Source of the DNA: a virus
Lineage: Duplodnaviria; Heunggongvirae; Uroviricota; Caudoviricetes
Reading direction: 5' to 3' (one strand)
Length of the DNA: 39,229 nt
Virus record (IMG/VR): IMGVR_UViG_2537561824_000013
Part shown: one piece after another, positions 1-39,229 of the stretch
Position numbering within the stretch: the first letter of the stretch is position 1
Layout of the letters: every line of letters begins with the position of its first letter
The notes under the pieces: model-generated
Told to the model about the DNA's origin: nothing
The model's input: the letters and a program-made list of their open reading frames with translations, nothing else
The model's database searches: none
Made by a program: the position numbers and the translations under genes

Positions 1-879
1 ATGTTATGTTTTTTGATTTATATCACTCTCCCCTTCATTCAGCTTGTCTATTTCATTTCCTCTGAAAAGAAACTAACTATTCACATTGTGCAGATGTTTC
101 ACTTGTTATCACAGGTATTCTATAATCTCAAAAAGTTTTTAATGATGGATATGCTCGGAGTTGGAGATGCAATTAATATTAATACAAATAAAAATATCCG
201 GCAGGTATGCTAAAAGGATAAATGGCGTTCTCTGTATTTATTCGCAATTATCTGTAGGACAAATATGGAGAGCTTGATGAGTCAGAGCTAAAACAGCAAT
301 TGATAAATAAACATGTTGATTTATTCAAGAAAATGGATGTATTTTAAATATTGATTCTTAATATAACCTAATCAATAGATTATCACGTGAGAGCTGCACA
401 TTATTGGCGGGGCCGGGGGAAACATCATTTTGGGAACAATGAATCAGGTACTCTTACCACTGAAGCAAGATCATCCGGGCACCTGGTGGTGGTGCAGTGC
501 TTTGGAAATGGTCCCCTCGGGGGAATTGTCATTATTTTCTATGCTATTTGCTTATGATATTCATCAGGTGAATTTAATAAATTCCTAATTTGAAATATCC
601 ACTATTAAGCCAGTGTTTAACGACGTTAAGATGGCAATGTGCAGATCATGTTATCAGGGTGGGGCGGTAGCGTATATTCCTTATACAAATCATCATTCAT
701 TTCAATGATTGTTATTGAATTATTTATTGTTGTGAATAAAAAGACATTATGAATATTGGTTTGACTTTGCATATCAGGTTTTTTATTACTCGCTGTAATG
801 TACAGGCAGGGAAAGATCATCAGAAGTTCACTTTTTGTACTAAATAATTCGCATTTTATGTTTAAAAATTGAGATGTTC

Positions 880-2110
880 CTCATTACCTGAAGCTGTTTT
901 TTATTGCTTATACATGATCAAATACTCCTTACATAATTAAGGAGAACAAAATGGAACTTAAAAAATTGATGGAACATATTTCTATTATTCCCGATTACAG
1001 ACAAGCCTGGAAAGTGGAACATAAATTATCGGATATTCTACTGTTGACTATTTGTGCCGTTATTTCTGGTGCAGAAGGTTGGGAAGATATAGAGGATTTT
1101 GGGGAAACACATCTCGATTTTTTGAAGCAATATGGTGATTTTGAAAATGGTATTCCTGTTCACGATACCATTGCCAGAGTTGTATCCTGTATCAGTCCTG
1201 CAAAATTTCACGAGTGCTTTATTAACTGGATGCGTGACTGCCATTCTTCAGATGATAAAGACGTCATTGCAATTGATGGAAAAACGCTCCGGCACTCTTA
1301 TGACAAGAGTCGCCGCAGGGGAGCGATTCATGTCATTAGTGCGTTCTCAACAATGCACAGTCTGGTCATCGGACAGATCAAGACGGATGAGAAATCTAAT
1401 GAGATTACAGCTATCCCAGAACTTCTTAACATGCTGGATATTAAAGGAAAAATCATCACAACTGATGCGATGGGTTGCCAGAAAGATATTGCAGAGAAGA
1501 TACAAAAACAGGGAGGTGATTATTTATTCGCTGTAAAAGGAAACCAGGGGCGGCTAAATAAAGCCTTTGAGGAAAAATTTCCGCTGAAAGAATTAAATAA
1601 TCCAGAGCATGACAGTTACGCAATGAGTGAAAAGAGTCACGGCAGAGAAGAAATCCGTCTTCATATTGTTTGCGATGTCCCTGATGAACTTATTGATTTC
1701 ACGTTTGAATGGAAAGGTCTGAAGAAATTATGCGTGGCAGTCTCCTTTCGGTCCATAATAGCAGAACAAAAGAAAGAGCCCGAAATGACGGTCAGATATT
1801 ATATCAGTTCTGCTGATTTAACCGCAGAAAAGTTCGCCACAGCAATCCGAAACCACTGGCACGTGGAGAATAAGCTGCACTGGCGTCTGGACGTGGTAAT
1901 GAATGAAGACGACTGCAAAATAAGAAGAGGAAACGCCGCAGAATTATTTTCAGGGATACGGCACATCGCTATTAATATTTTGACGAATGATAAGGTATTC
2001 AAGGCAGGGTTAAGACGTAAGATGCGAAAAGCAGCTATGGACAGAAACTATCTGGCGTCAGTCCTTGCGGAGAGCGGGCTTTCGTAGTCTTACCCCGACT
2101 CTCCCCCAGC
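880..2110 (+). mobile_element. ISAs1-family insertion sequence (E. coli H-repeat type); boundaries approximate, terminal inverted repeats not confidently identified
   Basis: Single 378-aa transposase ORF with about 100 bp of flanking sequence each side, as expected for a ~1.3 kb IS; a weak 8-bp match GTGTTTAA at 614-621 vs 2120-2127 would give an element too long to be convincing. Confidence 0.45.
951..2087 (+). CDS. ISAs1-family transposase (H-repeat-associated protein)
   Basis: 378-aa ORF with ATG at 951 preceded by AAGGAGA; product recognisably similar from memory to E. coli H-repeat proteins (YhhI/YdcC-type), e.g. the ...[21 protein letters not shown]... segment. Confidence 0.85.
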
Positions 2111-2128
2111 CTTAAACACAACCCCCAC

Positions 2129-2608
2129 TCACCGCAACCTAAACTCATCCGCATCCTGCCATGCCGGAAACTTTTCTCTATATTCCCGCAATGCCATCAT
2201 CGACAGCTCCGCATCAATGCGCGTTGCCTGATGCGCGTCGGCAGTAGCGATAATCTCGCCTTGTGGATTAATCACCCGGCTGTCACCGCGATAATGGCAG
2301 CCGTTGCCATCGCTGCCGACGCGATTGCATCCCGCCACATACGCCTGATTCTCAATCGCGCGGGCCGTCAGCAATGCCTGCCAGTGCAGAGAGCGCGGAG
2401 CAGGCCAGTTGGCGACGTACAGGGCGAGGTCATAATCGTTGAGATTGCGCGACCACACAGGAAAACGTAAGTCGTAGCACACCAGCGGCAAAATACGCCA
2501 GCCGCGCCATTCCACAATCACTCGCGCATTGCCCGCTTTATAATGTAGATGCTCATCTGCCATGCGGAACAGATGACGCTTATCATAAAAATGTACCGTG
2601 CCGCCCGG
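2129..2608 (-). pseudogene. yafV: 5'-truncated carbon-nitrogen hydrolase (nitrilase superfamily) gene, yafV-like; N-terminal part displaced by the prophage insertion
   Basis: Product contains ...GTVHFYDKRHLF... and the catalytic-Cys context LVCYDLRFP typical of CN hydrolases; the first 16 residues of the track ORF (MPFIAQDRVHLSRGAS) read through the prophage terminal sequence, so the host-derived frame starts near 2608. The yafV name is from memory and unverified. Confidence 0.55.
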
Positions 2609-2686
2609 TGATGCGCCGCGCGATAAATGCACTCTATCTTGTGCGATAAATGGCATCCACGCGGCGTTTCATTATTTGAAAAAGAA
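2609..2686. mobile_element. Prophage terminal region (attR-like end) with candidate transposase-binding repeats
   Basis: Sequence starts TGATGCGCCGCGCGATAAATG at 2609; GCGATAAATG occurs directly repeated at 2620-2629 and 2643-2652; 78 bp separate the end from the invertase stop codon. Confidence 0.5.
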
Positions 2687-3259
2687 TTACATTTCAGGTT
2701 GCGTTATGACAGTCCCAACAGGGTGATAGCGGTAGATCGTTGACAGTCCAATATCATAGATAATTGCCAGCCGCTTTCTGTCATACCCTTTCTGGAGCAA
2801 TCTTGCGATCTGCTCATGCTGCTCCTTCGTCAGTTTCGGGCGACGTCCTCCAACTCTTCCTTGTGCTCGCGCAGCAGCCAGTCCAGCCAGCGTGCGCTCA
2901 ACTATCAGTTCACGCTCCATTTCTGCCAGTGCACCCATCATATGAAAAAAGAACCTTCCCATCGGAGTGCTGGTATCGATTGAATCCGTCAGACTGCGAA
3001 AATTGACACCTTTTGCGCGTAGCTCTTCTGTGAGAGCAATGAGGTGTTTCATTCTTCTACCCAACCGATCCAGCTTCCAGACCACCAATGTATCCCCTCT
3101 TTTAAGGCACTTTAAAGCGCGTTTCAGGCCTGGTCGTTCCGACTTGGTTCCGCTCATTTTGTCCTCAAAAATCTGTTCACATCCTGCGCACATTAATGCA
3201 TTGCGTTGCAAATCTGTGTTTTGGTCATTTGTTGACACACGTATGTAGCCAATCAGCAT
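2687..3259 (-). CDS. gin: Site-specific DNA invertase, Gin/Hin/Pin/Cin family serine recombinase
   Basis: ATG at complement of 3257-3259 preceded by AAGGGAG; product starts MLIGYIRVSTNDQNTDLQRNAL with the catalytic Ser context and ends in an HTH (GLSTIYRY); the 233-aa track ORF starting at GTG 3388 is an over-extension. Confidence 0.9.
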   Translation of the reverse strand: MLIGYIRVSTNDQNTDLQRNALMCAGCEQIFEDKMSGTKSERPGLKRALKCLKRGDTLVVWKLDRLGRRMKHLIALTEELRAKGVNFRSLTDSIDTSTPMGRFFFHMMGALAEMERELIVERTLAGLAAARAQGRVGGRRPKLTKEQHEQIARLLQKGYDRKRLAIIYDIGLSTIYRYHPVGTVITQPEM

Positions 3260-3325
3260 TAAAAATACTCCCTTTTGAGTGGTTAAAGTACTGAGATAAT
3301 GTGGGGAGGATTTGAGAGATAAACG

Positions 3326-3545
3326 TTGGTTTGGGGGAAGGCTCGGCGCTGCCCGTTGGTGTACCTGTTCCGTGGCCCACTGCCACACCGCCAGCAGGCT
3401 GGTTAAAGTGCGACGGGCGCGCCTTTACAAAAGAACAATATCCTGTTCTGGCCAGAGTCTACCCGACCCTCCGTCTTCCCGATTTGCGCGGTGAGTTTAT
3501 CCGTGGATGGGACGACGGGCGAAAAGTGGATACAGGGCGCGATCT
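3326..3545. repeat. Recombination repeat A at the 5' border of fiber cassette 1; inverted relative to repeat C
   Basis: About 220 bp nearly identical to 3765-3985 and, as reverse complement, to about 5150-5370; homology starts at TTGGTTTGGGGGAAGG, which resembles a gix/hix half-site (GGTTT...GGAA). Confidence 0.6.
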
Positions 3546-3759
3546 GCTTTCACGGCAGGATGGTACAAGTTTTTCTCATTACGCAGGTAATTTTGACATT
3601 GGGTCTGGTCATTCAATCAATAACTATGACCAAATCCTTGACAACCAACCTGGATTCTCCCGTTTTTCATTTGCAGGTCCTTCGCGAGGCGATGGGGTTA
3701 ATTATGTGACCATTCGTCCCCGTAACATTGCGTTTAATTACATCGTAAGGGCGGCATAG
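3331..3759 (+). CDS. Alternative tail-fiber C-terminal cassette 1 (promoterless and start-less exon, currently unexpressed orientation)
   Basis: Frame opens at TTG with no ATG or RBS; the first ~70 aa (GEGSALPVGVPVPWPTATPPAGWLKCDGRAF...GWDDGRKVDTGR) are identical to the matching segment of the expressed fiber, then diverge; ends in the conserved ...RPRNIAFNYIVRAA. Confidence 0.6.
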   Translation: MGEGSALPVGVPVPWPTATPPAGWLKCDGRAFTKEQYPVLARVYPTLRLPDLRGEFIRGWDDGRKVDTGRDLLSRQDGTSFSHYAGNFDIGSGHSINNYDQILDNQPGFSRFSFAGPSRGDGVNYVTIRPRNIAFNYIVRAA

Positions 3760-3764
3760 AAACG

Positions 3765-3985
3765 TTGGTTTGGGGGAAGGCTCTGCATTGCCTGTTGGTG
3801 TACCGGTTCCATGGCCCACCGCCACACCGCCAGCAGGCTGGTTACAGTGCAACGGAGCTACGTTCACCAAAGAACAATATCCTGTTCTGGCCAGAGTCTA
3901 CCCGACCCTCCGTCTTCCCGATTTGCGCGGTGAGTTTATCCGTGGATGGGACGGTGGTCGCAAGGTTGATACCGGGCGTGCGCTA
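3765..3985. repeat. Recombination repeat B at the 5' border of fiber cassette 2; direct with A, inverted relative to C
   Basis: Same shared sequence as repeat A, starting AACGTTGGTTTGGGGGAAGG. Confidence 0.6.
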
Positions 3986-4231
3986 CTTTCATTTCAGGAA
4001 GGGACTATCGTATCCGGTTTTGATGATAATGATACCGGAGATATCAGTTCGCTCGGCTCTACACAATACGGATTTGGTGACGCTTTAACCTCTAATCAAC
4101 TGGGGGTCTTAAATGGCAAAAAGTGGATATTTGATGCATCCTCTAAAGGTGCACAAAGATATGACTGGTGGGCTTATGTATCAGCTCGCCCCCGCAATAT
4201 CGCATTTAACTATATCGTGAGGGCGGCGTGA
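3770..4231 (+). CDS. Alternative tail-fiber C-terminal cassette 2 (promoterless and start-less exon)
   Basis: Frame opens at TTG; shares the N-terminal ~70 aa with cassette 1 and the fiber, then has a unique distal domain; same C-terminal NYIVRAA. Confidence 0.6.
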   Translation: MGEGSALPVGVPVPWPTATPPAGWLQCNGATFTKEQYPVLARVYPTLRLPDLRGEFIRGWDGGRKVDTGRALLSFQEGTIVSGFDDNDTGDISSLGSTQYGFGDALTSNQLGVLNGKKWIFDASSKGAQRYDWWAYVSARPRNIAFNYIVRAA

Positions 4232-4237
4232 TACCGT

Positions 4238-4852
4238 TCAGCCGGCAAGCGCCAGTGGCGCTTCCGGCCAGCTGATTTCAGGTGCCTTGCTGATATCCAG
4301 TGCGTTCAGCTCGTCGATATAATCCAGCACGGCGTTCAGTTTTGCCGTTTCTTCTGGTTTCAGACTGCGACCAGCACGCAGTTTGAGGTTGATAAGATCG
4401 ACGGACGCCATCGCCTGTTTCACCCGTTGCTGGCGTTGCTGTCTGGCAACCTCCAGTTCTGCGGCTCGCTGCCGTTCAGTATCGGTTACCCACGCCTCAC
4501 CGTTCCAGGTATCCCATGGCGTGGCTGGCTGTTTTGTGGTGGTGTCCGCCGGGTAATCACCCGGTTGGGTAATCAGAACGGGGTTACCGTTCTCCGTGCT
4601 GTATACCGTCTCGCCGCGGTGATCAGGCACATGCTCCCACCCGTTCAGCGTGGCAGTCCGGCAAACCACGTAACCCGAAATTGCTTCCGGCGGTGCATCG
4701 GCGCACGAATGTGCCGGAGTACCCACCCCAAGGGCGAGATACTCCACAGAGGATGAGGTGTATTCCCGGGTTTCCTCGTCATAGTGATATACAGTGATAT
4801 CGCCCGCTACAGTGGCGATACCGTTTTCATCCAGAACTGCAGTGTTACTCAT
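4238..4852 (-). CDS. Tail fiber assembly protein (Mu U / P2 G / Tfa-like chaperone)
   Basis: 204-aa ORF whose ATG overlaps the fiber stop codon; product has the N-terminal conserved region typical of Tfa proteins; its position right after the fiber gene matches Mu S-U. Confidence 0.75.
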   Translation of the reverse strand: MSNTAVLDENGIATVAGDITVYHYDEETREYTSSSVEYLALGVGTPAHSCADAPPEAISGYVVCRTATLNGWEHVPDHRGETVYSTENGNPVLITQPGDYPADTTTKQPATPWDTWNGEAWVTDTERQRAAELEVARQQRQQRVKQAMASVDLINLKLRAGRSLKPEETAKLNAVLDYIDELNALDISKAPEISWPEAPLALAG

Positions 4853-5149
4853 TAAACTGCCCTCACAATGTAATTAAGTGCAATGCTACGGGGTCTGACA
4901 GTGATACCCTTCGCATACCCGCTTCTGATAGAGGTCAGAATAGTAGCCTGCATACCATTGTCTGACATTGCCACGACAGGATCGCTGAATGTTGTCCCGT
5001 CCGGCATTTTAAAGCTGCCCTCACGAAGGTCTGTAATGGAATCTTCATTGTTGAATCCCATGCCGACTATCCCCGAGGTTCCCGTAGTGTCCTGGTTATA
5101 ATAATCCAGCATTGCTGTTCTTAACAGCGTTGCCCCTTGTGCGGACAGC

Positions 5150-5370
5150 AACTTACGTCCTGTATCAACTTTGCGCCCGTCGTCCCATCCACGGATAAAC
5201 TCACCGCGTAAATCGGGAAGACGGAGGGTCGGGTAGACTCTGGCCAGAACAGGATATTGTTCTTTTGTAAAGGCGCGCCCGTCGCACTTTAACCAGCCTG
5301 CTGGCGGTGTGGCGGTGGGCCACGGAACAGGCACACCAACGGGTAGCGCCGAGCCTTCTCCTAAACCAAG
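5150..5370. repeat. Recombination repeat C inside the expressed fiber gene; inverted relative to A and B
   Basis: Reverse complement reads CTTGGTTTAGGAGAAGGCTCGGCGCT... and is nearly identical to repeats A and B over about 220 bp. Confidence 0.6.
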
Positions 5371-5499
5371 GTAATTGAGGACATCTTTTATACTGCCCTT
5401 AGCGATAATAGCGCGACCAATAGCTGTAAGGGTTGCCAGCTCTGCGCGGTCTGCTCCGGTAAAATAAGGCAACCGATCTGCTGCAGTGGCAAGTCCTGC

Positions 5500-6000
5500 C
5501 AGAGCAGTGAGCGTGGCATCTGCCGGTTGTTTTCCGTTTGCCAGATCGTATGCAGCCTTGACCGCTTTCGGTGTGGCGGCCAGTATTTCAGACGTGCTGT
5601 TGATGGCACTGCTCAATTGTACGGTGCCTTTTGCCGTCAGCGAGGCAGCAGGCACTCCCGTTATCTGACTCCACGGGTGAGTGTGGCTGACGGGCGCCTT
5701 GCCGGCTGCAAGGTCGTATGCAGCCTTGACCGCCTTCGGCGTGGCAGCCTCAGTTTCTGATTGACTGTCCGTGGCGCTGCTCAGTTGTACGGTGCCTTTT
5801 GCCGTCAGCGAGGCAGCAGGCACTCCCGTTATCTGACTCCACGGGTGAGTTGGCTGACGGGGGCCTTGCCGGCAGCCAGGTCATATGCAGCCTTGACGGC
5901 CTTTGGTGTGGCGGCCAGCGTTTCAGAGGTGCTGTTGGTGGCACTGCTCAGTTGGGTGAACCCCTTAGCTGTCAGTGTCGCGTCCGGGTGGTTACGGGAA
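5500..6000. repeat. 168-bp tandem coding repeats (about three copies) in the tail fiber gene
   Basis: Each copy encodes ...SLTAKGTVQLSSATDSxSEtxAATPKAVKAAYDLAAGKAPVSHTHPWSQITGVPA...; the nucleotide copies are nearly identical. Confidence 0.8.
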
Positions 6001-6184
6001 CGTACGTGTTCAGCCAGTGACTGTGCGGCTTCCTCCGTTTTTTTCTTCAGCCATTTCGTCCTGTTTGCCAGTTGCCGGGGGGCTCGATTTGATATCCCGT
6101 CTGCACCACCCAGAACCGGATCTGATGTCTCCAGTTGATAGATATTTTCTTCCCACTTTTCTGTTTCATTCAGGTTTCCCATAA

Positions 6185-6763
6185 TCAACTGCTCCCGTGG
6201 TTATAACTGCCATCATGGATGGCGGTATTGTTATAGCGAATGGCCACAGACTGATACTCCAGGCTGGCCAGATGGCAGCGGGCCGGTGCAAATGCAGCGA
6301 GCGTCTGACGCAGCATCGCGGCCTGATCGTTAGTAATGGGCTGTTTCAGAATAACGCGATAAACTGCCCAGGCGGCTGCATCTCCATGAACAAACAGTCC
6401 GTTATAGCTGCGATTGCCGTCGTAACTGAGACGACCTGTGCCTTCAATCAGATCCACTTCACCAAAGCCAAAACGGCGGATAACTTCCCGGATTGACCAC
6501 GGCGTCCCTTTATACCGGTGCAGTTCGATGGCTGCTTTTATAAGCATGCGGCGAACATCGTCCGATTCCGCCAGCTCCCAGCCATCGCCAGACAGTGAGA
6601 ACTGCTCGCCCAGCCATGGCAGCGCGGAACTGTCGACGATATCGACGAGAAAGACCATCAGTACGCTCAGGTCGATGTTATCCAGCCGTCCTGCCAGTCT
6701 TCCCAGCGTCCTGAGACTGATATCACCCTCAAGCGGTGGCGGGAGTTGTAATGGCTCAGTCAT
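6185..6763 (-). CDS. Baseplate/tail protein (P2 gpI-like, Mu gp48-like)
   Basis: 192-aa ORF, ATG at 6763 overlapping the upstream stop; sits between the baseplate J-like gene and the fiber as in P2 and Mu. Confidence 0.65.
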   Translation of the reverse strand: MTEPLQLPPPLEGDISLRTLGRLAGRLDNIDLSVLMVFLVDIVDSSALPWLGEQFSLSGDGWELAESDDVRRMLIKAAIELHRYKGTPWSIREVIRRFGFGEVDLIEGTGRLSYDGNRSYNGLFVHGDAAAWAVYRVILKQPITNDQAAMLRQTLAAFAPARCHLASLEYQSVAIRYNNTAIHDGSYNHGSS

Positions 6764-7859
6764 CAGACACTCCAGTCATGTTAAGAGTGATTGCCGTACA
6801 GTTTGCCCATTCGTTTTCTGCCACCACCCGCAGTGCCGGTGTCACCAGTTCAACCTGGTACACCCCGGAAACGGACAATGCACTGATAATCTGGCTGGGG
6901 ACAATATCGCGCCCCAGCGTGGCGGCACGTGATGCCACCCAGTTCTGTATGGCGCTGTTAGCGGCATCTTTTACAGACCTGGCATCCTGATCACGATAGA
7001 TCGTAATCTTGGCTTCAATGGTGTAATCCACCTTCACTGGTGTTTTAGCCCGCACTGTATCAGTGAGTGGCCTGACTTTCTCATCAGAGCAGAAACTCTC
7101 TACCAGCGTGAGAACACCGCCGTCCGGCAGACCGGTACTGAGCAGCGGATACAGATCTACGGTCCCGGGAACCGGGGAAAGCACAGCAACATCGACAATG
7201 TTGGGATGGGCCTGCATGGCATGAAAGCGGTATGCGCCACGGCTTCCGGCATTGGTGAATGACTCCGGGGCCAGCCTGATACGCTCCCGGAGCCTGTCAT
7301 CGTCTTCCTGTTCTGAACCGCCGGAACTGGCCGTCAGATTGCTCACCAGCAGGTCGACGTTATCAATCTCATCGAGTAACTGACTGACCTGCGCAGGTTG
7401 CCAGCCGTTACCAGCGGTACCGGGTTCGGTACAGGTGGACGTGACATTGACCAGCAGCAATCCGGCCTTCAGTACCACATCTGTATCGGTGGCAAAAATA
7501 ACGCTGTCGGAAGCGCTGACGCGGGTGCCTGCCGGGATCAGCACATCAATGGCCAGTGCCTCATCTACGGAGAACTGGAGCGTGGTAGTGGCAGGCTGCG
7601 CGGCAAGACGGTATACACCGACCAGTTCACCGAGGTAATCAATCATCGGCTCACGGGCAAAGGCGACCAGATTCTGCTTTGCTGCCTCCTGTACCGCAAC
7701 CCTGACCAGCATTTCGCGATAGGCCCACAGATCAATCAGCAGACGTTCTGCCTGTGCCGGGTACAGCGTTTTGCCGGTATCCGCTTCATACTTCGCAATC
7801 ATTTCTGCCGTGATTTTGTCGGCATCGCGTTCAATAAAATCGGGTTCTGTCAGCGCCAT
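6756..7859 (-). CDS. Baseplate J-like protein (P2 gpJ / Mu gp47 family)
   Basis: 367-aa ORF in conserved synteny; size and position typical. Confidence 0.75.
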   Translation of the reverse strand: MALTEPDFIERDADKITAEMIAKYEADTGKTLYPAQAERLLIDLWAYREMLVRVAVQEAAKQNLVAFAREPMIDYLGELVGVYRLAAQPATTTLQFSVDEALAIDVLIPAGTRVSASDSVIFATDTDVVLKAGLLLVNVTSTCTEPGTAGNGWQPAQVSQLLDEIDNVDLLVSNLTASSGGSEQEDDDRLRERIRLAPESFTNAGSRGAYRFHAMQAHPNIVDVAVLSPVPGTVDLYPLLSTGLPDGGVLTLVESFCSDEKVRPLTDTVRAKTPVKVDYTIEAKITIYRDQDARSVKDAANSAIQNWVASRAATLGRDIVPSQIISALSVSGVYQVELVTPALRVVAENEWANCTAITLNMTGVSDD

Positions 7860-8197
7860 AGCAGCTCCTGAGTCCGGGTCTGTCCGTCTGAGCCTTTCCA
7901 GCTCACCCGGAGCGTAAGATGTTCGCCGTCGACGGCGGGTTTAACTGACATAAGCTGGCAGCGGGGCTCCCAGCGCCGGATGGCATCGACGGATTCGCGC
8001 ACCACATGCGGAATGGCCCGGTCTACAGGCCAGTCGATATAAAGATGCAGATTGCTGCCGAACTCCGGGCGATGCGGGTCGCTGCCGCGGGGAGTCCGCA
8101 GGATAATTTGAATCGCCTGCCGGATATCATCCAGCCCCCGGACAATTTCGCCGGGAGCCTGCAGGGTCGGTTGCCAGAATACTGAGGTTGTTTTCAT
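7850..8197 (-). CDS. Baseplate wedge protein, GPW/gp25 family (Mu gp46-like)
   Basis: 115-aa ORF with ATG at 8197; size and synteny between spike and J-like genes. Confidence 0.7.
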   Translation of the reverse strand: MKTTSVFWQPTLQAPGEIVRGLDDIRQAIQIILRTPRGSDPHRPEFGSNLHLYIDWPVDRAIPHVVRESVDAIRRWEPRCQLMSVKPAVDGEHLTLRVSWKGSDGQTRTQELLWR

Positions 8198-8251
8198 GGG
8201 GGCAGTATTGCCCCCGTGCGGGAACGCTGATATTAAAGGCGTTTAAAAAGC

Positions 8252-8848
8252 TCAGTGGGAGTGGTGGCTGGAGTTTTCGCCATCAGACAACATACTGCCC
8301 GTGGCATGGGCATTCCCTTTAATCTCGATATTGCCATGGATGGTCGCGGTAACACCTTCACCACCAGAACCCGCCATGCCTCCTTCGTAAATCAGCTTAC
8401 CCCTGACACGCAGATCTCCGGTAAGTTCGGTTTCCGGTGCGTCAATCGTGGCTTTCTGTGTTTTCAATACCACATCAGCACCACACTCAATGACAATATG
8501 CTCAATGCCGCCCCGGATGGTCAGAGTGTGCGTCTTCCGGTTGTAGCTGTACTCTGCACCATCAGCAAACCGGGTTCCCCGGATATTTTTGTCACTGAAC
8601 GGTGGTTTATCGACGTCTGAATACACCGCGCCCAGAATAACACCATCCTCGCCGTTGGCATCGAGCAGCACCTCAACCTGCTCCCCCACGTCAGGGAGCC
8701 AGTAATCTTTGTTATCCTGGGTATTGCGCTGCAGCACGTTAAGCCAGTTTGTGCGCAGGTTATCGCATTCAGGCAGACGAACGCGGGCCTGAACCCTGTC
8801 GGCATCAACGGCACTGACCGTACCGACCTGACGAGTGACACCAGTCAT
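8252..8848 (-). CDS. Baseplate spike / assembly protein V (Mu gp45-like)
   Basis: 198-aa ORF with ATG at 8848 overlapping the upstream stop; conserved position; His-rich C-terminal tip (SSHHSH). Confidence 0.75.
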   Translation of the reverse strand: MTGVTRQVGTVSAVDADRVQARVRLPECDNLRTNWLNVLQRNTQDNKDYWLPDVGEQVEVLLDANGEDGVILGAVYSDVDKPPFSDKNIRGTRFADGAEYSYNRKTHTLTIRGGIEHIVIECGADVVLKTQKATIDAPETELTGDLRVRGKLIYEGGMAGSGGEGVTATIHGNIEIKGNAHATGSMLSDGENSSHHSH

Positions 8849-9999
8849 TTTTTCTTCTCCTTAATCACCGTCGATGTACTGCCATCCGGGTGATAAACCG
8901 TGAGTTTCTGAGTTTTTTGTTTTTTCCCTCTTGTGACTGGCCCCCGTGCCACTTCCAGCTCTGTGGTGTAGCCGCTGTTACGGTCAAACGCATGGCGGGC
9001 AGTGGTTATGAGCCATGGCCCGGATAACTGCCCAAAACCCACCAGTTCAATTTTGTTGCCTGCTGTCAGTTGAGGTGTTCCCGTCAGCGTCAGGGAGCCG
9101 TTCTGCTGGTATTCGTTATGTCTGGCCAGTGCTGAATCCGCTTTAATCCGGGCACTGTCCGGGTCGCTGACGCGGCTGTTAACTTTAAGTGAGTCAGCGC
9201 TGGTAACCTTACCACCTTTGAGCTTTTTGTCGCTTTCACGGGTACCACCATCAGCTTCGTAGACGATCAGTTTTTTACTGCTGCTTTTCTGGTGTTTTAC
9301 CTTTGCAGATTTATAGACCCGGTTGATGGTGTCACGCAGGGAAAAGCGGGCCACATCCTGCGGTTTTAACTGCCTGACCGGCTCCTGACTGCGCAGTGTG
9401 GCCAGATGAGAAAAAATCAGCTGGTCACTGACCACTTTCACTGCATAACCATACTCGCTGGCCAGCCGGCGCAGAAAACCCACGTCGGTTTCAGCATACT
9501 GGGTCACCCGGTCGATTCTGATGGACTCAATGCTGCCCACCAGTTTCAGTCGGTGCTTTCTGGCAATCCGCCCCGCAACAGCTGCCAGCGTGGTGTTCTC
9601 AAAACCACGACTGGTTTTAGTCCGCAGGGCACTGTTAACCGAGGTGGCCACCCCACGGATAGAAACAACGGAAGCGGGCGAACTCACTTCGATCTCGTCT
9701 ATAGAGAACGTACCGCAGGACAGCAGCTTCTCGCCCTGATAGCCCATTTTCAGCGTCAGCGTGTCACCCTTGCCCGGATACCATTTATCCAGCCAGCGGC
9801 CATCGGTGTCGTCCAGCTCCACCTCAATGGTATCGGACTCATTTTTGATGTTATCGCTCCAGGTCACACGGGTGACATAAGGCGCGATATCAGAGGTGAT
9901 GTTTTTCTGCAGATACCACAAAGTGAACACCGGTGTCAGCACATCGCTGACGCCGGTTAACGCTGATGTGACTTGCGCAGTGCTGTTTATCTCAGCCAT
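8845..9999 (-). CDS. Tail/baseplate hub protein (P2 gpD 'late control D' / Mu P-like)
   Basis: 384-aa ORF with ATG at 9999; size matches Mu P (about 379 aa) and it follows gpU-like and gpX-like genes. Confidence 0.7.
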   Translation of the reverse strand: MAEINSTAQVTSALTGVSDVLTPVFTLWYLQKNITSDIAPYVTRVTWSDNIKNESDTIEVELDDTDGRWLDKWYPGKGDTLTLKMGYQGEKLLSCGTFSIDEIEVSSPASVVSIRGVATSVNSALRTKTSRGFENTTLAAVAGRIARKHRLKLVGSIESIRIDRVTQYAETDVGFLRRLASEYGYAVKVVSDQLIFSHLATLRSQEPVRQLKPQDVARFSLRDTINRVYKSAKVKHQKSSSKKLIVYEADGGTRESDKKLKGGKVTSADSLKVNSRVSDPDSARIKADSALARHNEYQQNGSLTLTGTPQLTAGNKIELVGFGQLSGPWLITTARHAFDRNSGYTTELEVARGPVTRGKKQKTQKLTVYHPDGSTSTVIKEKKK

Positions 10000-10199
10000 G
10001 GGGCAATATCCTCTTCTGTACGGGCTTCTTCAGCCTCAATCACCGGGATCAGTAACAACAGCCCGGAGGGCAGCACCGGCGTGATGGCCACGTGCGGATT
10101 GGCGGCAATAATCCGGGGATAGCCCAGCGGGTCACCGTAGTACTGCCATGCCAGCGAATCCCAGCGCTCTCCGTCACGGGTAACATGTTCAAGAAACAT
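9987..10199 (-). CDS. Small tail protein, P2 gpX-like
   Basis: True ATG at complement of 10197-10199 forming an ATGA overlap with the upstream stop; 70-aa product with a W..LA..YYGD motif as in gpX. Confidence 0.5.
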   Translation of the reverse strand: MFLEHVTRDGERWDSLAWQYYGDPLGYPRIIAANPHVAITPVLPSGLLLLIPVIEAEEARTEEDIAPWLR

Positions 10200-11083
10200 C
10201 ACACACTCCTCGTCAGTATTCTGGCGGCCATTGCACTTAATTCCGGAGACATGCGGTTGAATGCTGTGCCGGCGGCGTTAAGCTGCCCGGAAACGGTATC
10301 CAGAGCACCTGCAATATTTCTTTTGTCCACACCACTCAGCGCAGACTGTGCCTGCTGTACATACGTGGCTGCTTCGCTGGCTGTTCTGGCCAGACTGATG
10401 GCATCGGGCATGGATTCAGAGAGTGCGTTAAACGCCGGAACACTTTTCCCCAGAGCCCCGGAGATATTACCCAGTCCGCTCATCAGCCCCGGCACACGGG
10501 TCAGTGCGACAACGGGGTTATCCTTCATTTTCTGTGTCACCCGAACGGCGCTGATAGTGGTCTGGAGTACAGACTGCGCCTGTTTCGCATAGTTGACGCC
10601 GTTGCGGATGAACTGCGCCACCCCTGAAGGTGAAGGTATGGCACCGGAGACCGCCCCGACACCCGGGAGCTTCGTGCGTATTGCCGGTGGTTGCAGAGGA
10701 TTTTTCGGGTCACCGGTGTATTCCCGGAGAGACACGGTGGCACTGACAGCCAGCACGTTGCCGGTACTGTCAGTCTGCTCGCTGGTTGCAGTCACATCGG
10801 TAATCACGAACCAGCCGCGATAGTCACCGTTGCCGAAGACCAGCGCCAGTGCCTGATGGGCTTTCATGGCTGTTCGCAGTCTCGCCAGCTCCACATCGGG
10901 TACACAATAATGCTGATGGAAAACCAGAGTTATCTGGATTTCGTCCAGCCTGTCGCCGACGAACTGCAGGCCAGGCTTACCCCCGATGCGGGCATGCTCC
11001 GCATAATCGACGCCGAACGTGGCCTCGAAGCCGTCCCAGTAGGTAATCAGCTCAAACTCAATATCACCCAGTACGGCAAACAT
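10199..11083 (-). CDS. Tail protein (P2 gpU-like / N-terminal-domain-like of Mu N 'DNA circularization' protein)
   Basis: 294-aa ORF immediately after the tape measure, start overlapping its stop; N-terminus MFAVLGDIEFEL...W resembles the gpU/Mu N family. Confidence 0.55.
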   Translation of the reverse strand: MFAVLGDIEFELITYWDGFEATFGVDYAEHARIGGKPGLQFVGDRLDEIQITLVFHQHYCVPDVELARLRTAMKAHQALALVFGNGDYRGWFVITDVTATSEQTDSTGNVLAVSATVSLREYTGDPKNPLQPPAIRTKLPGVGAVSGAIPSPSGVAQFIRNGVNYAKQAQSVLQTTISAVRVTQKMKDNPVVALTRVPGLMSGLGNISGALGKSVPAFNALSESMPDAISLARTASEAATYVQQAQSALSGVDKRNIAGALDTVSGQLNAAGTAFNRMSPELSAMAARILTRSV

Positions 11084-13773
11084 CAGCGGTACTCCTTACG
11101 TTGTTTCTGAGCCAGCAGACGCTCCAGCATTTTTTCCAGCTCATGCAGACTCATATTCAGGGCACCAGTCAGTCCTGCAGGCGCTGTGGTTTCCCTGCCA
11201 TTGAGGAAAAACTGAGGATTAAAGCTGACCTGGATACCACCAGACGTTCCACCGCCGGTTGCAGCTGCACCACGGCCTGAATATCCGGCAGCCAGGATTT
11301 CAGGCGAGGGGATACGGGGAACATCCGGTGTCATCTCATTTGCCAGACGTTGCCCTGGTAAAATCGATGCCCGGGTGGAGAGCGGAATAGCGGGCATGGA
11401 AGACAAACTATTGATTACGGCTCCGATCGCATTTTTAGCAGACGACATAAACCCATTGATATCGGGCAACGGCATACTGAAGCGAACACCTGAAGTGTTA
11501 TCCCGTATTTCTGGCCCCTGGATGCTCACGGGCATTCTGGGGAGCAGTTCACTGGCCATTCGCTGCCCGGCCAGAGCTGCAAGCGGAGTGGTCCGCTGCA
11601 GGCCAATGGCGGCCCCCTGCGCGATATTGTCACCAAAGCCCATAAACACGCGGCTCGGCGAATGAATGCCCAGCTTTTCGCTGAACCAGCCACTGATGCT
11701 GTCACCCATTCCGGTTACACTGGATTTGAGCGACTCCCATTTGTTTTTGATACCGTTAATCAGACCATCGACAAGATGGCCACCGAAGTCGGTAAACTTT
11801 GCCGGCAGATCAACACCAAGATATTTCAGCGCAGCTGCAAAGGCTTTATAGAGCAGGCCTGCCGGCGACCAGTTAATCAGTAACTTACCAATTCCCACAA
11901 TGCCGCCGTTAAAGGCTTCCTGAATGTCTGCCCAGCGCTGTTTAAACCAGCCACTGACTGCCCCCCAGTTGCGGTAGATAAGGTAAGCTGCTGCCGCGAC
12001 AGCGGTGATAACGAGACCGATGGGATTCATCATCAGCGCACGTCCAATCCAGAGAACAGCACGTCCGGCGAGCATAATTCCGCGAACCAGCCCCCCGGAG
12101 AGCACGCCACTCAGTGTTCTGGCTCCTCTGGCGACGGCGCTAAATCCGGTCACCAGCCAGCGGAGCTTACCGCCTTGCCCCAGTGCGAGCGACAGACGAA
12201 GCCAGTTGGCCCGAAGTAAAACAGCATTTTTCCAGACACTTACAAAGGGGGAAATAAGGAGATTCAGCCCCAGTTTGAGACCAACAGTCGCTATCTTAAT
12301 CGCAAGGAGCGCACTGATGAGCTTAAAAGCCCCACTGACAAATTGCGGGTGAGTCGCTACCCAGTGTTTTGCCCCCTGAATGAGTGGAAGCAGTTCCTGA
12401 GTCAAAGAAATAAAAGATGGAGCTAATTGATCGCCCAGCGTAATTGCCAGATCGCGACTGCTGACCATAAGTGTTTTAGTGGCTTCAAGGGGAGATTTCA
12501 GCCGCTGATCATAAGCACTGGCAAGCAAATCGTTATCCGCAGCCCTGAGAGCACCGGCACGGATCTCTCGATATCTGTCCATGTTGGCCAGCATCGGGCG
12601 GATAAATGCCATGACCTGCATATCCGCGAACATATCGCCCAGACCAAAGTTTTTCGCCAGAGCCTGAAGTGCCTCATCTCTTGCCGTATCATTCTTTATT
12701 TTCATGGCTGATTTGAAGCCGGCCAGCGCTTCGGGGCTTTTGGCATTGAGGTAACGTTCTATAACACTCAACATCCCTTCAATCGGAGAGATCCCCGCAG
12801 CTTTATAACTCGCAATAGATCCCTGCAAATCAATACCCAGATCAGCAAACTGTTTCTGAGTATCGCGGGCAAAAATTTTGGTAAGAAAGTTTTTAAAATT
12901 ATTGGCTGCTTCGTCGGTGGAACCTGCACCGATTTTTGCTATCTGGAGACTGGCCCCGATTTCAGCAACAGCCTCTTTTCCACTGGCAATACCCGCCATC
13001 ATTGGGGCCAGGGACTGCATCCACTTGACCTGATCCGGGATTTCAAATGACCCCTGGTCACCGGCATAAGCCATAATATTCTGAACGGCACCAAAATCTC
13101 TGGCCGCACCTTTCAGGGAGTTTTGCCAGACTGCGGCCACTTTTGCCCAGTCCTGAGCAGACGTGCGTGTTGCCGTTGCCGCGCGGGCAATATCCGGCAT
13201 CAGAAAACCGATATCTGACACATTATCAATATTGTCGCTGATGAGTGAACCCACCGCCTCCTGCAGCTCATCCTGATACTGATTGTATTTAAGCGCCCAG
13301 CCTTTTATCTGTCCGGCAAGTCCATCCCGCGTTTTATTGTCATATTTTGCGGTGATCGACATATCAATCATTTTGTCCTGAAAAGACATGGACTGCTGAA
13401 CGGCAGGGGAAACCGTATGATAAACAGTCTGTGCCATGCCATACGCTTCAATCCCCTGACCATACAGCGCCATGCGGTTAGCTTTCAGCGCATCACTGGT
13501 AGCGGATGCCGCTGACAGACGGCGCTGCTGGCGCTCAATTTGCTCCATGGTGCGGCTTACCCGCAGCAGCTCGCTGTTGAGATGCTGCATCCGGGAAGAA
13601 CCCAGTTGACCATAACGTTCTGTTGCACGGGTTAAAGCGTTCTGACGTTCCTGCAGGCGGCGTGAGGTATCGCTCAGGGAATCAAGCGCACGGCGGGTAC
13701 CGCTCATTGCAGAACGGAATGTGCTACCAATCATCCCGCCGATAACAACGCCGACTGAAAACTGTCCCGACAT
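11083..13773 (-). CDS. Tail tape measure protein
   Basis: 896-aa ORF with ATG at 13773; long Ala/Gly/Leu-rich, alpha-helical-looking protein with hydrophobic central segments, located after the tail chaperone genes. Confidence 0.85.
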   Translation of the reverse strand: MSGQFSVGVVIGGMIGSTFRSAMSGTRRALDSLSDTSRRLQERQNALTRATERYGQLGSSRMQHLNSELLRVSRTMEQIERQQRRLSAASATSDALKANRMALYGQGIEAYGMAQTVYHTVSPAVQQSMSFQDKMIDMSITAKYDNKTRDGLAGQIKGWALKYNQYQDELQEAVGSLISDNIDNVSDIGFLMPDIARAATATRTSAQDWAKVAAVWQNSLKGAARDFGAVQNIMAYAGDQGSFEIPDQVKWMQSLAPMMAGIASGKEAVAEIGASLQIAKIGAGSTDEAANNFKNFLTKIFARDTQKQFADLGIDLQGSIASYKAAGISPIEGMLSVIERYLNAKSPEALAGFKSAMKIKNDTARDEALQALAKNFGLGDMFADMQVMAFIRPMLANMDRYREIRAGALRAADNDLLASAYDQRLKSPLEATKTLMVSSRDLAITLGDQLAPSFISLTQELLPLIQGAKHWVATHPQFVSGAFKLISALLAIKIATVGLKLGLNLLISPFVSVWKNAVLLRANWLRLSLALGQGGKLRWLVTGFSAVARGARTLSGVLSGGLVRGIMLAGRAVLWIGRALMMNPIGLVITAVAAAAYLIYRNWGAVSGWFKQRWADIQEAFNGGIVGIGKLLINWSPAGLLYKAFAAALKYLGVDLPAKFTDFGGHLVDGLINGIKNKWESLKSSVTGMGDSISGWFSEKLGIHSPSRVFMGFGDNIAQGAAIGLQRTTPLAALAGQRMASELLPRMPVSIQGPEIRDNTSGVRFSMPLPDINGFMSSAKNAIGAVINSLSSMPAIPLSTRASILPGQRLANEMTPDVPRIPSPEILAAGYSGRGAAATGGGTSGGIQVSFNPQFFLNGRETTAPAGLTGALNMSLHELEKMLERLLAQKQRKEYR

Positions 13774-13848
13774 AGTGGTTAACCTCCGGGGAAGGTGAAA
13801 AGACGTGAGGGGATAACGCAGAACAGCCGCTACTGGCGGCTGTCTGTA

Positions 13849-14266
13849 CTATGATTTGTCGCCGTACTCGCTTTTTATTTGCTCTTCAGCCTGCTCCAGC
13901 CACATCTCCAGATCGTCAGTATCGAGGGCATCAATCTCCCCCGGCTGAAACCGGAACCATCTCGCCAGCAGCCCCTGCGCCTGCGTCAGCGCCCTAGTTG
14001 CTCTCACCCATCCCCGTGATGAGCTGAAATCGTTTCTGTAACTGCAGGTAATCAGCCAGATCCATATTGTCGAGATCTTCCGGGAGAAGACCAGTACTGC
14101 GGGCAATCAGCGGTTCGTCCCAGTCTGCCGGGTTTTTGCTGATTTTGCGCACCTGCTTCAGGTCTTTTACCGTCAGGCGTTTCAGTTCAACCTGCTCAAT
14201 TCTGGTGCCTGCAGCAGTGGTGAAGGGATAAGACAATTTAAAAGTATCGGATGGGGTCTGTGACAT
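13849..14266 (-). CDS. Tail assembly chaperone pair (gpE-like 90-aa product plus candidate frameshift-extended E+E'-like product)
   Basis: ATG at 14266 with AGGAG upstream; a second ORF (13849-14106) overlaps the 3' third in another frame, the usual geometry for a programmed frameshift before the tape measure; no slippery heptamer identified. Confidence 0.5.
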
Positions 14267-14342
14267 GATTGTGCTCCTGTGTAAGTTCAGGGCAGTATGT
14301 CGGGAGAAGCGCGTGACGGATATTAAAGGAGATTAAGAAGAA

Positions 14343-14356
14343 GGGGCCGGAGCCCC
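14343..14356 (-). terminator. Candidate intrinsic terminator on the late strand between the tube and chaperone genes
   Basis: GGGGCCGGAGCCCC gives a 5-bp GC stem with a 4-nt loop, followed on the minus strand by TTCTTCTTAATCTCCTTT. Confidence 0.4.
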
Positions 14357-14648
14357 TGTGATGTCAGCAAGTGCGAAACCCCTTGCAGTTACGCAGGAAA
14401 GCGATGAGAAGCGTCTTTCCCTCAGATTTGCCGGTGCCGGAGAACCAGTGGTCGGGAGGCTCCCATGCTTCAATCAAATCCGCCAGTTTGCGGGCCTTTG
14501 AACGTGTGCAGTCAATCGGGTCATTGGTTTTACGGGTATTAAAAAGGGTTTCCACCCCCCGGAATATCAAGGAGGGTAAACCACGTACCATTTGACATGC
14601 CCAGTGCCGCACATCGTCTTCCTTTATCCGTCAGTTCAACACTCATCG

Positions 14649-15170
14649 TCAGCCCCCGATATTGATACGGTAGTCAGTCAGTTGATCAACACCGCCGACC
14701 CGGAAGATGTTGGCCAGATAGTCCAGTTGCAGCAGCTCTTCACCATCCAGTACCTGTCTGATATACGTGCAGGTGAAGCTACTGGAGAACTCGGCGTTCT
14801 CGTGCTGTTTGAACGTCCCCAGAGGGTTCTTCTTGAACATAATCGTCAGGAAGGTGACCAGCGGGATTTCGTCAATCAGCCCCTGCGAGCTGTAGCGCTG
14901 GACGCTGGAACGACACTGCAGTGCCAGCGACCTGTACGGGTTAGCGGCAGACAGCATCGCATCGCGGTAAAAGCTGTTCCATTTGATTTCGCCTTCCAGT
15001 TTGTCAAAACCAGCCGGGAGTTCCACCTTACCCACCATCCCCAGCGCCTTGTGTTCCTGCATAATCATGGAGACATCGGGGAGTTTAACTTCCTCAGCCC
15101 GTCCCAGCAGGTTAGTACCATCCAGATAGATGTTGGCATTCGTGATGCGGTTTATCTCAATCTTTGACAT
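14649..15170 (-). CDS. Tail tube protein (Mu M / P2 FII-like)
   Basis: 173-aa ORF with ATG at 15170, immediately after the sheath gene. Confidence 0.75.
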   Translation of the reverse strand: MSKIEINRITNANIYLDGTNLLGRAEEVKLPDVSMIMQEHKALGMVGKVELPAGFDKLEGEIKWNSFYRDAMLSAANPYRSLALQCRSSVQRYSSQGLIDEIPLVTFLTIMFKKNPLGTFKQHENAEFSSSFTCTYIRQVLDGEELLQLDYLANIFRVGGVDQLTDYRINIGG

Positions 15171-16597
15171 CAGTTGCCCCCTTTCAGGGTTAACAGGTAT
15201 TCCGAGGTGATCTCAGTCTCAAACGTCAGTCGCTCCAGCGGCGGTGGTGGCGTATATTTGTAGCTCAGCAACAGGTGCCCGGCGGCCAGCTCCGTCTCCG
15301 GATTGCGGGCCGGATCAAACCAGCAACGGAAGCCCAGTACCGCACCATCACCAGTCATTTTGCGACCGTAGGCGTTGACCGACTCCGTCAGTGCATCAAT
15401 CAGCGCCTGAGTAATCGGCATGTCGATGTACTGCTGGCTGAAATAACGAATGGACTCGTTGATCACATCACCGGTGCGGCGAACGTTCTCAAAGTTACGC
15501 ATATGGGTGACCGTTGGCCATGCTGCCGTCCGGTTACCCCACAGACGAAGGCCGCTGCCGTAACTGCTGAATACCGTGGTGATCCCCTGTTCGTTAAGCA
15601 GGTTTACCTCACTCTGCGGGTCATCAATCATCGCGGACAGCTGGCGCTCCACGCCGGTGATCCCCAGAATCTCCTGATTGGAGGATGACCACCAGTAGCC
15701 CTTGTCCAGATCGACTCTGGCACGCAGACCTGCTGCACGCTGGCTGAGCGGCTCCAGACGCTCTGTGTTTGTCACCGGGTCATATACCTTCACATGCGGA
15801 TAGCACAGACGGACGCGGTCGGAGCTGGTATTGAAGTTGATGGTGCCTTCCGGGCCACGACCTGCCAGAGCCTGTGCAAAGGTGGTACCGACAGGCGCAT
15901 CAATGTAGGTTACCGCGCCCAGCTTCTCTGCCATGGCGATAAGCTCAACTGCGACACTCTTCTGGGTGCAGAACACCGGCGCAATCAGAATTTTGGCGAA
16001 ATAGCCGTACAGGTTGAAGCTGTCGTTAAGCAGCTTCATGCCGGTTCGGTTTCCGGCGCTGTTCACCCCGCCGATGATGTCCGCCGCAGTCACCTTCGAC
16101 GGGTCCGCGTACTCATAGCTCACCTTCACGCTGCCACCGGCCTCAATAGCCTTGCCCAGGTTCGTGAGCACACCCGCCTGCGCATCAACACGGTAGTCCG
16201 TGTTCGCCGTGTGGGTGGTGCTGCCTTCACTGTTTTTCACCACCACATTAGCGACAACCGGATGCGCCAGTCTGGCCTGCCCTGTCGATTTGTCAAAGGT
16301 AACCACCTCATCCTCGATCGCCGTTTTATGTTTCGCCGGGTCGAGGACGTTAATGACCAGAACGGTGCCTGCACCATGGTCATAAATCGCATCCAGCGCC
16401 TGCGGAATGGTAAAGCCGGTGAACTGGCTGCCAAATGCCGCTGCGTCTTTCTCAGACAGGCACTGTACCAGCGTATTGACATCCCCCATCGGGGCGGTAC
16501 CAATCAGGCCAATAACGGCAGATTTCACCGTTTTAACCGGGCGGGCTCCGTTTTCCACCTCAATGGTTTCGGGACCATGCAGATAGTTAGCTGCCAT
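15170..16597 (-). CDS. Contractile tail sheath protein (Mu L / P2 FI-like)
   Basis: 475-aa ORF with ATG at 16597; size and position characteristic. Confidence 0.85.
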   Translation of the reverse strand: MAANYLHGPETIEVENGARPVKTVKSAVIGLIGTAPMGDVNTLVQCLSEKDAAAFGSQFTGFTIPQALDAIYDHGAGTVLVINVLDPAKHKTAIEDEVVTFDKSTGQARLAHPVVANVVVKNSEGSTTHTANTDYRVDAQAGVLTNLGKAIEAGGSVKVSYEYADPSKVTAADIIGGVNSAGNRTGMKLLNDSFNLYGYFAKILIAPVFCTQKSVAVELIAMAEKLGAVTYIDAPVGTTFAQALAGRGPEGTINFNTSSDRVRLCYPHVKVYDPVTNTERLEPLSQRAAGLRARVDLDKGYWWSSSNQEILGITGVERQLSAMIDDPQSEVNLLNEQGITTVFSSYGSGLRLWGNRTAAWPTVTHMRNFENVRRTGDVINESIRYFSQQYIDMPITQALIDALTESVNAYGRKMTGDGAVLGFRCWFDPARNPETELAAGHLLLSYKYTPPPPLERLTFETEITSEYLLTLKGGN

Positions 16598-16841
16598 GGG
16601 CGTCCTCCGTTTTCACTTCGCTGTCACTGCTGCTTCTGCGCTTTGGTGACTGCACAGCCGGTGTGACGGCGGGGTTAGTATCTTCTGGTACCGGCGTCAG
16701 ATGCTTCAGCGCCACCAGTACCTTCACGTAGTCATGCTCCTCCGGCAGGGAAACCGCCTTCCCCGGCCAGAGCAGGATTTCGGTTCCGTCCGACAGCGTG
16801 ACGCCGCTGGCCGGGCCGGAATAGCGGTATGCTTTCATCAC
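16587..16841 (-). CDS. Hypothetical phage protein (Mu gp38 position)
   Basis: 84-aa ORF overlapping both neighbours in the head-to-tail joining region. Confidence 0.45.
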   Translation of the reverse strand: MMKAYRYSGPASGVTLSDGTEILLWPGKAVSLPEEHDYVKVLVALKHLTPVPEDTNPAVTPAVQSPKRRSSSDSEVKTEDAHGS

Positions 16842-17302
16842 TCGCTTTCCTCATAGTTCACTTCGGTTAACAGCGGGCCGGACGGTAAATCGCTGTCTTC
16901 GATAAAGATGCTTTCAGTCGCGAAGTCGAGGGCGTATTGCCACAGCCCCCTGACTTCACCGATAAACACCTCGCGGGTCAGCCAGATACGGCGGCGGCAG
17001 CCGGGCGGGGTGTGGCCACCGAGAATGCGGCGGACAGCATCCAGGACATTAATCGCCCCTTTTTTACCGTTGAGCTGGCGGAAGACCACCGTGACGCAGA
17101 GCTGGATAGTCTGAGACTGGATCACCGCACCGGTATCATCCGGCCTGTCAAAGCGCGAACCGGCATAGCTCAGCAGCAACGCGCCAACCGGATGGTTCAG
17201 GCGATATTCAGCCGGTTTCTCCGGGAAGTACTCCACCTGCAGTTGCGGCAGCTTCTCGCGTAACCGGGCCAGTACCGCATCAAGGACGGGCAGAACGTTC
17301 AT
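16838..17302 (-). CDS. Head-tail joining protein (Mu gp37-like)
   Basis: 154-aa ORF in synteny between the head and sheath genes. Confidence 0.55.
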   Translation of the reverse strand: MNVLPVLDAVLARLREKLPQLQVEYFPEKPAEYRLNHPVGALLLSYAGSRFDRPDDTGAVIQSQTIQLCVTVVFRQLNGKKGAINVLDAVRRILGGHTPPGCRRRIWLTREVFIGEVRGLWQYALDFATESIFIEDSDLPSGPLLTEVNYEESE

Positions 17303-17748
17303 CAGTATTTCTCCAGTAAACCGTCACGACCGCCGAAAGTGGCCGGGCGACTGCGTACACGAAACTCGCCAGGCTCAGGCACATCTTTCTGAGTGGACGG
17401 CAGCCCCAGCGTGAGCCTGTTATCACGTAACTCCCTGAGTTGCCGCAGCGCTTCTTTGTGGTCATCCTTCACCGTATCCGGGAGGTCACCTTCCGGGCGG
17501 CGGGCGTAGAGCCGGTAACGGACCAGCGTGATGGCAATGTCCCGCAGAACAGTCGGTATCTCTGCCAGTGGCAGGATATAGCGTCCGCGCAGATGGGCAT
17601 CAATCAGCTCGTCGGCATAGCGGATACAGCTGTCCACCACACGGGTATTCACTGTTGCAGGCGAGTCGAAGTCCATCTCTTCACTGGTGAGCTCGATAAG
17701 CGTCCGCTCCGGCACCTGCGCAAGCAAATCCTCCAGGGTGCAGTACAT
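17302..17748 (-). CDS. Head-tail connector/completion protein (Mu gp36-like)
   Basis: True ATG at complement of 17746-17748, directly after the upstream TGA; product starts MYCTLEDLLAQ; the 202-aa track ORF is an over-extension. Confidence 0.55.
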   Translation of the reverse strand: MYCTLEDLLAQVPERTLIELTSEEMDFDSPATVNTRVVDSCIRYADELIDAHLRGRYILPLAEIPTVLRDIAITLVRYRLYARRPEGDLPDTVKDDHKEALRQLRELRDNRLTLGLPSTQKDVPEPGEFRVRSRPATFGGRDGLLEKY

Positions 17749-17749
17749 G

Positions 17750-18088
17750 TCACACCCCGCGCAGGATACGAATGACGTCGCCTTCACCCCCGGCTTCATC
17801 AAGTGCAATACCACAGGATTTACCGTCGCCGGACTGCGGCACGGCTCTGGCCTGAGCATCTGACTGAACAGCCACACCACGGCTGACAGCGGCCCCGGCC
17901 TCGACAGCAATAATGCCCAGAACGCTCACCGGCGTGCTGTCGCCGGTAACAGCATCCACTTCGGCAACCCCGAGCGCTGCGGCACCGGCTTTACAGGGGG
18001 TATTATCTGCCCCGACAAAACGCTGCTGTGCCAGTGCTGCCCCTGCCGTTACGGTTGTGATCAGAATGACCTGCTGAGTGGTTCCCAT
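17750..18088 (-). CDS. Hypothetical Gly/Ala-rich head protein
   Basis: ATG at 18088 preceded by TAAGGAGG; 112 aa; sits directly after the major head gene. Confidence 0.55.
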   Translation of the reverse strand: MGTTQQVILITTVTAGAALAQQRFVGADNTPCKAGAAALGVAEVDAVTGDSTPVSVLGIIAVEAGAAVSRGVAVQSDAQARAVPQSGDGKSCGIALDEAGGEGDVIRILRGV

Positions 18089-18097
18089 AACGCCTCC

Positions 18098-19051
18098 TTA
18101 TTTACTGATACCGGTAATGAGATACCCGGCATCGCCACCAACCACGGCGACTTTGTAGATATCGGTATAACGGCAGTACTTCACCTTGCCACCGGCTCCG
18201 TCGTATTTGTCGGCAACAGGCATCCCCTTACGACGCAGGGTGTAGCCGAAGGACGGCTCGTTCTCGTCCGCGCTGTCCGCCCCCGGCTGCGGTTTGCCGA
18301 CATAGTGCAGCATCAGATTGTCTCCCCAGATATCCGCCGGCACGCTGTTCTTATCCATTGCCGCTTTCATGGACGGCAGGGAGACTGGGGCACCGATGAC
18401 GATCTCTTCGATCTGAAAGAGGTCCTGCAGGATTTCTGTGGTGATGCGCTTGCGTTCGTTGGCTCCGATGGCGGCCTGAATCGCCGGGTGGAACTTCAGC
18501 AGCGCCATCACGCCGGCCCCCATGGTCATCAGGTTAGGACGCAGCCCCGTGGCCGTACGGACCGCTTCCATACCGGCTTCAATCACCCCGATGGGGTCCC
18601 CCTTACCACCGACCCAGCGATCACTGGCTGTCAGTTTTTTGACGTGCCCGGTACGGTAGACCTTTTCATCCTGAGCCAGACGGGCAGCGATAAGTTCACG
18701 GCGCAGGTTCACGCCATTCGTGGCGCGACGGATGGCCTTGCTCTCTTCGTTAAACATGGACTCCGCCTGCTCGCGATAGTCCACCGGCGCAGCCAGATCG
18801 TGTTCACCCAGCACCAGGTCCAGCGTGCCTGTTTTTTCACGAACCAGAACATTGCTGTCCGCCCCGACGGCACGCTCGGTGTCATATTCCACAAAGGCGG
18901 TTTTCCCGAAGGTCGGTACACGCACGCCTTCCTTGTCCGTCAGCACGACGGGGAAAATACGTTCGCCGATGAATGCGGCATTTTTATAGCCACGGGCGAT
19001 ACTGGTCAGTACCGGATCAACGACACGTTTACCTTTTAAGTAATCAGACAT
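18098..19051 (-). CDS. Major head subunit (Mu T-like)
   Basis: 317-aa ORF with ATG at 19051, following the protease/scaffold gene as in Mu. Confidence 0.8.
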   Translation of the reverse strand: MSDYLKGKRVVDPVLTSIARGYKNAAFIGERIFPVVLTDKEGVRVPTFGKTAFVEYDTERAVGADSNVLVREKTGTLDLVLGEHDLAAPVDYREQAESMFNEESKAIRRATNGVNLRRELIAARLAQDEKVYRTGHVKKLTASDRWVGGKGDPIGVIEAGMEAVRTATGLRPNLMTMGAGVMALLKFHPAIQAAIGANERKRITTEILQDLFQIEEIVIGAPVSLPSMKAAMDKNSVPADIWGDNLMLHYVGKPQPGADSADENEPSFGYTLRRKGMPVADKYDGAGGKVKYCRYTDIYKVAVVGGDAGYLITGISK

Positions 19052-19065
19052 GCTCTCTCCTTAAA

Positions 19066-20181
19066 TTACAGGCAGCGTGCGACAGCAGCCTCATAGCTGA
19101 TGCCTTCTTTTTTGGACAGGGCCACTGCTTTCTGATGCAGGGCCAGACGCTCAGGATCGGCTTCCGCAAACTCTGCCACATCCACCTTCACCGTGTCGCC
19201 GACACGCTCTTTTGTGGCCTGTTCGGCGAAATTCATCACCGGCTCCCCGTCGGAGAGCAATGAACGAAAGGCGGTGGCCAGCGGTGTGCGGCTTTCCCCC
19301 TCAGCAAACTCCACCGGCTTGTCGCCACCGGCGACGGCATCCAGCAGGGCAACCACCACGGAGGAGGCGCGGGGAGCCAGACGGCCCTCTGCGACCAGTT
19401 TTTCTGCAAAGGCCACATTGTCCTTATGCAGTTGCTCCTGTCTGACCTGTGCATCACGCGCATCGCGATCAGCAGCCTGCTGCTTCAGGCGGCGGTTCTC
19501 CTCCTGAAGGGCTTCAATCTCTTCTTTTGTCATCGATGATTCCTCGTTACTTGCGGAAGACGGCACCTGGCCTGTCTCACTGAATTGCGCACCTGCTGCA
19601 TCCTGCGACGGTGTGTCGCGGTACGCCTCTTCGCGCAGATTGTTGAGCTGCCATTCCGGCAGGACTTTTTCTGCTTCGTCCAGACTGAAGCGGGCGATCA
19701 GAAAATCGCGCAGCTTTCCCCACAGGGAGGCATTCGTGATGGCCTGCCAGTCGGCGAACTCCACCACACCTTCTTCCTGCTCACTGAAGGACACCTGTTT
19801 CAGCCCCTTGACGGAAGGTGGCTGTGCCCCGAGAAAGCCCACATGGCGCAGGTAGAGCACGCCGGGCTTCGGATTGGACGGTGAATCCGGGAGGTAGAAA
19901 GAGGCGGACACTTTTTTGAATCGTCCGTCGGTGACCATCTCAGCAAACTGCGGGTCCAGCTGGGCAGGCTCTGCCATCAGATCGACGCCGCTGAGCGACA
20001 GGGCTTTCACCCAGCCCCACGCCGGGTCTTCCGTTCTGGGATGACCAATCACGAGTGGTGCTTCATGGACGGACGGGTCATAGGCTTTCACGCAGGCGGC
20101 AAGATCGTCTGGCGTGAACGGCAGTTTTTTGCCGTGCATATCGGTATGAGTACCGGCTTTAAAAATGTGAATGGCTGACAT
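19066..20181 (-). CDS. Head maturation protease / scaffold (Mu I-like)
   Basis: 371-aa ORF with ATG at 20181; N-terminal domain followed by a charged coiled-coil C-terminus (EEIEALQEENRRLKQQAADRDARDAQVRQEQ) typical of Mu I. Confidence 0.7.
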   Translation of the reverse strand: MSAIHIFKAGTHTDMHGKKLPFTPDDLAACVKAYDPSVHEAPLVIGHPRTEDPAWGWVKALSLSGVDLMAEPAQLDPQFAEMVTDGRFKKVSASFYLPDSPSNPKPGVLYLRHVGFLGAQPPSVKGLKQVSFSEQEEGVVEFADWQAITNASLWGKLRDFLIARFSLDEAEKVLPEWQLNNLREEAYRDTPSQDAAGAQFSETGQVPSSASNEESSMTKEEIEALQEENRRLKQQAADRDARDAQVRQEQLHKDNVAFAEKLVAEGRLAPRASSVVVALLDAVAGGDKPVEFAEGESRTPLATAFRSLLSDGEPVMNFAEQATKERVGDTVKVDVAEFAEADPERLALHQKAVALSKKEGISYEAAVARCL

Positions 20182-20395
20182 TTTGCTGTCCCGCGTTATG
20201 TTGTCGGAGACAGTTTGTGAGAAATGCAGGCCCGGCGATTTTAATCTGCTTTAGAAAACATCAGGGGAGAAGGACAGGGAAAGCAATACGGTGAACCGGA
20301 GGCGGTTATAAAACAGAGGCTGTAAAGCCTTTATAAAGGTAATACAGCCCCTCATTCGCTGGCAATGATAAATCACCCGCCTGAAGAGAGAAAAC
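20182..20395 (-). promoter_or_regulatory. Candidate late promoter region upstream of the protease gene (Mu P_I equivalent) with nested dyad symmetry
   Basis: The only sizeable intergenic gap (214 bp) in the packed late arm; contains GGCTGTA...TACAGCC flanking the perfect palindrome CCTTTATAAAGG (20327-20338). Confidence 0.35.
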
Positions 20396-20854
20396 TCAGC
20401 GACGGGCCGCTGATTCAAGATGGCGGACAATGGTATCGAGGATGGGGATTACCACTTCAGGCTGTAGTTCTCCATCCCCCGTCACCGGCAGGAACGGGCG
20501 GGCCGGAAGTTCAACAGACTCATTACGCCCCGTTTTACCCCCGAACTGGTGAATGGCACCGTAAACAACGTTGGTCCCCACAACAGCCTGCCGGTCGTCA
20601 TGGTCGGTTGATACTGACCCCATCAGACGCCCGGTATCCTGCAGTGTCTGCCCGTCACGCTCTTCCGCTGCCAGCGAGGGCATCCACCCCGGACGCCCCT
20701 CATCAAGAAAGTTAAACTGTGTTTCCGCCAGCAGGGTTCCGGCAATTTTGCGCATCGCGGGCTCCAGGTCTGTGGCAGCAAGATCCAGCGCACGGAGGCT
20801 CCGGCGCAGGGATTTATCGTTAATGGTGATACTGACCAGGTTATCGGAAGCCAT
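20396..20854 (-). CDS. Virion morphogenesis protein (Mu G-like)
   Basis: 152-aa ORF with ATG at 20854, between the F-like and I-like genes. Confidence 0.7.
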   Translation of the reverse strand: MASDNLVSITINDKSLRRSLRALDLAATDLEPAMRKIAGTLLAETQFNFLDEGRPGWMPSLAAEERDGQTLQDTGRLMGSVSTDHDDRQAVVGTNVVYGAIHQFGGKTGRNESVELPARPFLPVTGDGELQPEVVIPILDTIVRHLESAARR

Positions 20855-20856
20855 TG

Positions 20857-21678
20857 TTATCCTCTCAGTTCCTGTTGTGCCAGTGGCTGAAGCGTACCCT
20901 GATAGCGGGCCAGGTCGGGACGGTATGCTGCCCCCGGTGCATAAGACCAGCCGACGTCGGTGATCACCTTCGTGGTGCCGGTATTAAAGGTGGCCACGTT
21001 CCGCATTTCGCCGGTTTTCTCTGAGACCAGTTTCAGTTCCTGGCCCATGGCAGAGCCGGAGCTGATAACCTTCAGGCCACGGGCACGTACATCCGCCGCA
21101 CTCAGGGCAATCACACTACAGCGGCAGCGCCAGCCGTTCGGCGGGTAAAATGCCTGCCAGAACGGGTCATCCCAGCGCAGCACCAGACCATGCAGCGCCA
21201 GATGGCTCCTGCGGGTATGGCTGTCGTTGATGCCGGTATACATCCAGTACGGCCTGTCGTCGACGTTTTCCATCTGTTCCGCCCAACGACCGGCGCTGTA
21301 GAGTACGGACATATTGGTGCGAAAGATGGTATCGAGCCGCCACGGACTGCCCTGCTGAATGGTGACTGGCTCACCCGTTACCGGGTCAGTCGTGTCACGT
21401 GGTCCCCACCATCCCTTACGCTTCAGCACCGGCTCCAGCTCCTGCCGGAACCAGCGATCGGTTTTTCCTTCATCGACAGCCTGCTGCAGTGCCCCGCGAA
21501 TATCTTCCAGGATATCCAGGCGGGTCACTTTAGCAACGGTAAAGGCGCGGGCATGGGCCTCCTGCCACATTTCTTCCCAGTCCCAGGTAATCTGATACCC
21601 TTTGGACTTCAGGTAGTTGATTGCCCGCTTCGGGGGAAGCGTCATGCAGTACGCCAGTTCAGCCGTTGTCACGCTCAT
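20857..21678 (-). CDS. Head morphogenesis protein (Mu F-like)
   Basis: 273-aa ORF with ATG at 21678, directly downstream of the portal gene. Confidence 0.75.
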   Translation of the reverse strand: MSVTTAELAYCMTLPPKRAINYLKSKGYQITWDWEEMWQEAHARAFTVAKVTRLDILEDIRGALQQAVDEGKTDRWFRQELEPVLKRKGWWGPRDTTDPVTGEPVTIQQGSPWRLDTIFRTNMSVLYSAGRWAEQMENVDDRPYWMYTGINDSHTRRSHLALHGLVLRWDDPFWQAFYPPNGWRCRCSVIALSAADVRARGLKVISSGSAMGQELKLVSEKTGEMRNVATFNTGTTKVITDVGWSYAPGAAYRPDLARYQGTLQPLAQQELRG

Positions 21679-23155
21679 GCAGACGCCCCCGGATATTTGT
21701 CACAAAGAGAATGCGGGCCAGCCGCTCCTGCAGATCGTCCGTGTTCATCTGAGGGTAGAGCTCCGCCAGTTCGCCCAGCAGCTCAGACGGGTTAACCCCA
21801 TTTTCGACCCGCCTGAACAGAGGTGCCAGGACGGGTTCCAGCGTGCCATTTAACGCGCCTCCGTTCATCAGAATGTCCAGCGCGTCGTCAAGCTGCTGCT
21901 GAGCCTGAATATCAGCATCAATCGCCTCGGCAAATGACAGCGGCAGCATGTTATTCTGTCGTTCCGACGGTGGTGTCTCGTCAATATCGCCGTCCTGCAG
22001 TTGGTACTCACGCTTGAAGTACTGCGGGGTCAGACGCAGACCCGCCCGGGTGAGTTTTTCGTCGCGGGTGGCACGGGTGTCATCAATGGCCTCCTGTTCC
22101 CACATGGCCCAGACCGGACACGGCACATCGCCGAAGTTCAGGGTGACCACCGTTCTGATGACCTGATTCACTGCCGCCTGAATGATGTCCGCATCCGCAT
22201 CGCGGATATCAGCCGTTACCTCCAGCCCGGCCTGTGCAGAGGCCTTGTTACTGTTCGCTTCCGTGGTCTGATTCTGACCGAGTAATGCAATGGAGATCTC
22301 ACTGCGTGACAGTGTGATCAGCTCGCGGAATACCTCGCTGCTGTCCGCCTTACCATCCGCGGCTTTGAGTTCGATGCTGCTGTCATCGGGGATGGCGGCC
22401 ACCGCGTCCTCCACCATCTGCTCCATGGAGTCCAGCAGTTTTTCAATCTCTGCATCATTTGCACCCCTCGGGTGCTTACCGATCACCCACGGGGAGCCAA
22501 ACTTTTCGGCAAAGCGGAGCCAGAATTTCATCCCGCCTTTCTTGAAGGCGACCGGCCAGAAGCACATGGACAGGTCCGGGAAACCGTAAGGATTGTCATA
22601 CGAGGCATCCTGTGCCGGCACCACGAATTTTGACGGTGACAGCAGCTCACCCTCCACACCCGCATCACGCGCCCGGAAGCGCAGGCAGTTGTCCGTATCA
22701 AACTGAAACCACTCAGGCGGTTTGCCGACAATATCCGTCACCGCCCACGACCTGACCGAACGGCCCCACATGATTTCACAGGGCTGATACCCGTAGAGCA
22801 CGGCATCGCTCATTTCACCGATGATGCGGGACAGATCCAGATCGTCGAGCATGTCGCGGATGAAACGGAAGACCCGGGCAGAGGCGTGACCACGCTCCAG
22901 TCCACGCTCCAGCGATTTAAGCGCTGCTTTACGTCTGCGGATACAGCCCCCGACCAGCGGGTCGGTGCGCAGTTCGCGGTAGATACGGATATCCCGTCCC
23001 TGAGCCTTGAGAATGGGATCAGGATTGGGCAGATACATGCCCAGTCCGTAAAAGTCGATCGCGCGGCTGCGGGAGGCAATCTGCGCGGTCAGTGATTTCT
23101 GAGGCTCAGAAAAAGCAACAAATTCATCGGGTGAAACCCAGATACCCCTCGCCAT
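21659..23155 (-). CDS. Portal protein (Mu gp29-like)
   Basis: 498-aa ORF with ATG at 23155 overlapping the terminase stop; size and position characteristic. Confidence 0.8.
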   Translation of the reverse strand: MARGIWVSPDEFVAFSEPQKSLTAQIASRSRAIDFYGLGMYLPNPDPILKAQGRDIRIYRELRTDPLVGGCIRRRKAALKSLERGLERGHASARVFRFIRDMLDDLDLSRIIGEMSDAVLYGYQPCEIMWGRSVRSWAVTDIVGKPPEWFQFDTDNCLRFRARDAGVEGELLSPSKFVVPAQDASYDNPYGFPDLSMCFWPVAFKKGGMKFWLRFAEKFGSPWVIGKHPRGANDAEIEKLLDSMEQMVEDAVAAIPDDSSIELKAADGKADSSEVFRELITLSRSEISIALLGQNQTTEANSNKASAQAGLEVTADIRDADADIIQAAVNQVIRTVVTLNFGDVPCPVWAMWEQEAIDDTRATRDEKLTRAGLRLTPQYFKREYQLQDGDIDETPPSERQNNMLPLSFAEAIDADIQAQQQLDDALDILMNGGALNGTLEPVLAPLFRRVENGVNPSELLGELAELYPQMNTDDLQERLARILFVTNIRGRLHERDNG

Positions 23156-24750
23156 CAGAATCCCTCCAGCATACGGGCCGCCTGACGACGACGGCGTGAG
23201 CTTGCCTTCACCGGCCCTTTGTTAATTTCACGGCTGGCGAAATACGCCAGCGCCAGTGCGATGGCTGAATCCCCGTGGCGTTTACCACCGTCAGCCTTTG
23301 CTTTTGAGCGTTGCTCCGGTACGCGGGGGACACCGTTCACCACCTGAACGGCCCGCAGGTCATCCAGTGTGTCTTCATCCTTTGGTAAGTCCACCAGGTT
23401 GCCGTCTTCCAGTGCAGCTTTGACCGGAGGCATATGCTCCCGGTACCAGCCTTCGGTTGGCATCACCTGCTGAACCCGGCCGGAGCCGTAGCGCTGCATG
23501 GCGTATTCAGCCAGATAGGCACCATTACCACGGGCATCAAACGCTGCACCCAGCAGACCGGGCAGGCCATCCATCAGATACCAGGTGATTTGCTCCTGCT
23601 GTCTGAACGGCACGTTACGCAGCTCCAGTACGAATGGCACGCGTCGTACCAGGTTCTTCTCCTGCAGCAGGGGATAGTCCACCGACAAATCACCGCTACG
23701 GCCAAAGTCGCGCCCCAGGAAAGAGCGGGCATCAGTGGGGAGTGCCTCCAGCAATGGTTTCAGATACTCATCAAGCCAGTCCTGCGTCTCGCGGAAGCGA
23801 ACCTCATCAGACAGCAGTTCATAACCTTCCTTGCAGGTCAGACGCAATACCGGCGTATCAGCGGACATGCGGGACTCTATCAGGGCACGGGACAGCCAGG
23901 CACCGCCACCGTTGGCCGGAATACAGTCAAGCTCTTCGGATGCGCCGGCACCGTAGAATTTGTACACCGATGCCATCCAGGCCTGCTCGGATGCCTCCGA
24001 CCATTCCTTCCCGGTGCGCAGACAGACGCGCCGGAACAGCCCCTCAGATACGGCTTCCCGGAAAGTGATGCGATGTATGCTGCCTCCCTGACGTCCGGCA
24101 CGGATATCCCCGATAAGCGTATTGAACGGATTGTCGTCACCGTCATGGGTGGAGATAACGCGTACCTTTCCCCCCCAGATAAGCATCGCCAGCGCCGCTT
24201 TCAGCAGTTCGTCCAGTTGCTCATGGAACGCCGCTTCGTCGATAACAATAATACCCTGACGGCCACGCAGGTTAGACGGGCGGCTGGAGAGCGCAACAAT
24301 ACGAAAGCCGGAGTCAGGAAATTTGATGGTGTAAGTCCTGATGTGTTTGTCGTCGTCGTCCTCTTCCCAGAATCCTTCTTCAATTTCACTGGCCGCATAG
24401 TTGAATGCCCGTGCCCACATCGCACACGCCTGAATGTATTCGACGGTCATGTCCTGGTTATAAGCGATGTAATACACATTCATCCCGCCTGCTGGCGCAG
24501 AAGAGGCGGCGGTCAGTACGTTATCGGATGCCTCAGCCCATGTAATACCGGTACGACGGCTCTTTTCTATCACCTTAAGCGGAGAGGTGTCTGCCACCCA
24601 GCGCTGCTGGTAAGGCAACAGAACGGGAGGGGCATCCAGCGCCGAGGTATCAGGCAAAACGGGAGCAAGGTTATTCCTCCCGTCCATGGGACTCATCCCT
24701 TCGGGGCCGCCGCCAGCGGCGTTTAAAATCACTCCGGATGATTTTGTCAT
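23155..24750 (-). CDS. Terminase large subunit (Mu gp28-like)
   Basis: 531-aa ORF with ATG at 24750 in an ATGA overlap with the upstream gene; located before the portal gene. Confidence 0.8.
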   Translation of the reverse strand: MTKSSGVILNAAGGGPEGMSPMDGRNNLAPVLPDTSALDAPPVLLPYQQRWVADTSPLKVIEKSRRTGITWAEASDNVLTAASSAPAGGMNVYYIAYNQDMTVEYIQACAMWARAFNYAASEIEEGFWEEDDDDKHIRTYTIKFPDSGFRIVALSSRPSNLRGRQGIIVIDEAAFHEQLDELLKAALAMLIWGGKVRVISTHDGDDNPFNTLIGDIRAGRQGGSIHRITFREAVSEGLFRRVCLRTGKEWSEASEQAWMASVYKFYGAGASEELDCIPANGGGAWLSRALIESRMSADTPVLRLTCKEGYELLSDEVRFRETQDWLDEYLKPLLEALPTDARSFLGRDFGRSGDLSVDYPLLQEKNLVRRVPFVLELRNVPFRQQEQITWYLMDGLPGLLGAAFDARGNGAYLAEYAMQRYGSGRVQQVMPTEGWYREHMPPVKAALEDGNLVDLPKDEDTLDDLRAVQVVNGVPRVPEQRSKAKADGGKRHGDSAIALALAYFASREINKGPVKASSRRRRQAARMLEGF

Positions 24751-25292
24751 GTGGCAATCCCCAGAATCTCGCGACGAAGCGCCTGTACTGCGTCGCTTGA
24801 CAGTCCCCCCTTACGGGCAATTTTCTCGGCGTTGCTGGCTGCCTGCTGCGCTCTGGCCCGTACTTCAGACTGGAACTTTTTGAGGTTGACGGACGCGCGG
24901 GACAGCGTAGCCACATTCTTCGCCACCTTCGACAGCAGGGCCACGCGTTCTTTAGGATCGACTTCGCCTTCTTCCGCCTCCTGCAACTGGACAATACTCT
25001 CGAACAGCTCGGTCTGAATAAGGGCTATCACAGCCTCCGAACGCGCATCCTGATCGTCTGCTGCGCCTTCGGTCAGCATGCGGGCCGCTTCTGTTGCCGC
25101 ACGGATAGCACCATAGCGGCGCTCAATCTTCTGTCCATAGCGATGGATAGCGGATTTGCTGATGACGTACCCCCGCTCACGCAACAGTGACTCCAGCTCG
25201 TTATACCCGCTGAAGCCGGATTCAGTCAGCGCCCGTTCAAGCCAGCGGCGCACGTCTTCCGGCAGCTTTTCTATTGTGCTGCGTCTGGCCAT
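24747..25292 (-). CDS. Terminase small subunit-like protein (Mu gp27-like)
   Basis: 181-aa ORF with ATG at 25292; charged helical protein immediately upstream of the large terminase gene. Confidence 0.6.
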   Translation of the reverse strand: MARRSTIEKLPEDVRRWLERALTESGFSGYNELESLLRERGYVISKSAIHRYGQKIERRYGAIRAATEAARMLTEGAADDQDARSEAVIALIQTELFESIVQLQEAEEGEVDPKERVALLSKVAKNVATLSRASVNLKKFQSEVRARAQQAASNAEKIARKGGLSSDAVQALRREILGIAT

Positions 25293-25603
25293 TATTCACT
25301 CCAGTACTTTTCCGGGCGGGCAATACCCGGACCACATTCCACGGTGTATTCCACCAGGTCTACGCCGAGGCGGGTCAGGTCAGCAAACCAGTCGCCAGAA
25401 GGTTTTTTCTCCAGCTCAACCATTTTACGGTCAGCCAGATAATCCAGTTCGCGGCGCAGTTCCAGCGGTGTGGTGTCCGGGTAGATGGCACGGGACACAT
25501 CCAGCAGCAGCGTCTCGCTGGCGGTGTAAGGGCGGGTCTTGTTCAGGGCAACCAGCAGACTCCAGCGCAGGGATTCGCGGCGTACCCGGGTAATATCGAC
25601 CAT
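25292..25603 (-). CDS. Hypothetical phage protein (Mu gp26 position)
   Basis: 103-aa ORF with ATG at 25603, translationally coupled to both neighbours. Confidence 0.5.
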   Translation of the reverse strand: MVDITRVRRESLRWSLLVALNKTRPYTASETLLLDVSRAIYPDTTPLELRRELDYLADRKMVELEKKPSGDWFADLTRLGVDLVEYTVECGPGIARPEKYWSE

Positions 25604-25929
25604 TATTGACCTCCGGTATTGCGGTACTGCTGTACCACTTCCAGTTTGTTATAAAGCGCGTCCAGTTTGGCCTCAATGACTGTCTGGCCACGGATATAAT
25701 CCTCTCGACGGACATAATTCAGCGGTAAATCCGCTTTAAATCGCATAAATTCTTTTTCCAGCTCGCCCCAGTTGGAGGCGGATTGTTGCAGGGCCTGTTC
25801 AAGGGAGGCGAATCGTGCCGCCTGGCGTTCTTCTGTTTTACTGAACAACCATTTGGCGAGCCCTCCCACAAACCCCATGAAGGTGAGCAGAAAACTCACC
25901 ACCGTCCAGAATTCAACCTGCAGTGTCAT
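25603..25929 (-). CDS. Small membrane protein with N-terminal TM helix and coiled coil (lysis-associated, Mu gp25 position)
   Basis: ATG at 25929; product starts MTLQVEFWTVVSFLLTFMGFVGGLAKWLF followed by a charged helical region. Confidence 0.5.
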   Translation of the reverse strand: MTLQVEFWTVVSFLLTFMGFVGGLAKWLFSKTEERQAARFASLEQALQQSASNWGELEKEFMRFKADLPLNYVRREDYIRGQTVIEAKLDALYNKLEVVQQYRNTGGQ

Positions 25930-26576
25930 TTCTGTAATCCTTCCCGTTCATCCAGCAGCGCGTTTATCTGGTTCCGCCAGCGACGACATTGCCATGCGTT
26001 GTCGATGATGTTGGCGAGAACGTCACGCTGGGAGACACCCGAATCGCGTAACCGGGTGTCAGTGGTTTCAGGTTGCCCGGTCGCTGTGCCAGAGCGGGTG
26101 CCAGTGGCGGCAACTGAGTCTGAATGACCGGTGTCGACGGATGCGTTGTCATATCCGAGTGCGGCGTTGTACTGGCGCACGAAACCGCGAGTAAACACGC
26201 ACTCAATGGGATGACTCTTACCTTTTTCATCAATCCAGCGCTGTGTGACATCGTTAATTTGCCCCTGTAGTTGTTTGTTCCGGCTCTCCAGTTGAGCAAT
26301 CTGCTCAAGATAACCGGCTTCAGCCCGCTGCCCGGCGGCCACCTGCTCCTGATACCGTCTGGCCCAGGCCCGCAGCGCAGCATTCTCAAGCGTTGCCTGC
26401 TCCGTTTTGTACGCGTCAAATGCTGACTGCAACTGACTTAGCGCGGTATCACCGTCACGCTTTGCAGAGTCATGACCACTTCTGTATCCCATGGCATACA
26501 GGCCGACCAGAAAGGCATTGATAAGAATGGCCAGCAGAATGCCGCGCCACGGCAGCTTTTTAACCAGATGCCACAC
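25926..26576 (-). CDS. Inner-membrane spanin (Rz-like i-spanin)
   Basis: Proposed GTG start at complement of 26574-26576 with GGGAGG 8 nt upstream; N-terminal TM segment (WRGILLAILINAFLVGLYAMGY) then a long coiled-coil periplasmic domain; the 250-aa track ORF starting at 26678 would overlap the endolysin by 119 nt. Confidence 0.55.
   Translation of the reverse strand: MWHLVKKLPWRGILLAILINAFLVGLYAMGYRSGHDSAKRDGDTALSQLQSAFDAYKTEQATLENAALRAWARRYQEQVAAGQRAEAGYLEQIAQLESRNKQLQGQINDVTQRWIDEKGKSHPIECVFTRGFVRQYNAALGYDNASVDTGHSDSVAATGTRSGTATGQPETTDTRLRDSGVSQRDVLANIIDNAWQCRRWRNQINALLDEREGLQK
25964..26230 (-). CDS. Outer-membrane spanin (Rz1-like lipoprotein) embedded in the i-spanin gene in another frame
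   Basis: ATG at complement of 26228-26230; product MKKVRVIPLSACLLAVSC... has a lipobox (LSAC) followed by a proline-rich mature region (TTPHSDMTTHPSTPVIQTQLPPLAPALAQRPGNLKPLTP). Confidence 0.5.
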   Translation of the reverse strand: MKKVRVIPLSACLLAVSCASTTPHSDMTTHPSTPVIQTQLPPLAPALAQRPGNLKPLTPGYAIRVSPSVTFSPTSSTTHGNVVAGGTR

Positions 26577-27300
26577 AACTGCTGCCTCCCCATGTGAGAT
26601 ATCGCGGTGCCAGTTCGCGCAGGATGCGCTGCGGATAATGGCGGTTCTCCCGCCAGCTGGCCGCATTGCGTCCGGCATTCACCGTGGCGACATGTCCGAA
26701 CCAGCGGGTGCTGTCCAGACCTTTCTGTGATGCAAGCCGCCTGTCCCGTTGTACCCAGCCCAGACCACCGTTATAGCCCGACAGTGTCATGGCCATACGC
26801 TCGCAGTCACTGGCGGCGCTGACACGCTGCCACAGCCAGCGGTCATAGCTGACCAGCGCCCGGATAGCCCATGCCGGATTAAACGGCTCACGACTGCTCA
26901 GCATCGGTATCAACTGGCTTATCCAGTCGGCAGTGGCAGGCATGAACTGCGCCAGTCCCTGAGCGCCAGCCGGCGAGATCGCATCAGGTCGCCAGCCGCT
27001 TTCCTGATGCAGTTGCGCGGCGAAATCGGCCACCGGCGCAGACAGTCCCCATTCAAGCCGGGCATTACGGATCACATCATCGCGATACTGCAGCGCAGCC
27101 TGCGGAGGTTGTGCTGCGCATGCCTGGCTGAAAAAGCCGCCACACCAGAGCAACATTGCGACAAAGAATACCCATGCCATATGAACCAGAAAGGTCCCGG
27201 CGCGGACTGACAGGCGTTCGGTTCTGATGAAGACCCGAAAGGCTTCGAAAGCCAGTTTCAGGGACATGCATACAATCCAGGTGATCTGCGGCCAGTTCAT
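26560..27300 (-). CDS. Endolysin, SLT-domain lytic transglycosylase with N-terminal membrane/signal-anchor region
   Basis: ATG at 27300; SLT-type motifs (...ESGWRPDAISPAGAQGLAQFMPATADWI...); hydrophobic N-terminus. Confidence 0.75.
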   Translation of the reverse strand: MNWPQITWIVCMSLKLAFEAFRVFIRTERLSVRAGTFLVHMAWVFFVAMLLWCGGFFSQACAAQPPQAALQYRDDVIRNARLEWGLSAPVADFAAQLHQESGWRPDAISPAGAQGLAQFMPATADWISQLIPMLSSREPFNPAWAIRALVSYDRWLWQRVSAASDCERMAMTLSGYNGGLGWVQRDRRLASQKGLDSTRWFGHVATVNAGRNAASWRENRHYPQRILRELAPRYLTWGGSSCVASG

Positions 27301-27302
27301 GA

Positions 27303-27653
27303 TTAAAGCCCCATCGCAACAGCCAGGCAGACCGCTGCAACAATCAGTGCACGGCGGATTAACGCAGCAGAAAACACCAGGTGAAGGCCGGTCTGTACCG
27401 GGAAACGCCCTTCAGCCATCAGCCTGTCGTCATGTTTCAGGTACTGACCGGGACGGGCTTTGGGGAAGAGCGAACGGTCAAGCCAGTAACCCAGCACTGC
27501 TGCCAGCGTGATGAGTGCCAGCTTGTAGATCACAACAGGCAGCTGCTGTGGTGAGACCAGAGCGATGGTGCCCAGCAACAGCACTGAGGTCAGCAGCCAG
27601 CCGCTGAGGCGAGGTTTTTTAACAGGGGGAATGAATTTTTTCAGTTTTTTCAT
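27303..27653 (-). CDS. Putative holin (small multi-TM membrane protein)
   Basis: ATG at complement of 27651-27653 with AAGGAGA 6 nt upstream; about 116 aa with three hydrophobic segments; immediately upstream of the endolysin. Confidence 0.5.
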   Translation of the reverse strand: MKKLKKFIPPVKKPRLSGWLLTSVLLLGTIALVSPQQLPVVIYKLALITLAAVLGYWLDRSLFPKARPGQYLKHDDRLMAEGRFPVQTGLHLVFSAALIRRALIVAAVCLAVAMGL

Positions 27654-27783
27654 GTGTGTCTCCTTATCTGGTGGAGACAGCATCACAAATACAGGGCGCG
27701 AAGGATTTTAAAGCGCGTTAAGAGAGCCGGGGATACGGGATGTGCAGGATAAACGATGAATTATTCACAGAGGAGAATACGAT

Positions 27784-28512
27784 ATGACGCAGACACTGAA
27801 TCCGGTCATCACTGTCACCGTGTCCGGTCCTGTGGGCAGCGGTAAAAGTTACGTACTGGCGCGAATAGAGGAAGTGGTGAAACAGGAATTCGGAAACAGC
27901 GTCATTGTCGACGCCGCAGACGTGGACGGTGAGCGCCGTATGAGTGGGGATGATCTGAGCACATGGCAGAAACCACGGGCTGGCACAGTGATCAGGCTGG
28001 AGGAATACACGGGACAGGGCCTGTTGTCATACGGCGAGGAGCGTATCTGTCGGACGAATGAGCTGCTGGATGTTATATGCCCCACGGGCCGGCAACCCTG
28101 GATACTGCCCGATGCACTGCATGCCACCATTGCGGCACTGATGACAGTTTACGATCAGGAGCTGCTCATGAAGGAGTTACGTAAACTCACTGGTCAGTCA
28201 ACAGAATGTTGTTCGTCCCCGAAGTACGGCAAACAGGAACACATCCCGATTAACCAGCCTCCCCGGTTCTTCGACGAATACCTTCTGACACCGGAAAATA
28301 AAGCTGAGCATGAAGAGATCAAAGCGGCGTTGTTCCGGGAAATCAGGAAGATTGCTGAAATGCAACTGGAGGGCGGGCTGGACAGAGTGATGGCGAGAGG
28401 AGAATGGGCATCGCTGTTTGAAAGAGTTTCCCCGGAATTACTTCCCCTCGCACTGGCTATCGGGATTATGCAGACAGCGGATAAACCTCACTTACGTTCA
28501 TTAAACACGTAA
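27784..28512 (+). CDS. Hypothetical protein with N-terminal P-loop (Walker A) motif; unknown function
   Basis: ATG at 27784 with AGGAGAA upstream; Walker A-like GPVGSGKS at residues 15-22; the remainder is unrecognisable to me. Confidence 0.6.
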   Translation: MTQTLNPVITVTVSGPVGSGKSYVLARIEEVVKQEFGNSVIVDAADVDGERRMSGDDLSTWQKPRAGTVIRLEEYTGQGLLSYGEERICRTNELLDVICPTGRQPWILPDALHATIAALMTVYDQELLMKELRKLTGQSTECCSSPKYGKQEHIPINQPPRFFDEYLLTPENKAEHEEIKAALFREIRKIAEMQLEGGLDRVMARGEWASLFERVSPELLPLALAIGIMQTADKPHLRSLNT

Positions 28513-28892
28513 CGCATAATCCGGGATACGCATTCAGCGATGACTGCATTTTCACCGGTTTTTACTGCATCCAGAAGTGACTCTTTAAATGGTACGGGCC
28601 GGGGCTGCAGAAAGGTCGGCATGGCATTGAGCAGACAGAGCGTTTTTTCCGTGAGGACGACATCAGCCGCTCCCACAGCCAGCAACTGAGAGTAACGAAT
28701 ATAGCTGTTATCCCGAAGCCATATCAGCGTATCAATAAAACACCGGCACTTTTTCTGGTCGTGATCAACCTGGTCCGGGATATCGAAAAAACCAGAATAA
28801 ATCAAAACCTGAGGTGCCGGATGCGTGTTCAGTAATCGGCAGAATATTTTGCCGGTGAGTACATAAAAATCATCATTTAAGGAGTGCATCAT
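28488..28892 (-). CDS. Hypothetical protein (134 aa), unknown function
   Basis: ATG at complement of 28890-28892 with a weak GGGGA Shine-Dalgarno; converges on and overlaps the 3' end of the P-loop gene by 25 nt; its start codon overlaps the start of the divergent 71-aa ORF. Confidence 0.35.
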   Translation of the reverse strand: MMHSLNDDFYVLTGKIFCRLLNTHPAPQVLIYSGFFDIPDQVDHDQKKCRCFIDTLIWLRDNSYIRYSQLLAVGAADVVLTEKTLCLLNAMPTFLQPRPVPFKESLLDAVKTGENAVIAECVSRIMRYVFNERK

Positions 28893-29106
28893 GAATCCCC
28901 GATTAACGTTAACAGAACATCAGCGCCGTGCTGAAGCAGTGAACAATGTTCTGGAAGATATTATCCGGTTATACCGCGGAGAACTGAGTGTCTGTCGTGC
29001 CGCTTTTCATTTTCAGGGAATACAAAAGCAGTTTGATACTTCTGTTTTTGCAGAAGGTATTACTTATGCCCTGGACCGGATAAGGTCAGAAAATCGCCCC
29101 GGATAA
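28891..29106 (+). CDS. Hypothetical small protein (71 aa), unknown function
   Basis: ATG at 28891 with TAAGGAG 7 nt upstream. Confidence 0.45.
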   Translation: MNPRLTLTEHQRRAEAVNNVLEDIIRLYRGELSVCRAAFHFQGIQKQFDTSVFAEGITYALDRIRSENRPG

Positions 29107-29160
29107 TCCCTAAACCACATTAACAGAAATCCCGCCATCCCTGCCGCATCATGAAAGAAC

Positions 29161-29192
29161 GACCAGCCCGGCACCCGAAAGCCGGGCTGGTC
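29161..29192. other. Perfect 12-bp stem / 8-nt loop hairpin between the 71-aa ORF and the methyltransferase gene
   Basis: GACCAGCCCGGC acccgaaa GCCGGGCTGGTC; not followed by a U-run on the plus strand and only a modest one on the minus strand. Confidence 0.5.
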
Positions 29193-29296
29193 ATCGCCCC
29201 ACAGGAATGCGCTGTGAGCCGACCAAGGTTCAGTCAGTCTCGCGAGACCTGACCAGACTGCCATATTTTTTAATAATTGTAAAAGGCTTGCAGATT

Positions 29297-30061
29297 ATGA
29301 AAATGCAGACATTACCCATCGTGCCGTGGATTGGTGGCAAACGCCGCCTTGCAAAACACATTCTGCCGCTGTTTCCGGCGCATGAATGTTATGTGGAGCC
29401 GTTTTGTGGGGCAGCAGCGCTCTATTTTCTTAAGACACCCGGCAAGATCGAAGTCATCAATGATATCAACGGTGAACTGGTGAATCTGTACCGGGTGGTA
29501 AAGCATCACCTGGAAGAATTTGTCCGCCAGTTCAAATGGGCGCTGGTCAGCCGTCAGATCTACAAATGGCTGCAGATCACCCCGGAAGAAACACTGACGG
29601 ATATCCAGCGTGCGGCACGGTTCTACTACCTTCAGAAGCAGGCGTTTGGCGGCAAGGTGGCAGAGCACAGCTTCGGTACCTCCACCACATCCCCGCCACG
29701 CTTCAACCTGCTACGTATTGAAGAAGAACTGTCAGCGGCACACCTGCGGCTTTCCAGAACAGTCATAGAACACATGGACTGGCAACAGTGCATTGAGCGT
29801 TATGATCGTCCGCACACGCTGTTCTACTGCGACCCACCGTACCTGGGTACGGAAGGCTATGGTGTGGATTTTCCTGAAGGGAACTACTCGCGGCTGGCAG
29901 AGCTGGCCCGGTGCATCAGAGGAAAAATGATAATTTCGGTGAACGACATCCCGCAGATGCGCGAGGTGTTCACTGGACTGAACATACAGACAGTGAATAT
30001 CAACTACAGTCTGGCGGGTAAACCCACGCCGCGCCGTGAACTGCTAATCTGCAACTTCTGA
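29297..30061 (+). CDS. DNA adenine methyltransferase, Dam-like (D12 class N6-adenine MTase)
   Basis: ATG at 29297; product MKMQTLPIVPWIGGKRRLAKHILP... has the Dam-type N-terminus, an AdoMet motif (EPFCGAAALYF) and the catalytic DPPY motif; specificity cannot be read from sequence. Confidence 0.85.
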   Translation: MKMQTLPIVPWIGGKRRLAKHILPLFPAHECYVEPFCGAAALYFLKTPGKIEVINDINGELVNLYRVVKHHLEEFVRQFKWALVSRQIYKWLQITPEETLTDIQRAARFYYLQKQAFGGKVAEHSFGTSTTSPPRFNLLRIEEELSAAHLRLSRTVIEHMDWQQCIERYDRPHTLFYCDPPYLGTEGYGVDFPEGNYSRLAELARCIRGKMIISVNDIPQMREVFTGLNIQTVNINYSLAGKPTPRRELLICNF

Positions 30062-30068
30062 AACAAAA

Positions 30069-30091
30069 CCGGAAAGCACAATGCTTTCCGG
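30069..30091 (-). terminator. Intrinsic terminator for the repressor transcript (also sits just after the methyltransferase gene)
   Basis: CCGGAAAGCA caa TGCTTTCCGG is a 10-bp stem; on the minus strand it is followed by TTTTGTTT. Confidence 0.55.
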
Positions 30092-30177
30092 TAAACCAAA
30101 CAACTTCCACTATGTCACTGGCGATGTTTTCTGAAAGCATCCAGATCAACCACCTGTCCTTTGTGTCCGGGTCAGTA

Positions 30178-30534
30178 TCAGCCTGCGATTTTTCCTGGTT
30201 TTGGCTGAGTATAGAATCGCCCAATCTCAAGAAATGAGCGTTGTTGGTCTGGTGTCATGTCGTCAAAAGTATCTATTAGTTTTTGTTTTTCTGGGGAAAT
30301 TTGATTCTGGTTTCTAGTCATACCATCTGTGCTCATTCCAGTGAGCAACCAATTTACATCAACATTAAACTCTTGATGCATCTTTAACAGAAACTCCCCT
30401 CCAGGCATCGCCTTTCCATTTTCAATCTGACTGATACCACCATTAGAAATACCTAAACGAGCTGCAAATTCTCTCTGGTTCAACCCTGCTTTCTTCCTCA
30501 CAGAAATAACGCGCTCTCCTATATCTTTGCTCAT
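30178..30534 (-). CDS. Prophage immunity repressor, XRE-family HTH protein
   Basis: 118-aa ORF divergent from the early operon; HTH segment LNQREFAARLGISNGGISQIENGK; its start codon lies inside an operator half-site. Confidence 0.8.
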   Translation of the reverse strand: MSKDIGERVISVRKKAGLNQREFAARLGISNGGISQIENGKAMPGGEFLLKMHQEFNVDVNWLLTGMSTDGMTRNQNQISPEKQKLIDTFDDMTPDQQRSFLEIGRFYTQPKPGKIAG

Positions 30535-30575
30535 AAAAGTGAATCTCTATCTTGATATGCTCATAATTATGAGCA
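30528..30575. promoter_or_regulatory. Candidate operator/divergent promoter region between the repressor and the early operon
   Basis: Perfect 18-bp palindrome TGCTCATAATTATGAGCA at 30558-30575 plus an extra half-site TGCTCATAA at 30528-30536 overlapping the repressor ATG. Confidence 0.55.
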
Positions 30576-30627
30576 ATAATCTAACACATATAAGGCAAAC
30601 ATCATTGCATCAACAAAGGAGACAACG

Positions 30628-30816
30628 ATGACTGCAGAACAAGTCAAAGCTCTCTTCCGCCAGCGCGGGATCACTTTCACCCGCTGGGCAGAAGAAAACG
30701 GCTACAACCGCAATGAGGTATACCGCGTTCTCAACGGGCAGACCAAAGCCCGTTACGGTAAATCCCATGAAATCGCCGTGAAGTTGGGACTGAAATCAAC
30801 AGCTCAGGCGGCCTAA
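30628..30816 (+). CDS. Small DNA-binding early regulator (functional position of Mu Ner / lambda Cro)
   Basis: ATG at 30628 with AAAGGAGA upstream; 62-aa product with an HTH-like segment (YNRNEVYRVLNGQTKARYG); first gene of the rightward operon opposite the repressor. Confidence 0.55.
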   Translation: MTAEQVKALFRQRGITFTRWAEENGYNRNEVYRVLNGQTKARYGKSHEIAVKLGLKSTAQAA

Positions 30817-30862
30817 ATATTTTGAGTCTTTGTAAAAGGTTATCACATATCGCAAAAGAGGT

Positions 30863-31177
30863 ATGCAGATGAGTAAGACGAATGTTTCAAGCTCCGGCAG
30901 TCGCATCCTCCGGGTACTCAAAGCGCTGCGCGGTCATGCCCTGAACGGTATTTCTAACGGTGAACTGGCGACAGCACTGCACGAGTCACCGGCAAACATC
31001 AACCGGGCACTCAACACCCTCATTGAAGAAGGGCTGGCTCTGAAACTGGAGAACGGACGTTTTGCACCGGGCATCCAGTTACTGCAGATCGCCATGGCCC
31101 ACAGTAACGAGATGGCACGTGCACAGGATCGTATTAACGAAATTAACCAACGTGTCATTTCAGGTAGTCGTTTGTAA
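30863..31177 (+). CDS. Putative winged-helix DNA-binding protein
   Basis: 104-aa ORF with ATG at 30863; HTH-like segment ISNGELATALHESPANINRALNTLIEEGL. Confidence 0.45.
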   Translation: MQMSKTNVSSSGSRILRVLKALRGHALNGISNGELATALHESPANINRALNTLIEEGLALKLENGRFAPGIQLLQIAMAHSNEMARAQDRINEINQRVISGSRL

Positions 31178-31187
31178 GGAGTAATCA

Positions 31188-32108
31188 ATGGGACGTACCA
31201 AATCACCGATTAACACTGAACTGAACGCCGATGTACCGCTGTCGGATGATCTCAACGTCAGCCTGAATGCCATGACACAGCATCGCATGGAGATCATGCA
31301 GCAGTTTGGTGATGGACTGCCTTATGAACGTGAACGCATCGTTCACGAAGCACGTTTTTATATGGCGCAGAGTGCTGAATCTATGTTGGAAGCGGGTAAG
31401 CGGCTGATCATCTTAAAAGAAAATGAACCGCATGGTGATTTCACAAATATTCTGGAAAACGACCTCGGATTAGCACCACAGGTAGCTCGTCGCATGATGC
31501 AGGCCAGCGTGAAATTTCTCGGCAATGGAGATGAACAGCCAAAACGCTCAGCGCTGAGCGTTTTGGGAAAAACCAAGTTATATGAACTGATGGTTCTGGA
31601 TGACGAAGAACTCGACGCATTAGCTGATGGTGGAACCGTCGCCGGTGCAACGCTTGATGATATTGATCGCATGACCAGCCGCGAACTGAAGGCCGCCCTG
31701 CGTGAAGCGCGCGAAACCAACGCAGCTCAGCAACAGGTGCTTGCCGGAAAGGACGAAAAAATCAACGAACTGGCCACAAAACTGGAGAAGAAATCGCGCC
31801 TGCAACCTCCGCCGCCAGACGAAGAACTGAAAAAATTGCGGGCGGAAGTGACGGCATTAGCGGTTGAGGCCGAATCGGCTATCGCCGTCCGGCTGTCCAG
31901 TGTTTTTGAGACCCTGTGTGAATACTGCACCAAAAACATGATCGATACCCCCAGAGATTTCATGGCCGGTCTGGTCTGCCAGATTGAACGCAGTGTTCAT
32001 GCATTACGTGAGACGTTTGACCTTGAGGCCGCTCCATCGGGTAACGATGCCCCCGCCTGGCTGACCGAACCGGAACCTGAAATCAACCGACCGGAGGATA
32101 TGCAGTAA
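31188..32108 (+). CDS. Hypothetical early protein (306 aa)
   Basis: ATG at 31188 with TAAGGAG upstream; acidic helical protein; no family recognised. Confidence 0.5.
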   Translation: MGRTKSPINTELNADVPLSDDLNVSLNAMTQHRMEIMQQFGDGLPYERERIVHEARFYMAQSAESMLEAGKRLIILKENEPHGDFTNILENDLGLAPQVARRMMQASVKFLGNGDEQPKRSALSVLGKTKLYELMVLDDEELDALADGGTVAGATLDDIDRMTSRELKAALREARETNAAQQQVLAGKDEKINELATKLEKKSRLQPPPPDEELKKLRAEVTALAVEAESAIAVRLSSVFETLCEYCTKNMIDTPRDFMAGLVCQIERSVHALRETFDLEAAPSGNDAPAWLTEPEPEINRPEDMQ

Positions 32109-32425
32109 TGAATACGAATAACACACAAAATACCCTGATGGACAGCCCGGAGGCACTGGGGCACGCACTGTGTAATCTGCTGCCGGAGATGGTGCAGGGT
32201 TTCCGCGTGGTGACCCCTTCCGGTGAAATCTGCGTACCCGCACAGGAGACGCACCCGTTTGTACTGACGATGGAGGTGATGCTGATGCAGCAGATAAGAC
32301 GTCTGCAGAATCAGTCAGCATTACGCCCGGTAGTTGCACCGCAACCGGTAAATACCGTGGTGAAAACCTGCGATGGCGAAACACTGTGCGACCTCGCCAG
32401 AAAAATTGCCGCCAGAATCGGATAA
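32108..32425 (+). CDS. Hypothetical early protein (105 aa)
   Basis: ATG at 32108 in a TAATG overlap with the preceding stop. Confidence 0.45.
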   Translation: MNTNNTQNTLMDSPEALGHALCNLLPEMVQGFRVVTPSGEICVPAQETHPFVLTMEVMLMQQIRRLQNQSALRPVVAPQPVNTVVKTCDGETLCDLARKIAARIG

Positions 32426-32440
32426 CAGGGAAGACAAGCT

Positions 32441-34210
32441 ATGACCCCGGCACTGACTGAAAAACTGGTTGAAACAGCCCGCGCGGCACGTGACGCGGGG
32501 CATGGTAAACGCGGTGCAATATACGACGCTGCCTGTGCTGAACTTGGCATGTCCCGCGCCACTCTGCTGCGCAGGCTGAAGGAGGTATCTGTGACTGATA
32601 AACGCAAAAAACGCGCCGATGCCGGGCGCAGCGCCCTGACCCGCGACGAAGCCGCGCTGATATCTGCCACACTGCGTGAGGCCACCCGCAAGAACGGTAA
32701 GCGTCTCTATTCCATCGCAGATGCAGTGGAAACCCTGCGGGCTAACGGCTTTATCACCGCAGGCAGAACAGATGAAACCACCAGTGAGTTTTTCCCGTTG
32801 TCTGAAGATGCCATCAGCCGTGCTCTGCGTAACTATGGCCTGCACCCGGAACAACTGGATGCCCCTGCACCACATACCGAAGTGGCCAGTCTGCATCCCA
32901 ATCATGTCTGGCAGATTGACGCCTCACTCTGCACGCTTTACTACCTGAGCAATGGACATAAAGGGCTGCAGGTGATGGACAGCGCGAAGTTCTACAAGAA
33001 CAAGCCCGCTAACCTTGCCCGTATCGCCAGTGACCGCGTGTGGAGTTACGAGATTACCGACCATGCCAGCGGCTGGATTTACGTTGAGTATGTGACGGGC
33101 GCGGAATCAGGTGAGAACCTGTGTTCTGTGCTTATCAACGCCATGCAGGAGCGTGGCGGCGCAGACGTGCTGCACGGCGTGCCGAAAATACTCTATCTCG
33201 ACCCCGGCTCGGCAAACACCGCGGGTATGACGAAAAACATGTGCCGCTCACTGGGCATCGACCTGATAGCGCACAAGCCGCATAACGCCCGCGCCACCGG
33301 ACAGGTGGAAAAGGCGCGTGACATTATCGAACGCAAGCTGGAGCCGGGTCTGAAGTTCCGGCCGGTTCACAGTCTGGAAGAACTCAACGCGCTGGCCGCG
33401 AAATGGCGCAGCCACTTTAACGCCACGGCTGTTCACAGCCGCCACGGTAAAACCCGCACGGATATCTGGCTGAAGATTACTGCTGAGCAGCTGAAAAAAG
33501 CGCCTTCCGTTGAGGTATGTCGTGAACTGGCTGTGGCGGCACCAGAACTCCGCAAAGTCACGCCAAAACTTCGTGTCTCGTTCCGGGGCACTGAATTTGA
33601 CGTATCAACGGTACCGGGCGTACTGGTTGGTGAAAAACTGATGATTACCCGTAACCCATGGCGCAGCGATGTGGCACAGGTGGTTCTGACCGGTGAGGAC
33701 GGCCACGAGACGTTCTTCCTGGTCGAAGAGGTCAGAAAGAACGAGTTTGGCTTTGCTGAAGGCGCGGCGGTATTTGGCGAAAGTTACAAAGCCCTGCCGG
33801 AAACCCCGGCACAGATGGCGGCAAAAGAAACCGAAGCGCTGGTTACCGGTACAGACAACGCCGCAGATGCAGCCGCCGCACGCAAGGCGAAGGCGCTGCC
33901 GTTCGGCGGGCGGCTTGACCCGTATAAACATATCGACGACACCACACTTCCGGCCTATATGCCGAAGCGTGGTCAGGCCTCTGACGTACGCGGGCCGCGC
34001 ACTGAACAACGTCCCATGACTCATGTGGAGGCCGCGAAAGCCCTGCGCGATAAGTTCAGCGCCGACGGCCTTACCTGGACGCCGGAACATTACCGCCAGT
34101 TAACGGCACAGTACCCGGACGGCGTACCGGAAGCCGCACTGGATGAAGTCATGGCCACGCTGACCACACCGGCCCGCAGCAGTGTTATCAGCATTGTTAA
34201 CGGCAACTGA
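32441..34210 (+). CDS. DDE transposase (integrase-core/rve-type; functional equivalent of MuA)
   Basis: 589-aa ORF with ATG at 32441; N-terminal HTH, then candidate catalytic triad in ...VWQIDAS..., ...LYLDPGSAN... and ...TGQVEKA... with about 35 aa between the second D and the E; followed by the B-like ATPase. Confidence 0.85.
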   Translation: MTPALTEKLVETARAARDAGHGKRGAIYDAACAELGMSRATLLRRLKEVSVTDKRKKRADAGRSALTRDEAALISATLREATRKNGKRLYSIADAVETLRANGFITAGRTDETTSEFFPLSEDAISRALRNYGLHPEQLDAPAPHTEVASLHPNHVWQIDASLCTLYYLSNGHKGLQVMDSAKFYKNKPANLARIASDRVWSYEITDHASGWIYVEYVTGAESGENLCSVLINAMQERGGADVLHGVPKILYLDPGSANTAGMTKNMCRSLGIDLIAHKPHNARATGQVEKARDIIERKLEPGLKFRPVHSLEELNALAAKWRSHFNATAVHSRHGKTRTDIWLKITAEQLKKAPSVEVCRELAVAAPELRKVTPKLRVSFRGTEFDVSTVPGVLVGEKLMITRNPWRSDVAQVVLTGEDGHETFFLVEEVRKNEFGFAEGAAVFGESYKALPETPAQMAAKETEALVTGTDNAADAAAARKAKALPFGGRLDPYKHIDDTTLPAYMPKRGQASDVRGPRTEQRPMTHVEAAKALRDKFSADGLTWTPEHYRQLTAQYPDGVPEAALDEVMATLTTPARSSVISIVNGN

Positions 34211-34220
34211 GGAGGGAAAC

Positions 34221-35387
34221 ATGCTGGTACTGAAGCAGCAACTGAAAGAGGCCCGTATTCCACAGGCGGTGGTGGCGAGAGCTGTCGATGTTTCTGAGGC
34301 CACGCTGGCCCAGATTGTGAATCATAACGCGTGGCCCCGCACCAGCCCCGGAGAAGTGCGCCGGCGTCTTGCGTCCTGGCTGGAAAGTCAGGGGATTGAT
34401 ACAACGAAGAGTTTTGATGCTGTACAGGGCGCGGCCACGCCCCGTACAGCGGGTACCACAGATAAAACGAGCCTCAGTGAGGAAGAGAATATGTTACTCA
34501 AAAAACAGGTGTTATTTCCAGCAACCAAAAAAGCGTTTGGTCTTTTCCGTGACCCGTTCGCCGACGAAGCCATGCAGGGTTCTGATGATGTGTTCACCAC
34601 CCCGGATATTCGCTACGTGCGTGAGGCGTTGTACCAGACAGCCCGTCATGGTGGGTTTATGGCCGTCATCGGTGAGTCCGGTGCGGGTAAATCCACGCTG
34701 CGCCGCGACCTGACTGAACGTATCAACCGCGAGAATGCGCCGGTAATTGTTATCGAGCCATACATCATCGCTATGGAAGACAACGATGTGAAAGGGAAAA
34801 CCCTGAAGGCAGCAGCGATTGCCGAAGCCATTATCAGTACCATCGCACCACTGGAAAGCATCAGACGCAGTCAGGACGCCCGCTTTCGCCAGTTGCATCG
34901 CGTCCTGAAAGACAGCAGCCAGGCGGGGTTCAGCCACGTTCTGGTGATTGAGGAGGCCCACAGTCTGCCCATTCCGACACTGAAACACCTCAAACGCTTT
35001 TTTGAGCTGGAGTCCGGTTTCAAAAAACTGCTGTCCATCGTGCTGATTGGCCAGCCGGAACTGGCGACAAAACTGTCTGAACGCAATATGGAAGTCCGTG
35101 AAGTCGTTCAGCGCTGTGAGGTGGTCGAACTTCTGCCTCTGGACAATAACCTTGAAGAGTTTCTGACGTTCAAACTGCAACGGGCCGGTAAACAACTGAC
35201 GGACATTATGGACGCCAGCGCAGTGGATGCCATACGTGCCCGCCTGAGCAATCCGGGAAGTCATCGTAAAAATATGGTCAGCCTGCTGTATCCGCTGGCC
35301 GTCAGTAACCTGGTAATAGCCGCCATGAATCTGGCCGCTGAAATCGGGGTTCCACAGGTCAACGCTGACGTTGTCAAAGGGGTTTAA
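34221..35387 (+). CDS. Transposition helper ATPase (AAA+; MuB/TniB-like)
   Basis: ATG at 34221 with GAGGAGGGAAAC upstream; Walker A GESGAGKST and Walker B-like VLVIEEAH; immediately downstream of the transposase. Confidence 0.8.
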   Translation: MLVLKQQLKEARIPQAVVARAVDVSEATLAQIVNHNAWPRTSPGEVRRRLASWLESQGIDTTKSFDAVQGAATPRTAGTTDKTSLSEEENMLLKKQVLFPATKKAFGLFRDPFADEAMQGSDDVFTTPDIRYVREALYQTARHGGFMAVIGESGAGKSTLRRDLTERINRENAPVIVIEPYIIAMEDNDVKGKTLKAAAIAEAIISTIAPLESIRRSQDARFRQLHRVLKDSSQAGFSHVLVIEEAHSLPIPTLKHLKRFFELESGFKKLLSIVLIGQPELATKLSERNMEVREVVQRCEVVELLPLDNNLEEFLTFKLQRAGKQLTDIMDASAVDAIRARLSNPGSHRKNMVSLLYPLAVSNLVIAAMNLAAEIGVPQVNADVVKGV

Positions 35388-35389
35388 TA

Positions 35390-35659
35390 ATGAAATCCAC
35401 CACAGGTATCAACCAGCAAATCAGCAAAGTGCAGTCAGCCATTATGGCGCTTAAGGCGACGAACACGGATGTACAAAGCATCACCATCAGGGGTAACAAA
35501 CCTGTCATCCGCGTTTCCCGGAGTGCGCATTGCATGCGCATGCTTGAGCAGGGAAAGGCCTGTTATCTGTATACCGGTCATGACCACAGGGGACATTTCC
35601 GTCAGGGCGTTTTCGAACTGCACGGCTGTCGCGTCGTGTGGCCGGAATCTTTGTGGTAA
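35390..35659 (+). CDS. Hypothetical early protein (89 aa)
   Basis: ATG at 35390 in a TAATAATG arrangement with the B stop. Confidence 0.45.
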   Translation: MKSTTGINQQISKVQSAIMALKATNTDVQSITIRGNKPVIRVSRSAHCMRMLEQGKACYLYTGHDHRGHFRQGVFELHGCRVVWPESLW

Positions 35660-35686
35660 TCAGCACAACAGGAGGAGTCATAAAAT

Positions 35687-36217
35687 ATGGCAAAAAGTAC
35701 AAAAGGGGCAAAACGTATCAAAGCCGCAGCAGCACTCTGGGTGCCGGGGACACGCGAAGAGGTCATTGAGGGAATCAGACTGCTTGGTGACGCGCAACGT
35801 GAACTGGTCAGGGCTGAAACAGAAATGAATGACACCATTGGCGACATCACTGCACGTTATGCCCCGCTCACCGAGAGCCTGAAAAAACGCATGGCCGAAC
35901 TGCAGTCCGGTATCCAGACATGGTGTGAGGCGCACCGTGATGAACTGACCGGCAACGGGAAGGTGAAGTTCGCTAACCTCACCACCGGCGAGGTGCAGTG
36001 GCGAAACCGTCCGCCGTCAGTCAGCATTCGCGGGGCGGATAATGTCATTGAACTGCTGAGACGTCTGGGGCTTGAGCGCTTTATTCGTGTAAAAGAGGAA
36101 ATAAATAAAGACGCTATCCTGAATGAAAAAGAGGCCGTGAAAAATATTCCCGGTATTTCCATTAAAAGCGACATTGAGGATTTTTCAATAATTCCTTTTG
36201 AGCAGGATGTGCAGTAA
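35687..36217 (+). CDS. gam: Gam-like host-nuclease inhibitor (DNA end-binding protein)
   Basis: 176-aa product closely matches phage Mu Gam as I remember it (e.g. ...WCEAHRDELTGNGKVKFANLTTGEVQWRNRPPSVSIRG... and C-terminal ...DFSIIPFEQ...). Confidence 0.8.
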   Translation: MAKSTKGAKRIKAAAALWVPGTREEVIEGIRLLGDAQRELVRAETEMNDTIGDITARYAPLTESLKKRMAELQSGIQTWCEAHRDELTGNGKVKFANLTTGEVQWRNRPPSVSIRGADNVIELLRRLGLERFIRVKEEINKDAILNEKEAVKNIPGISIKSDIEDFSIIPFEQDVQ

Positions 36218-36314
36218 ACACACCACGTTAATTATTTAATAAAAACATTTTCTTTTTTATTCCGACGTCAGCGCCGCGGGCTTCTGCACGCCGGAAACAG
36301 AGGAGAATTAAATC

Positions 36315-36509
36315 ATGATATTTAAATGTATTCAGTGCGAGAGGGATATAACAGCCCTGCGTTTTCACAGCGCCATCGCCGTGATGTCCGGTAAATACCA
36401 CATCCCTGCGGTACGCGTCACCCTGGTCTGCCCGTACTGCAGCCAGCATTTTTCGGCAGACGTGCCCGTCATGGAATTCTCCCGCCCTGACAGGGAGGAC
36501 TCGCAATGA
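36315..36509 (+). CDS. Small zinc-ribbon protein (CxxC...CxxC)
   Basis: 64-aa ORF with Cys pairs CIQC and CPYC; stop overlaps the next gene's start. Confidence 0.45.
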   Translation: MIFKCIQCERDITALRFHSAIAVMSGKYHIPAVRVTLVCPYCSQHFSADVPVMEFSRPDREDSQ

Positions 36510-36778
36510 TTACCCCACAGGAAGCACGACAGCGCACCCGAACCCTTGTTGAACACTATGTCAACGAGTGTGAATGCCGCGACCTCACCGATGTGAAGCA
36601 CGTCCTGACGGCGCTAATCAGCATGACCGCTCAAGCCATTGTGGCGACCAACGGAAAGGCGGCTGCCCTGCAGGTACTGGTGAACACACTAACCCACACG
36701 GCAGCGCATGAGGTGCCGTACCGGATGGAAACCACTGCAGAAGGCGGCCTGCACATCACCGTCAGCCGGAAGCACTGA
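36506..36778 (+). CDS. Hypothetical early protein (90 aa)
   Basis: Translationally coupled ORF; no motif recognised. Confidence 0.4.
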   Translation: MITPQEARQRTRTLVEHYVNECECRDLTDVKHVLTALISMTAQAIVATNGKAAALQVLVNTLTHTAAHEVPYRMETTAEGGLHITVSRKH

Positions 36779-36787
36779 GGGCGCGGC

Positions 36788-37084
36788 ATGACACGGAACA
36801 CCATACTCACCCGCACCGCCCTCTACCGTCTGGCCCTGCAGCGTTTCGGGCCGGACGCACAGGCCCTGAAACTGACAGAAGAGGCCGCTGAACTGGCGGC
36901 CAGTGCTGCCCGCAATCTGAACGGACAGGGCAGCGAAAGCGACCTCGCGGCAGAGCTGGCAGACGTGGAAATCATGACAGAGCAATTGCGCCTTCAGGGG
37001 ATGGACCGGCTGATTGACTTCCACAAACAGAAAAAACTGGAACGTCTGGCTGCACGACTGGGCGTGATTTACACGAACGAGTAA
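36788..37084 (+). CDS. Possible MazG-like nucleotide pyrophosphohydrolase-domain protein
   Basis: 98-aa product with paired acidic-helix motifs (LTEEAAELAASA ... LAAELADVEIMTEQL) like small phage MazG proteins; assignment is weak. Confidence 0.4.
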   Translation: MTRNTILTRTALYRLALQRFGPDAQALKLTEEAAELAASAARNLNGQGSESDLAAELADVEIMTEQLRLQGMDRLIDFHKQKKLERLAARLGVIYTNE

Positions 37085-37098
37085 CCGGGAGGCATTCA

Positions 37099-37314
37099 AT
37101 GGCTGACATACTCAGGGAAATCACCGCATGGATACTGATTCTTACTGGCCTGGCGACATGCCTCAGTGCGGGGGCAGCCCTGGCTGCCCTGCTGATGCAC
37201 ATAACAACACAGTGGTTATGGGAAAAGCTTAAAGCAGCATACAGCCTGAAAGAGCTGTCCGACGCTGTCCGGGCATGGAAACGGCAGAAAAATACCGGAG
37301 ATACAGAACAATGA
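37099..37314 (+). CDS. Small membrane protein (71 aa)
   Basis: One clear hydrophobic helix (ITAWILILTGLATCLSAGAALAALLM). Confidence 0.35.
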   Translation: MADILREITAWILILTGLATCLSAGAALAALLMHITTQWLWEKLKAAYSLKELSDAVRAWKRQKNTGDTEQ

Positions 37315-37994
37315 CAGACCAGAATAAACACATTGAGAAACTGAAAAAGTTGCTGGCGCTGGCCGCATCCGGCAACCCGCACGAGGCCGCTCTGGCACTG
37401 TGCCGAGCCCGTAAACTGATGGATGTTCACGGCATCACACATTCCGACATTGCTATGAGTGATATTGATGAAACCATCAGTCACTACTGGCCGACAGGCA
37501 GTCTCCGTCCACCGCGCTACATGCTGGGCCTGATGAACATCATCCGCGAGGTATTTGGTGTTAACTCCATCATTCACCCCGGCACGCATCCGTCTGTGGG
37601 GTTCTACGGCAACCGGGAACGTGCGGCACTGGCTGCATACACCTGGGAAGTGCTGGCCCGTCAGCTGAAAAAGGCGCGTCAGCAGTATATCAGTGCACAG
37701 AACAAAAGAATAAAAACCGCCACCCGCACCAGCCGTGGAGACCAGTTTGCCGAAGGCTGGGTGCTGGCCGTTATCAGTGAAATACAGTCCTTTGCCCTGA
37801 CCGATGATGAGCGTGAACTGATGCAGCAGTGGCTGGAACATAAATACCCGCAGACGCAAACCACCAGGGCGCGTAAACCGGGAAGAAGCCGCAATGGCGA
37901 CGCCTCGCGCTATGCGGGGTTTCGTGAAGGGCAGAACGTCAGACTGCACCGCCCGGTCAGTGGGCAGGAACAACAGAAACTGGAGGCCAGATGA
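37311..37994 (+). CDS. Hypothetical early protein (about 227 aa)
   Basis: ATG at 37311 (product starts MTDQNKHIEKLKKLLALAASGNPHEAA); the track start at 37275 overlaps the preceding ORF. Confidence 0.5.
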   Translation: MTDQNKHIEKLKKLLALAASGNPHEAALALCRARKLMDVHGITHSDIAMSDIDETISHYWPTGSLRPPRYMLGLMNIIREVFGVNSIIHPGTHPSVGFYGNRERAALAAYTWEVLARQLKKARQQYISAQNKRIKTATRTSRGDQFAEGWVLAVISEIQSFALTDDERELMQQWLEHKYPQTQTTRARKPGRSRNGDASRYAGFREGQNVRLHRPVSGQEQQKLEAR

Positions 37995-38221
37995 TTACGC
38001 TATCAGGTAAAAGCCGGAAATTAAAAGCCTGCCGAATATCTGCCAGATACCTTTTTGCCCGCGCCTTTTTTAAGAACGTCAGGCCGGGGATCACAATTGG
38101 TGTTATTGCCGGACGCGAACAGGTTGAAAAATACATGTCAGGTGCATGGTGGAATAACGACCCTGTCATTGCTGCCCGTAATATTCATATCGAATGGGGA
38201 GGTATTCAGAATGACTACTGA
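37991..38221 (+). CDS. Hypothetical early protein (76 aa)
   Basis: ORF with an ATGA-type overlap to the preceding gene. Confidence 0.35.
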   Translation: MITLSGKSRKLKACRISARYLFARAFFKNVRPGITIGVIAGREQVEKYMSGAWWNNDPVIAARNIHIEWGGIQNDY

Positions 38222-38417
38222 AACCATTGTCTGTTTTCTTTTCTGGTATATGTACGCAGGATCATGCAGCGCAAGACTTCATCGTTCCCTGGGCTATGGC
38301 AGGCACTACGACACCGCGCATTACATCCTGTACATGACCGCCGTCATGTTGTTCTGGCCAGTCACCCTGCCAGCTGCAACCGACATTGTTGCCGACAGAC
38401 TGAAAAAAAGGAGATGA
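38211..38417 (+). CDS. Small membrane protein (68 aa)
   Basis: ATG at 38211 with GGGGAGG upstream; two hydrophobic segments. Confidence 0.4.
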   Translation: MTTETIVCFLFWYMYAGSCSARLHRSLGYGRHYDTAHYILYMTAVMLFWPVTLPAATDIVADRLKKRR

Positions 38418-38418
38418 T

Positions 38419-38868
38419 ATGCAGAAAAAACGCCTGATACAGCTTATCCATATTGCCCGTAATGAACTGGGTATGGATGAAGACACCTACCGCCAGATGT
38501 TACAGGGGCTGACCGGTAAAGCCTCAACCAAAGGAATGGATACCACACAACTAAACTGCGTGCTGGAATCCATGAAAAAGAAAGGCTTTCGCGTTAAACC
38601 AGCCAGAAAAGCCAGCTCCGGTTTACCGCTGGATAACCATCCGCAGTCCAGGAAAATTCGTGCGCTATGGCTTGAAATGGCTGCTGCCGGCATTGTTCGT
38701 GACCGTTCAGAAAATGCATTAGCGAGGTGGATCAAGCGGGAAACGGGCATCAGCGCCCTGCGCTGGCTCAGTACTGAACAGGCAAGCAGTGTTATTGAGA
38801 AACTGAAGAAGTGGCAGCGCAGAGCTGCGGGAGTCAAACATGAGCGACCTGAATCAGTTTCGAAGTAA
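38419..38868 (+). CDS. gemA: GemA-like early regulatory protein (Mu gp16 family)
   Basis: 149-aa product starting MQKKRLIQLIHIARNELGMDEDTYRQ, resembling Mu GemA; lies immediately upstream of mor as in Mu. Confidence 0.7.
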   Translation: MQKKRLIQLIHIARNELGMDEDTYRQMLQGLTGKASTKGMDTTQLNCVLESMKKKGFRVKPARKASSGLPLDNHPQSRKIRALWLEMAAAGIVRDRSENALARWIKRETGISALRWLSTEQASSVIEKLKKWQRRAAGVKHERPESVSK

Positions 38869-39229
38869 GGGGCCGGAACTCCTGGTGGAACTGGCACAGC
38901 ATCCCTCTGAGACCGTTCGCGAGATTATTGATATTGAGCCCGAAGTTGCCGACCAGATTGGTCAGGCCGTCGCGAACCGAATGATGCAGGTCTGGGGCGG
39001 GCAAAACGTTTATTTCCCGATGGGCATGGTATGGAAGGTCAGTCAGCGCGACCGGGAAATCTTCAGGGAGTTTAACGGACGCAACCACCACGAACTGGCC
39101 CGCAAATTTGGTGTTTCGCTTCAGTGGGTCTACAGCGTGGTTAAGCGGGTAAGAAAAGAAGAACTGGATCGGATGCAGGGCAAGCTATTTGCTGATGAAC
39201 CCGATGCAGATACGGAGAAAAAAGAGTAA
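38840..39229 (+). CDS. mor: Mor-like middle transcription activator
   Basis: 129-aa product, the same length as Mu Mor, with a C-terminal HTH (HHELARKFGVSLQWVYSVVKRVR); the stop codon is the last three bases of the window. Confidence 0.8.
   Translation: MSDLNQFRSKGPELLVELAQHPSETVREIIDIEPEVADQIGQAVANRMMQVWGGQNVYFPMGMVWKVSQRDREIFREFNGRNHHELARKFGVSLQWVYSVVKRVRKEELDRMQGKLFADEPDADTEKKE

Follow-up and report, generated by a model that had tools for sequence, protein, structure and literature searches.

Phage Mu, the classical transposable phage, has three transposase sites per end and an internal enhancer. All of its genes but the repressor are transcribed one way, from the c end to the S end, and the com and mom genes lie between the invertase and the adjacent end. 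The Tn552 transposase binds two directly repeated motifs of about 23 bp per end and generates 6–7-bp duplications. TG-CA ends are conserved among Mu-like and B3-like phages, and B3 makes a 6-bp duplication, which is the footprint of the B3/Tn552-family transposase (PMC8705779). TG...CA termini also characterise BcepMu-related prophages with an rve core (PMC2628397). Relative to Mu, B3-like genomes have an inverted early operon and encode different transposition proteins (PMC5977238), and Toussaint and Van Gijsegem (2018) are cited in PMC8705779 for the two genome organisations of phages with a Tn552-related transposase.

Here, a viral stretch of 39,229 nucleotides (hereafter, the window) was analysed, in which a Mu-style prophage end had been predicted inside a nitrilase-family gene. 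In our reading, position 2609 is one terminus of a 36.8-kb BcepMu-type (Bcepmuvirus-like) transposable prophage that was inserted into Escherichia coli yafV by DDE transposition; we place the probability of this reading at about 0.93. The results support the original prediction as essentially right, with two corrections: the target duplication is 6 bp long, and the element is of the BcepMu/B3 (Tn552-type) kind.

The junction in yafV and the far terminus

The following features define the junction and the extent of the element.

2129 to 2608, minus strand: 3' part of yafV, cut off by the insertion; host gene for a 2-oxoglutaramate amidase of the nitrilase superfamily (CN_hydrolase match, K-12 annotation)
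2603 to 2608, no strand: left copy of the target-site duplication, GCCCGG; the same hexamer directly follows ...TAATCA at the far end
2609 to 2610, plus strand: terminal 5'-TG dinucleotide; the far end closes with CA-3', and 15 distinct flanks join at exactly the same base
2609 to 39229 plus 162 bp past the window, no strand: BcepMu-type transposable prophage, 36,783 bp in all (far end read, BcepMu gene order)

The minus-strand yafV reading frame contains PGGTVHFYDKRHLF, reads ...SPGGTVHFYDKRHLFRMADEHLHYKAG... and has its stop codon at 2129. It matches the Pfam family CN_hydrolase (E=9e-23) over profile positions 104-255 only, the C-terminal two-thirds of the domain. The host-like frame had been noted to run to about 2608, and the alignment of window positions 1807-2608 with the K-12 yafF-yafV region (97.5% identity) indeed ends at exactly 2608. 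On the window side the junction reads ...GCCGCCCGG and then TG; the bases directly after 2608 are TGATGCGCCGCGCGATAAATGCACTCTATCTTGTGCGATAAATGG, and the element begins TGATGCGCCGCGCGATAAATG, in agreement with the 5'-TG end proposed at 2609-2610. In other genomes and contigs, 15 different flanking sequences adjoin the identical TG, which fixes the boundary of the element to the base at 2609. The yafV junction also came out of separate assemblies, namely Logan runs SRR446947 (in a contig shared by 10 samples) and SRR446954 and one IMG/VR contig, and is therefore not an assembly artefact. A copy of ISEc1 adjoins yafV.

The far end was located by an exact-protein look-up of Mor, the product of the last gene of the window, which led to contig APYU01000021.1 of assembly GCA_000358835.2. 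The last 3,390 bases of the window are identical to the start of the fetched stretch of this contig, so that the assembly is the source of the window or an identical genome. The other terminus lies 162 bp beyond the right edge of the window and ends ...TAATCA, the sequence there being ...CCCTGTCATTTATCTCAAGTCTAATCA. Read inward, the far end is TGATTAGACTTGAGATAAATG... and the window end TGATGCGCCGCGCGATAAATG...; the inverted terminal motif that was to be looked for at the other end is thus present in the same assembly. Directly after the far terminus come GCCCGG and a minus-strand reading frame, VPGLKITLLQQPLGWMDGPANLRHFDRQLEG...FLLVEPG and a stop, which supplies the 99 N-terminal codons of YafV that are absent from the window. 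The other half of the interrupted gene accordingly lies where it had been predicted, and beyond it are ivy and then fadE, the same as in K-12.

Deletion of the element together with exactly 6 bp joined the flanks with 0 mismatches to K-12 yafV over 40 nt, versus 12-13 mismatches when 4, 5 or 7 bp were removed instead (12 for 5 bp), and the left-flank and right-flank alignments to K-12 overlap by exactly these 6 bp. Removal of the element and one GCCCGG copy therefore restores the uninterrupted gene, as the proposed alignment to an intact yafV locus was meant to reveal, and this exact rejoining indicates that an element of 36,783 bp with TG...CA termini was simply inserted and that 6 bp of the target were duplicated. 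A short duplication does flank the element, as anticipated, but its length is not the 5 bp first suggested.

The insertion splits yafV into 99 codons on the 5' side and a 3' remainder from which the N-terminal part of the domain is missing; the split gene is presumably inactive. The boundary, fixed to the base, accounts for both the truncated yafV pseudogene and the chimeric 175-codon open reading frame that come from gene callers.

Gene content and comparison with related phages

The element carries the following genes and segments that bear on its classification.

2687 to 3259, minus strand: small serine invertase of the Gin/Hin type, 190 aa (Pfam Resolvase, E=8e-51, and HTH_7)
3321 to 5372, no strand: invertible tail-fibre segment with two alternative fibre C-terminal cassettes, a fibre-assembly gene and the 3' end of the current fibre gene
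30178 to 30534, minus strand: candidate lysogeny repressor, cI-like helix-turn-helix protein (HTH_3, E=5e-15; Phage_CI_repr, E=2e-5)
32441 to 34210, plus strand: TnpA transposase, 589 aa, rve/DDE; rve is its sole Pfam match
34221 to 35387, plus strand: TnpB, ExeA-like AAA+ transposition ATPase (Pfam AAA_22, E=4e-20)
35687 to 36217, plus strand: Gam host-nuclease inhibitor (Pfam Phage_Mu_Gam, on the identical protein from APYU01000021.1)
38419 to 38868, plus strand: GemA (PF06252)
38840 to 39229, plus strand: Mor late-transcription activator (PF08765), last gene before the far terminus

In GenBank, Escherichia phage PhiKM is classed under Bcepmuvirus, and its transposase is 100% identical to TnpA. 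The identity of TnpA to gp40 of Burkholderia phage phiE255 is 68%, and over the full length it is 68% identical to BcepMu gp09 and 56% identical to transposase A (TnpA) of Pseudomonas phage B3. The Pfam search of TnpA revealed rve only and no Mu-transposase domains, and in a protein search of the phage collection neither Mu nor D108 was among the matches listed, which came from BcepMu-, phiE255- and B3-type phages instead. TnpB adjoins TnpA; along its full length it aligns at 59% identity with BcepMu gp08, annotated as 'DNA transposition protein'. Sequence searches among solved structures returned no meaningful relatives of TnpA or TnpB.

The late genes, on the minus strand, extend from about 27.7 kb to 2.6 kb, at the invertase end, and encode holin, an SLT endolysin, terminase, a Mu-type portal, the F and G proteins and the tail fibre, together with tail proteins annotated as P2-like (sheath, tube, baseplate, gpU/X/D/V/W/J/I). 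The early genes are on the plus strand from about 30.9 to 39.2 kb, at the Mor end, where the window ends at the Mor stop codon; the equivalents of Mor, BcepMu gene 1 and B3 ORF1, each lie at the corresponding end of their genomes. The cI-like protein encoded at 30178-30534 probably acts as the repressor at the switch from which the late and early operons diverge, and its position matches that of BcepMu gp17. This gene order is that of BcepMu, with an early operon that is inverted relative to Mu and diverges from the late operon. Mor and GemA are both present, and the size of 36,783 bp falls inside the 36-39 kb range of B3/BcepMu-type phages.

The invertase stop codon had been placed 78 bp from the prophage end, and exactly 78 bp (2609-2686) separate the two. 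Apart from TnpA, this 190-aa invertase is the sole recombinase detected with Pfam. It switches tail-fibre tips and is unrelated to integration: inverted repeats of 229 nt lie at 3323-3551 and 3762-3990 versus 5144-5372, and the segment is flipped relative to a copy of the prophage in the ST131 lineage that is otherwise 99% identical. The tail-fibre gene reads as frameshifted at about 5850-5868 in the yafV copy, which may be genuine or may stem from a collapse of 168-bp repeats in the assembly, so this prophage may no longer make infectious particles; the frameshift has no bearing on how the element entered yafV.

All defining features of the B3/BcepMu group that were examined are present in the element, and three Mu-specific ones, namely MuA, a 5-bp duplication and a unidirectional layout, are absent. 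As in BcepMu and phiE255 (Bcepmuvirus), Mor and GemA stand at one end, and the early operon diverges from an operon for lysis, a Mu-like head and a P2-like tail; the TG...CA termini and the repeats described below are likewise shared with BcepMu. The two phages differ at the tail end, which carries the invertase and the invertible fibre segment in the E. coli phage but an acyltransferase in BcepMu, and in the accessory island between the operons, which includes a Dam methylase in the E. coli phage. With B3 (Beetrevirus) the element shares a transposase of one lineage, TG...CA ends and the 6-bp duplication, and B3 has degenerate repeats at about nucleotides 12 and 34-35. B3 is, however, a siphovirus with different structural genes and belongs to a different genus in the GenBank taxonomy. 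Tn552, unlike the element, is a transposon and not a phage.

The resemblance to Mu covers DDE transposition at near-random sites, TG...CA ends, repeated end sites, an ATPase partner, Gam, GemA, Mor and a Gin-type invertase for tail fibres beside one end. The wording 'Mu-style' in the original prediction therefore holds for the transposition mechanism but not for the family, as the transposase is of the Tn552/B3/BcepMu type rather than MuA and the layout is that of BcepMu. Further differences from Mu are the 6-bp instead of 5-bp duplication, the inverted early operon, tail genes annotated as P2-like, two conserved sites seen per end and the absence of any gene between the invertase and the end of the E. 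coli phage.

Paired repeats at the termini

Two direct repeats lie just inside the terminus.

2620 to 2629, plus strand: terminal repeat 1, GCGATAAATG, nucleotides 12-21 from the terminus; putative transposase-binding site
2643 to 2652, plus strand: terminal repeat 2, GCGATAAATG, nucleotides 35-44 from the terminus and 23 bp from repeat 1; putative transposase-binding site

The recurrence of GCGATAAATG 23 bp further in, pointed out in the original prediction, is borne out: these are the only two copies in the 39-kb window, 23 bp apart start to start, where shuffled sequences predict 0.09. The spaced pair G[C/A]GATAWWT-N14-G[C/A]GATAWWT likewise occurs once in the window versus 0.00 times in shuffles. 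In the E. coli phage and BcepMu, G[C/A]GATAWWT begins at nucleotides 12 and 35 (positions 12-20 and 35-43) at all four ends, which read inward from the terminal T as follows.

E. coli phage, invertase end: TGATGCGCCGC-GCGATAAAT-GCACTCTATCTTGT-GCGATAAAT
E. coli phage, Mor end: TGATTAGACTT-GAGATAAAT-GACAGGGAATAAGT-GAGATATTT
BcepMu, Mor end: TGAAGAGAGGT-GAGATATTT-CCAAGGGAGAACGC-GCGATATTT
BcepMu, tail end: TGAAGCGCGGC-GCGATATTT-CAGCACGTCGACGC-GCGATAAAT

B3 has degenerate repeats, GAGAAATAC and GCGATAAAG at nucleotides 12 and 35 of one end and GCGAAATTT and GCAATAAAT at nucleotides 12 and 34 of the other, and both BcepMu and B3 begin with TG at both ends. Because these positions are conserved between phages whose transposases are 56-68% identical, the repeats are supported as transposase-binding sites, an assignment that we base on position and conservation and that is therefore best regarded as probable.

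To extend this comparison, species-representative genomes were scanned for the architecture TGA-N8-G[C/A]GATAWWT-N14-G[C/A]GATAWWT, which was found at 120 loci or more; judging by record titles, about 70 of the 80 matches listed belong to Beta- or Gammaproteobacteria. Genes of the family were sought around the scan loci by tblastn and iterated HMM searches, with a median inward flank of 2.7 kb. At 18 of the at least 120 loci, genes for Mor, GemA, TnpA, TnpB or the tail fibre are located on the inner side of the motif, with transcription running towards it; at none do they lie on the outer side. The other 102 of the 120 loci were not tied to family genes, which short flanks, divergent proteins or chance may explain.

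We propose a mechanism in which TnpA would bind the two direct G[C/A]GATAWWT repeats at nucleotides 12-20 and 35-43 of each end. In each end about two helical turns (23 bp) separate the repeats, which have opposite orientations at the two ends of the element. TnpA would pair both ends and nick after the terminal CA. TnpB would then guide the TnpA-catalysed joining of the 3'-OH ends to target phosphates with a 6-bp stagger, and gap repair or replication would yield the GCCCGG duplication. Biochemical mapping of a two-site-per-end complex in BcepMu-like phages was not found in the accessible literature.

Other insertions and alternative explanations

Five further full insertions were fetched and both ends were read in each. 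Together with yafV, all six have an exact 6-bp duplication, each of different sequence, and identical TG...CA termini.

yafV: duplication GCCCGG
irp2: duplication CTCAGG
paaZ: duplication ACCCGC
dmsC: duplication CGATGG
yehY: duplication GCAGGG
aroA-ycaL (ST131): duplication GAAGAA

Hundreds of complete E. coli genomes carry the invertase-end sequence, beside yehY, gspF, gspL, fdrA, flgJ, dmsC, irp2, a fimbrial usher gene and paaZ. Among 5,426 complete E. coli genomes, 627 contain the Mor-end sequence, and in 532 of these the match covers 80% of the query or more; the pandemic ST131 lineage is among the carriers, and the neighbouring genes are ycaL, irp2, dmsC, paaZ, prpR and others. A scan of viral contigs raised the number of distinct flanks at the same TG to 15, and the interrupted or neighbouring genes are unrelated. 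The split of yafV and this diversity of sites agree with the random, gene-disrupting transposition that had been proposed. No clear target consensus emerged among the 15 hexamers; at best, G is weakly favoured at positions 5-6, and we make no claim to that effect. A 99.7% match to the end, 'Entero_P88_NC_026014(23)', was set aside, since the limits of this predicted prophage are wrong: it includes host genes and no more of the element than its first 1.7 kb.

The yafV junction itself is absent from all 5,426 complete E. coli genomes searched. The ST131 prophage copy, at its different site between aroA and ycaL, is 99.1-99.8% identical to the yafV element over the aligned segments, and a Bcepmuvirus prophage in ST131 has been reported (bioRxiv 10.1101/2022.05.07.487787). 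The yafV element adds one more copy to a prophage that is already known and common in E. coli, here at a position without a counterpart in the complete genomes.

Four other explanations were weighed against insertion of a BcepMu-type prophage by DDE transposition. A genuine Mu-family prophage (MuA-type, Muvirus) with a 5-bp duplication would share the TG...CA termini, the Mor, GemA and Gam homologues and, close to one end as in Mu, an invertible fibre segment with a Gin-like invertase. Against it stand a transposase that matches rve without any Mu-transposase domain and whose listed matches are BcepMu-, phiE255- and B3-type phages and not Mu or D108, the 6-bp duplication at six of six insertions, an early operon that, unlike in Mu, runs opposite to the late genes, the P2-like annotation of the tail genes and the sight of two conserved repeats per end and no more. 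Transposase type and duplication length refute this reading, which we regard as highly improbable. Site-specific integration by the serine recombinase encoded 78 bp from the end, with GCCCGG as the core of an attachment site, would explain the recombinase gene directly beside the prophage end and the short identical sequence on both flanks of the element. The 15 unrelated flanks speak against it, and since the flanking hexamers differ at all six sites read at both ends, there is no common attachment core. Moreover, the recombinase is a 190-aa invertase rather than a large serine integrase, it is paired with the 229-nt inverted repeats in the fibre genes, whose segment was seen flipped between copies, and a DDE transposase with its ATPase partner is present. 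The diversity of insertion sites excludes this explanation, to which we give practically no weight.

The position of the GCGATAAATG pair just downstream of the invertase stop codon could suggest a chance repeat or a signal of the invertase gene, such as a terminator or a regulator site, in place of transposase-binding sites. Chance is at odds with two copies 23 bp apart where 0.09 are expected in the window. A matching pair at the same distances is found at the Mor end, which has no invertase, and at both ends of BcepMu, which has an acyltransferase at the corresponding end in place of the invertase; reading the 78 bp by eye also revealed no G+C-rich hairpin with a T-run of the kind that a terminator would have. 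This explanation is very unlikely, albeit the least improbable of the four. An assembly chimera, finally, might be suspected in a draft contig in which an ISEc1 copy adjoins yafV and tail-fibre repeats may be mis-assembled, but the identical junction in SRR446947 (10 samples), SRR446954 and the IMG/VR contig, and the fact that both junctions with their perfect duplication reconstitute yafV, leave a chimera with only a negligible chance.

For this particular copy, insertion of a BcepMu-type prophage by transposition has little importance beyond correct annotation, with an expected scar of 6 bp now rather than 5 bp. The phage as such is common. Because it inserts into genes of interest, e.g., irp2, which is involved in yersiniabactin synthesis, its exact end sequences are useful, and TGATGCGCCGCGCGATAAATG... 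and ...CATTTATCTCAAGTCTAATCA can serve to spot insertions in short-read data. With odds that we judge to be even, we hypothesize that the repeat pair at nucleotides 12 and 35, placed identically in the E. coli and Burkholderia phages and discernible in B3 and in prophages of at least 18 other species, may define a minimal Tn552-type transposition complex with two sites per end for the whole lineage, and that the phage may be currently mobile in E. coli, knocking out genes such as irp2 and yafV.

Host junction in yafV and the chimeric reading frame

The junction between yafV and the invertase end of the prophage (terminal TG at window 2609-2610) is surrounded by the following features:

951..2087 (within window 1-2128): ISEc1 (H-repeat) transposase gene, intact
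2129-2656, minus strand: chimeric ORF of 175 codons, made of the phage end and a yafV 3' fragment
2687..3259: invertase gene, accompanying the invertible segment at 3321-5372

Between the end of the ISEc1 transposase gene and the stop codon of yafV there are 41 bp; K-12 retains just the yafF remnant at this position beside yafV. Because window 1-2095 matches the ydcC/yncH ISEc1 locus of ATCC 8739 at 99% identity, the DNA to the left of ISEc1 may derive from another chromosomal neighbourhood, via recombination between IS copies. The chimeric ORF begins with an ATG at 2656 within the phage end and continues across the terminus into the yafV fragment; it is this ORF that gene callers label as a CN_hydrolase protein, and its product lacks the N-terminal third of that domain. 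Since the invertase gene lies directly upstream on the same strand, read-through transcription from it into the chimeric ORF is possible.

Other insertions and the Mor end

A single insertion is common to four IMG/VR contigs carrying the same prophage end (L023, L026, L027 and L029). Its flank, TATTGGATACATTCGCATATCAAC, codes for ...IGYIRIS..., and judging by this sequence the phage seems to have inserted there into another serine-recombinase gene. The record PV468777.1, 'Escherichia phage Entero_P88_NC_026014(23), complete genome', was rejected as a mis-delimited prophage prediction with host genes inside: P2-like genes come first, then a host stretch of ~16 kb with dmsABC, pflB, serC and aroA, and the record ends in the first 1.7 kb of the BcepMu-like prophage.

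At the Mor end, the opposite terminus, which lies 162 bp past the window edge (positions 3475-3510 of L005, the stretch taken from contig APYU01000021.1), an extra direct repeat, ATGGGAAGA, is present in copies 20 bp apart, inward of both GAGATAWWT sites. BcepMu has ACGGAACGG repeated at the equivalent place, and comparison of the end sequences found nothing comparable at the invertase end. The repeat may be an end-specific accessory site.

Accessory island and tail-fibre variation

The late operon is separated from the early one by an accessory island (window 27784-30061):

27784..28512: protein without Pfam match
28488..28892: protein without Pfam match
29207..30061: D12-class adenine methyltransferase

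The island is common to the window prophage and its ST131 copy, L012, while three further copies (L002, L011, L009) carry different cargo at this position, e.g., an 'ABC transporter ATPase' or a DUF2441 protein.

The tail-fibre gene at window 5531-6188 contains tandem repeats of 167/168 bp (5531-6017) and a frameshift near 5850-5868, so that residues 1-111 are encoded in frame -2 and the remainder in frame -1. The gene is one unbroken 667-aa ORF in L002 and keeps a single frame throughout in L012; the frameshift reflects either genuine inactivation by mutation or collapsed repeats in a draft assembly.

The invertible segment comprises:

3321-5372: multi-cassette invertible tail-fibre segment, with inverted repeats and flipped copies
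3331..3759: alternative fibre C-terminal cassette 1, promoterless
3770..4231: alternative fibre C-terminal cassette 2, promoterless

Repeat comparison within the window revealed that 229-nt inverted repeats join the fibre gene (5144-5372) to the alternative cassettes. When the copies were aligned, block 3326-5372 as a whole had opposite orientations in the window and in the ST131 copy, which is 99% identical, and L010, another copy, displays a third arrangement. Given these differences in arrangement among the three copies, the prophage invertase is active, or was so recently.

Follow-up and report, generated by a model that had tools for sequence, protein, structure and literature searches.

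Does a transposable prophage whose early and late genes diverge from a central region, and which carries Mu-like genes beside an integrase-core transposase, represent a special mosaic? An earlier note, made from the sequence alone, had read this locus as such, while suggesting a likeness to the BcepMu/SalMu group. We analysed the whole stretch of 39,229 nucleotides (the window) and conclude that the prophage is an already catalogued, ordinary member of the BcepMu-like transposable myoviruses, with nothing new as a mosaic. Judging from sequence comparisons, positions 2609–39229 very probably constitute a single BcepMu-like transposable prophage of ~36.8 kb, essentially the same phage as PhiKM, inserted in the E. 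coli gene yafV. The nucleotide identity between PhiKM (PQ738613.1) and the prophage is 99.0–99.6% over 94% of the prophage, with the same gene content and order. In addition, gene-by-gene tblastn showed colinearity with BcepMu across ~37 genes at 31–76% amino-acid identity, which, together with matching terminal repeats and the same published layout, bears out the suggested group. On the nucleotide comparison, "BcepMu-like" is a family-level and not a genus-level label, because the similarity to BcepMu is low (about 20%, identity × aligned fraction). Of 5,426 complete E. coli genomes, 640 carry the right arm, which occupies many different chromosomal positions; at least five insertion sites were seen (cbtA, otsB/araH, beside aroA, yafV, and one where fdrA or ddpB lies under the match).

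Late arm and tail-fibre switch

The late genes occupy the minus strand: the holin gene, which starts at 27653, comes first, and the tail fibre and invertase genes come last. The lysis cassette (25292–27653), which includes two small conserved genes (gp25- and gp26-like), exhibits 32–61% identity to BcepMu gp21–26 and encodes a holin (27303–27653, Pfam Holin_2-3), an SLT transglycosylase endolysin (26560–27300, Pfam SLT), and an Rz-like protein (25926–26576). It is followed by a head and packaging module in Mu gene order (16587–25292; 44–67% identity to BcepMu gp27–38), comprising gp38-like, Gp37, Gp36, cement protein, major capsid, protease/scaffold, G, F, portal, TerL, and TerS genes (Pfam Gp37, Phage_Mu_Gp36, Phage_cement_2, Phage_tail_S, Phage_Mu_F, Portal_Mu, and Phage_Mu_Gp27). 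By tblastn, TerL, F, portal, and G are 49, 47, 27, and 29% identical to the Mu proteins, respectively. The description of the head as Mu-type holds for TerS, TerL, portal, F, G, gp36, and gp37, but not for the major capsid and the protease/scaffold, for which no Mu sequence match was found. The tail, which had also been called Mu-type, is instead of the P2 type. The tail and baseplate module (6185–16597; 31–76% identity to BcepMu gp39–51) contains I, J, W, V, D, X, U, tape measure, E/E' chaperone, FII tube, and FI sheath genes (Pfam Tail_P2_I, Baseplate_J, GPW_gp25, Phage_base_V, Phage_GPD, Phage_tail_X, Phage_P2_GpU, PhageMin_Tail, Phage_TAC_7, Phage_tube, and Phage_sheath_1), and tblastn matched it to P2 and BcepMu, the P2 matches being weaker than those to BcepMu. 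Among the Mu tail genes, tblastn returned just a weak baseplate-J match (gp47, 27% identity, E ~1e-4) and short tail-fibre-repeat matches.

The tail-side end carries a fibre switch. A Gin-like serine DNA invertase (2687–3259, minus strand; Pfam Resolvase and HTH_7) aligns with Mu Gin over 181 aa at 76% identity and has no BcepMu match by tblastn. The 78 bp between it and the prophage end are too short to hold a mom gene, in line with the absence of such a gene in the earlier note. The adjacent invertible segment (3316–5381; domains Collar and Caudo_TAP) has crossover sites at 3316–3341, 3755–3780, and 5356–5381 (inverted), all three of which share the core ..TTGGTTT(A/G)GG(A/G)GAAGGCTC, and contains 229-nt inverted repeats that are 93% and 86% complementary. 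Within it lie two promoterless alternative C-terminal cassettes on the plus strand (3331–3759 and 3770–4231), a tail fibre assembly gene on the minus strand (4238–4852), and the expressed fibre tip. The genome EcPF7 holds the segment in the opposite orientation, and therefore the switch operates in nature.

The tail fibre gene itself (4852–6182, minus strand; Phage_fiber_2 and Collar domains), with a P2 gpH-like N-terminus and 168-bp tandem repeats, is frameshifted: compared to the closed genome MLI121 it has a 337-nt gap (two 168-bp units plus 1 nt), leading to an in-frame stop at 5829–5831, whereas the corresponding repeat deletion in PhiKM is an in-frame 336 nt. This copy may thus be a defective (cryptic) prophage that no longer makes infectious particles because of the frameshift, unless the latter is an assembly error in the tandem repeat. 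We consider the defective reading possible but doubtful. All the other called genes are intact, the prophage outside the gap is 99.9% identical to copies in closed genomes, and short-read assemblies commonly contain single-base errors where a tandem repeat has been collapsed. This reading agrees with the BcepMu-like assignment on the identity of the element and differs solely on the viability of this copy.

Early arm, immunity region, and central slot

On the plus strand, the early arm begins at 30628 and finishes with the stop codon of Mor at 39229, the final position of the window. The operon starts (30628–32425) with a BcepMu gp16-family HTH protein (NCBIfam TIGR04111, BcepMu_gp16) located in the Mu Ner position, followed by IclR-type HTH, DUF3102, and 105-aa proteins (Pfam HTH_IclR and DUF3102), with 33–46% identity to BcepMu gp16, gp12, and gp10. 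The transposase (32441–34210; PHROG 310, transposase) is a DDE enzyme of the rve (Tn552/IS1604-like) type, rve being its sole Pfam match; tblastn showed 68% identity to BcepMu gp09 and no match to MuA. In alignments, D160, D254, and E290 correspond to the catalytic D and E of retroviral integrases, and BcepMu gp09 has all three unchanged; 35 residues separate D254 from E290, confirming the D, D, 35-residue, E pattern read earlier from the sequence. Next to it is an ExeA-like AAA+ transposition ATPase (34221–35387; Pfam AAA_22; PHROG 296, "DNA transposition protein"), which is 59% identical to BcepMu gp08 and is a functional analogue of MuB. The semi-essential early region (35390–38417) comprises a Mu-type Gam (35687–36217, Pfam Phage_Mu_Gam), a DUF2786/DUF7168 protein (37311–37994, Pfam DUF7168 and DUF2786), and eight small ORFs without assigned function. 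GemA (38419–38868, Pfam GemA; 44% identity to BcepMu gp02 and 36% to Mu gp16) and a Mor-family late activator (38840–39229, Pfam Mor; 54% to BcepMu gp01 and 30% to Mu Mor) close the arm; the reported presence of Gam, GemA, and Mor thus finds support in the Pfam matches. Gam shares 61% identity with its Mu counterpart, and tblastn found no match for it in BcepMu. In our survey of relatives (80 loci from other species), only 12 loci carry Gam, and we regard this patchy gene as an exchangeable accessory of the BcepMu-type family.

Transcribed divergently from the early operon is a 118-aa XRE/cI-type HTH protein (30178–30534, minus strand; Pfam HTH_3, HTH_19, and Phage_CI_repr; PHROG transcriptional repressor families), the presumed immunity repressor, in agreement with the small XRE repressor noticed earlier. 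Its gene sits in the BcepMu gp17 position, and tblastn found no sequence match to BcepMu gp17 or Mu c. A homologue occurs in just 15 of the 80 relatives, and hence immunity is variable. The presumed early promoter Pe (30552–30580, plus strand; TTGATA-17-AATAAT, 10/12 matches in a promoter scan) has its spacer filled by a perfect 18-bp palindrome, TGCTCATAATTATGAGCA (30558–30575), which is unique in the window (0 expected by chance) and is the presumed operator. We likewise presume that the intergenic region upstream of the holin gene (27654–27783) is a Mor-dependent late promoter, by its position and by analogy with the roles of Mu Mor and C; the promoter scan found no sigma-70 consensus there. 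The repressor, operator, and late-promoter assignments are presumptive, made from position and motif alone.

Between the putative late promoter and the repressor gene lies an accessory slot (27784–30061), the content of which differs among E. coli copies, consistent with the central cargo slot proposed earlier. Here it holds genes for a P-loop protein (27784–28512, plus), a 134-aa ORF (28488–28892, minus), a 71-aa ORF (28891–29106, plus), and a D12-class Dam methylase (29207/29297–30061, plus; Pfam MethyltransfD12). The slot proteins belong to PHROGs 3787, 2266, and 4490, all without assigned function, and PADLOC gave no defence matches in the slot except for methyltransferase models. Dam was found in 26 and the P-loop gene in one of the 80 other-species loci. 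A terminator-like hairpin with flanking A/T runs (30068–30092; an 11-pair stem followed by a T run in a consensus scan) separates the Dam and repressor genes.

Gam and the invertase, at 61% and 76% identity to the Mu proteins, together with the lower matches of TerL (49%), F (47%), GemA (36%), and Mor (30%), might suggest a true Mu relative (Muvirus), namely a recent mosaic derived from Mu by inversion and partial replacement of the early region. This origin is scarcely credible: MuA, MuB, the Mu c repressor, and Ner all gave no match by tblastn, the matches to the Mu tail are limited to gp47 and the fibre repeat, and the DNA-level alignment with Mu covers only 3% of the prophage, whereas 37 genes, both termini, and the gene order fit BcepMu, and Gam is itself sporadic among BcepMu-type relatives.

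Termini and the divergent layout

Alignments with other E. coli copies, which are inserted elsewhere, begin precisely at 2609, so that the start coordinate given in the earlier note is the exact left end of the prophage. The tail-side terminus (2609–2654, plus strand), 5'-TGATGCGCCGCGCGATAAATGCAC..., contains two ~23-bp repeats, GCGATAAATG, at 2622 and 2645, which are presumed to be transposase-binding sites. Both prophage termini, including this tail-side end, align with the corresponding BcepMu termini, and 23-bp imperfect terminal repeats have been reported for phiE255 and BcepMu (PMC2920897). Outside the phage, positions 2096–2608 (minus strand) are host flank: the insertion interrupts yafV (2-oxoglutaramate amidase), and the flank is the 3' part of this gene (Pfam CN_hydrolase; NCBIfam NF007757, 349.9 bits; 100% match to annotated yafV, ending at window position 2608). 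The right terminus and the second target-duplication copy of this insertion fall outside the window; in closed-genome copies, the prophage continues for another 162 bp, to ...TCAAGTCTAATCA. The prophage is thus complete in the window except for these final 162 bp; they are non-coding terminus with no gene, and the "missing left part" suspected earlier amounts to nothing else. In both closed genomes examined, 6-bp target duplications enclose the entire unit (GTGAAC in MLI121 and CCATTT in EcPF7).

The two diverging arms described in the earlier note are confirmed, and the same layout is widespread: of the 63 other-species loci in which TerL was detected, 60 have it upstream of the transposase and encoded on the other strand. 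That the strand change is an assembly artefact, or that the arms are two neighbouring elements, is extremely improbable and is refuted by the closed-genome copies: although the window stops at the Mor stop codon with its own right junction out of view, the unit is unbroken in closed genomes, where both arms lie within a single 6-bp duplication and interrupt one host gene or intergenic site, the junction (27300–30900) is covered to at least 80% in 476 complete genomes, and sequenced BcepMu virion DNA has the same layout, as do those 60 relatives. BcepMu has been described as having two gene clusters that face opposite ways and meet at the lysogeny control region, a Tn552/IS1604-type transposase, a P2-like tail, and terminal CA dinucleotides (PMC2771037), as well as the rve domain and 5'-TG...CA-3' termini (PMC2628397). 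The diverging arms of this BcepMu-like prophage are accordingly the family norm and no special mosaic.

Proposed life cycle and comparison with known phages

From homology and anatomy, we propose the following cycle. The leftward-transcribed XRE/cI-type repressor would shut the early promoter via the 18-bp palindrome in its spacer. Upon induction, the rightward early operon would supply the gp16/Ner-like regulator, the rve-type DDE transposase, its ExeA-like AAA+ partner, Gam, GemA, and, last, Mor. The transposase may bind the paired 23-bp repeats at both 5'-TG...CA-3' termini and carry out replicative transposition into near-random targets, leaving 6-bp duplications. Mor would then activate a single long leftward late operon for lysis, Mu-type headful packaging and head, and the P2-type contractile tail. 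The Gin-like invertase beside the terminus would flip the three-crossover-site segment and swap the C-terminal fibre tip, presumably changing the host range, while the slot between late promoter and repressor would carry accessory genes (Dam methylase and three proteins without assigned function).

The likeness to P2 (NC_001895) is confined to the tail module (families V, W, J, I, H, FI, FII, E/E', T, U, X, and D), with 25–39% identity over V, W, J, I, FI, FII, U, and D and ~60% over the fibre N-terminal part. P2 differs in its tyrosine integrase, cos ends, own capsid and terminase genes, and Ogr control, all absent from the prophage, and orders its two tail sub-clusters otherwise. Mu (NC_000929) shares the TG...CA ends, homologues of Gam, GemA, Mor, TerS, TerL, portal, F, and G, a Gin-type invertase with a switchable tail-fibre tip, and probably the replicative-transposition lifestyle. 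However, Mu is colinear on one strand, and its own tail genes, MuA, MuB, c repressor, Ner, com/mom, and symmetrical S/U-S'/U' G segment are absent from the prophage. The target duplication of Mu is 5 bp, compared to 6 bp for the prophage in closed genomes.

BcepMu (NC_005882) and phiE255, the type members of the BcepMu-like viruses, share with the prophage the opposed clusters with lysogeny control at the interface, the rve transposase, the ExeA-like ATPase, GemA and Mor as the outermost early genes, the holin, SLT endolysin, and Rz cassette, Mu-type head genes, P2-type tail genes, and TG...CA termini with paired 23-bp repeats. BcepMu differs in lacking Gam, the invertase and fibre inversion, and Dam, in having an acyltransferase at the tail end instead, and in a repressor of unrelated sequence. 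SalMu (a Salmonella Typhi prophage), PhotoMu (a Photorhabdus prophage), and ChromoMu have been named as BcepMu relatives (PMC3417384), the likeness of the first two to the present prophage being by this naming. In our survey, Photorhabdus, Xenorhabdus, and other enterobacterial loci displayed the same synteny as the prophage. The Klebsiella "phage KP12" contig (OM835952.1) is ~84% identical over 75% of the prophage in the same order; it differs in the contents of the central slot, the repressor, and small early genes, and Gam is not annotated, but its tail end likewise encodes an invertase, and its central slot also holds a Dam gene. PhiKM, from uropathogenic E. coli and placed in Bcepmuvirus by GenBank taxonomy, is known from an incomplete and permuted record, which has a sequencing gap within the tape-measure gene and lacks the invertase and fibre-cassette end present in the window. 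To the BcepMu plan, this enterobacterial lineage adds a Mu-like Gam, a Gin-like invertase with a three-site fibre switch, a Dam methylase, and a variable slot between late promoter and repressor.

Boundaries and integrity of the prophage

The ORF map and base composition divided the window at a single point: positions 1–2608 are host DNA of lower G+C, and a block of 50–60% G+C begins at 2609. Sequence matches assigned the host part to the 3′ end of yncH with an ISEc1/ydcC-type IS copy (1–2095; the IS copy at 951–2087) and to the 3′ part of yafV (2096–2608), which encodes 2-oxoglutaramate amidase and whose match to the intact yafV of other strains ends at 2608. The sequence that starts at 2609 recurs in other E. 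coli genomes next to different flanking genes, and this position is therefore the boundary of a mobile element. The start coordinate of 2609 proposed in the earlier note thus proved to be the exact left end of the prophage. None of the top-ranked complete genomes contained the yafV–prophage junction; all of them match yafV only up to window position 2608.

The right terminus was read in the prophage copies of the E. coli strains EcPF7 and MLI121, whose adjacent right arm shares 99.99% identity with the window. In these closed copies the prophage ends with ...TCAAGTCTAATCA, 162 bp past the Mor stop codon, which is the window's last base. The earlier note spoke of a missing part of the prophage, but this was overstated: 162 bp lie past the window, and they include no missing gene. 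The element is 37,120 bp long in MLI121, and the window version would be 36,783 bp. Both ends are of the 5′-TG...CA-3′ type with imperfect repeats of about 23 bp, and at each terminus two copies of a G(C/A)GATA(A/T)(A/T)T motif, 23 bp apart, follow the 5′-TGA start. The termini align best with the corresponding ends of the Burkholderia phage BcepMu (NC_005882), tail side to tail side and Mor side to Mor side. They agree with the 23-bp imperfect terminal repeats of BcepMu and phiE255 (PMC2920897) and with the TG...CA termini (PMC2628397) and terminal CA repeats (PMC2771037) published for BcepMu.

In MLI121 the element interrupts cbtA, and the hexamer GTGAAC is found both to the left of 5′-TGATGCG... 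and to the right of ...CTAATCA-3′ (extracted loci L002 and L004). The EcPF7 copy is inserted between otsB and araH and has the hexamer CCATTT on both sides (loci L003 and L013). A 6-bp target duplication therefore encloses both arms in the two closed copies examined, the window itself having the left junction only. Two other explanations of the change of coding strand in the central region, namely an assembly artefact and the juxtaposition of two neighbouring elements, are ruled out by this single duplication around both arms in both copies. The target duplication of Mu is 5 bp, in contrast to the 6 bp found here. For the insertion in the window, the predicted duplication is GCCCGG.

Gene content of the two arms and their arrangement in relatives

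The 57 prophage gene calls were translated, compared with BcepMu, Mu, and P2, and submitted to profile searches against Pfam, PHROGs, and NCBIfam. Approximately 37 genes are colinear with those of BcepMu, with amino-acid identities of 31–76%. On the plus strand (30628–39229), the early arm encodes a transposase of the rve/Tn552-IS1604-type DDE family. The rve domain was its sole Pfam match, it is 68% identical to BcepMu gp09, and no similarity to MuA was detected by tblastn. The BcepMu transposase has been described as a Tn552-IS1604-type enzyme unrelated to MuA (PMC2771037; the rve feature also in PMC2628397), and the DNA packaged in BcepMu virions is reported to have variable host sequence at each end, as expected of replicative transposition with headful packaging (PMC2771037). 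The D, D, 35-residue, E pattern noticed earlier was confirmed by alignment with retroviral integrases, BcepMu, and the Klebsiella 'phage KP12' contig (OM835952.1): the residues are D160, D254, and E290, 35 residues separate D254 from E290, and the triad is invariant in the transposase alignments. When the transposase and the ATPase encoded next to it were searched against PDB sequences, the matches were marginal only, to retroviral integrases and generic P-loop ATPases; they served to place the DDE residues, not to assign the family. The ATPase, an ExeA-like AAA+ protein (AAA_22) belonging to the PHROG 'DNA transposition protein', is encoded directly downstream of the transposase and is 59% identical to BcepMu gp08. 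The Gam protein is of the Mu type (61% identical to Mu Gam), and GemA and Mor close the arm.

The late arm, on the minus strand from 27653 downward, begins with a holin, an SLT endolysin, and an Rz-like gene. The packaging and head genes are of the Mu type and comprise Gp27/TerS, TerL (49% identical to Mu), Portal_Mu, Mu F, G, gp36, and gp37. For the major capsid protein and the protease/scaffold, BcepMu gave the only match. The tail had been labelled Mu-type in the earlier note, but this label is wrong. Its domain matches are to P2 families (Tail_P2_I, Phage_P2_GpU, Phage_tail_X, FII tube, FI sheath, GPD, V, W, and J), and tblastn matched the tail genes to P2 and BcepMu, the only Mu matches being one weak baseplate-J match and short tail-fibre-repeat matches. 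The succession of lysis cassette, Mu-like head genes, and P2-like tail cassette is a feature of the BcepMu family, and the BcepMu tail cassette is known to be related to that of P2 in both sequence and order (PMC2771037).

In the published layout of BcepMu, the genes form two opposed clusters that meet at the lysogeny control region (PMC2771037, Lavigne et al. 2009). The prophage has the same two opposed clusters, with an early arm ending in GemA and Mor at one terminus. Since this arrangement has been published for BcepMu, the divergent arrangement is the defining layout of a known family. In order to test the layout in other species, one genome per species was searched with a transposase alignment; 246 relatives were found, and 80 loci from Enterobacterales, Pseudomonadales, Burkholderiales, Neisseriales, and others were kept. 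The ATPase adjoins the transposase in 76 of the 80. TerL could be detected within 10 kb in 63 of the loci, and in 60 of these it is upstream of the transposase and on the strand opposite to it. In the other three (L040, L046, and L075), early and late genes share one strand: the lysis and terminase genes come after the early arm, beyond Mor wherever Mor was detected. These loci combine a Mu-like colinear order with a BcepMu-type transposase and proteins. The existence of these three colinear relatives indicates that the orientation of the early arm has been flipped within the family. Of the 80 loci, 12 have Gam, 26 have Dam in the central slot, 15 have a homolog of the window's repressor, and one has the 242-aa slot protein. 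Relatives of BcepMu have been named from Salmonella Typhi (SalMu), Photorhabdus, and Chromobacterium (PMC3417384), a BcepMu-like supercluster has been described in Haemophilus and Aggregatibacter, and prophages assigned to Bcepmuvirus have been reported from E. coli ST131 and among induced gut phages of Pseudomonadota.

Control region, variable slot, and tail-fibre switch

In the interval from the repressor start (30534) to the first early gene (30628), the best sigma-70 match is TTGATA-17-AATAAT (30552–30580). Its spacer is a perfect 18-bp palindrome, TGCTCATAATTATGAGCA (30558–30575), which is unique in the window. This match with its palindrome is likely to be the early promoter Pe together with an operator, both putative. 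A hairpin flanked by T runs lies between the Dam and repressor genes. A consensus scan of the 130-bp gap upstream of the holin gene found no sigma-70 promoter, and the gap thus fits a putative activator-dependent (Mor) late promoter. No Rfam family and no tRNA was found in the window.

The slot between the presumed late promoter and the repressor gene (27784–30061) is variable. The region 27300–30900 was matched in 635 complete E. coli genomes and was at least 80% covered in 476 of them; the remainder differ in content. In TUM1586 the P-loop gene is present as a truncated allele, alongside other ORFs and the gene of a longer HTH protein; strain 8178 has a DUF2441 gene, and FAM21845 has Dam followed by a nucleoid-associated protein gene. 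The differing contents of the E. coli copies occupy 27784–29106 in the window, 985–3157 in locus L010, 1204–3807 in L011, and 3862–6077 in L012. The 242-aa slot protein (27784–28512) has a Walker A motif, GPVGSGKS, and no family assignment. Its homolog search yielded 19 clusters, in which every source name attached was E. coli, and its AlphaFold model was unusable (mean pLDDT 45). A 158-aa truncated allele is annotated as 'ABC transporter ATPase'. The three unknown slot proteins belong to PHROGs without function and have no PADLOC model; searches of Pfam, PADLOC, and PHROGs for their function gave only a weak P-loop match and unnamed PHROGs. The slot could be read as a dedicated accessory or defence-gene hotspot, in which the P-loop protein and its two small neighbouring ORFs would form a superinfection-exclusion or anti-phage module; the slot proteins match no defence model, Pfam family, or annotated PHROG, and we regard this reading as improbable. 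If true, it would make these three ORFs an uncharacterised anti-phage module of enterobacterial BcepMu-like prophages.

At the other end of the element, a Gin-like serine invertase (Resolvase and HTH_7 domains; 76% identical to Gin) lies 78 bp from the tail-side terminus, and no mom-like gene stands beyond it, as the earlier note had stated. The invertase and the inverted crossover sites in the tail-fibre gene beside it constitute a fibre switch of the Gin/Hin/Cin/Pin type. The invertible segment (3316–5381) has three crossover sites with a shared core, not two: one in the expressed fibre gene (5356–5381) and two in the opposite orientation (3316–3341 and 3755–3780). They enclose the current fibre tip with its assembly gene and two C-terminal cassettes that have Collar domains but no promoter (3331–3759 and 3770–4231). 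Unlike the G segment of Mu, this switch has three sites, and its cassettes lack a tail fibre assembly gene of their own. EcPF7 carries the outer inversion, in which the first cassette is fused to the constant fibre part; both orientations thus occur in natural isolates, which argues that the switch is used in nature. Compared with MLI121, the tail-fibre gene of the window (4852–6182, minus strand) has a 337-nt gap corresponding to two 168-bp repeat units plus 1 nt. The gap shifts the frame, with the break at about 5826–5831 and a stop codon at 5829–5831; the fibre gene of the Escherichia phage PhiKM (PQ738613.1) has a clean in-frame deletion of 336 nt. Either this copy is a real pseudogene without a working fibre, or the tandem repeat was collapsed by short-read assembly.

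Occurrence and relation to known phages

In a megablast search of the phage collection, PhiKM was 99.6% identical over 27000–39229 and 99.0–99.3% identical over 5237–25294. This phage originates from uropathogenic E. coli and is classified as Bcepmuvirus in GenBank (PQ738613.1); we found no paper on it. The next matches were the KP12 contig and 'Phi06_2974 B' (about 85–88%), and no Burkholderia phage was among the megablast matches. The right arm (36000–39229) was found in 640 of 5,426 complete E. coli genomes, in up to three places per genome at widely different coordinates, and the prophage copies have at least five different flanking loci. A prophage type present at many sites in about 12% of complete E. 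coli genomes implies recurrent gene disruption, here of yafV.

Two database records deserve comment. OM835952.1 ('Klebsiella phage KP12 clone KP12_2', locus L009) is filed under Vequintavirinae and is actually a contig of a BcepMu-like prophage that shares about 84% identity with the element. The possibility that a P2-like 'Entero_P88' phage has the invertase and fibre module in common with the element was considered and rejected, the record being a mis-delimited prophage call. Entero_P88_NC_026014(23) (locus L094, PV468777.1, 29593–40277) covers the host genes pflB, focA, ycaO, serC, and aroA, and its end is the left end, with invertase and fibre cassettes, of another copy of this BcepMu-like prophage.

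The element is already known from a near-identical phage record, hundreds of RefSeq-annotated copies, and a published family layout; NCBI also has a protein model 'BcepMu_gp16 family'. The family, the element, and the divergent layout have been in GenBank, RefSeq, and the literature since 2004–2009, and their discovery value is accordingly small. The analysis contributes to annotation by fixing the exact prophage boundaries (2609 on the left, 162 bp past the window on the right) and by reassigning the tail to the P2 type, and it leaves as loose ends the variable slot and the unknown genes in it, the fibre switch with its three sites, and the rare relatives of colinear order.

The features of Muvirus (Mu, D108, and SfMu), namely MuA/MuB, c/Ner control, and single-strand colinearity, are absent: tblastn matched no Mu transposition or control gene (MuA/MuB, c/Ner) in the prophage, and the layout is divergent. 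The nucleotide similarity to the prophage (blastn identity multiplied by aligned fraction) is 93% for PhiKM, 64% for KP12, about 20% for BcepMu, about 2% for Mu, and 1% for P2. The strict ICTV criterion for the genus Bcepmuvirus is a genome-wide nucleotide identity to BcepMu of approximately 70% or more, and the prophage, at about 20%, falls below it. Because of this value, the GenBank label of PhiKM is looser than the genus criterion. Judged by these nucleotide comparisons, the term 'BcepMu-like' applies at the family level and not at the strict genus level. The resemblance to the BcepMu/SalMu group that the earlier note had pointed to is supported by the colinear genes, the termini, and the published BcepMu layout, and the element is best described as a BcepMu/SalMu-type transposable prophage. 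It differs from BcepMu in having a Mu-type Gam and a Gin-like invertase, BcepMu being without a tail-fibre inversion system (PMC2771037), in a slot that holds a Dam methylase and three unknown ORFs, and in a 118-aa repressor (HTH_3 with a Phage_CI_repr HTH) that is unrelated in sequence to that of BcepMu.

Follow-up and report, generated by a model that had tools for sequence, protein, structure and literature searches.

Evidence for a multi-site Min/Gin-type inversion switch at the tail fibre gene of the Mu/BcepMu-like prophage Phi2 of Escherichia coli ST131

Introduction

How many receptor-binding ends can a temperate phage join to a single tail fibre gene, and what kind of recombination exchanges them? 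One end of a prophage raised this question. The prophage lies in a window of 39,229 nucleotides, which is the whole stretch of DNA analyzed in the present study and to which all positions without a strain name refer. The first-pass annotation of this DNA proposed a three-way switch, in which one expressed fibre end and two silent cassettes are bounded by three repeats next to a Gin-type invertase.

Din-family invertases switch fibre ends in the C segment of P1 (Cin) and the P segment of e14 (Pin), and the crossover sites of P1 are located at the outer edge of long inverted repeats within the invertible segment. In the Min system, one Din-family serine invertase acts on more than two crossover sites in both orientations, with overlapping invertible segments, and alternative 3′ ends of the tail fibre gene are joined to one constant 5′ part. 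With six sites, Min produces hundreds of isomers; it is carried by a P1-like plasmid prophage. Multi-site inversion by this family of invertases has reportedly been known since 1990 from p15B Min, through the work of Sandmeier, Iida, Arber, and others in 1990 and 1992.

Results

The fibre ORF region (4852-6188, minus strand) encodes Phage_fiber_2 repeats and a Collar domain. The constant 5′ part of the gene (5370..6182, minus strand; ATG at 6182-6180) contains three tandem Phage_fiber_2 repeats of approximately 167 nt (5531-6017) and ends at crossover site C. The current variable end, v0 (4852..5367, minus strand), consists of repeat C (5144-5367), an 86-aa insert, and a RPRSIALNYIVRAV end. 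Two silent cassettes are located on the plus strand. Cassette c1 (3328..3759) has repeat A (to 3551) followed by a variable insert of 58 aa and a RPRNIAFNYIVRAA end; it stops with TAG at 3757-3759 and has no ATG start. In cassette c2 (3767..4231), repeat B (to 3990) precedes a variable insert of 69 aa and the same RPRNIAFNYIVRAA end. The locus has a single gene for tail-fibre assembly (chaperone), tfa (4238..4852, minus strand; 204 aa; Caudo_TAP PF02413, 94.9 bits), with a start that overlaps the v0 stop codon (TAATG). Neither c1 nor c2 has a tfa of its own.

All three ends were assigned to the Collar family (PF07484), with scores of 56.1 (v0), 58.5 (c1), and 57.7 bits (c2) against a gathering cut-off of 24; T4 gp37 and a short-tail-fibre structure were matched as well. 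A predicted structure of the v0 tip was unusable (pLDDT of 37 from a three-row alignment); the collar architecture is based on the Pfam assignments and the similarity to 2xgf and 9cuy at the sequence level. The T4 gp37 tip (PDB 2xgf) matches in the N-terminal collar part (E = 5e-14) and has its domain closed by the same ...IAFNYIVR strand at the C terminus; however, its insert is much longer, and it is not subject to switching by inversion. A common ...NYIVRAA end had been noted for the three variants. This applies to c1 and c2, whereas the current end finishes with ...NYIVRAV. In structural terms, the common ...NYIVRA forms the final strand of the tail-collar fold, in the same way as in T4 gp37; it is not a recombination feature. 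In EC958-type sequence, in-frame fusions of the three ends result in predicted fibres of 443, 426, and 415 aa.

A repeat search located repeat A at 3323-3551 (plus), repeat B at 3762-3990 (plus), and repeat C at 5144-5372 (inverted). The repeats are approximately 226-229 nt each with pairwise identities of 86-94%, and encode the conserved first half of the tail-collar domain (approximately 225 nt after the 26-bp site). Counted from the core dinucleotide, the number of identical positions per 226 nt is 212 for A/C, 194 for B/C, and 198 for A/B. Three repeats adjoining a Gin-type invertase, two direct and one inverted, were thus present as annotated; their description as near-identical is appropriate for A/C (94%), but not for B (86-88%).

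Every repeat opens with a 26-bp gix-like site, and all three sites have a 12-2-12 layout and a common TT core. Site A (3314..3339, plus strand; GAGAGATAAACG TT GGTTTGGGGGAA; core 3326-3327) has the fixed flank on the invertase side as its left half. The left half of site B (3753..3778, plus strand; GGCATAGAAACG TT GGTTTGGGGGAA; core 3765-3766) is the terminus of c1, including its stop codon. Site C (5356..5381, minus strand; TCCTCAATTACC TT GGTTTAGGAGAA read in the fibre sense; core 5368-5369) has the end of the constant fibre part (...NYLGLGEGS) as its left half. The right half GGTTTRGGRGAA is common to sites A, B, and C, and the right halves agree with gix GGTTTACAGGAA at 8-9 of 12 positions. 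The 16-mer TTGGTTTRGGRGAAGG occurs in exactly three copies in the 39-kb window (3326, 3765, and 5354-5369 on the minus strand); shuffled controls contained a mean of 0.05 copies, and three copies in 0 of 100 shuffles.

The adjacent gene (2687..3259, minus strand) encodes a serine DNA invertase of 190 aa (MLIGYIRVS..., catalytic Ser9), and its transcription points away from the invertible region. The protein has Resolvase (PF00239, 172 bits) and HTH_7 (PF02796, 48 bits) domains and is 73% identical to Mu Gin, with which Ser9, within MLIGYIRVSTNDQ, aligns. Its annotation as Gin-type was borne out by the match of residues 1-181 to the Gin structures 4m6f/3uj3 (E = 2e-93), to which the match to gamma-delta resolvase (E = 1e-32) is far inferior. 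The proximal crossover core lies 67 nt from the invertase start codon, both here and in Mu. A candidate Fis-binding 15-mer, GCGCAGGATGTGAAC (3175..3189, minus strand; nt 71-85 of the invertase gene), matches the Fis consensus, and Mu gin carries a match, GTGCAGGATGTGAAC, at the same gene position. A strict pattern detected no second Fis site. Judging from its sequence and position, the 15-mer may belong to a recombinational enhancer within the 5′ portion of the invertase gene. A sigma-70 promoter scan of 2600-6400 gave no match and was uninformative on the invertase promoter or the silence of the cassettes.

The locus corresponds to prophage Phi2 of E. coli EC958; positions 2609-6300 are 99.6% identical to EC958 1004835-1008525. 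Sites A and C coincide exactly with the published EC958 1005540..1005565 and c1007582..1007607, and are identical to "Phi2_3prime" and "Phi2_5prime", respectively, in Table 3 of Forde et al. (2014, PLoS One, PMC4134206). These authors set the same 26-mers against the Din consensus, reported the Phi2 inversion from PacBio reads, and assembled the alternative contigs. At one EC958 prophage switch, approximately half of the PacBio reads showed the alternative orientation, and orientations were mixed inside one EC958 culture (Forde et al. 2014, PMC4134206). Phi2 was published with two sites, a 2,067-bp segment, and a mirror-image model; site B, the fibre-c2 product, and the fourth isomer are absent from Forde et al. 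(2014, PMC4134206). The copy in the window differs from EC958 Phi2 in its chromosomal site and in a frameshift in the fibre gene.

Predicted inversion products were built in silico and searched for in complete E. coli genomes. All four reachable isomers were present, mostly in ST131. The parent arrangement (fibre-v0-tfa, state 1) was single-piece and full-length in 30 of the 30 matches listed. Among the matches listed for the other queries, 36 were single-piece and full-length for fibre-c1-c2 (state 3), including JJ1886, in contrast to JJ1887, which has the parent arrangement; 40 were found for fibre-c2 (state 2; AR_0055 and 39 others) and 25 for fibre-c1-v0-tfa (state 4). Counts of genomes with at least 80% coverage in one place (217, 201, 168, and 318, with 327 and 159 for two control queries) are only rough and are mutually inconsistent because internal repeats and the tandem repeats of the fibre alter the joining of pieces. 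Therefore, we relied on the listed single-piece full-length matches and on exact string matches.

Over 3,900 nt, JJ1886 and U14A showed 100% identity to the A x C product (state 3) built from EC958, AR_0055 to the B x C product (state 2), and U13A to the double-inversion product (state 4). Cassette c1 is in frame with the constant fibre part in JJ1886, U14A, and U13A, and c2 is joined to it in AR_0055. The fusions of c1 by A x C and of c2 by B x C, both of which had been predicted from the window, exist exactly in these genomes. A third pairing, between the invertase-side and middle sites, opens after A x C and produces the fourth isomer, with c1 followed by v0 and tfa. U13A and U14A are near-identical urine isolates (chromosomes of 5,061,273 and 5,061,272 bp), and their sole difference over 7.2 kb is one inversion between the sites at 1003289 and 1004889, which pairs the invertase-side site with the middle site. 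All genomes inspected keep every cassette, and tfa travels with v0 in all four isomers. Downstream of the c1 fibre, tfa is co-oriented in state 4 and inverted in state 3. The proposed three-way switch therefore has three fibre ends, as claimed, but four isomers rather than three.

We considered whether only A and C switch, as in the classical two-way Mu-like arrangement, with site B and c2 as a decayed inactive duplicate. Repeat B is the most diverged of the three, and Forde et al. (2014, PMC4134206) described only two Phi2 sites in a mirror-image two-allele model. However, exact products that need site B exist, namely, fibre-c2 in AR_0055 and 39 other listed genomes, and U13A and U14A are separated by just one inversion, in which the invertase-side site is paired with the middle site. 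Site B and c2 are not a decayed duplicate in view of the site-B products in AR_0055 and U13A/U14A, and we regard a two-way switch as hardly credible.

At every junction examined, the flank stays and everything from GGTTT onward moves with the cassette. The gix-like element noted at the start of the homology is, thus, the crossover site. From the exact 3,900-nt matches in four genomes, strand exchange maps to the 7-nt stretch at the core, TTGGTTT. With their length and 86-94% identity, the repeats would suffice for occasional homologous exchange, and the isomers might have arisen by general RecA-dependent recombination between the 226-nt repeats, with the gix-like sites and the invertase being irrelevant. 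However, a random crossover across 226 nt has only an approximately 3% chance each time of landing in the first 7 nt, real genomes are identical to the predicted core-exchange products (100% over 3,900 nt), and polymorphisms from 6 nt past the core follow the cassette in states 2, 3, and 4 as well as in the inter-prophage event of strain 4/0 described below. An origin by homologous recombination is extremely improbable; on these sequence comparisons, site-specific recombination at the core explains the inversions.

Strain 4/0 contains, in addition to the Mu-like prophage, a P2-like prophage that carries an invertase of its own together with three sites and collar cassettes. The P2-like prophage recombined with the invertase-side site of the Mu-like prophage exactly at the TT core. 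This inter-prophage exchange inverted 44 kb of the chromosome (dmsA to aroA), and the c2 cassette of the Mu-like prophage is now on the P2-like fibre. The arrangement was found in 1 of 5,426 genomes and is not a recurrent state. That crossover sites of this type are shared between unrelated prophages, as in strain 4/0, is a possibility that we regard as doubtful.

The inversions may be real but catalyzed in trans by the invertase of another prophage, with the adjacent gene being dispensable or inactive. ST131 has other Din-type invertases, the P2-like prophage of strain 4/0 combines an 84%-identical invertase with the same type of site, and Forde et al. (2014, PMC4134206) argued for trans action at Phi4, the invertase of which is truncated. 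However, the adjacent invertase is full length with Ser9 present, and one protein accession is maintained across every arrangement examined (WP_000904922.1 in EC958, JJ1886, AR_0055, U13A, U14A, and TUM1857). Its spacing to the proximal site also equals that of gin. Furthermore, the sites of typical ST131 Phi1 and Phi4 have a TC core, not TT (Forde et al. 2014, PMC4134206), and would therefore be incompatible with the TT sites, although their enzymes could still act. Catalysis in trans is unlikely, and the adjacent invertase, rather than that of another prophage, probably does the work.

A 1-nt deletion near 5851 relative to EC958 breaks the constant fibre part of the window into ORFs of 119 and 323 aa. 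The fibre ORF is intact in EC958 and JJ1886, and TUM1857 shares the frameshift allele. The current end is in place, as the first-pass annotation stated, but its designation as expressed is doubtful for this copy because the deletion splits the gene. As read from its sequence, the frameshifted copy may make no fibre in whatever orientation. The switch in the window may accordingly be a functionless relic, in which the DNA still flips, the fibre gene is a pseudogene, and the phage particle is unaffected. However, the deletion is located within a tandem repeat among a cluster of substitutions and may have been introduced in error during assembly or polishing. The remainder of the prophage appears complete, and recent mobility is implied by the occurrence of the same phage at several chromosomal locations. 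A relic is conceivable and deserves some weight, but we do not favor it.

Discussion

The locus and the kind of system have already been published, and the switch is real and active. The present study adds the use of a third site, the four-isomer cycle, the frameshift in the fibre gene of the window, and one 44-kb inter-prophage inversion. The locus is very probably a multi-site Min/Gin-type programmed inversion switch through which a myophage changes the receptor-binding end of its tail fibre.

We propose that the switch operates at one end of the transposable Mu/BcepMu-like prophage Phi2 of E. coli ST131, where three alternative 3′ ends (v0 with tfa, c1, and c2) would be joined to the constant 5′ fibre part at site C. 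The adjacent serine invertase (Ser9) would bind pairs of sites in inverted orientation, perhaps assisted by Fis bound to a putative enhancer in the 5′ coding region of the invertase gene, cut the central TT, turn the half-sites by 180 degrees, and religate them. The pairings C x A and C x B, as well as invertase-side x middle site once C x A has taken place, are all in use and link the isomers in a cycle of four states: fibre-v0-tfa, as in the window (state 1), fibre-c2 (state 2), fibre-c1 followed by c2 (state 3), and fibre-c1 followed by v0-tfa (state 4). The alternative ends probably differ in host range. Since the orientation of tfa differs between states 3 and 4, isomers with the same end could also differ in function.

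The locus resembles Min in having one Din-family invertase, more than two sites in both orientations, and one constant 5′ part. Its three sites, the use of all three pairings, overlapping segments, and four isomers are of the Min type. However, it has three sites and four isomers on a Mu/BcepMu-like chromosomal prophage, and, unlike in Min, its cassettes are short collar-domain tips, only one of which has a chaperone gene. Three fibre ends where Mu has two were therefore correctly recognized in the window, but are not unprecedented in view of p15B Min.

The likeness to the Mu G segment and Gin extends to the 73% identity of the invertases, 26-bp 12-2-12 sites, the 67-nt spacing from site to invertase, the position of the Fis-consensus match, and the order and orientation of the fibre gene, chaperone gene, and invertase gene. 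In contrast, Mu has two sites with a TC core, a short inverted repeat, and mirror-image pairs S/U and S′/U′, each with its own chaperone, whereas this locus has three sites with a TT core, one chaperone, and repeats of approximately 226 nt within the invertible DNA. Three sites, three ends, and a single tfa rule out a classical two-state Mu G-segment switch. The sites at the outer edge of long repeats inside the invertible segment represent a P1-like layout; however, P1 Cin and e14 Pin are two-site, two-state systems. The R64 shufflon similarly uses several inversions to select one of multiple C-terminal ends of an adhesin, but its recombinase, Rci, is a tyrosine recombinase and its target is the pilus adhesin PilV, rather than a phage fibre. 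A shufflon (Rci on sfx sites) was ruled out because the recombinase here is of the serine/resolvase type.

These results do not change the understanding of Din-type inversion systems. Should inter-prophage events be recurrent, receptor-binding cassettes would be pooled among co-resident phages by Din invertases, which would also drive inversions of the chromosome. In complete E. coli assemblies, the switch is also a frequent source of spurious contigs, pseudogene calls, and apparent "rearrangements". Since the four isomers are common among near-identical isolates, differences at this locus should not be taken for a phylogenetic signal or translocations. For a temperate phage of the pandemic ST131 lineage, the switch changes the receptor-binding tip that would be displayed.

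Organization of the switch

Gene order was read from ORFs and Pfam matches. The invertase (2687-3259, minus strand; Resolvase and HTH_7) is followed by two silent, start-less cassettes, c1 (to a stop at 3759) and c2 (to a stop at 4231), both on the plus strand with a Collar match. The tail-fibre assembly chaperone gene tfa (4238-4852, minus; Caudo_TAP) and the fibre gene (4852-6188, minus; three Phage_fiber_2 repeats and Collar) come next, and the fibre stop overlaps the tfa start. A repeat search of the window identified direct copies A (3323-3551, invertase side) and B (3762-3990, middle) and an inverted copy, C (5144-5372, on the fibre). The repeats, cassettes, fibre, and invertase of the first-pass annotation were, thus, all present; however, the near-identity attributed to the three repeats did not extend to B, which was only 86-88% identical to A and C. 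Across the 226 nt that start at the core dinucleotide, A and C had 212 positions in common, B and C 194, and A and B 198. The 16-mer TTGGTTTRGGRGAAGG, with which every repeat copy starts, occurred three times in the 39-kb window versus 0.05 expected from shuffles.

Each repeat opens with a 26-bp element of a 12-2-12 layout: site A (GAGAGATAAACG TT GGTTTGGGGGAA, 3314-3339), site B (GGCATAGAAACG TT GGTTTGGGGGAA, 3753-3778), and site C (TCCTCAATTACC TT GGTTTAGGAGAA, 5356-5381, minus strand). In the fibre sense, all three have a TT core, whereas Mu gix is TTATCCAAAACC TC GGTTTACAGGAA. The left halves are unique flank (the invertase leader in A, the end of c1 in B, and the end of the constant fibre part in C), and the homology of approximately 226 nt lies wholly within invertible DNA.

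Four isomers in E. coli genomes

Since the anchored outer sites keep opposite orientations and the middle site flips only with inversion of the whole region, only four arrangements are reachable in silico, linked as a cycle. In state 1, that of the window, the fibre continues into the current end, v0, and tfa; in state 2 into c2; in state 3 into c1, then c2; and in state 4 into c1, then v0-tfa. Among complete E. coli genomes, the locus was 99.6-100% identical to a prophage present mostly in ST131 (EC958, JJ1886/7, and others). The in-silico inverted locus was searched against these genomes and full-length single-piece matches were taken. Among the matches listed, state 2 occurred in 40 genomes, state 3 in 36, including JJ1886, and state 4 in 25, all counts being approximate; JJ1887 carries state 1. 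All four states occurred within one human-isolate set (R/S series).

We also inverted the EC958 sequence precisely between core dinucleotides, which gave 3,900-nt strings for the four states. Exact matches were obtained for state 3 in JJ1886 and U14A, state 2 in AR_0055, and state 4 in U13A. The predicted A x C and B x C fusions therefore exist (state 3 and state 2). The switch was described as three-way, which holds for its ends; however, its arrangements number four, all found in complete genomes. The urine isolates U13A (chromosome of 5,061,273 bp) and U14A (5,061,272 bp) differ across 7.2 kb only in the segment between the invertase-side and middle sites. This difference is one inversion through the third site pairing.

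Point of exchange and the invertase

At every junction, the flank was unaltered up to ...ACG or ...ACC, and the incoming cassette supplied everything from GGTTT on, including the first polymorphism 6 nt past the core. Exchange is therefore confined to TTGGTTT, at the gix-like element where the homology had been noted to begin, and this is the behaviour of a Din invertase. Homologous recombination across the 226 nt was rejected because it would not confine exchange in this manner.

The invertase is Gin-type, as annotated: it matched Gin crystal structures with E 2e-93 and gamma-delta resolvase with 1e-32, shares 73% identity with Gin, and has Ser9. The proximal core lies 67 nt from the invertase start codon, equal to Mu, and a Fis-consensus 15-mer occupies gene nt 71-85 in both this gene and Mu gin. 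Because both positions are as in Mu, the invertase gene likely contains a Fis-dependent enhancer.

Cassettes and chaperone

Pfam assigned a Collar domain to v0, c1, and c2. The inserts between the conserved parts had no significant mutual similarity (E at least 0.045), and calling the distal domains unrelated is justified as far as sequence goes. The final 14 residues (RPRNIAFNYIVRAA) are conserved among the ends; however, the common ending ...NYIVRAA does not apply to v0, which finishes NYIVRAV. With the T4 gp37 tip (2xgf), the N-terminal collar part gave a match of E 5e-14 and the terminal IAFNYIVR a weak one. Since the chain in that structure goes out to the tip, comes back, and closes the collar, we infer that the common C-terminal end is structural and that every cassette consists of a collar domain into which a variable segment is inserted.

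The co-oriented chaperone was correctly assigned to v0: the single tfa accompanies v0 in every state. In states 2 and 3 it is directed away from the fibre gene, and in state 4 it lies co-oriented downstream of c1-v0. That some ends have no chaperone of their own appears to reflect design and not decay, because a P2-like prophage of E. coli strain 4/0 has the same plan, with several collar cassettes and one tfa (L005 14-2763). This prophage has its own invertase (84% identical) and the same site type (…AAAACG TT GGTTTGGGGGAA). The layout of several tips and one chaperone therefore recurs in an unrelated phage backbone.

Inversion between prophages in strain 4/0

In strain 4/0, 44 kb is inverted, from dmsA to aroA plus the whole P2-like prophage (L004 1-2400 and L005 1-3700; NZ_CP023849.1 955000-1003000). 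One end is the P2-like prophage's fibre crossover site, and the other is the invertase-side site of the Mu-like prophage. Both junctions are exactly at the TT core, and c2 is now joined to the P2-like fibre. The arrangement was found in one of 5,426 genomes, and a misassembly is possible. A closely related cluster of invertase and cassettes lies on a 93-kb plasmid of strain KY 1497 (NZ_AP019805.1 59551-62799) and matches 70% of the 4/0 query at 98.9%; the plasmid may be a phage-plasmid that has a switch of this type.

The present prophage copy

Compared with EC958, the window has, within 5800-5905, a 1-nt deletion near 5851 and ten clustered substitutions, which lie inside the third of the 167-nt tandem repeats of the fibre gene. 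The deletion splits the constant part of the fibre gene into ORFs 5829-6188 and 4852-5823. The fibre is intact in EC958 and JJ1886, and TUM1857 has the same broken allele as the window; either the split is genuine and the gene a pseudogene, or it stems from an error in polishing the repeat. In RefSeq (loci L001, L002, L003, and L009), the annotation varies with the isomer. PGAP splits the fibre ORFs of EC958 and JJ1886, although intact, into several partial pseudogenes and calls the start-less cassettes "phage tail protein" CDSs, whose TTG start codons arise from the crossover site.

The prophage is transposable and Mu/BcepMu-like, with an rve-family transposase (32441-34210), an AAA ATPase (34182-35387), and a Mu portal. 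The early region (29207-35387), which also contains a D12-class adenine methyltransferase (29207-30061), lies on the strand opposite the late genes, a BcepMu-like layout. The insertion site is aroA in ST131, otsB in TUM1857, and a hydrolase fragment with ISEc1 in the window. Both of the latter adjoin the prophage end within 951-2656: the ISEc1 (ISAs1-family) transposase gene at 951-2087 and, at 2129-2656, a fragment of 175 aa from the C-terminus of a carbon-nitrogen hydrolase. This prophage/host junction was found in no complete E. coli genome of the collection. Elsewhere the same phage adjoins aroA, otsB, yehY, upaG, and others, as expected of a transposable phage.

Relation to published systems

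In the Min system of p15B, as in the present switch, a Din invertase inverts fibre ends at multiple sites. The locus itself is prophage Phi2 of EC958, described by Forde et al. 2014 (PMC4134206), whose PacBio assembly gave a separate contig with the Phi2 region inverted. They gave 2,067 bp as the length of the invertible segment and 227 bp as that of the inverted repeat, with sites at c1007582..1007607 and 1005540..1005565 (their Table 3), onto which window positions 5356 and 3314 (sites C and A) map. Their model is a two-allele mirror, and site B is absent from their listing. For ST131 wound isolates, a bioRxiv paper of 2026 mentions a "translocation" in the corresponding prophage; a switch between state 1 and state 4 has this appearance. 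Given the earlier descriptions of Phi2 and p15B Min, the finding is correct but already known; what it adds to published work is that the third site functions and that the four states form a cycle.

Follow-up and report, generated by a model that had tools for sequence, protein, structure and literature searches.

What occupies the 382 bp that separate the tail tube gene from the tail assembly chaperone gene in this prophage, and why are the two genes not joined by a short spacer, as they are in several of its relatives? The interval lies in a stretch of 39,229 nucleotides, here called the window, which is 100% identical to the chromosome of Escherichia coli EcPF7 and was found in 641 of 5,426 complete E. 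coli genomes (~12%). Escherichia phage PhiKM (Bcepmuvirus) is 99.3% identical to the window and a piece filed under Klebsiella phage KP12 87% identical, and BcepMu and phiE255 reach ~67% identity over the tube gene; by its relatedness to these phages the window is classed as a BcepMu-like (Mu-type) transposable prophage of E. coli. GemA, Gam and Mor-family activator genes were detected within the window, and the late genes of the prophage lie on its minus strand.

An earlier note on this DNA had described the interval as an insert-like gap in the tail operon, with a terminator hairpin and a weak ORF. The flanking gene calls (PF04985 and PF10109) confirm the interval at 14267-14648, but rather than being a gap with a weak ORF it holds a gene, a hairpin and a promoter-like module. 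All three parts, read as gene, terminator and promoter, are of known kinds. We consider it likely that they make up a compound junction of two late transcription units, consisting of a lodged cargo gene, a predicted terminator and a predicted late promoter. In the order of late transcription, the features of the locus are:

15170-16597, minus strand: sheath gene
14649-15170, minus strand: tail tube gene, the upstream neighbour (PF04985 Phage_tube, E 2.9e-53), with stop codon TGA at 14649-14651
14364-14646, minus strand: accessory gene of 93 codons (phrog_1239), ATG at 14644-14646 and TGA at 14364-14366, frameshifted in the window
14555-14560, minus strand: homopolymer of six G (G6) within the accessory gene; the intact allele, from the alignment of relatives, has five (G5), and the extra G shifts the frame
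14342-14357, minus strand: GC hairpin AGGGGC-UCCG-GCCCCU, 6-21 nt past the stop of the small gene; predicted intrinsic terminator of the sheath-tube-small gene unit
14332-14341, minus strand: U-rich tail UCUUCUUAAU, overlapping the first dyad half-site
14323-14336, minus strand: dyad TTAA-TCTCCT-TTAA, predicted site of a Mor/C-family activator, centred at about -42.5/-43.5 if CATACT is the -10
14294-14299, minus strand: -10-like CATACT without a -35; 23 nt separate it from the dyad upstream and 27 nt from the chaperone ATG downstream
14274-14278, minus strand: Shine-Dalgarno AGGAG of the chaperone gene, read from the sequence and conserved in the alignment of relatives
13994-14266, minus strand: tail assembly chaperone gene (P2 gpE / Mu gp41 type), the downstream neighbour (PF10109, E 1.9e-22)
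11083-13773, minus strand: tape measure gene

An accessory gene adjoining the tail tube gene

The 75-codon frame that had been noticed earlier, starting at the ATG at 14589-14591, is present inside a listed ORF of 82 aa (14364-14612). Its first 11 codons are out of frame, the rest encode residues 30-93 of a 93-aa protein, and it thus covers the C-terminal two thirds of a 93-codon gene. The lack of a convincing ribosome binding site before 14591, also pointed out earlier, is accounted for, since the gene really begins with the ATG at 14644-14646, which is preceded by a GGGGG stretch and lies 2 nt past the tube stop codon. A second short ORF (14539-14646, 35 aa), which had been missed, fuses with the 75/82-aa ORF upon removal of one G from the run at 14555-14560. 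With this G deleted, the translation is a 10.4-kDa protein of 93 aa, identical to database cluster P0001. An intact CDS of 93 aa is annotated at the same position in PhiKM and KP12, and the identical copy in EcPF7 carries the PGAP label “hypothetical protein, frameshifted”.

The protein matches the phrog_1239 profile over its full length (residues 1-93, E 4.7e-48). Pfam family DUF7739 scores 24.9 bits against the window protein, under its cut-off of 27, and is matched by 11 of the 48 members of the family alignment (best E 7.3e-19); neither DUF7739 nor phrog_1239 has a function assigned to it. NCBIfam and PADLOC searches of the protein returned no matches, PDB sequence searches with two profiles gave chance matches only (E ~1), and a literature search yielded no paper naming DUF7739. 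Family members are ~93 aa long and share the motifs NGTWF, TNDP and C-x-GF-x-T; in an exhaustive profile search they formed 76 clusters at 50% identity, nearly all of 90-100 aa. The order of tube, accessory gene, ~97 nt and chaperone is constant in Photorhabdus and at other loci. Nucleotide changes are concentrated at third codon positions, with a dN/dS of 0.15 between the window gene and KP12 and of 0.10 between KP12 and Photorhabdus, and the accessory gene is therefore under purifying selection. Its GC content of 51.9%, compared with 50-57% in its neighbours, reveals no compositional anomaly, and a sigma-70 scan of 13700-15300 found no promoter-like site for it.

The AlphaFold2 model of the 93-aa protein is a confident alpha/beta structure (pLDDT 88.7, pTM 0.80). 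A Foldseek search against the PDB gave nothing significant, with no match of E below 0.08, and a structure search of BFVD gave one weak, unnamed match. The nearest folds among the non-significant Foldseek matches, at 6-13% identity, are the HU-binding DNA mimic DMP12 of Neisseria, a CdiI immunity protein and YfbM, folds that are grouped with SUKH-type immunity proteins. A function as DNA mimic, as the DMP12 match would imply, is ruled out by the basic character of the protein (pI 8.8). We take the likeness of the modelled fold only as a hint that the protein may act by binding other proteins or as an inhibitor.

The hairpin and the promoter-like module at the junction

The GC hairpin and the U-rich tract that had been seen on the late strand are indeed there, at 14342-14357 and directly behind it. 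The stem comprises 6 pairs (5 G-C) with a loop of 4 nt and a predicted energy of -12.8 kcal/mol (z -2.25). The U-tract of the window is interrupted, with 5 U in 8, so the hairpin may be a weak terminator here; the tract is likewise poor at one related locus (L008), and BcepMu has UUUUUU. A pattern scan for such hairpins found 3 sites vs 1.3 expected locally and 29 vs 19.5 in 20 kb. The hairpin alone is thus not beyond chance and becomes significant only when relatives are compared. An Rfam search of 13800-15200 matched solely an archaeal snoRNA, which at 16 bits against a cut-off of 45 was discarded.

The tube protein was used to fetch 80 loci from different species, and 85 junctions were analysed in all. 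Relatives carrying the accessory gene all have the same stem, GGGGC/GCCCC, with a loop of UCCG, UUCG or AUCA, and differ in the rest of the spacer. At the same junction BcepMu, which lacks the gene, has GGCCCGC-UUCG-GCGGGCC-UUUUUU, and a Salmonella relative, also without the gene, has UUCGGGGC-UGCG-GCCCCGAA. A perfect GC hairpin lies within 150 nt of the chaperone start in 77 of the 85 junctions, at a median distance of 78 nt; these hairpins have 35 distinct stems, 31 contain a UUCG loop, and 58 of the 77 are followed by a T-rich tail. A strict terminator definition (6 or more stem pairs, 5 or more of them G-C, followed by 8 bases with 4 or more T) applies to 55 of the 85 junctions vs 1 of 425 control windows of coding DNA. 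The terminator hairpin proposed earlier to follow the sheath and tube genes is hence supported as a conserved feature. Comparing the junctions of relatives, as the earlier note had suggested, revealed a hairpin that is kept where the gene is missing and a gene that is itself lineage-restricted. By this pattern the hairpin is ancestral to the junction and not part of the insert, with cargo entering upstream of it. Retention of the structure despite sequence change, together with RNA-type tetraloops, argues for a function at the RNA level, and intrinsic termination would be the obvious one for the predicted hairpin.

Directly downstream of the hairpin, an alignment of the spacers of 22 diverse relatives displays the pattern TAA-N6-TTAA, followed exactly 23 nt on by the -10-like nA(T/C)A(A/C)T, whereas the rest of the spacer is divergent. 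The module is present at exact spacing in 58 of the 85 relatives vs 4 of 850 random windows. The U-rich tail of the hairpin overlaps the dyad, and part of the conservation of the tail may serve the promoter. Within the window, TTAA-N6-TTAA occurs 4 times vs 0.26 expected, and the dyad with a -10 at the fixed spacing has 3 matches vs 0 expected, all on the late strand. A relaxed form of the module has 6 matches vs 0.07 expected. They precede the holin, scaffold/protease-position, chaperone and gp25/W genes and, on the other strand, the D12 adenine methyltransferase gene; the sixth (27709-27750, plus strand) arises because the dyad at the holin site is palindromic and is matched on the complementary strand as well. 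No promoter is assigned to the fourth TTAA-N6-TTAA (3102-3115), which is internal to the resolvase gene and is not followed by a correctly spaced -10. The sister modules on the late strand and the activator gene of the window are:

27679-27721, minus strand: sister module ahead of the holin gene, with which the late genes begin
20212-20253, minus strand: sister module upstream of the scaffold/protease-position gene, after the Mu G-like gene
8203-8246, minus strand: sister module between the spike (gpV-like) and gp25/W baseplate genes
38840-39229, plus strand: Mor/C-family activator gene, following GemA (PF08765 Mor, E 7.8e-43)

BcepMu has equivalents of the module before gp21 (holin), gp32, gp41 and gp49 (between gp48 and gp49), the second half-site of its chaperone module being degenerate (CTGA), and its gp01 is also annotated as Mor-family. 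A literature search found nothing on BcepMu late promoters. In phage Mu, the late promoters possess a -10 but no -35, and the C-binding dyad is centred at -43.5 (PMC2582627; see also bioRxiv 10.1101/2025.05.02.651988). In CATACT, positions 2 and 6 are A and T, and no TTGACA-like hexamer is found 17 nt upstream of it. The assignment of CATACT as the -10 (at -12 to -7), and hence the centring of the dyad at about -43, is an assumption that depends on an assumed start site. With this proviso, the layout of the module is that of a predicted Mor/C-dependent late promoter of the Mu type. A sigma-70 scan of the junction, which requires a -35, found no promoter; such a scan would come out blank because activator-dependent promoters that lack a -35 are missed by it.

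The hairpin had been interpreted earlier as an attenuator that sets stoichiometry by partial read-through. In its pure form, this explanation holds that a leaky hairpin lies within one long late operon without internal promoter and keeps the chaperone and tape measure products below those of sheath and tube. It accommodates the conservation of the hairpin at the junction, the imperfect U-tract of the window and the absence of a sigma-70 consensus promoter from 13700-15300. It is also favoured by the Salmonella-type relatives with short spacers (L006, L066, L067 and L071), which keep the hairpin and lack the promoter module, so that the hairpin must be leaky and read-through must occur there. 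Pure attenuation does not, however, explain the exactly spaced dyad and -10 in 58 of the 85 relatives, nor the recurrence of the module before four other late genes or operons, where 0-0.07 matches are expected, nor the Mor-family activator encoded by the prophage, and the blank sigma-70 scan carries little weight against promoters of a kind that such scans cannot see (PMC2582627). We therefore regard the pure attenuator as unlikely, and stoichiometry set by read-through is probably not the main mechanism at this junction, given the conserved Mor/C-type module directly downstream. With a promoter module immediately behind the hairpin, the two blocks of genes look like separate late transcription units, and only the short-spacer relatives of Salmonella type, which lack the module, would need read-through.

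Cargo upstream of the hairpin and its decay in the window copy

The description of the interval as insert-like was borne out by the relatives: tube and chaperone genes are joined by 121 nt in BcepMu and phiE255 and by 51 nt in a Salmonella relative, in each case without the 93-aa gene. Among the 85 junctions, 36 have short spacers of at most 180 nt, 21 carry the 93-aa gene or its remnants, 25 hold other inserts of 180-700 nt and 3 hold long inserts. The other inserts include a Fer2-like protein of ~110 aa in Pectobacterium, a Phage_gp49_66 (gp49/Sf6-66-like) protein ahead of the 93-aa gene and, separately, an uncharacterized 66-aa protein. Cargo lies without exception upstream of the junction hairpin, and a distant member of the 93-aa family adjoins a Bro-N gene in a non-tail phage context. 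The absence of the gene from relatives, the variety of inserts and the Bro-N context mark the 93-aa gene as apparently mobile and dispensable cargo. It is moron-like, lying between two genes that related phages have side by side (the 36 short spacers have no such gene), and falls short of the full definition: it has neither a promoter of its own nor atypical composition, and the hairpin behind it, being ancestral, is not its own terminator. The moron concept stems from HK97/lambda phages. Of the small moron that the earlier note had offered as an alternative, the part that stands is a selected accessory gene absent from close relatives; the gene has no promoter of its own, starts at 14646, comprises 93 codons and is frameshifted in the window copy.

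Could the 93-aa protein instead be a lineage-specific tail component or assembly factor? Its strict synteny in Enterobacterales is what such a role would predict, as is the position of its start abutting the tube stop and upstream of the terminator, from which it would be made at the level of sheath and tube. Yet the gene is absent from BcepMu, phiE255, the Salmonella-type phages and many others whose tube proteins are 66-97% identical, it has been repeatedly lost, truncated or frameshifted, the slot is filled elsewhere by unrelated genes (Fer2-like, gp49-like, the 66-aa protein), and its distant relative sits beside a Bro-N gene, away from tail genes. A tail function thus seems improbable, and we favour cargo unrelated to the tail.

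The alignment of relatives shows one difference that matters, GGGGGG in the window and in EcPF7 vs GGGGG in the others. An 81-mer across the G-run was matched against complete E. coli genomes, 622 of which carry the stretch: 9 have the exact sequence (G6) and 609 match at 95-99% identity. Among the matches listed, the non-exact copies agree at 80 of 81 bases and are one base shorter. G5 was found in every intact copy read directly, and one locus (L022) has G4. The G6 genomes fall into two groups, the first comprising EcPF7, MLI121, MLI114, TUM1857 and JMK_KBN3987, from several isolation sources, the second four N-strains of one series. In the first group the G6 allele is accompanied by a rare C-to-T change in the chaperone gene, which makes TAG at codon 91 in place of the CAG of PhiKM and at which the window copy ends; the second group lacks this TAG. 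Of 592 genomes, 6 carry this TAG: the five of the first G6 group and FCI23, whose combination of TAG with G5 is what two real mutations arising one after the other would leave.

Two candidate readings of the chaperone gene were set aside. Its TAG does not serve as proof of a dead prophage: a conserved UUU-C candidate slip site lies upstream of it, and the fusion may still form. The G5 stretch GCC-GGG-GGA before the chaperone stop of PhiKM was rejected as a chaperone frameshift site, as KP12 and L008 have a zero-frame stop upstream of the run.

The frame of the accessory gene in the window is broken relative to intact orthologues that are under selection. The shift falls after codon 30 and would leave only an N-terminal fragment of 35 aa, which makes the window copy, as read from its sequence, a pseudogene. 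Gene calls of the same frameshift type, 82 aa long, exist in other lineages (clusters P0018, P0021 and P0023), and the G-run is a mild slippage hotspot. Other forms of decay comprise a premature stop (L016) and an N-terminal deletion shared by several Photorhabdus species (L031-L036). The locus does not behave as a phase-variable one: the run is 5-6 nt long, and ~98% of the genomes are about one position away from the G6 81-mer, consistent with G5.

Single-base homopolymer errors are the commonest error of long-read and some short-read sequencing platforms, and the G6 allele is rare (9 of 622 genomes), so the extra G might be thought an error of sequencing or assembly and the gene intact in the real organism. 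However, five assemblies have this G6; their strains bear different names and come from several isolation sources, and they share a rare TAG substitution of a kind that homopolymer errors do not yield. This linkage indicates inherited mutations and not read errors, and FCI23 supplies a fitting intermediate for two successive real mutations; we judge an error very unlikely, though any one assembly taken alone might still contain such an error. Continued expression of the G6 gene by +1 ribosomal slippage, transcriptional slippage or phase variation, yielding a switchable or low-level 93-aa protein, is hardly credible: the run length does change repeatedly (G6 in two clones, the 82-aa calls elsewhere, G4 in L022), and, judging from the sequence, the frame would be restored if the glycine tRNA slipped by +1 on GGG-G, but G5 is in frame in all intact copies read and 609 of 622 genomes lie about one position from the G6 81-mer, no stimulatory element was seen, the other routes of decay (L016, L031-L036) point to dispensability and not to regulation, and the run, at 5-6 G, is short for phase variation or slippage to work efficiently.

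A putative late-transcription map and its parallels

In the compound junction that we propose, the accessory gene, having no promoter of its own, would be the last gene of the late unit that includes sheath and tube, and would probably be translationally coupled. The hairpin would act as an intrinsic terminator for this unit, which would run from the scaffold/protease-position gene to the tube. The Mor/C-type promoter right after the terminator would start the next unit, with a leader of ~20 nt containing AGGAG, and the Mor-family protein of the phage would activate this promoter and thereby the chaperone, tape measure and hub genes.

A more speculative extension, to which we give less than even credence, is that the stretch from tube stop to terminator constitutes a dedicated cargo slot of BcepMu-like phages on their strongest late transcript, and that the 93-aa protein binds or inhibits, in stoichiometric amounts, some protein of the host or of a rival phage; it is a doubtful proposal. 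Were it true, the protein would serve in anti-defence, exclusion or host takeover instead of forming part of the virion.

What seemed an intergenic oddity comes down in this way to a frameshifted accessory gene, a probable terminator and a probable activator-dependent promoter, each of them ordinary. The example also shows that a “weak ORF without RBS” can turn out to be the remainder of a disrupted gene. The predicted modules, four on the late strand and a fifth before the DNA methylase gene, amount to a testable late-transcription map for BcepMu-like prophages, and the variable cargo slot upstream of the junction terminator could be mined for small, late-expressed accessory proteins. The current understanding of phage biology is unchanged by these results.

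The accessory gene resembles morons as an extra, dispensable gene that is followed by a terminator and lies between genes adjacent elsewhere; unlike morons, it has no promoter of its own and no compositional anomaly, and its terminator predates the insertion. For the hairpin, the closest parallels are terminators after highly expressed structural genes. In T7, the terminator T-phi follows gene 10. Intrinsic termination sites behind the tail tube and chaperone genes have been mapped by ONT-cappable-seq in the Listeria phage CKA15 (PMC12282133). The predicted terminator shares with these the GC stem-loop and U-rich tail right after such genes, and differs in being known from prediction, in its interrupted U-tract and in the promoter module that stands at once behind it.

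[quoted passage not shown] They depart from these in their half-sites (TTAA-N6-TTAA, 14 bp), in the extra copy between tube and chaperone and in the single Mor-family gene seen in the window, and they are known here from sequence alone. They are alike in having a -10 without a -35, a dyad near -43.5 and a Mor/C-family gene in the same phage, and in the placement of their copies before lysis, head, tail, baseplate and DNA-modification genes, which parallels that of Plys, PI, PP and Pmom in Mu.

Slot genes in other genera and two unusual records

In other genera, the slot, that is, the tube-chaperone junction interval upstream of the predicted terminator hairpin, carries different small genes (loci L012, L013, L015, L022; L025, L027, L040, L058; L047-L057). 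Family matches were obtained for a Phage_gp49_66 protein (E 2e-12) and a Fer2-like protein of ~110 aa (E 3e-6). A further slot protein, 66 aa long, is without family.

Two of the related loci stem from records with unexpected labels. L011 (NZ_PJIO01000028.1) is an 8-kb contig filed as the actinobacterium 'Arthrobacter sp. GMC3'. Its tube gene shares 100% identity with that of the E. coli prophage in the window, and the contig carries the intact (G5) form of the 93-codon slot gene; it is probably a contamination of the Arthrobacter assembly. L003 (OM835952.1, 'Klebsiella phage KP12 clone KP12_2') is labelled Vequintavirinae, yet gene order of this 35-kb piece is BcepMu-like, and it probably represents prophage DNA that co-purified.

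The chaperone stop allele and a second hairpin

13994-13996, minus strand: chaperone codon 91, TAG; the counterpart in the close relative PhiKM is CAG
13823-13843, minus strand: second conserved hairpin, ACAGCCGC-CAGTA-GCGGCUGU

The TAG at chaperone codon 91, labelled 'internal stop' by PGAP, is a rare allele, present in 6 of 592 complete E. coli genomes, five of which also harbor the G6 allele, the frameshifted form of the slot gene. As the zero frame is not conserved beyond codon 90, this stop may be harmless. The second hairpin is located directly past the E' stop codon and ahead of the tape-measure gene; in KP12 the stem is retained and the loop differs.

Further predicted promoter modules and a recombinase gene

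29111-29152, plus strand: predicted Mor/C-type module upstream of a D12-class adenine DNA methyltransferase gene (29207-30061)
27709-27750, plus strand: module match opposite the holin module, with a palindromic dyad, facing the divergent gene 27784-28512
2687-3388, minus strand: serine recombinase gene with Resolvase and HTH_7 domains

Mor/C-type modules, predicted late promoters combining a TTAA-N6-TTAA dyad with a -10-like hexamer at fixed spacing, were matched on both strands ahead of the holin gene, where the dyad is palindromic (27679-27721, minus; 27709-27750, plus). This predicted module is possibly bidirectional, or the plus-strand match may have arisen by chance. The predicted module ahead of the methyltransferase gene recalls the C-dependent mom promoter of Mu. 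The late region has the serine recombinase gene at its tail-fibre end, a combination suggesting an invertible host-range segment, for which Mu Gin provides the precedent.

Chaperone extension frame and candidate slip site

13849-14106, minus strand: GpE-like extension frame, read against the chaperone frame
14024-14032, minus strand: candidate slip site, conserved CGA-UUU-CAG

The GpE-like extension lies in the +1 (equivalently -2) frame relative to the chaperone in all eight relatives examined. CGA-UUU-CAG is conserved at the candidate slip site, the BcepMu version being UUU-CGC; either would provide UUU-C as a candidate +1 slip site. The P2 chaperone frameshift is -1, unlike the extension frame of these eight relatives. 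For Mu, a -2 shift was reported by Xu et al. 2004, as cited in PMC2628397.

What the first reader, a model, noticed from the sequence alone, without database searches (positions are those of the whole stretch)
27654..30177. Accessory island between the lysis cassette and the immunity repressor: P-loop protein, two small ORFs with overlapping divergent start codons, and a Dam-class methyltransferase
This 2.5 kb block sits where the late and early arms diverge, is transcribed independently of both, and has gene-specific strong ribosome-binding sites. The 242-aa protein has a Walker A motif in its first 25 residues and an otherwise unrecognisable body. The 134-aa and 71-aa ORFs start from a shared CATCATGAAT sequence with start codons overlapping by 2 nt on opposite strands. 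A perfect 12-bp hairpin separates them from the methyltransferase gene. Modules in this kind of position in temperate phages are often lysogen-expressed defence or superinfection-exclusion cargo, and I cannot match any of the three unknown proteins to a described system.
Basis: partly seen in the sequence, partly recalled or inferred. Interest (0 to 1): 0.75.

Follow-up and report, generated by a model that had tools for sequence, protein, structure and literature searches.

The report
Mosaic prophage cargo slot with Dam-linked RNA
The block is a real but patchwork accessory region of a Mu-like E. coli prophage: three unknown, dispensable genes inserted next to a widely conserved phage DNA methylase, and the "12-bp hairpin" belongs to a conserved structured RNA element, absent from Rfam 15, that accompanies that methylase in many temperate phages.

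Summary
The window is a BcepMu-like transposable prophage of E. coli ST131, 100% identical to phage PhiKM over the island.

The interval between the holin and the repressor is a variable slot, but it is not one system. The commonest layout among diverse relatives is holin, then a ~130-nt structured element, then Dam. The P-loop gene and the divergent 134/71 pair are separable insertions:
- The 134-aa gene is deleted or frameshifted in some relatives.
- Serratia keeps only the C-terminal module of the P-loop protein.
- The ~75-aa P-loop domain is joined to shuffled C-termini in about 60 protein clusters.

None of the three unknown proteins, and none of the alternative cargo, matches a known defence family. 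Structure prediction gave nothing usable.

The 12-bp hairpin is one stem of a covarying multi-stem element that folds on the strand antisense to Dam. A covariance model finds it upstream of Dam in 49 of 63 further phage loci and in phiE125, VP882 and B3. Rfam 15 has no match.

Verdict: an ordinary mosaic cargo region of unknown function, plus a probable new Dam-associated antisense RNA.

The parts
27303..27686 (-). Left flank: holin, the first gene of the leftward lysis/late arm (RefSeq start 27653)
   Evidence: Pfam Holin_2-3, E=1.5e-41; RefSeq annotation
27687..27783 (.). Divergent control region between the holin and the P-loop gene. It holds the motif TTTTAAAGCGCGTTAAGAG (27706-27724), which is kept in relatives that lack the cargo.
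   Evidence: Single occurrence in the window. Similar sequence in AW1.7 and Serratia.
27784..28512 (+). 242-aa protein. It has a conserved ~75-aa mini P-loop domain (27784-28011) and a poorly predicted helical body. Its last ~70 residues form a module that stands alone in Serratia.
   Evidence: phrog_3787. About 60 clusters share only residues 1-76. AF2 pLDDT is 84-92 for residues 11-60 and 82 for 61-70, and below 55 after residue 70. The Serratia 89-aa protein matches profile positions 176-230. dN/dS 0.19-0.30.
28488..28892 (-). 134-aa protein of unknown function, convergent with the P-loop gene and overlapping it by 25 nt
   Evidence: phrog_2266. 53% identical Serratia orthologue in the same position. 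dN/dS about 0.2 against Serratia. Deleted in L009 and L039, frameshifted in L040.
28887..28896 (.). CATCATGAAT: head-to-head start codons of the 134-aa and 71-aa genes. The two mRNAs must therefore overlap at their 5' ends.
   Evidence: Sequence; same layout in Serratia
28891..29106 (+). 71-aa helical protein of unknown function, fast evolving
   Evidence: phrog_4490. The Serratia 73-aa orthologue is about 27% identical. dN/dS 0.4-0.6.
29150..29234 (-). Core of the conserved structured element: two hairpins (P2, and P3 = the 12-bp hairpin at 29161-29192) closed by a 4-bp helix and followed by UUCUUUC on the - strand
   Evidence: Covariance model R1, 88.7 bits, the only hit in the window. 94.9% of cells paired, 15 of 27 pairs with compensatory changes, 0 of 500 shuffles as good. 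120 G.U pairs on the - strand against 15 on the + strand.
29235..29270 (-). P1: extended hairpin whose apex is the palindrome AGTCTCGCGAGACC (29236-29249)
   Evidence: A hairpin is present in all 29 orthologues although the sequence differs. In the eight or so sequence types I read by eye the apex is a DNA palindrome through its centre (sequences). One copy in the window.
29276..29303 (-). Promoter-like site TTTTCA-16-TACAAT on the - strand. Its -35 hexamer overlaps the Dam start codon.
   Evidence: A promoter-like site in the same register in 6 of 11 divergent phages, e.g. phiE125 TTGCCA-16-TAAACT.
29297..30061 (+). Orphan D12-class (Dam-family) DNA adenine methyltransferase
   Evidence: PF02086 and TIGR00571 above their cut-offs. 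DPPY motif visible in the sequence. dN/dS 0.04-0.06.
30068..30092 (-). Terminator-like hairpin (11 bp, tail TTTGTTTCAG) that would end the repressor transcript
30178..30534 (-). Right flank: HTH_3 / CI-type immunity repressor
   Evidence: Pfam HTH_3 4.6e-15 and Phage_CI_repr 1.8e-05

Best explanation
The 2.5-kb block is not one system. It is a patchwork of three separately inherited modules in the central variable slot of a BcepMu-like transposable prophage, between the late (lysis) promoter region and the immunity repressor.

Module 1 is the conserved core of the slot: an orphan Dam-family methyltransferase with a ~130-nt structured element immediately upstream. I infer that this is a phage DNA-modification unit comparable to Mu's com-mom unit, which methylates phage DNA to escape restriction. 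I also infer that the element is a short RNA read from the strand opposite to Dam. It would start at a promoter whose -35 hexamer overlaps the Dam start codon and end at the U-run after the 12-bp hairpin. By promoter competition and/or antisense pairing with any Dam mRNA that starts further upstream, it would hold Dam expression down. It would also stop leftward transcription before the lysis genes.

Module 2 is the 134/71 gene pair. Because the start codons abut, their 5' mRNA ends must be complementary, so expression of one should inhibit the other.

Module 3 is a polymorphic protein: a conserved ~75-aa Walker-A domain joined to interchangeable helical C-terminal modules.

Modules 2 and 3 are real genes under purifying selection, and they are dispensable. 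Their biochemical function is unknown.

Shown: the anatomy, the mosaic inheritance, the coding status, the RNA covariation and the strand bias. Inferred: the timing of expression, the role of Dam, the role of the RNA, and any role of the cargo in phage-host or phage-phage conflict.
For: Identity of the phage. The island is 100% identical to phage PhiKM (Bcepmuvirus) and to ST131 chromosomes.

Mosaic inheritance. Among the 17 BcepMu-like IMG/VR loci:
- 8 have the holin followed directly by Dam (~240 nt apart);
- 5 have the P-loop gene, the 71-aa gene and Dam, with the 134-aa gene full-length in 4 of them (frameshifted in L040) and deleted in L039;
- 2 have a P-loop relative plus Dam;
- 2 have other cargo.
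E. coli variants show further combinations.

Separability of the cargo. The 134-aa gene is lost by a clean deletion in L009 and L039 and is frameshifted in L040. Serratia has only the C-terminal module (89 aa) plus the 139/73 pair plus Dam. The P-loop N-domain is shared by about 60 clusters with shuffled C-termini.

Coding status. dN/dS is 0.04-0.06 for Dam, 0.19-0.30 for the P-loop gene, about 0.2 for the 134-aa gene and 0.4-0.6 for the 71-aa gene.

RNA element.
- The - strand folds 6.6-15.4 kcal/mol better than the + strand in 4 of 4 orthologues.
- 94.9% of cells are paired, 15 of 27 pairs have compensatory changes, and 0 of 500 shuffles do as well. On 52 distinct sequences 24 of 27 pairs covary.
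- 120 G.U pairs on the - strand against 15 on the + strand.
- Model R1 hits the strand antisense to Dam in 49 of 63 further Dam loci and in phiE125, VP882 and B3.
- The element survives in two loci that have lost Dam (L006, L020).
- A - strand promoter-like site lies in a conserved register.

Resemblance to the mom unit. A Com homologue lies between the element and Dam in L112 and in B3. The window encodes a Mor-family activator. Mu Pmom has divergent promoters momP1 and momP2 (PMC4287176).
Against: - There are no transcript data, so the RNA, its promoter and its terminator are predictions. The terminator scan did not list the 12-bp hairpin.
- The - strand -10 hexamer is weak in several orthologues.
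- The P1 apex is a perfect DNA palindrome through its centre, which suits a protein-binding site better than an RNA loop.
- The P1 palindrome occurs once in the window and is absent from the lysis promoter. It is therefore not a general site for the Mor-type activator.
- The window has no Com, and Mu's own mom region has no such element.
- The sequence specificity of the Dam enzyme is unknown.
- For the three unknown proteins the explanation gives an architecture, not a biochemical function.
Confidence: 0.6

Rival explanations
1. One reading: the P-loop, 134-aa and 71-aa genes, with or without Dam, form one lysogen-expressed defence or superinfection-exclusion system.
For: - The slot is variable and lies next to the immunity gene.
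- Walker-A ATPases are common in defence systems.
- The shuffled C-termini of the P-loop family look like products of an arms race.
- The 134/71 pair and the C-terminal module of the P-loop protein travel together from E. coli to Serratia.
Against: - There is no significant PADLOC hit for the three proteins or for 10 alternative cargo proteins. The P-loop protein gave only generic Walker-A hits at E >= 0.003.
- The components occur without each other.
- The genes lie on both strands, not in one operon.
- P-loop relatives lie between the lysis genes and the packaging genes, on their strand, in Pseudomonas-type prophages.
- The genes co-oriented with the repressor in sister variants are better candidates for lysogen expression.
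Confidence: 0.15
2. Counter-defence cargo made during lytic growth. Dam would protect phage DNA from restriction. The small, fast-evolving 71-aa protein and the polymorphic P-loop protein would inhibit host or prophage defences.
For: - Relatives place this Dam family where Mu places mom, in some cases with a Com gene upstream.
- The + strand genes point the same way as the early operon.
- The 71-aa protein has a relaxed dN/dS of 0.4-0.6.
- The P-loop family lies next to late genes in other phages.
Against: - There is no similarity to any described inhibitor.
- No anti-defence library was available to test this.
- The 134-aa gene points the opposite way.
Confidence: 0.2
3. The conserved element upstream of Dam acts as DNA, for example as protein-binding palindromes or a cruciform, rather than as RNA.
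For: - In the eight or so sequence types I read by eye, the P1 apex is a palindrome through its centre (CGCG, TCGA, GGCC, GTGCAC, TACGTA, CCGG; sequences).
- Its centre lies about 41.5 bp upstream of a predicted Dam transcription start. Mor binds a dyad centred at -43.5.
Against: - The P2 and P3 loops are not palindromic.
- Their stems covary freely, with many one-sided U/C changes opposite G. These keep pairing only on the - strand.
- A U-run follows the structure on that strand only.
Confidence: 0.15
4. The 12-bp hairpin is simply an intrinsic terminator that ends the 71-aa gene's transcript on the + strand.
For: It lies 55 nt after the stop codon of the 71-aa gene.
Against: - The + strand has no U-run after the stem (ATCGCCCC).
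- The hairpin is present in relatives that have no 71-aa gene.
- It is part of a larger covarying structure.
Confidence: 0.05
5. The 134/71 pair, or the P-loop/134 pair, is a toxin-antitoxin or abortive-infection pair.
For: The genes are small, adjacent and overlapping, and their arrangement is conserved.
Against: - They are divergent or convergent, not co-transcribed.
- They match no toxin or antitoxin family.
- The 134-aa gene is deleted or frameshifted while both neighbours stay intact.
Confidence: 0.05

Closest known systems
Phage Mu com-mom DNA-modification unit (Pmom with divergent promoters momP1/momP2, activator C, translational activator Com)
   Same: - It is a DNA-modification gene at an operon boundary of a transposable phage.
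- A Mor/C-family activator is encoded in the same genome.
- Relatives (B3, L112) have a Com gene directly upstream of this Dam family.
- A promoter-like site points away from the modification gene, as momP2 does (PMC4287176).
   Different: - The enzyme is a D12-class Dam methyltransferase, not Mom.
- The window has no Com.
- Model R1 finds nothing in Mu's mom region.
- No conserved structured RNA on the opposite strand turned up for Mu in the papers I read.
Variable accessory ('moron') slots of temperate phages next to immunity or lysis genes, such as lambda rexAB/sieB and the P2 cargo hotspots
   Same: Conserved flanks (holin, repressor) enclose interchangeable cargo with its own signals.
   Different: None of the cargo seen here matches a described defence family. 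Part of the slot (Dam plus the element) is conserved rather than variable.
P-loop NTPases (Walker A regions of the ABC, AAA_30 and KAP types)
   Same: The motif GxxGxGKS follows a beta-strand, and G20 and K21 are invariant. The best PDB profile hits are the Walker A regions of ABC transporters.
   Different: - Only about 75 residues are conserved.
- No Pfam model reaches its threshold.
- Some members have GKN in place of GKS/T.
- The rest of the protein consists of interchangeable helical modules.
Cis-antisense RNAs of phages and restriction-modification systems (lambda OOP, P22 sar, the antisense RNAs of the EcoRI system); recalled from memory, not tested here
   Same: It is a short structured transcript on the strand opposite to a regulated gene, ending in a hairpin and a U-run.
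   Different: The element has a Y-shaped core plus a palindromic-apex hairpin. It is tied to one methyltransferase family across unrelated phage types, and Rfam 15 has no match.
'Excludon'-type divergent genes with overlapping 5' ends (described in Listeria); recalled from memory
   Same: The abutting start codons of the 134-aa and 71-aa genes force their 5' untranslated regions to be complementary.
   Different: The transcripts have not been mapped, and the functions of both genes are unknown.

Membership tests
D12-class (Dam-family) N6-adenine DNA methyltransferase | Match to the family profile above the curated threshold | tested here: met
   PF02086 scores 102 bits against a cut-off of 22. 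TIGR00571 scores 116.6 against 114.85.
D12-class (Dam-family) N6-adenine DNA methyltransferase | Catalytic DPPY motif and an N-terminal SAM-binding FxGxG-like motif | tested here: met
   YCDPPYLG and EPFCGAAALY are visible in the translation.
D12-class (Dam-family) N6-adenine DNA methyltransferase | GATC target specificity | not testable with these tools
   Needs methylome sequencing or digestion assays.
Known anti-phage defence systems (PADLOC-DB v2) | Component proteins match the system's models | tested here: not met
   The only significant hits are generic methyltransferase models for Dam. The P-loop protein gives only generic Walker-A hits at E >= 0.003. The 134-aa and 71-aa proteins and 10 alternative cargo proteins give none.
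P-loop NTPase | Walker A motif GxxxxGK[ST] | tested here: met
   GPVGSGKS at residues 14-22, with G20 and K21 invariant in 26 relatives.
P-loop NTPase | Walker B motif and a complete alpha/beta core recognised by a family model or a fold match | tested here: inconclusive
DUF2513 (label that UniRef gives the Serratia orthologue of the 134-aa protein) | Match to Pfam PF10711 | tested here: not met
   No Pfam hit for the 134-aa protein at E <= 0.1, nor for P0031 at E <= 1.
Toxin-antitoxin pair | Co-transcribed pair with recognisable toxin or antitoxin domains, in which the antitoxin is indispensable | tested here: not met
   The genes are divergent or convergent and have no domain hits. The 134-aa gene is lost while its neighbours stay intact.
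Mu com-mom-like late DNA-modification unit | Com translational activator directly upstream of the modification gene | tested here: not met
   No Com ORF in window 29107-29296. Com is present in L112 (PF10122, 5.3e-15) and in B3.
Mu com-mom-like late DNA-modification unit | Mor/C-family activator in the genome and a dyad-symmetry site centred near -43.5 | tested here: inconclusive
   A Mor-family protein is encoded at 38840-39229. The palindrome lies about 41.5 bp upstream of a predicted start, but it is unique in the window and absent from the lysis promoter.
Any Rfam 15 RNA family | cmscan match | tested here: not met
   No match at E <= 1 in 27000-31000 on either strand.
Intrinsic (Rho-independent) terminator, for the 12-bp hairpin | GC-rich stem followed directly by a U-run on the transcribed strand | tested here: inconclusive
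   On the - strand the tail is GUUCUUUC (GCUCUUUUUU in Serratia); the + strand has no U-run. The consensus scan did not list it. The first four tail bases pair in a closing helix.

The most novel reading that the evidence does not exclude
The element that contains the 12-bp hairpin is a new and widespread class of phage small RNA. It would be transcribed divergently from a promoter that overlaps the start codon of a Dam-family methyltransferase gene, and it would gate methyltransferase expression (or act in trans) in temperate phages as different as ST131 BcepMu-like prophages, phiE125, VP882 and B3. A second, less likely reading (about 0.15): the polymorphic mini-P-loop protein and the 134/71 pair form an undescribed exclusion or counter-defence set whose swappable C-terminal modules set its specificity.
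Probability: 0.35. Interest if true: 0.7.

Novelty: new variant of a known kind. Interest (0 to 1): 0.5.

Why it matters
- The prophage is carried by hundreds of complete E. coli genomes, mostly from the pandemic ST131 lineage. Its central slot holds three protein families that nobody has characterised.
- The methyltransferase and its upstream element form a module shared by model temperate phages (VP882, phiE125, B3). If the element is an antisense RNA, it would be a general and previously unnoticed control layer for phage DNA methylation, which affects escape from restriction and the host epigenome.
- The element explains why annotated mini-ORFs overlap this spot (VP882 gp36, B3 ORF46) and why GenBank and RefSeq disagree on the Dam start.
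- The mini-P-loop family, a fixed 75-aa domain with shuffled tails, is a clean case for studying how modules are exchanged in phage accessory proteins.

Tried and rejected
- Sequence families. Pfam, NCBIfam, PHROGs and PADLOC scans of the three unknown proteins gave only PHROG families of unknown function and sub-threshold generic P-loop hits.
- PDB sequence and profile searches gave nothing beyond Walker A.
- The UniRef label 'DUF2513' for the Serratia orthologue was not confirmed.
- I tested whether the P1 palindrome is the general Mor-activator site. It occurs once in the window and not at the lysis promoter, so I rejected it as a general site.
- I tested whether the holin-proximal motif recurs at other late promoters. 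It does not.
- I tested whether Mu's mom region carries the element. It does not.
- Literature searches by protein accession, PhiKM, BcepMu or VP882 plus antisense found nothing on these genes or on the element.
- The genome-collection scan for the P-loop domain returned only 4 loci.
- The weak PADLOC hit to mad8 (E 0.003) and the Dam hit to PD-Lambda-5_B were dismissed. The first covers only the Walker-A-containing N-terminal region. For the second, no partner gene of that system is present.
Full report
**What the window is.** The island (27654-30177) is 100% identical to Escherichia phage PhiKM (genus Bcepmuvirus). It is also identical to prophages in many E. coli ST131 chromosomes: 626 of 5,426 complete genomes hold a match. 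The late genes, from the holin leftwards, lie on the - strand. The early genes (Ner-like protein, DDE transposase, through to Mor) lie on the + strand. The island sits where the two arms diverge.

**Check of the observation.** All four ORFs, the Walker A motif, the CATCATGAAT head-to-head starts, the perfect 12-bp inverted repeat and the D12-class methyltransferase are present as described.
- A second perfect hairpin (30068-30092) followed by TTTGTTTCAG on the - strand looks like the terminator of the repressor gene.
- The Dam start is probably 29297, as in RefSeq. The 29207 start used in the PhiKM record would run through a conserved non-coding element.

**Is it a cargo slot?** Yes. A 6.1-kb query across the region covers at least 80% of its length in 496 genomes. 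In the rest, conserved flanks enclose different middles. Examples:

| Locus | Content between holin and repressor |
|---|---|
| AW1.7 | Dam and a 175-aa gene |
| GON1437 | Dam, an 85-aa gene and a 312-aa gene |
| B20123 | truncated P-loop gene, 193-aa and 328-aa genes, no Dam |
| 503440 | DUF2441, 203-aa and 328-aa genes |
| 21KM1392 | DUF2441, Dam, 175-aa gene |
| AHB1 | the window's four genes plus two more |
| strain 97.3 | P-loop gene, 71-aa gene and Dam, without the 134-aa gene |

Among the 17 BcepMu-like IMG/VR loci, 8 go straight from the holin to Dam, about 240 nt apart. The P-loop, 134-aa and 71-aa genes are therefore an insertion of about 1.4 kb between the lysis control region and the element upstream of Dam.

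**The pieces are separable.**
- In 97.3 (L009) and L039 a clean deletion removes all but the first 18 codons of the 134-aa gene.
- In L040 the 134-aa gene is frameshifted.
- Serratia prophages carry an 89-aa gene that corresponds only to the last ~70 residues of the 242-aa protein. They also carry a 139-aa orthologue (53% identity) and a 73-aa orthologue (~27% identity) arranged head-to-head, followed by Dam.

**All three unknown ORFs are real genes.** dN/dS is 0.19-0.30 for the P-loop gene, about 0.2 for the 134-aa gene against Serratia, and 0.4-0.6 for the 71-aa gene. For Dam it is 0.04-0.06.

**The 242-aa protein.**
- An exhaustive profile-free search found 60 clusters. Nearly all of those below about 60% identity share only residues 1-76; G15, G20, K21, W61 and P64 are invariant in an alignment of 12 N-terminal domains. 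Their C-termini are unrelated or rearranged.
- AlphaFold2 is confident only for the N-domain. Fold searches returned noise.
- PDB profile hits cover only the Walker A strand and helix of ABC-type NTPases.
- Relatives lie in the same slot in Salmonella and in IMG/VR BcepMu-like phages. In Pseudomonas-type prophages they lie between the spanin gene and the HNH/terminase genes, on the same strand as those genes.
- This placement argues against a purely lysogenic role. It does not reveal a function.

**Defence hypothesis.** PADLOC gives no significant hit for the three proteins or for ten alternative cargo proteins of the slot. The genes that follow the repressor on its own strand in sister variants are better candidates for lysogen-expressed functions, and they too are unknown.

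**The hairpin.**
- The ~135 nt upstream of Dam, including the hairpin, is conserved in E. coli, Salmonella and Serratia even where the cargo is absent.
- The strand antisense to Dam folds 6.6-15.4 kcal/mol better than the sense strand in four of four orthologues.
- nhmmer found 38 distinct versions, two of them in loci that have lost Dam.
- RNAalifold predicts two hairpins, P2 and P3 (P3 is the 12-bp hairpin), closed by a 4-bp helix.
- 94.9% of cells are paired, 15 of 27 pairs carry compensatory changes, and 0 of 500 shuffles reach these values. Slid controls give at most 53% pairing.
- On the - strand there are 120 G.U pairs. In the + strand reading there are 15, and pairing falls to 81%.
- A covariance model finds one hit in the window (29150-29234, - strand, 88.7 bits). 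It also finds hits antisense to Dam in 49 of 63 further Dam loci, with 24 of 27 pairs covarying.
- The model hits phiE125 at 74 bits, VP882 at 60 bits and B3 at 40 bits. It finds nothing in Mu's mom region.
- Rfam 15 has no match.
- A - strand promoter-like site whose -35 hexamer overlaps the Dam ATG recurs in the same register in divergent phages.
- A third hairpin, P1, precedes P2. In the sequence types I inspected its apex is a perfect DNA palindrome, which I cannot explain. It could be a protein-binding site or an RNA dimerisation loop.

**Comparison with what is known.**
- This Dam family is common in temperate phages. In several it occupies the place that mom has in Mu, sometimes with a Com gene between the element and Dam.
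- Mu's Pmom has divergent promoters, and Mor binds a dyad centred at -43.5 (PMC4287176).
- The window's palindrome is at about -41.5 from a predicted start, but it is unique in the window. Membership in a mom-like regulatory scheme therefore remains unproven.

**Verdict.** The block is a patchwork, not a system, and nothing ties it to defence.

Noticed in passing
window 30068-30092 (- strand): A perfect 11-bp hairpin followed by TTTGTTTCAG lies right after the repressor gene and abuts the Dam stop codon. It would terminate the repressor transcript. Dam transcripts have no matching + strand terminator and would run antisense into the repressor gene.
   Followed up: partly
window 29236-29249; orthologous positions in L010, L014, L045, L056, L080, L082, L111, L112, L115: In the eight or so sequence types I read by eye, the apex of hairpin P1 is a DNA palindrome through its centre (CGCG, TCGA, GGCC, GTGCAC, TACGTA, CCGG), although the sequence differs between phages. 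An ordinary RNA loop would not be expected to show this. It suggests a dimeric protein site or a self-complementary kissing loop.
   Followed up: partly
L112 3335-3526; phage B3 ORF47 (L118 1046-1231): A Mu Com-type zinc-ribbon gene lies between the structured element and Dam in some phages, giving a com-dam unit analogous to com-mom.
   Followed up: yes
L118 924-1004 (B3 ORF46); L120 784-1116 (VP882 gp36); PhiKM CDS 29908-30762: Annotated small or extended ORFs overlap the conserved RNA element and are probably mis-annotations. The PhiKM Dam CDS starts 90 nt further upstream than the RefSeq model.
   Followed up: partly
L024, L026, L029, L030, L011-L013 (Pseudomonas-type prophages): Relatives of the mini P-loop domain, 160-170 aa long, sit in a fixed position between the spanin gene and an HNH endonuclease/TerS/TerL block. 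Most are followed by a 70-85-aa ORF.
   Followed up: partly
L003 2799-4915; L004 4618-6447; L007 6723-7702; L008 3431-4831: In sister prophages the repressor is followed on its own strand by unknown genes (328+193 aa, 297+145 aa, 175 aa, 312 aa). These are the likeliest lysogen-expressed cargo of this slot. None matches Pfam or PADLOC.
   Followed up: partly
window 27706-27724; AW1.7 (L007) and Serratia (L014) equivalents: A near-palindromic motif, TTTTAAAGCGCGTTAAGAG, in the holin-proximal control region is conserved across genera and occurs once in the window. On the - strand it includes TAAAAT, a possible -10 hexamer of the lysis promoter.
   Followed up: partly
L006 3190-3332; L020 5892-6012: The structured element persists in two prophages that have lost Dam. 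L006 keeps the first Dam codons and a perfect TATAAT on the - strand. L020 has a different upstream sequence with TTGACG-16-TAAAAA.
   Followed up: partly
window 951-2087 (+) and the first ~2.1 kb: A 378-aa ORF on the + strand lies at the far left of the window, outside the leftward late arm. It may be tail-fibre-associated cargo or flanking DNA.
   Followed up: no

Follow-up and report, generated by a model that had tools for sequence, protein, structure and literature searches.

The window analysed here (the whole stretch of 39,229 nucleotides) begins with host and IS DNA (positions 1-2608), in which GC content is 33-41% around an ISAs1-type DDE transposase ORF (951-2087) and a CN-hydrolase ORF on the minus strand (2129-2656), truncated at its N terminus, adjoins the end of a prophage at approximately position 2609. 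From there to the window end, the prophage shares 99.3-99.6% nucleotide identity with the prophage located between aroA and ycaL in Escherichia coli EC958. Since the left-hand 2.6 kb differ from the EC958 flank, the same phage is inserted here at another chromosomal site, as expected of a transposable phage. The window is 99-100% identical to the deposited phage record PhiKM, and positions 27000-32200 are 100% identical to this Escherichia phage (Bcepmuvirus); the host element is an active, BcepMu-type transposable phage. The features on which our analysis centres are as follows.

2687-3388, minus strand: serine DNA invertase, the last phage gene (Pfam Resolvase and HTH_7; homology to EC958 Phi2 from 2609)
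27303-27686, minus strand: holin, first gene of the lysis/head/tail operon and left border of the accessory slot (phrog_1528, 1e-54; RefSeq 'putative holin')
29147-29302, plus strand: conserved structured leader RNA of about 150 nt, ending at the methylase start codon (covariance model R1, 148.9 bits)
29297-30061, plus strand: ORF of a D12-class N6-adenine DNA methyltransferase, 254 aa (PF02086 and TIGR00571 matches)
29396-29422, plus strand: motif I, AdoMet-binding EPFCGAAAL (residues 34-42; aligns with EPFVGAGSV of E. coli Dam, hereafter EcoDam)
29831-29842, plus strand: catalytic motif IV, DPPY (residues 179-182, read directly; invariant in aligned relatives)
30068-30092, minus strand: terminator-like hairpin and T-run of the convergent repressor gene (found by scan; 11-bp stem, then TTTGTTT)
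30178-30534, minus strand: HTH repressor-like gene, convergent with the methylase gene (PHROG repressor/regulator families; NCBIfam RstR/DicA-like)

Read from the left, the prophage carries a serine invertase with an invertible tail-fibre segment, then genes for tail, head and lysis (minus strand), an island of lower GC content, and an HTH repressor gene (minus strand); these are followed, all on the plus strand, by ner-like, IclR-like and DUF3102 genes, a DDE transposase and, after the transposase, an ExeA-type ATPase, gam, gemA and mor. Judged by gene order, this arrangement is of the BcepMu type and not of the Mu type. The invertible tail-fibre region (2687-5823) contains 229-nt inverted repeats (3323-3551 and 3762-3990 versus 5144-5372), together with alternative tail-collar ORFs on the opposite strand, and resembles the G-segment and Gin of Mu. 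A perfect 16-bp palindrome, GCTCATAATTATGAGC, is found at 30559-30574, within the 93 bp from which the repressor and the ner-like gene diverge, and is likely to be an operator, adjoining a 10/12 sigma-70-like promoter (30552-30580). The tetranucleotide CTAG is nearly absent from positions 2661-39229 (2 observed versus 10 expected).

The methylase gene is situated in an accessory slot between the lysis cassette (holin) and the repressor, approximately 26.7 kb from the invertase end, and the hairpin at 30068-30092 separates it from the repressor gene. The first-pass annotation had described this as the position in which Mu would carry its DNA-modification function, which is incorrect for a gene in the repressor/lysis slot. 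The same annotation was right that the invertase end lacks a mom-like gene: the invertase is the last phage gene, we found no mom-like ORF beyond it, and PGAP annotates no Mom-family protein in the identical prophage of EC958. The slot carries the methylase in BcepMu-like enterobacterial prophages of at least nine genera, including Klebsiella, Buttiauxella, Brenneria, Xenorhabdus, Photorhabdus, Mixta, Serratia and Symbiopectobacterium, whereas the flanking cargo varies among them; in BcepMu itself, unrelated genes occupy it. In the present phage, the lineage-specific cargo alongside the methylase (27784-29106) comprises three genes, whose products are a Walker-A protein of 242 aa (phrog_3787), a protein of 134 aa encoded on the minus strand (phrog_2266) and one of 71 aa (phrog_4490); a Serratia locus (L025) has a homologue of the first. 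In the KP12 lineage, a DUF2441 gene stands in place of these three genes, while the methylase and its leader are kept. Searches of Pfam, NCBIfam, PADLOC and PDB sequences identified no restriction endonuclease, restriction-modification or defence family among the neighbours, and no Com homologue or small CxxC...CxxC ORF was detected in the window by tblastn or with a zinc-finger pattern.

The methylase ORF matches Pfam PF02086 (MethyltransfD12) with E = 6e-29 and 102 bits (cut-off 22), residues 11-234 aligning to profile positions 1-248, and it scores 116.6 bits against NCBIfam TIGR00571 'dam', marginally above the cut-off of 114.85. Its AdoMet-binding motif lies N-terminal to DPPY, in an order in which both motifs align with those of EcoDam, and E34, F36 and G38 are invariant throughout the enzyme clade. 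The DPPY motif favours adenine as the target base. By sequence, the closest solved relatives are DpnM (E = 6.5e-17) and EcoDam (E = 5.5e-14); the predicted structure (16 close homologues aligned) has a pLDDT of 55.5 and is too poor for fold comparison. The ORF is kept full-length in many genera, and comparison with the KP12 lineage yields a dN/dS of 0.09 at a dS of approximately 1.1, indicating purifying selection. Its motifs, domain match and selection consequently mark the gene, at the sequence level, as a genuine, intact orphan m6A methyltransferase, and the initial description of a stand-alone DPPY adenine methyltransferase without an adjacent endonuclease is upheld. The start codon at 29297 agrees with RefSeq and with homologues. 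In the GenBank record of PhiKM (PQ738613, CDS 29908-30762), the methylase is given a 30-codon N-terminal extension that coincides with the leader RNA stretch. We rejected this longer start (29207), given that a frameshift and a stop break the frame in the KP12 lineage and that, across 29207-29296, 4 of 4 substitutions relative to KP12 are non-synonymous; the start in the PhiKM record has probably been mis-called.

The enzyme itself is a known and ordinary component, which has been named, published and annotated in hundreds of genomes. At 254 of 254 residues it is identical to EC958_RS05075 (WP_000783854.1), the sole annotated (D12) methylase of prophage Phi2 in E. coli ST131 strain EC958. Under the name M.EcoMIV (EC958_1101), it has been described as a type II orphan D12 enzyme on Phi2, identical in more than 80 E. 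coli genomes, and no homologue above 65% identity had a known recognition site (Forde et al. 2015, mBio; PMC4659465). In the EC958 lysogen, transcript levels were significantly lower for this gene than for host dam, and no methylation pattern or extra m6A motif in the SMRT data could be assigned to the enzyme (Forde et al. 2015; PMC4659465). In our own searches, 526 of 5426 complete E. coli genomes carry it; as the phage transposase gene is present in 639, the methylase is a common but not universal cargo of the phage lineage. No experimentally determined target for M.EcoMIV, or for its relatives phiE125 gp27, VP882 Dam and B3 ORF48, was found in the literature searched.

The family is widely distributed, with members in 818 phage records (tblastn), and a wider representative search returned 674 clusters at E <= 1e-30 and 21,473 at E <= 1e-3. 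Some of the distant homologues are giant proteins with two to four methylase domains (e.g. P0123, 1635 aa; P0141, 1548 aa; P0235, 2505 aa). Relatives at 62-66% identity include B3 ORF48, phiE125 gp27, phi1026b gp26, KS9 gp25, the Dam genes of VP882 and phiHAP-1, and genes of the Mu-like phages MuM16-1 and Curvibacter TJ1. Relatives of 61-72% identity are often found downstream of a Com ORF, which is the com-mom architecture of Mu. Thus B3 ORF48 (64% amino acid identity) overlaps a Com homologue (ORF47), and in TJ1 a com-methylase pair lies at the genome end, with the Com-like ORF upstream. Among 78 usable species-representative genome loci (61-86% identity), a Com-type zinc-finger ORF is located immediately upstream of the methylase in 23. 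The positional analogy with Mu is wrong for the present phage, yet it holds for relatives of its enzyme. Another Dam-related family, Hia5/Hin1523, replaces Mom behind Com in FluMu/Pnm1-type prophages and protects DNA, and B3 ORF48 was not among the 1000 closest relatives of Hia5 by PSI-BLAST (Drozdz et al. 2012). This failure to retrieve B3 ORF48 argues against membership of our methylase in the Hia5 family. Given its linkage with Com and its separateness from Hia5, the clade would represent a second, independent putative Mom substitute in many Mu-like phages, and this place in its Mu-like relatives offers, by analogy, the best pointer so far to what it does in the present phage.

Between lineages, the 150 nt that precede the start codon show the same degree of conservation as the coding sequence, even though synonymous sites are saturated. 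The elements of this leader are listed below.

29161-29192, plus strand: hairpin P1, 12-bp stem with an 8-nt loop (covariation; MAFFT and RNAalifold)
29200-29204, plus strand: CACAG, upstream partner of the central segment and putative anti-sequestor (covariation)
29212-29220, plus strand: central switch segment CUGUGAGCC, pairing upstream or with the ribosome-binding site (RBS) region (three-way covariation)
29226-29259, plus strand: hairpin P3 with the apex palindrome GTCTCGCGAGAC (RNAalifold and pair counts), followed by a T-run at 29266-29271
29285-29293, plus strand: GGCUUGCAG, lying after the Shine-Dalgarno sequence and before the start codon, with complementarity to the central segment (helix pairing)
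Leader also at other loci: L005, 2705-2851; L014, 2350-2509; L015, 2349-2497; L007, 2844-3000

Across ten Enterobacterales prophages, RNAalifold predicts P1, P3 with its T-run, and a long-range helix, CUGUGAGCC:GGCUUGCAG, which stops 3 nt short of the AUG. Compensatory changes are seen at 12 of the 36 predicted leader pairs in these ten sequences, and the columns of the long-range helix (70-78 with 150-158) are 97.8% paired. The palindrome GTCTCGCGAGAC occurs only once in the window. Built from the ten leader sequences, a covariance model, R1, was matched over its full length and on the same strand in about 50 of 69 non-training loci, immediately before the methylase or before com; these loci include B3, phiE125, VP882, MuM16-1, Pseudomonas, Methylophaga, Shewanella and Variovorax, as well as a metagenome-assembled genome (MAG) of Francisella and deltaproteobacterial MAGs. 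In 42 aligned leaders, 89.9% of cells pair as opposed to 72.2% in shuffles, 30 of 36 pairs show double-sided changes, and compensatory cells number 248 against 74.5 in shuffles, slid controls giving 29-43%, although these counts lean toward the model structure because the alignment was fitted to the covariance model. All 14 pairs of P1, and 6 of the 9 pairs of the long-range helix, have compensatory changes in this set of 42. Two checks escape this bias. An independent alignment of 20 diverse members (MAFFT and RNAalifold) recovers P1 together with a local hairpin, CACAG/CUGUG, and this hairpin, which is absent from the model, is 93.7% paired in the 42 sequences, with 26 compensatory cells versus 7.8 in shuffles, a value reached by 0 of 500 shuffles.

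The central 5-mer of the leader thus has two covarying partners, an upstream 5-mer and the RBS region, and variants at the three positions change in concert: CACAG / CUGUGAGCC / GGCUCACAG, UGCAG / CUGCAAGCC / GGCUUGCAG, and CACUG / CAGUGAAUC / ..UUCAC (upstream, central and RBS side, respectively). This covariation supports two mutually exclusive predicted folds, one of which would cover the RBS. Because many of the pairs are G-U, and so valid on the sense strand only, they point to a structure of the sense transcript. A core-pattern scan of viral contigs recovered 64, of which 51 carry a methylase of the same family just downstream, at a gap of 53-83 nt in 48, with an intervening Com ORF in two, and at approximately 700 nt in one. 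Of the other 13, 11 belong to a single unrelated coding-sequence family and reflect chance, and one consists of a leader and Com at the contig edge; of approximately 53 genuine matches, 51 accordingly have this methylase family downstream. Across phages of many Proteobacteria, the leader accompanies the enzyme clade. Rfam 15 contains no match at E <= 1 for the region in the window (the one hit listed falls within the CDS and is a chance resemblance to a miRNA) and none at E <= 0.5 for six other leader loci, and the leader is apparently without earlier description, making it the sole possibly new element of our findings. Its promoter was not located; a sigma-70-like candidate at 29249-29277 was discarded, being situated inside P3 and not conserved in relatives.

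With respect to function, the reading that we consider reasonably probable is that M.EcoMIV is an orphan alpha-group (D12) methylase carried as slot cargo by BcepMu-type prophages of Enterobacterales, nearly silent in the lysogen, gated by its leader, and serving to protect phage DNA during the lytic phase. Of these points, the identity of the enzyme, its intact catalytic motifs, the purifying selection and the conservation of the slot are established by our analysis. In the lysogen the gene is almost silent according to the literature, given its low transcription and the missing extra motif, and covariation supports pairing of the central segment of the leader either with the upstream 5-mer or with the stretch from Shine-Dalgarno to start codon, with a presumed effect on translation. 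During lytic growth the block would be relieved, potentially through co-transcriptional kinetics, a phage protein or a ligand, and the methylase made; it would then modify replicating phage DNA, such that packaged genomes may resist adenine-methylation-sensitive restriction in the next host. This would be the same job as that performed by com-mom in Mu and by the com-methylase operons of B3-like phages, and tightly repressed, lytic-phase self-methylation is the most likely role because relatives show the com-mom architecture. The suggestion in the first-pass annotation that the enzyme protects phage DNA from host restriction is, by analogy with clade members behind a Com ORF in other Mu-like phages, plausible. 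Against this, the analogy with Mom is weakened here by the fact that the phage has no Com and carries the gene outside the mom position. When the sequences preceding the methylase and the lysis operon were compared, no shared late-promoter or activator motif emerged (one chance resemblance lies inside a coding start), and for this reason expression in the lytic phase is something that we infer. A broader and more tentative proposal, which we offer as possible, is that the ~150-nt leader acts in Mu-like, lambdoid and N15-like phages of Proteobacteria as a hitherto undescribed cis-regulatory RNA switch that gates translation of a methylase potentially harmful to the cell, together with, or in place of, Com, and that the clade has a non-GATC, possibly relaxed, specificity befitting a general Mom substitute.

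An alternative to be weighed against lytic-phase protection is that the gene encodes a true GATC-specific Dam paralogue that tops up GATC methylation of the phage, either to avoid MutH nicking or to control packaging or transposition as in P1 and T4, and that duplicates host methylation in a Dam-positive host. We judge this rather unlikely, despite the fact that TIGR00571 'dam' is passed, just over its cut-off, that GATC is the target of the best solved relatives, DpnM and EcoDam, and that the annotation of phiE125 gp27 notes a similarity to M.AlwI (GGATC). The EcoDam equivalog model NF008152 fails on our enzyme (67 bits, cut-off 441). Horton et al. are said to have identified, in 2006, K9, Y119, N120, L122, R124 and P134 as the residues by which EcoDam reads GATC. 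In two independent alignments (MAFFT and hhalign) these fall on P10, F117, G118, K120, A122 and S125/S132, the aromatic alone being retained and the other five replaced, in a mapping of the recognition loop that relies on sequence alignment because of the poor structure prediction (pLDDT 55.5). Within the clade the replacing residues are themselves conserved, suggesting that the read-out is distinct yet specific. Consequently, GATC specificity is not to be assumed, in keeping with the initial remark that the target is unreadable from the sequence, and D12 membership fixes neither target sequence nor target base, since one PDB match, 7M6B, is M.CbeI, an alpha-class N4-cytosine enzyme. Moreover, the prophage part of the window (2661-39229) is depleted of GATC by a factor of two (94 observed versus 177 expected), a pattern of GATC-linked selection on phages that counts weakly against self-protection at GATC, and Com-type control with an RBS-occluding leader would be unusually tight for a harmless duplicate activity. 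The missing new motif in EC958 may mean that the enzyme is silent, or that its target is GATC or a subset such as GGATC and is masked by host Dam, as a paralogue would also predict; silence is favoured over masking because M.EcoMIV transcription is low.

The remaining alternatives are considerably less probable. The gene might act in lysogenic conversion, as an epigenetic regulator expressed from the prophage whose new methylation pattern changes host gene expression. It is a separate, hairpin-flanked unit in a lower-GC cargo island and is widespread in ST131 and other lineages, yet transcription significantly under that of host dam and the absence of an assignable methylation pattern in EC958 (PMC4659465), a leader able to occlude the RBS, and relatives under Com control make such a role very unlikely; the earlier proposal of altered methylation-dependent host regulation is disfavoured on the same grounds of low transcription and no extra m6A motif. 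Still less credible is that the methylase supplies the modification activity of a defence or restriction-modification module formed with its 242-aa Walker-A, 134-aa and 71-aa neighbours: although these are of unassigned function and one has a P-loop, none matches a nuclease, restriction-modification or PADLOC family, and the KP12 lineage swaps them for its DUF2441 gene while retaining methylase and leader. That the gene is an inactive relic would agree with the lack of detected activity in any lysogen methylome, but is equally improbable given a dN/dS of 0.09, catalytic and AdoMet motifs that are all invariant, and a full-length ORF in so many genera.

Orphan methylases are commonplace in temperate phages. 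To our knowledge, how such enzymes stay silent has so far been worked out for Mu com-mom only, and a leader with mutually exclusive pairings offers a concrete handle on their silencing. This adenine methylase is found in approximately 10% of complete E. coli genomes, those of the pandemic ST131 clone among them, and if expressed on induction as our favoured reading of leader-gated protection would have it, the enzyme could influence which hosts are open to a transposable, transducing phage.

Among known systems, the closest is M.EcoMIV on EC958 Phi2, where protein identity is complete and the prophage differs little at the nucleotide level (99.3-99.6% identity), although Phi2 lies between aroA and ycaL and the present prophage is bordered by an IS and a CN-hydrolase gene that is truncated. 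Phage B3 is similar in that ORF48 belongs to the same clade (64% identity) and the ORF47/ORF48 operon is preceded by the same leader RNA; this pair is regarded as the DNA-modification cluster that replaces mom in B3 (Drozdz et al. 2012). However, in B3 Com overlaps the start of the methylase gene and tail genes surround the module, whereas the E. coli phage has no Com and carries its module between lysis and immunity genes. E. coli Dam, DpnM and T4 Dam share with our methylase the fold class, motif order, DPPY and AdoMet motifs and approximately 25% full-length identity, yet relative to EcoDam the recognition hairpin is possibly 7 residues shorter and five of the six GATC-reading residues differ. 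Hia5, Hin1523 and Nma1821 are likewise DPPY, Dam-related enzymes replacing Mom behind Com, which are non-specific and protect against many restriction enzymes (Drozdz et al. 2012), but they constitute a different sequence family, B3 ORF48 not being among the 1000 closest relatives of Hia5. Finally, com-mom of Mu is also a tightly repressed phage modification gene in which the RBS region can be sequestered in an mRNA helix, a likeness to our leader. In Mu, the translation-inhibition stem lies within the com-mom transcript and is opened by the Com protein. By comparison, our leader has no sequence similarity to that stem, is found upstream of com where com is present, and occurs without Com in the present phage; the enzyme downstream of it is a Rossmann-fold methyltransferase, and not an acyltransferase-like protein of the Mom family.

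Follow-up and report, generated by a model that had tools for sequence, protein, structure and literature searches.

Gene content of the locus

The window analysed here is the whole 39,229-nucleotide stretch of viral DNA (IMG/VR record IMGVR_UViG_2537561824_000013). The region under study carries two divergent genes. The leftward gene (30178-30534, minus strand) encodes a putative immunity repressor of 118 amino acids, the start codon of which appears as CAT at 30532-30534. The rightward gene (30628-30816, plus strand) encodes a 62-amino-acid ner-like (Cro-type) protein of the BcepMu gp16 family and is the first early gene (NCBIfam TIGR04111, 97.4 bits against a cutoff of 34; phrog_925, 3.8e-33); similar genes of B3-like phages are annotated as encoding a Ner-like antirepressor. 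The gap between the repressor ATG and the next ATG, at 30628, extends from 30535 to 30627 and is 93 bp long, as a sequence-only reading of this DNA had stated. Rightward from the ner-like gene lie an IclR-type helix-turn-helix (HTH) gene (30863-31177), a DUF3102 gene, a transposase gene with an rve domain, and a Gam-like gene. This is the c-ner layout of the BcepMu and B3 type, in which a gp17-like repressor gene diverges from a gp16-family ner-like gene that is followed by the early transposase operon. On the other side, a terminator scan found a hairpin with a T-run on the minus strand (30068-30092; 11-pair stem, 6 of the pairs GC), which lies some 86 nt past the repressor stop codon, between the convergent methylase and repressor genes.

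Positions 30100-31200 were 100% identical to Escherichia phage PhiKM (PQ738613.1, Bcepmuvirus), which came from uropathogenic Escherichia coli. The same prophage was present at an identity of at least 99% in 390 to 391 of 5,426 complete E. coli genomes, including JJ1887 and O25b:H4-ST131 strains. The repressor gene is wholly unannotated in the PhiKM GenBank record, and the RefSeq start codons of some repressors run across the operator. Literature searches on PhiKM found only unrelated papers, and those on Mu-like prophages of ST131 found nothing relevant.

The repressor protein

An N-terminal five-helix HTH_3 (Cro/C1-type) domain was found in the repressor, with Pfam matches to HTH_3 (4.6e-15; 55.8 bits, cutoff 23) and Phage_CI_repr (1.8e-5; 25.4 bits, cutoff 22). 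Among PDB sequences, the closest solved relatives were the N-terminal domains of the 434 repressor (3e-8) and P22 C2 (1e-5), and SinR matched at 2.6e-4 in an alignment covering repressor residues 4-105. The domain is thereby of the 434 cI/P22 C2 type. The protein is also homologous to B3 ORF18 (1e-8, residues 3-102) and BcepMu gp17 (7e-5), the annotated repressors of those phages, which occupy the same genomic position.

Several other assignments were rejected. Matches to the NCBIfam families RstR (NF041951; 2.8e-10, 40.4 bits against a cut-off of 80) and DicA (NF007257; 5.6e-10 over residues 3-101, 39.2 bits against a cut-off of 101) were below threshold, and membership in either family was discarded because the scores were far under the curated cut-offs. 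A LexA/lambda cI-type SOS-cleavable repressor was rejected since a Pfam search of the 118-amino-acid protein found no Peptidase_S24 domain, an absence that would make induction by RecA-stimulated autocleavage impossible. A Mu-type c repressor was likewise rejected, given that the domain is an XRE HTH and the predicted operators are 18-bp dyads. The C-terminal 47 amino acids had no Pfam match even at E≤10. A C-terminal module of about 40 amino acids is common to heteroimmune types; speculatively, it is a candidate target of an antirepressor or protease, or else an oligomerisation domain.

A predicted operator within the early promoter

The sequence TGCTCATAATTATGAGCA at 30558-30575, designated O1, was confirmed by direct reading as a perfect, self-reverse-complementary 18-bp palindrome and is the main predicted operator. 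The only sigma70-like promoter found in 30000-31000 was TTGATA-17-AATAAT, facing the ner-like gene and here called Pe. Its -35 hexamer TTGATA (30552-30557, plus strand; 10 of 12 matches with a 17-bp spacer) and its -10 hexamer AATAAT (30575-30580, plus strand) were assigned by consensus match only. The palindrome fills the Pe spacer. At the -10 begins a block, (A/C/T)ATAATCTAWCACA..., that is conserved across immunity types. It is followed by an early leader (30581-30627, plus strand), conserved across all enterobacterial immunity types, that contains the inverted repeat GCAA-N6-TTGC (30595-30608) and the Shine-Dalgarno sequence AAGGAG (30616-30621). By analogy with Mu Ner, this leader is the likely target location of the Ner-like protein.

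The 9-mer TGCTCATAA has three exact copies in the 39-kb window, two of them at 30528 and 30558 and the third at 30567 in reverse orientation; a further exact copy within 200 bp is expected about 0.001 to 0.002 times. A perfect palindrome of at least 18 bp was present somewhere in the window in 19% of dinucleotide shuffles, and one of 18 bp is expected about 5e-4 times within a single 93-bp divergent region (76 positions x ~0.27^9). The palindrome alone is therefore not significant window-wide, and the case is built on where it lies, on the additional copies, and on comparison with other loci. Copies of TGCTCATAA with one mismatch elsewhere in the window (11 against 8 expected) were not meaningful. 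A second perfect palindrome in the window, 28 bp long at 31539-31566, was considered as a fourth operator and rejected; it contains GCTCA...TGAGC with N4 spacing and varies independently of immunity type.

Comparison of related loci and the exchangeable cassette

With the ner-like protein as anchor, 144 more loci were collected, giving about 150 related loci, from which duplicates were then removed. The deduplicated enterobacterial loci formed at least nine immunity types. Each type has a TTGxxx or TTTACA hexamer, then its own near-palindrome of 16 to 18 bp, and then the conserved block. The distance from the hexamer to the conserved -10 was 16 to 17 bp in nine immunity types, with the type's own palindrome between them, and a good -35 hexamer stood at the same distance in every type despite lying within the variable cassette. 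Examples of the type-specific palindromes are TATCCCATTTATGGGATA, TATACACGTTTGTGTATA, TGTCTAATTTTTTAGACA, TGAGAACAATAGTTCTCA, TGTGATGTATTGATCACA, and GGTTGAAAATTTTCTACC. In seven types, 7 to 9 of the 9 pairs were palindromic (p≤0.0025 each, against all 18-mers of the type's own locus). The earlier suggestion that repressor binding blocks the early promoter fits both the palindrome that fills the 17-bp Pe spacer and the equivalent placement in the nine types; repression of Pe through occupancy of O1 is the best-supported step of the predicted mechanism. The sequence agrees with a dyad-symmetric operator overlapping a lytic promoter, since a perfect dyad lies in the Pe spacer and covaries with the repressor DNA-binding domain.

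In other E. coli genomes with related prophages, similarity to the window starts at 30576, the first base past the palindrome; in blastn comparisons with twelve relatives, the right boundary fell at 30574-30576 in 9 of 10 heteroimmune comparisons, and the left similarity boundary with heteroimmune relatives fell at 30267-30302, within the repressor gene. The exchangeable immunity cassette thus spans about 30303-30575 and contains the repressor DNA-binding domain (codons ~1-77), two further predicted operators described below (O3 and O2), the Pe -35, and O1. Outside it, and common to the types, are the C-terminal ~40 amino acids of the repressor and everything from the -10 rightward.

Operator sequence followed the repressor. 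Pairs of loci with DNA-binding domains at least 60% identical shared about 15 of 18 operator bases, against about 7.5 of 18 in other pairs; the correlation of operator identity with Ner identity was nil (Spearman 0.004). Four loci with a Ner 100% identical to that of the window (L071, L076, L079, and L080) differ from it in both repressor and operator. Type D loci whose repressors are 66% identical share the same O1, and in the A' relatives (L099 and L008) O1 is identical to that of the window. In the A'' relatives (L109 and L113), the TGCTCA/TGAGCA arms are kept while the centre is now AAATAA (TGCTCAaaataaTGAGCA); constant arms around a changed centre are the pattern that would be expected of half-site recognition by an HTH dimer. 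The swap boundary at 30575/30576, together with an operator that follows the repressor DNA-binding domain, supports the proposal of the sequence-only reading that the palindrome region defines the immunity specificity of the phage.

A two-site layout, with one site in the promoter spacer and one over the repressor start, was found in the type phages as well. BcepMu has GGTAATCAAACGCATACC after TTGACA and an inverted copy over the gp17 start, and B3 has GGTGCAATATTTGGCACC, with AGTGATTTTTCTGTCACC over the GTG of ORF18.

A weaker site over the repressor start codon

As the sequence-only reading had noted, TGCTCATAA recurs at 30528-30536, over the repressor ATG. The description of this copy as an extra half-site held only in part: the half-site is present, but it is the strong half of a full, weaker predicted operator, O2 (TGCTCAtaaaagTGAatc; 30528-30545), of the form TGCTCA-N6-TGAATC, with a perfect left arm and a right arm that agrees at 3 of 6 positions. 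O2 covers the repressor start codon, begins 30 bp left of O1, and matches O1 at 12 of 18 positions (p=0.007 relative to random segments of 40 nt from that locus). The form TGCTCA-N6-TGAATC is retained in the A' and A'' relatives. The first seven bases of O2 are partly fixed by Met-Ser codons (ATG AGC A giving TGCTCAT), with which all A-type repressors start, so that the comparative argument is the stronger one.

In that comparison, 12 of 14 operator clusters, along with BcepMu and B3, had a weaker copy of O1 on or beside the repressor start, in keeping with the earlier claim of an extra site there. The best O1 match in the 40 nt left of O1 scored 11 to 15 of 18 in these 12 clusters. In 10 of the 14 clusters the second site lay 29 to 34 bp left of O1, with per-type p values from <0.0005 to 0.03 when compared with randomly drawn segments of that locus, and in every case read by eye it overlapped the repressor start codon or was no more than 4 nt away. 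In types A, C, D, F, G, and I the second site spans the opening codons; in types E and H it is part of the 5' untranslated region. Type B departs from this pattern, with no full O2 and only a TGTCC half. O2 is therefore called a weaker operator, as predicted from these matches, and the conserved feature would be its overlap with the start of repressor translation or expression. The O1-O2 offsets of 29 to 34 bp, a spread of about half a helical turn, argue against strict face-of-helix cooperativity.

A third site inside the repressor gene

A distal predicted operator, O3 (TGCTCAttccagTGAGCA; 30330-30347), has 6-N6-6 geometry and arms identical to those of O1. It had been missed by the sequence-only reading. 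O3 lies in repressor codons 63-69 (LLTGMS), inside the swapped cassette. Start-to-start distances in the window are 30 bp for O1-O2, 198 bp for O2-O3, and 228 bp for O1-O3. By chance, a window should hold 0.002 exact 6-N6-6 sites, and 300 shuffles produced none.

The arms of O3 are unchanged at the same position in the A' and A'' relatives, with variation in the central bases only. Over their first 210 nt, the repressor genes of A, A', and A'' differ by about 27%, with 78 variable positions; among 193 possible 6+6 windows, all but O3 have at least one arm position that varies. Type C repressors share the WLLTG motif and encode it with five different Leu-Leu codon pairs, while all A lineages keep TTG CTC; since the Leu codons vary freely in type C, the protein motif does not explain the conservation of the O3 sequence. 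Type I (L128) independently carries a 16/18 copy of its own operator inside its own repressor gene, at -259. At the threshold used, two immunity types alone, that of the window and type I, had an O3-like distal site.

A candidate repressor promoter and autoregulation

A strict promoter scan found none on the minus strand of the region (30000-31000). A relaxed scan identified a candidate Pc with the extended -10 TGTTAGATT (TGnTAGATT; 30578-30586, minus strand), which lies back-to-back with the Pe -10 and has its predicted start inside O1. No other leftward promoter-like element was found to recur at one position in nearly all the immunity types. A leaderless transcript, with GAGATT placed 7 nt ahead of the ATG, would fit the A types but not others, and this option was not adopted. 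In B3 and Fc02, pC2 and pE overlap (PMC9936078), and the candidate Pc fits that arrangement. RNA-seq of B3 and Fc02 indicated a distal promoter, pC1, that supplies repressor in lysogens (Fc02; PMC9936078); a simple scan of 30800-32500 found no distal repressor promoter like pC1 of Fc02. In the B3-like Fc02, a temperature-sensitive mutation in the gene that occupies the equivalent place leads to de-repression of pE, genetic evidence in that phage that the repressor confers immunity and represses pE (PMC9936078).

As the only conserved Pc candidate starts inside O1, O1 would repress both promoters, which makes a distinct function for O2 less certain. In any layout, O2 (and O1) either separates the promoter from the repressor coding sequence or sits at its start, so that binding there should cut repressor expression. 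Negative autoregulation of the repressor, which the sequence-only reading had also proposed, is plausible on these grounds.

Proposed mechanism and alternatives

The region is read as the switch between lysis and lysogeny (the immunity switch) in Escherichia phage PhiKM, a transposable prophage of the BcepMu type; for this explanation as a whole, we estimate a probability of about 0.85. Most likely, the small 434/P22 C2-type HTH repressor binds TGCTCA-N6-TGAGCA sites as a dimer. Repressor on O1 would exclude RNA polymerase and keep the ner-like gene, the transposase gene, and the rest of the early operon silent, and a superinfecting phage of the same immunity type would be silenced likewise. 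O2 would probably fill at higher repressor concentration, or cooperatively with O1, and limit repressor expression. O3 is probably an auxiliary site, acting either by looping to O1 or O2 over about 200 to 230 bp or as a roadblock; looping is a hypothesis modelled on 186, TP901-1, and lambda. Together, the three sites and the DNA-binding domain would make up one exchangeable cassette (~30303-30575) that sets immunity specificity.

The identity of the bound protein is one point at which another explanation could be put forward. Mu Ner binds between divergent promoters, and in PhiKM the ner-like gene lies directly downstream of the palindrome, with a second HTH gene next to it, so that the palindrome might be the site of the Ner/Cro-like protein or of another early regulator (the IclR-type HTH protein, 30863-31177) and not of the repressor. 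We regard this as very improbable: O1 identity is uncorrelated with Ner identity and follows the repressor domain, the four loci with an identical Ner have another palindrome and another repressor, and the block conserved together with Ner begins only past the palindrome. That the palindrome is a structural DNA or RNA element (a cruciform or hairpin, a terminator, or a transposase-bound enhancer as in Mu) is the least probable of the alternatives, even though the Mu operator region doubles as a transposition enhancer and a perfect palindrome could extrude a cruciform. The palindrome is AT-rich, with no loop and no T-tract, which is not terminator-like, and being upstream of the predicted early transcription start it would be absent from early RNA. 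Its sequence changes with the repressor domain, whereas the transposase region is similar across immunity types, and the non-palindromic change at the A'' centre between unchanged arms fits half-site recognition by a protein and not the pairing of a hairpin.

That O1 is the only real operator is a somewhat likelier alternative, though still an unlikely one. O2 and O3 would then be chance occurrences or by-products of coding (Met-Ser ATGAGCA; Leu-Leu-Thr-Gly-x-Ser) with no regulatory role. The forcing of TGCTCAT by the Met-Ser start of all A-type repressors, the status of WLLTG as a conserved protein motif, the poor right arm of O2, its absence from type B, and the lack of a detectable O3 in most types all favour such a reading. 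It is opposed by the second copy near the start codon in most clusters despite unrelated operator sequences and N-terminal codons, a copy that in types E and H is wholly untranslated, and by a chance expectation of about 0.002 for each site. As to O3, no change was seen at the synonymous positions of its arms, against variation at 37% of the positions around them, and type C uses its five Leu-Leu codon pairs for the same motif.

Relation to known systems

The switch works like a lambdoid 434/P22-type immunity region set in a Mu-like gene order. With 434 cI and P22 C2 it shares a homologous N-terminal HTH and palindromic operators with conserved outer arms and a variable centre; the P22 operator is also 18 bp long. 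As in the lambdoid 434 and P22 regions, a repressor gene diverges from a cro-like gene, and repressor and operators form an exchangeable immunity unit. Unlike these systems, the PhiKM repressor has no S24/LexA-type autocleavage domain, and PhiKM has two proximal sites in place of three in tandem, with the main operator in the promoter spacer and one site inside the repressor gene; PhiKM is, moreover, a transposable phage and not a lambdoid one.

The arrangement of a leftward repressor gene, a rightward ner gene, and then transposase genes resembles the c/Ner switch of Mu (O1-O3, Pe/Pc). Mu likewise has operators that extend over its early promoter and over the signals for repressor expression, with negative autoregulation of the repressor. 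The DNA-binding domain of the Mu repressor is a winged helix related to that of MuA, and its operators are clusters of 11-bp repeats over about 200 bp with an IHF site; in PhiKM, by contrast, the repressor has an XRE HTH and the predicted operators are discrete 18-bp dyads, with the divergent spacer measuring 93 bp. Small XRE repressors with no protease domain are also found in RstR of CTXphi (ig-2) and in DicA/dicC of E. coli, although these belong to a filamentous phage and a cryptic lambdoid prophage, respectively. Heteroimmune phages of the RstR system differ jointly in the repressor gene and in the operator region beside it, and their flanks are conserved. Distal sites a few hundred base pairs away, sometimes in coding sequence, aid repression or autoregulation through repressor oligomers in 186 (CI FL/FR), TP901-1 (CI OD), and lambda (OL-OR). 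Compared with these, the candidate O3 lies only 198 to 228 bp away, within the repressor's own gene, and what the sequence shows of it is its presence and conservation.

B3/Fc02 (Beetrevirus) and BcepMu have homologous repressor and ner-like proteins and a short divergent spacer; in the type phages B3 and BcepMu, one predicted site (O1) falls in that spacer and another (O2) on the start codon. The operator sequences and immunity types of PhiKM differ from theirs. BcepMu gp17 has been named as a repressor and gp16 as a DNA-binding protein (PMC2628397). The literature covered on the BcepMu/B3 group described promoters and no operator sites; the original genome papers, which possibly note inverted repeats, lay outside it. 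In the literature searched, this phage group had no earlier mapping of such a switch, which is conceptually of a textbook type. What is new is modest: an operator kept inside the repressor coding sequence and a recombination boundary exactly at the edge of O1.

Implications

The operator set and the cassette would allow cross-immunity to be predicted among many BcepMu-like prophages of Enterobacteriaceae, and they would help in constructing de-repressed or heteroimmune derivatives and in improving annotation. Some ten natural pairs of repressor and operator, built on one scaffold, are available from the comparative catalogue and could find use as orthogonal regulatory parts. A wider reading, put forward tentatively and regarded as possible at best, is that BcepMu/B3-type phages have a three-operator, possibly looped switch in which O3 is kept by synonymous-site selection and the cassette is swapped onto a constant C-terminal module. 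If it were true, that module would be a common handle for oligomerisation or induction (by antirepressor or protease) across heteroimmune phages.

An intragenic palindrome and inverted repeats in the early region

A perfect 28-bp palindrome, CCAAAACGCTCAGCGCTGAGCGTTTTGG, was located at positions 31539-31566, within the coding sequence of the DUF3102/phrog_1748 gene (31188-32108). Palindromes were present at the equivalent position in the related loci L004, L005, L011, L087/88, L128, and L137, and in these relatives the position was unchanged and 13-14 of the 14 pairs were palindromic. The inner arms showed compensatory changes among the relatives (CGGCAAGCGCTTGCCG, GCGACAACGTTGTCGC, and TGTGCCAGCGCTGGCACA), the outer CCAAAA/TTTTGG was invariant across the relatives compared, and the encoded amino acids differed. 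Because the inner arms changed in a compensatory manner and the outer arms were fixed despite the changing amino acids, the sequence comparison indicates that selection acts on the palindrome as a DNA or RNA element inside the gene. The palindrome varied independently of immunity type. Possible roles are a hairpin or a site bound by a protein whose specificity co-varies with it.

The conserved early leader, which separates the −10 element of the predicted early promoter, Pe, from the ner-like gene, contained the inverted repeat GCAA-N6-TTGC (GCAAACATCATTGC, 30595-30608). At this site, three loci (L006, L125, and L131) carried ACAAACATAGTTGT, a compensatory change from G:C to A:T, and the inverted repeat of L132 was longer (GCAAACTTATGTTTGC). 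The repeat is a candidate site for binding of the Ner-like protein or for a 5′-UTR hairpin. In addition, the motif TAWCACATAT was repeated: one copy (30582-30591) belonged to the conserved block immediately downstream of the Pe −10 element, and another (30841-30850), which may be a second regulatory site, lay in the 46 bp that separate the ner-like gene from the IclR-type helix-turn-helix gene.

In the type E loci (L080, L083, L095, L123, and L017), the operator upstream of ner, GGTGAG-N5-CTGCACC, and its second copy, TGTGAGTTTTTCTGCACT, were arranged as a direct repeat. The unit was an asymmetric or imperfect dyad (5 of 9 pairs) rather than a clean palindrome, which suggests that the type E repressor would have a different half-site spacing.

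The repressor gene and its surroundings

The repressor open reading frame (30178-30534) was unannotated in the PhiKM GenBank record (PQ738613.1, positions 4884-5240), in which a 126-nt hypothetical coding sequence on the opposite strand overlaps its 3′ end; in RefSeq E. coli genomes, the repressor is named a helix-turn-helix domain-containing protein. The RefSeq start of the L005 repressor was set too far upstream, crossing the operator and promoter, and the true start is likely the GTG of VNFDSL....

Convergent with the repressor gene was a D12-class (Dam-like) adenine methylase gene (29207-30061; Pfam, 8.7e-29); GATC was absent from the 93-bp switch region. A hairpin with an 11-bp stem between the two genes (30068-30092) resembles a terminator that is bidirectional or shared by them.

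The C-terminal ~40 amino acids of the repressor (...SPEKQKLIDTFDDMTPDQQRSFLEIGRFYTQPKPGKIAG; 30178-30302) constituted a module shared at 89-96% DNA identity with heteroimmune E. coli relatives (types exemplified by L002, L003, and L004) whose repressors have unrelated DNA-binding domains. The module ended in ...KPGKIAG, ...KPGKLAG, or ...KPSKFAG, and a Pfam search with it gave no match. It could provide a common handle for oligomerization or for induction by an antirepressor or protease.
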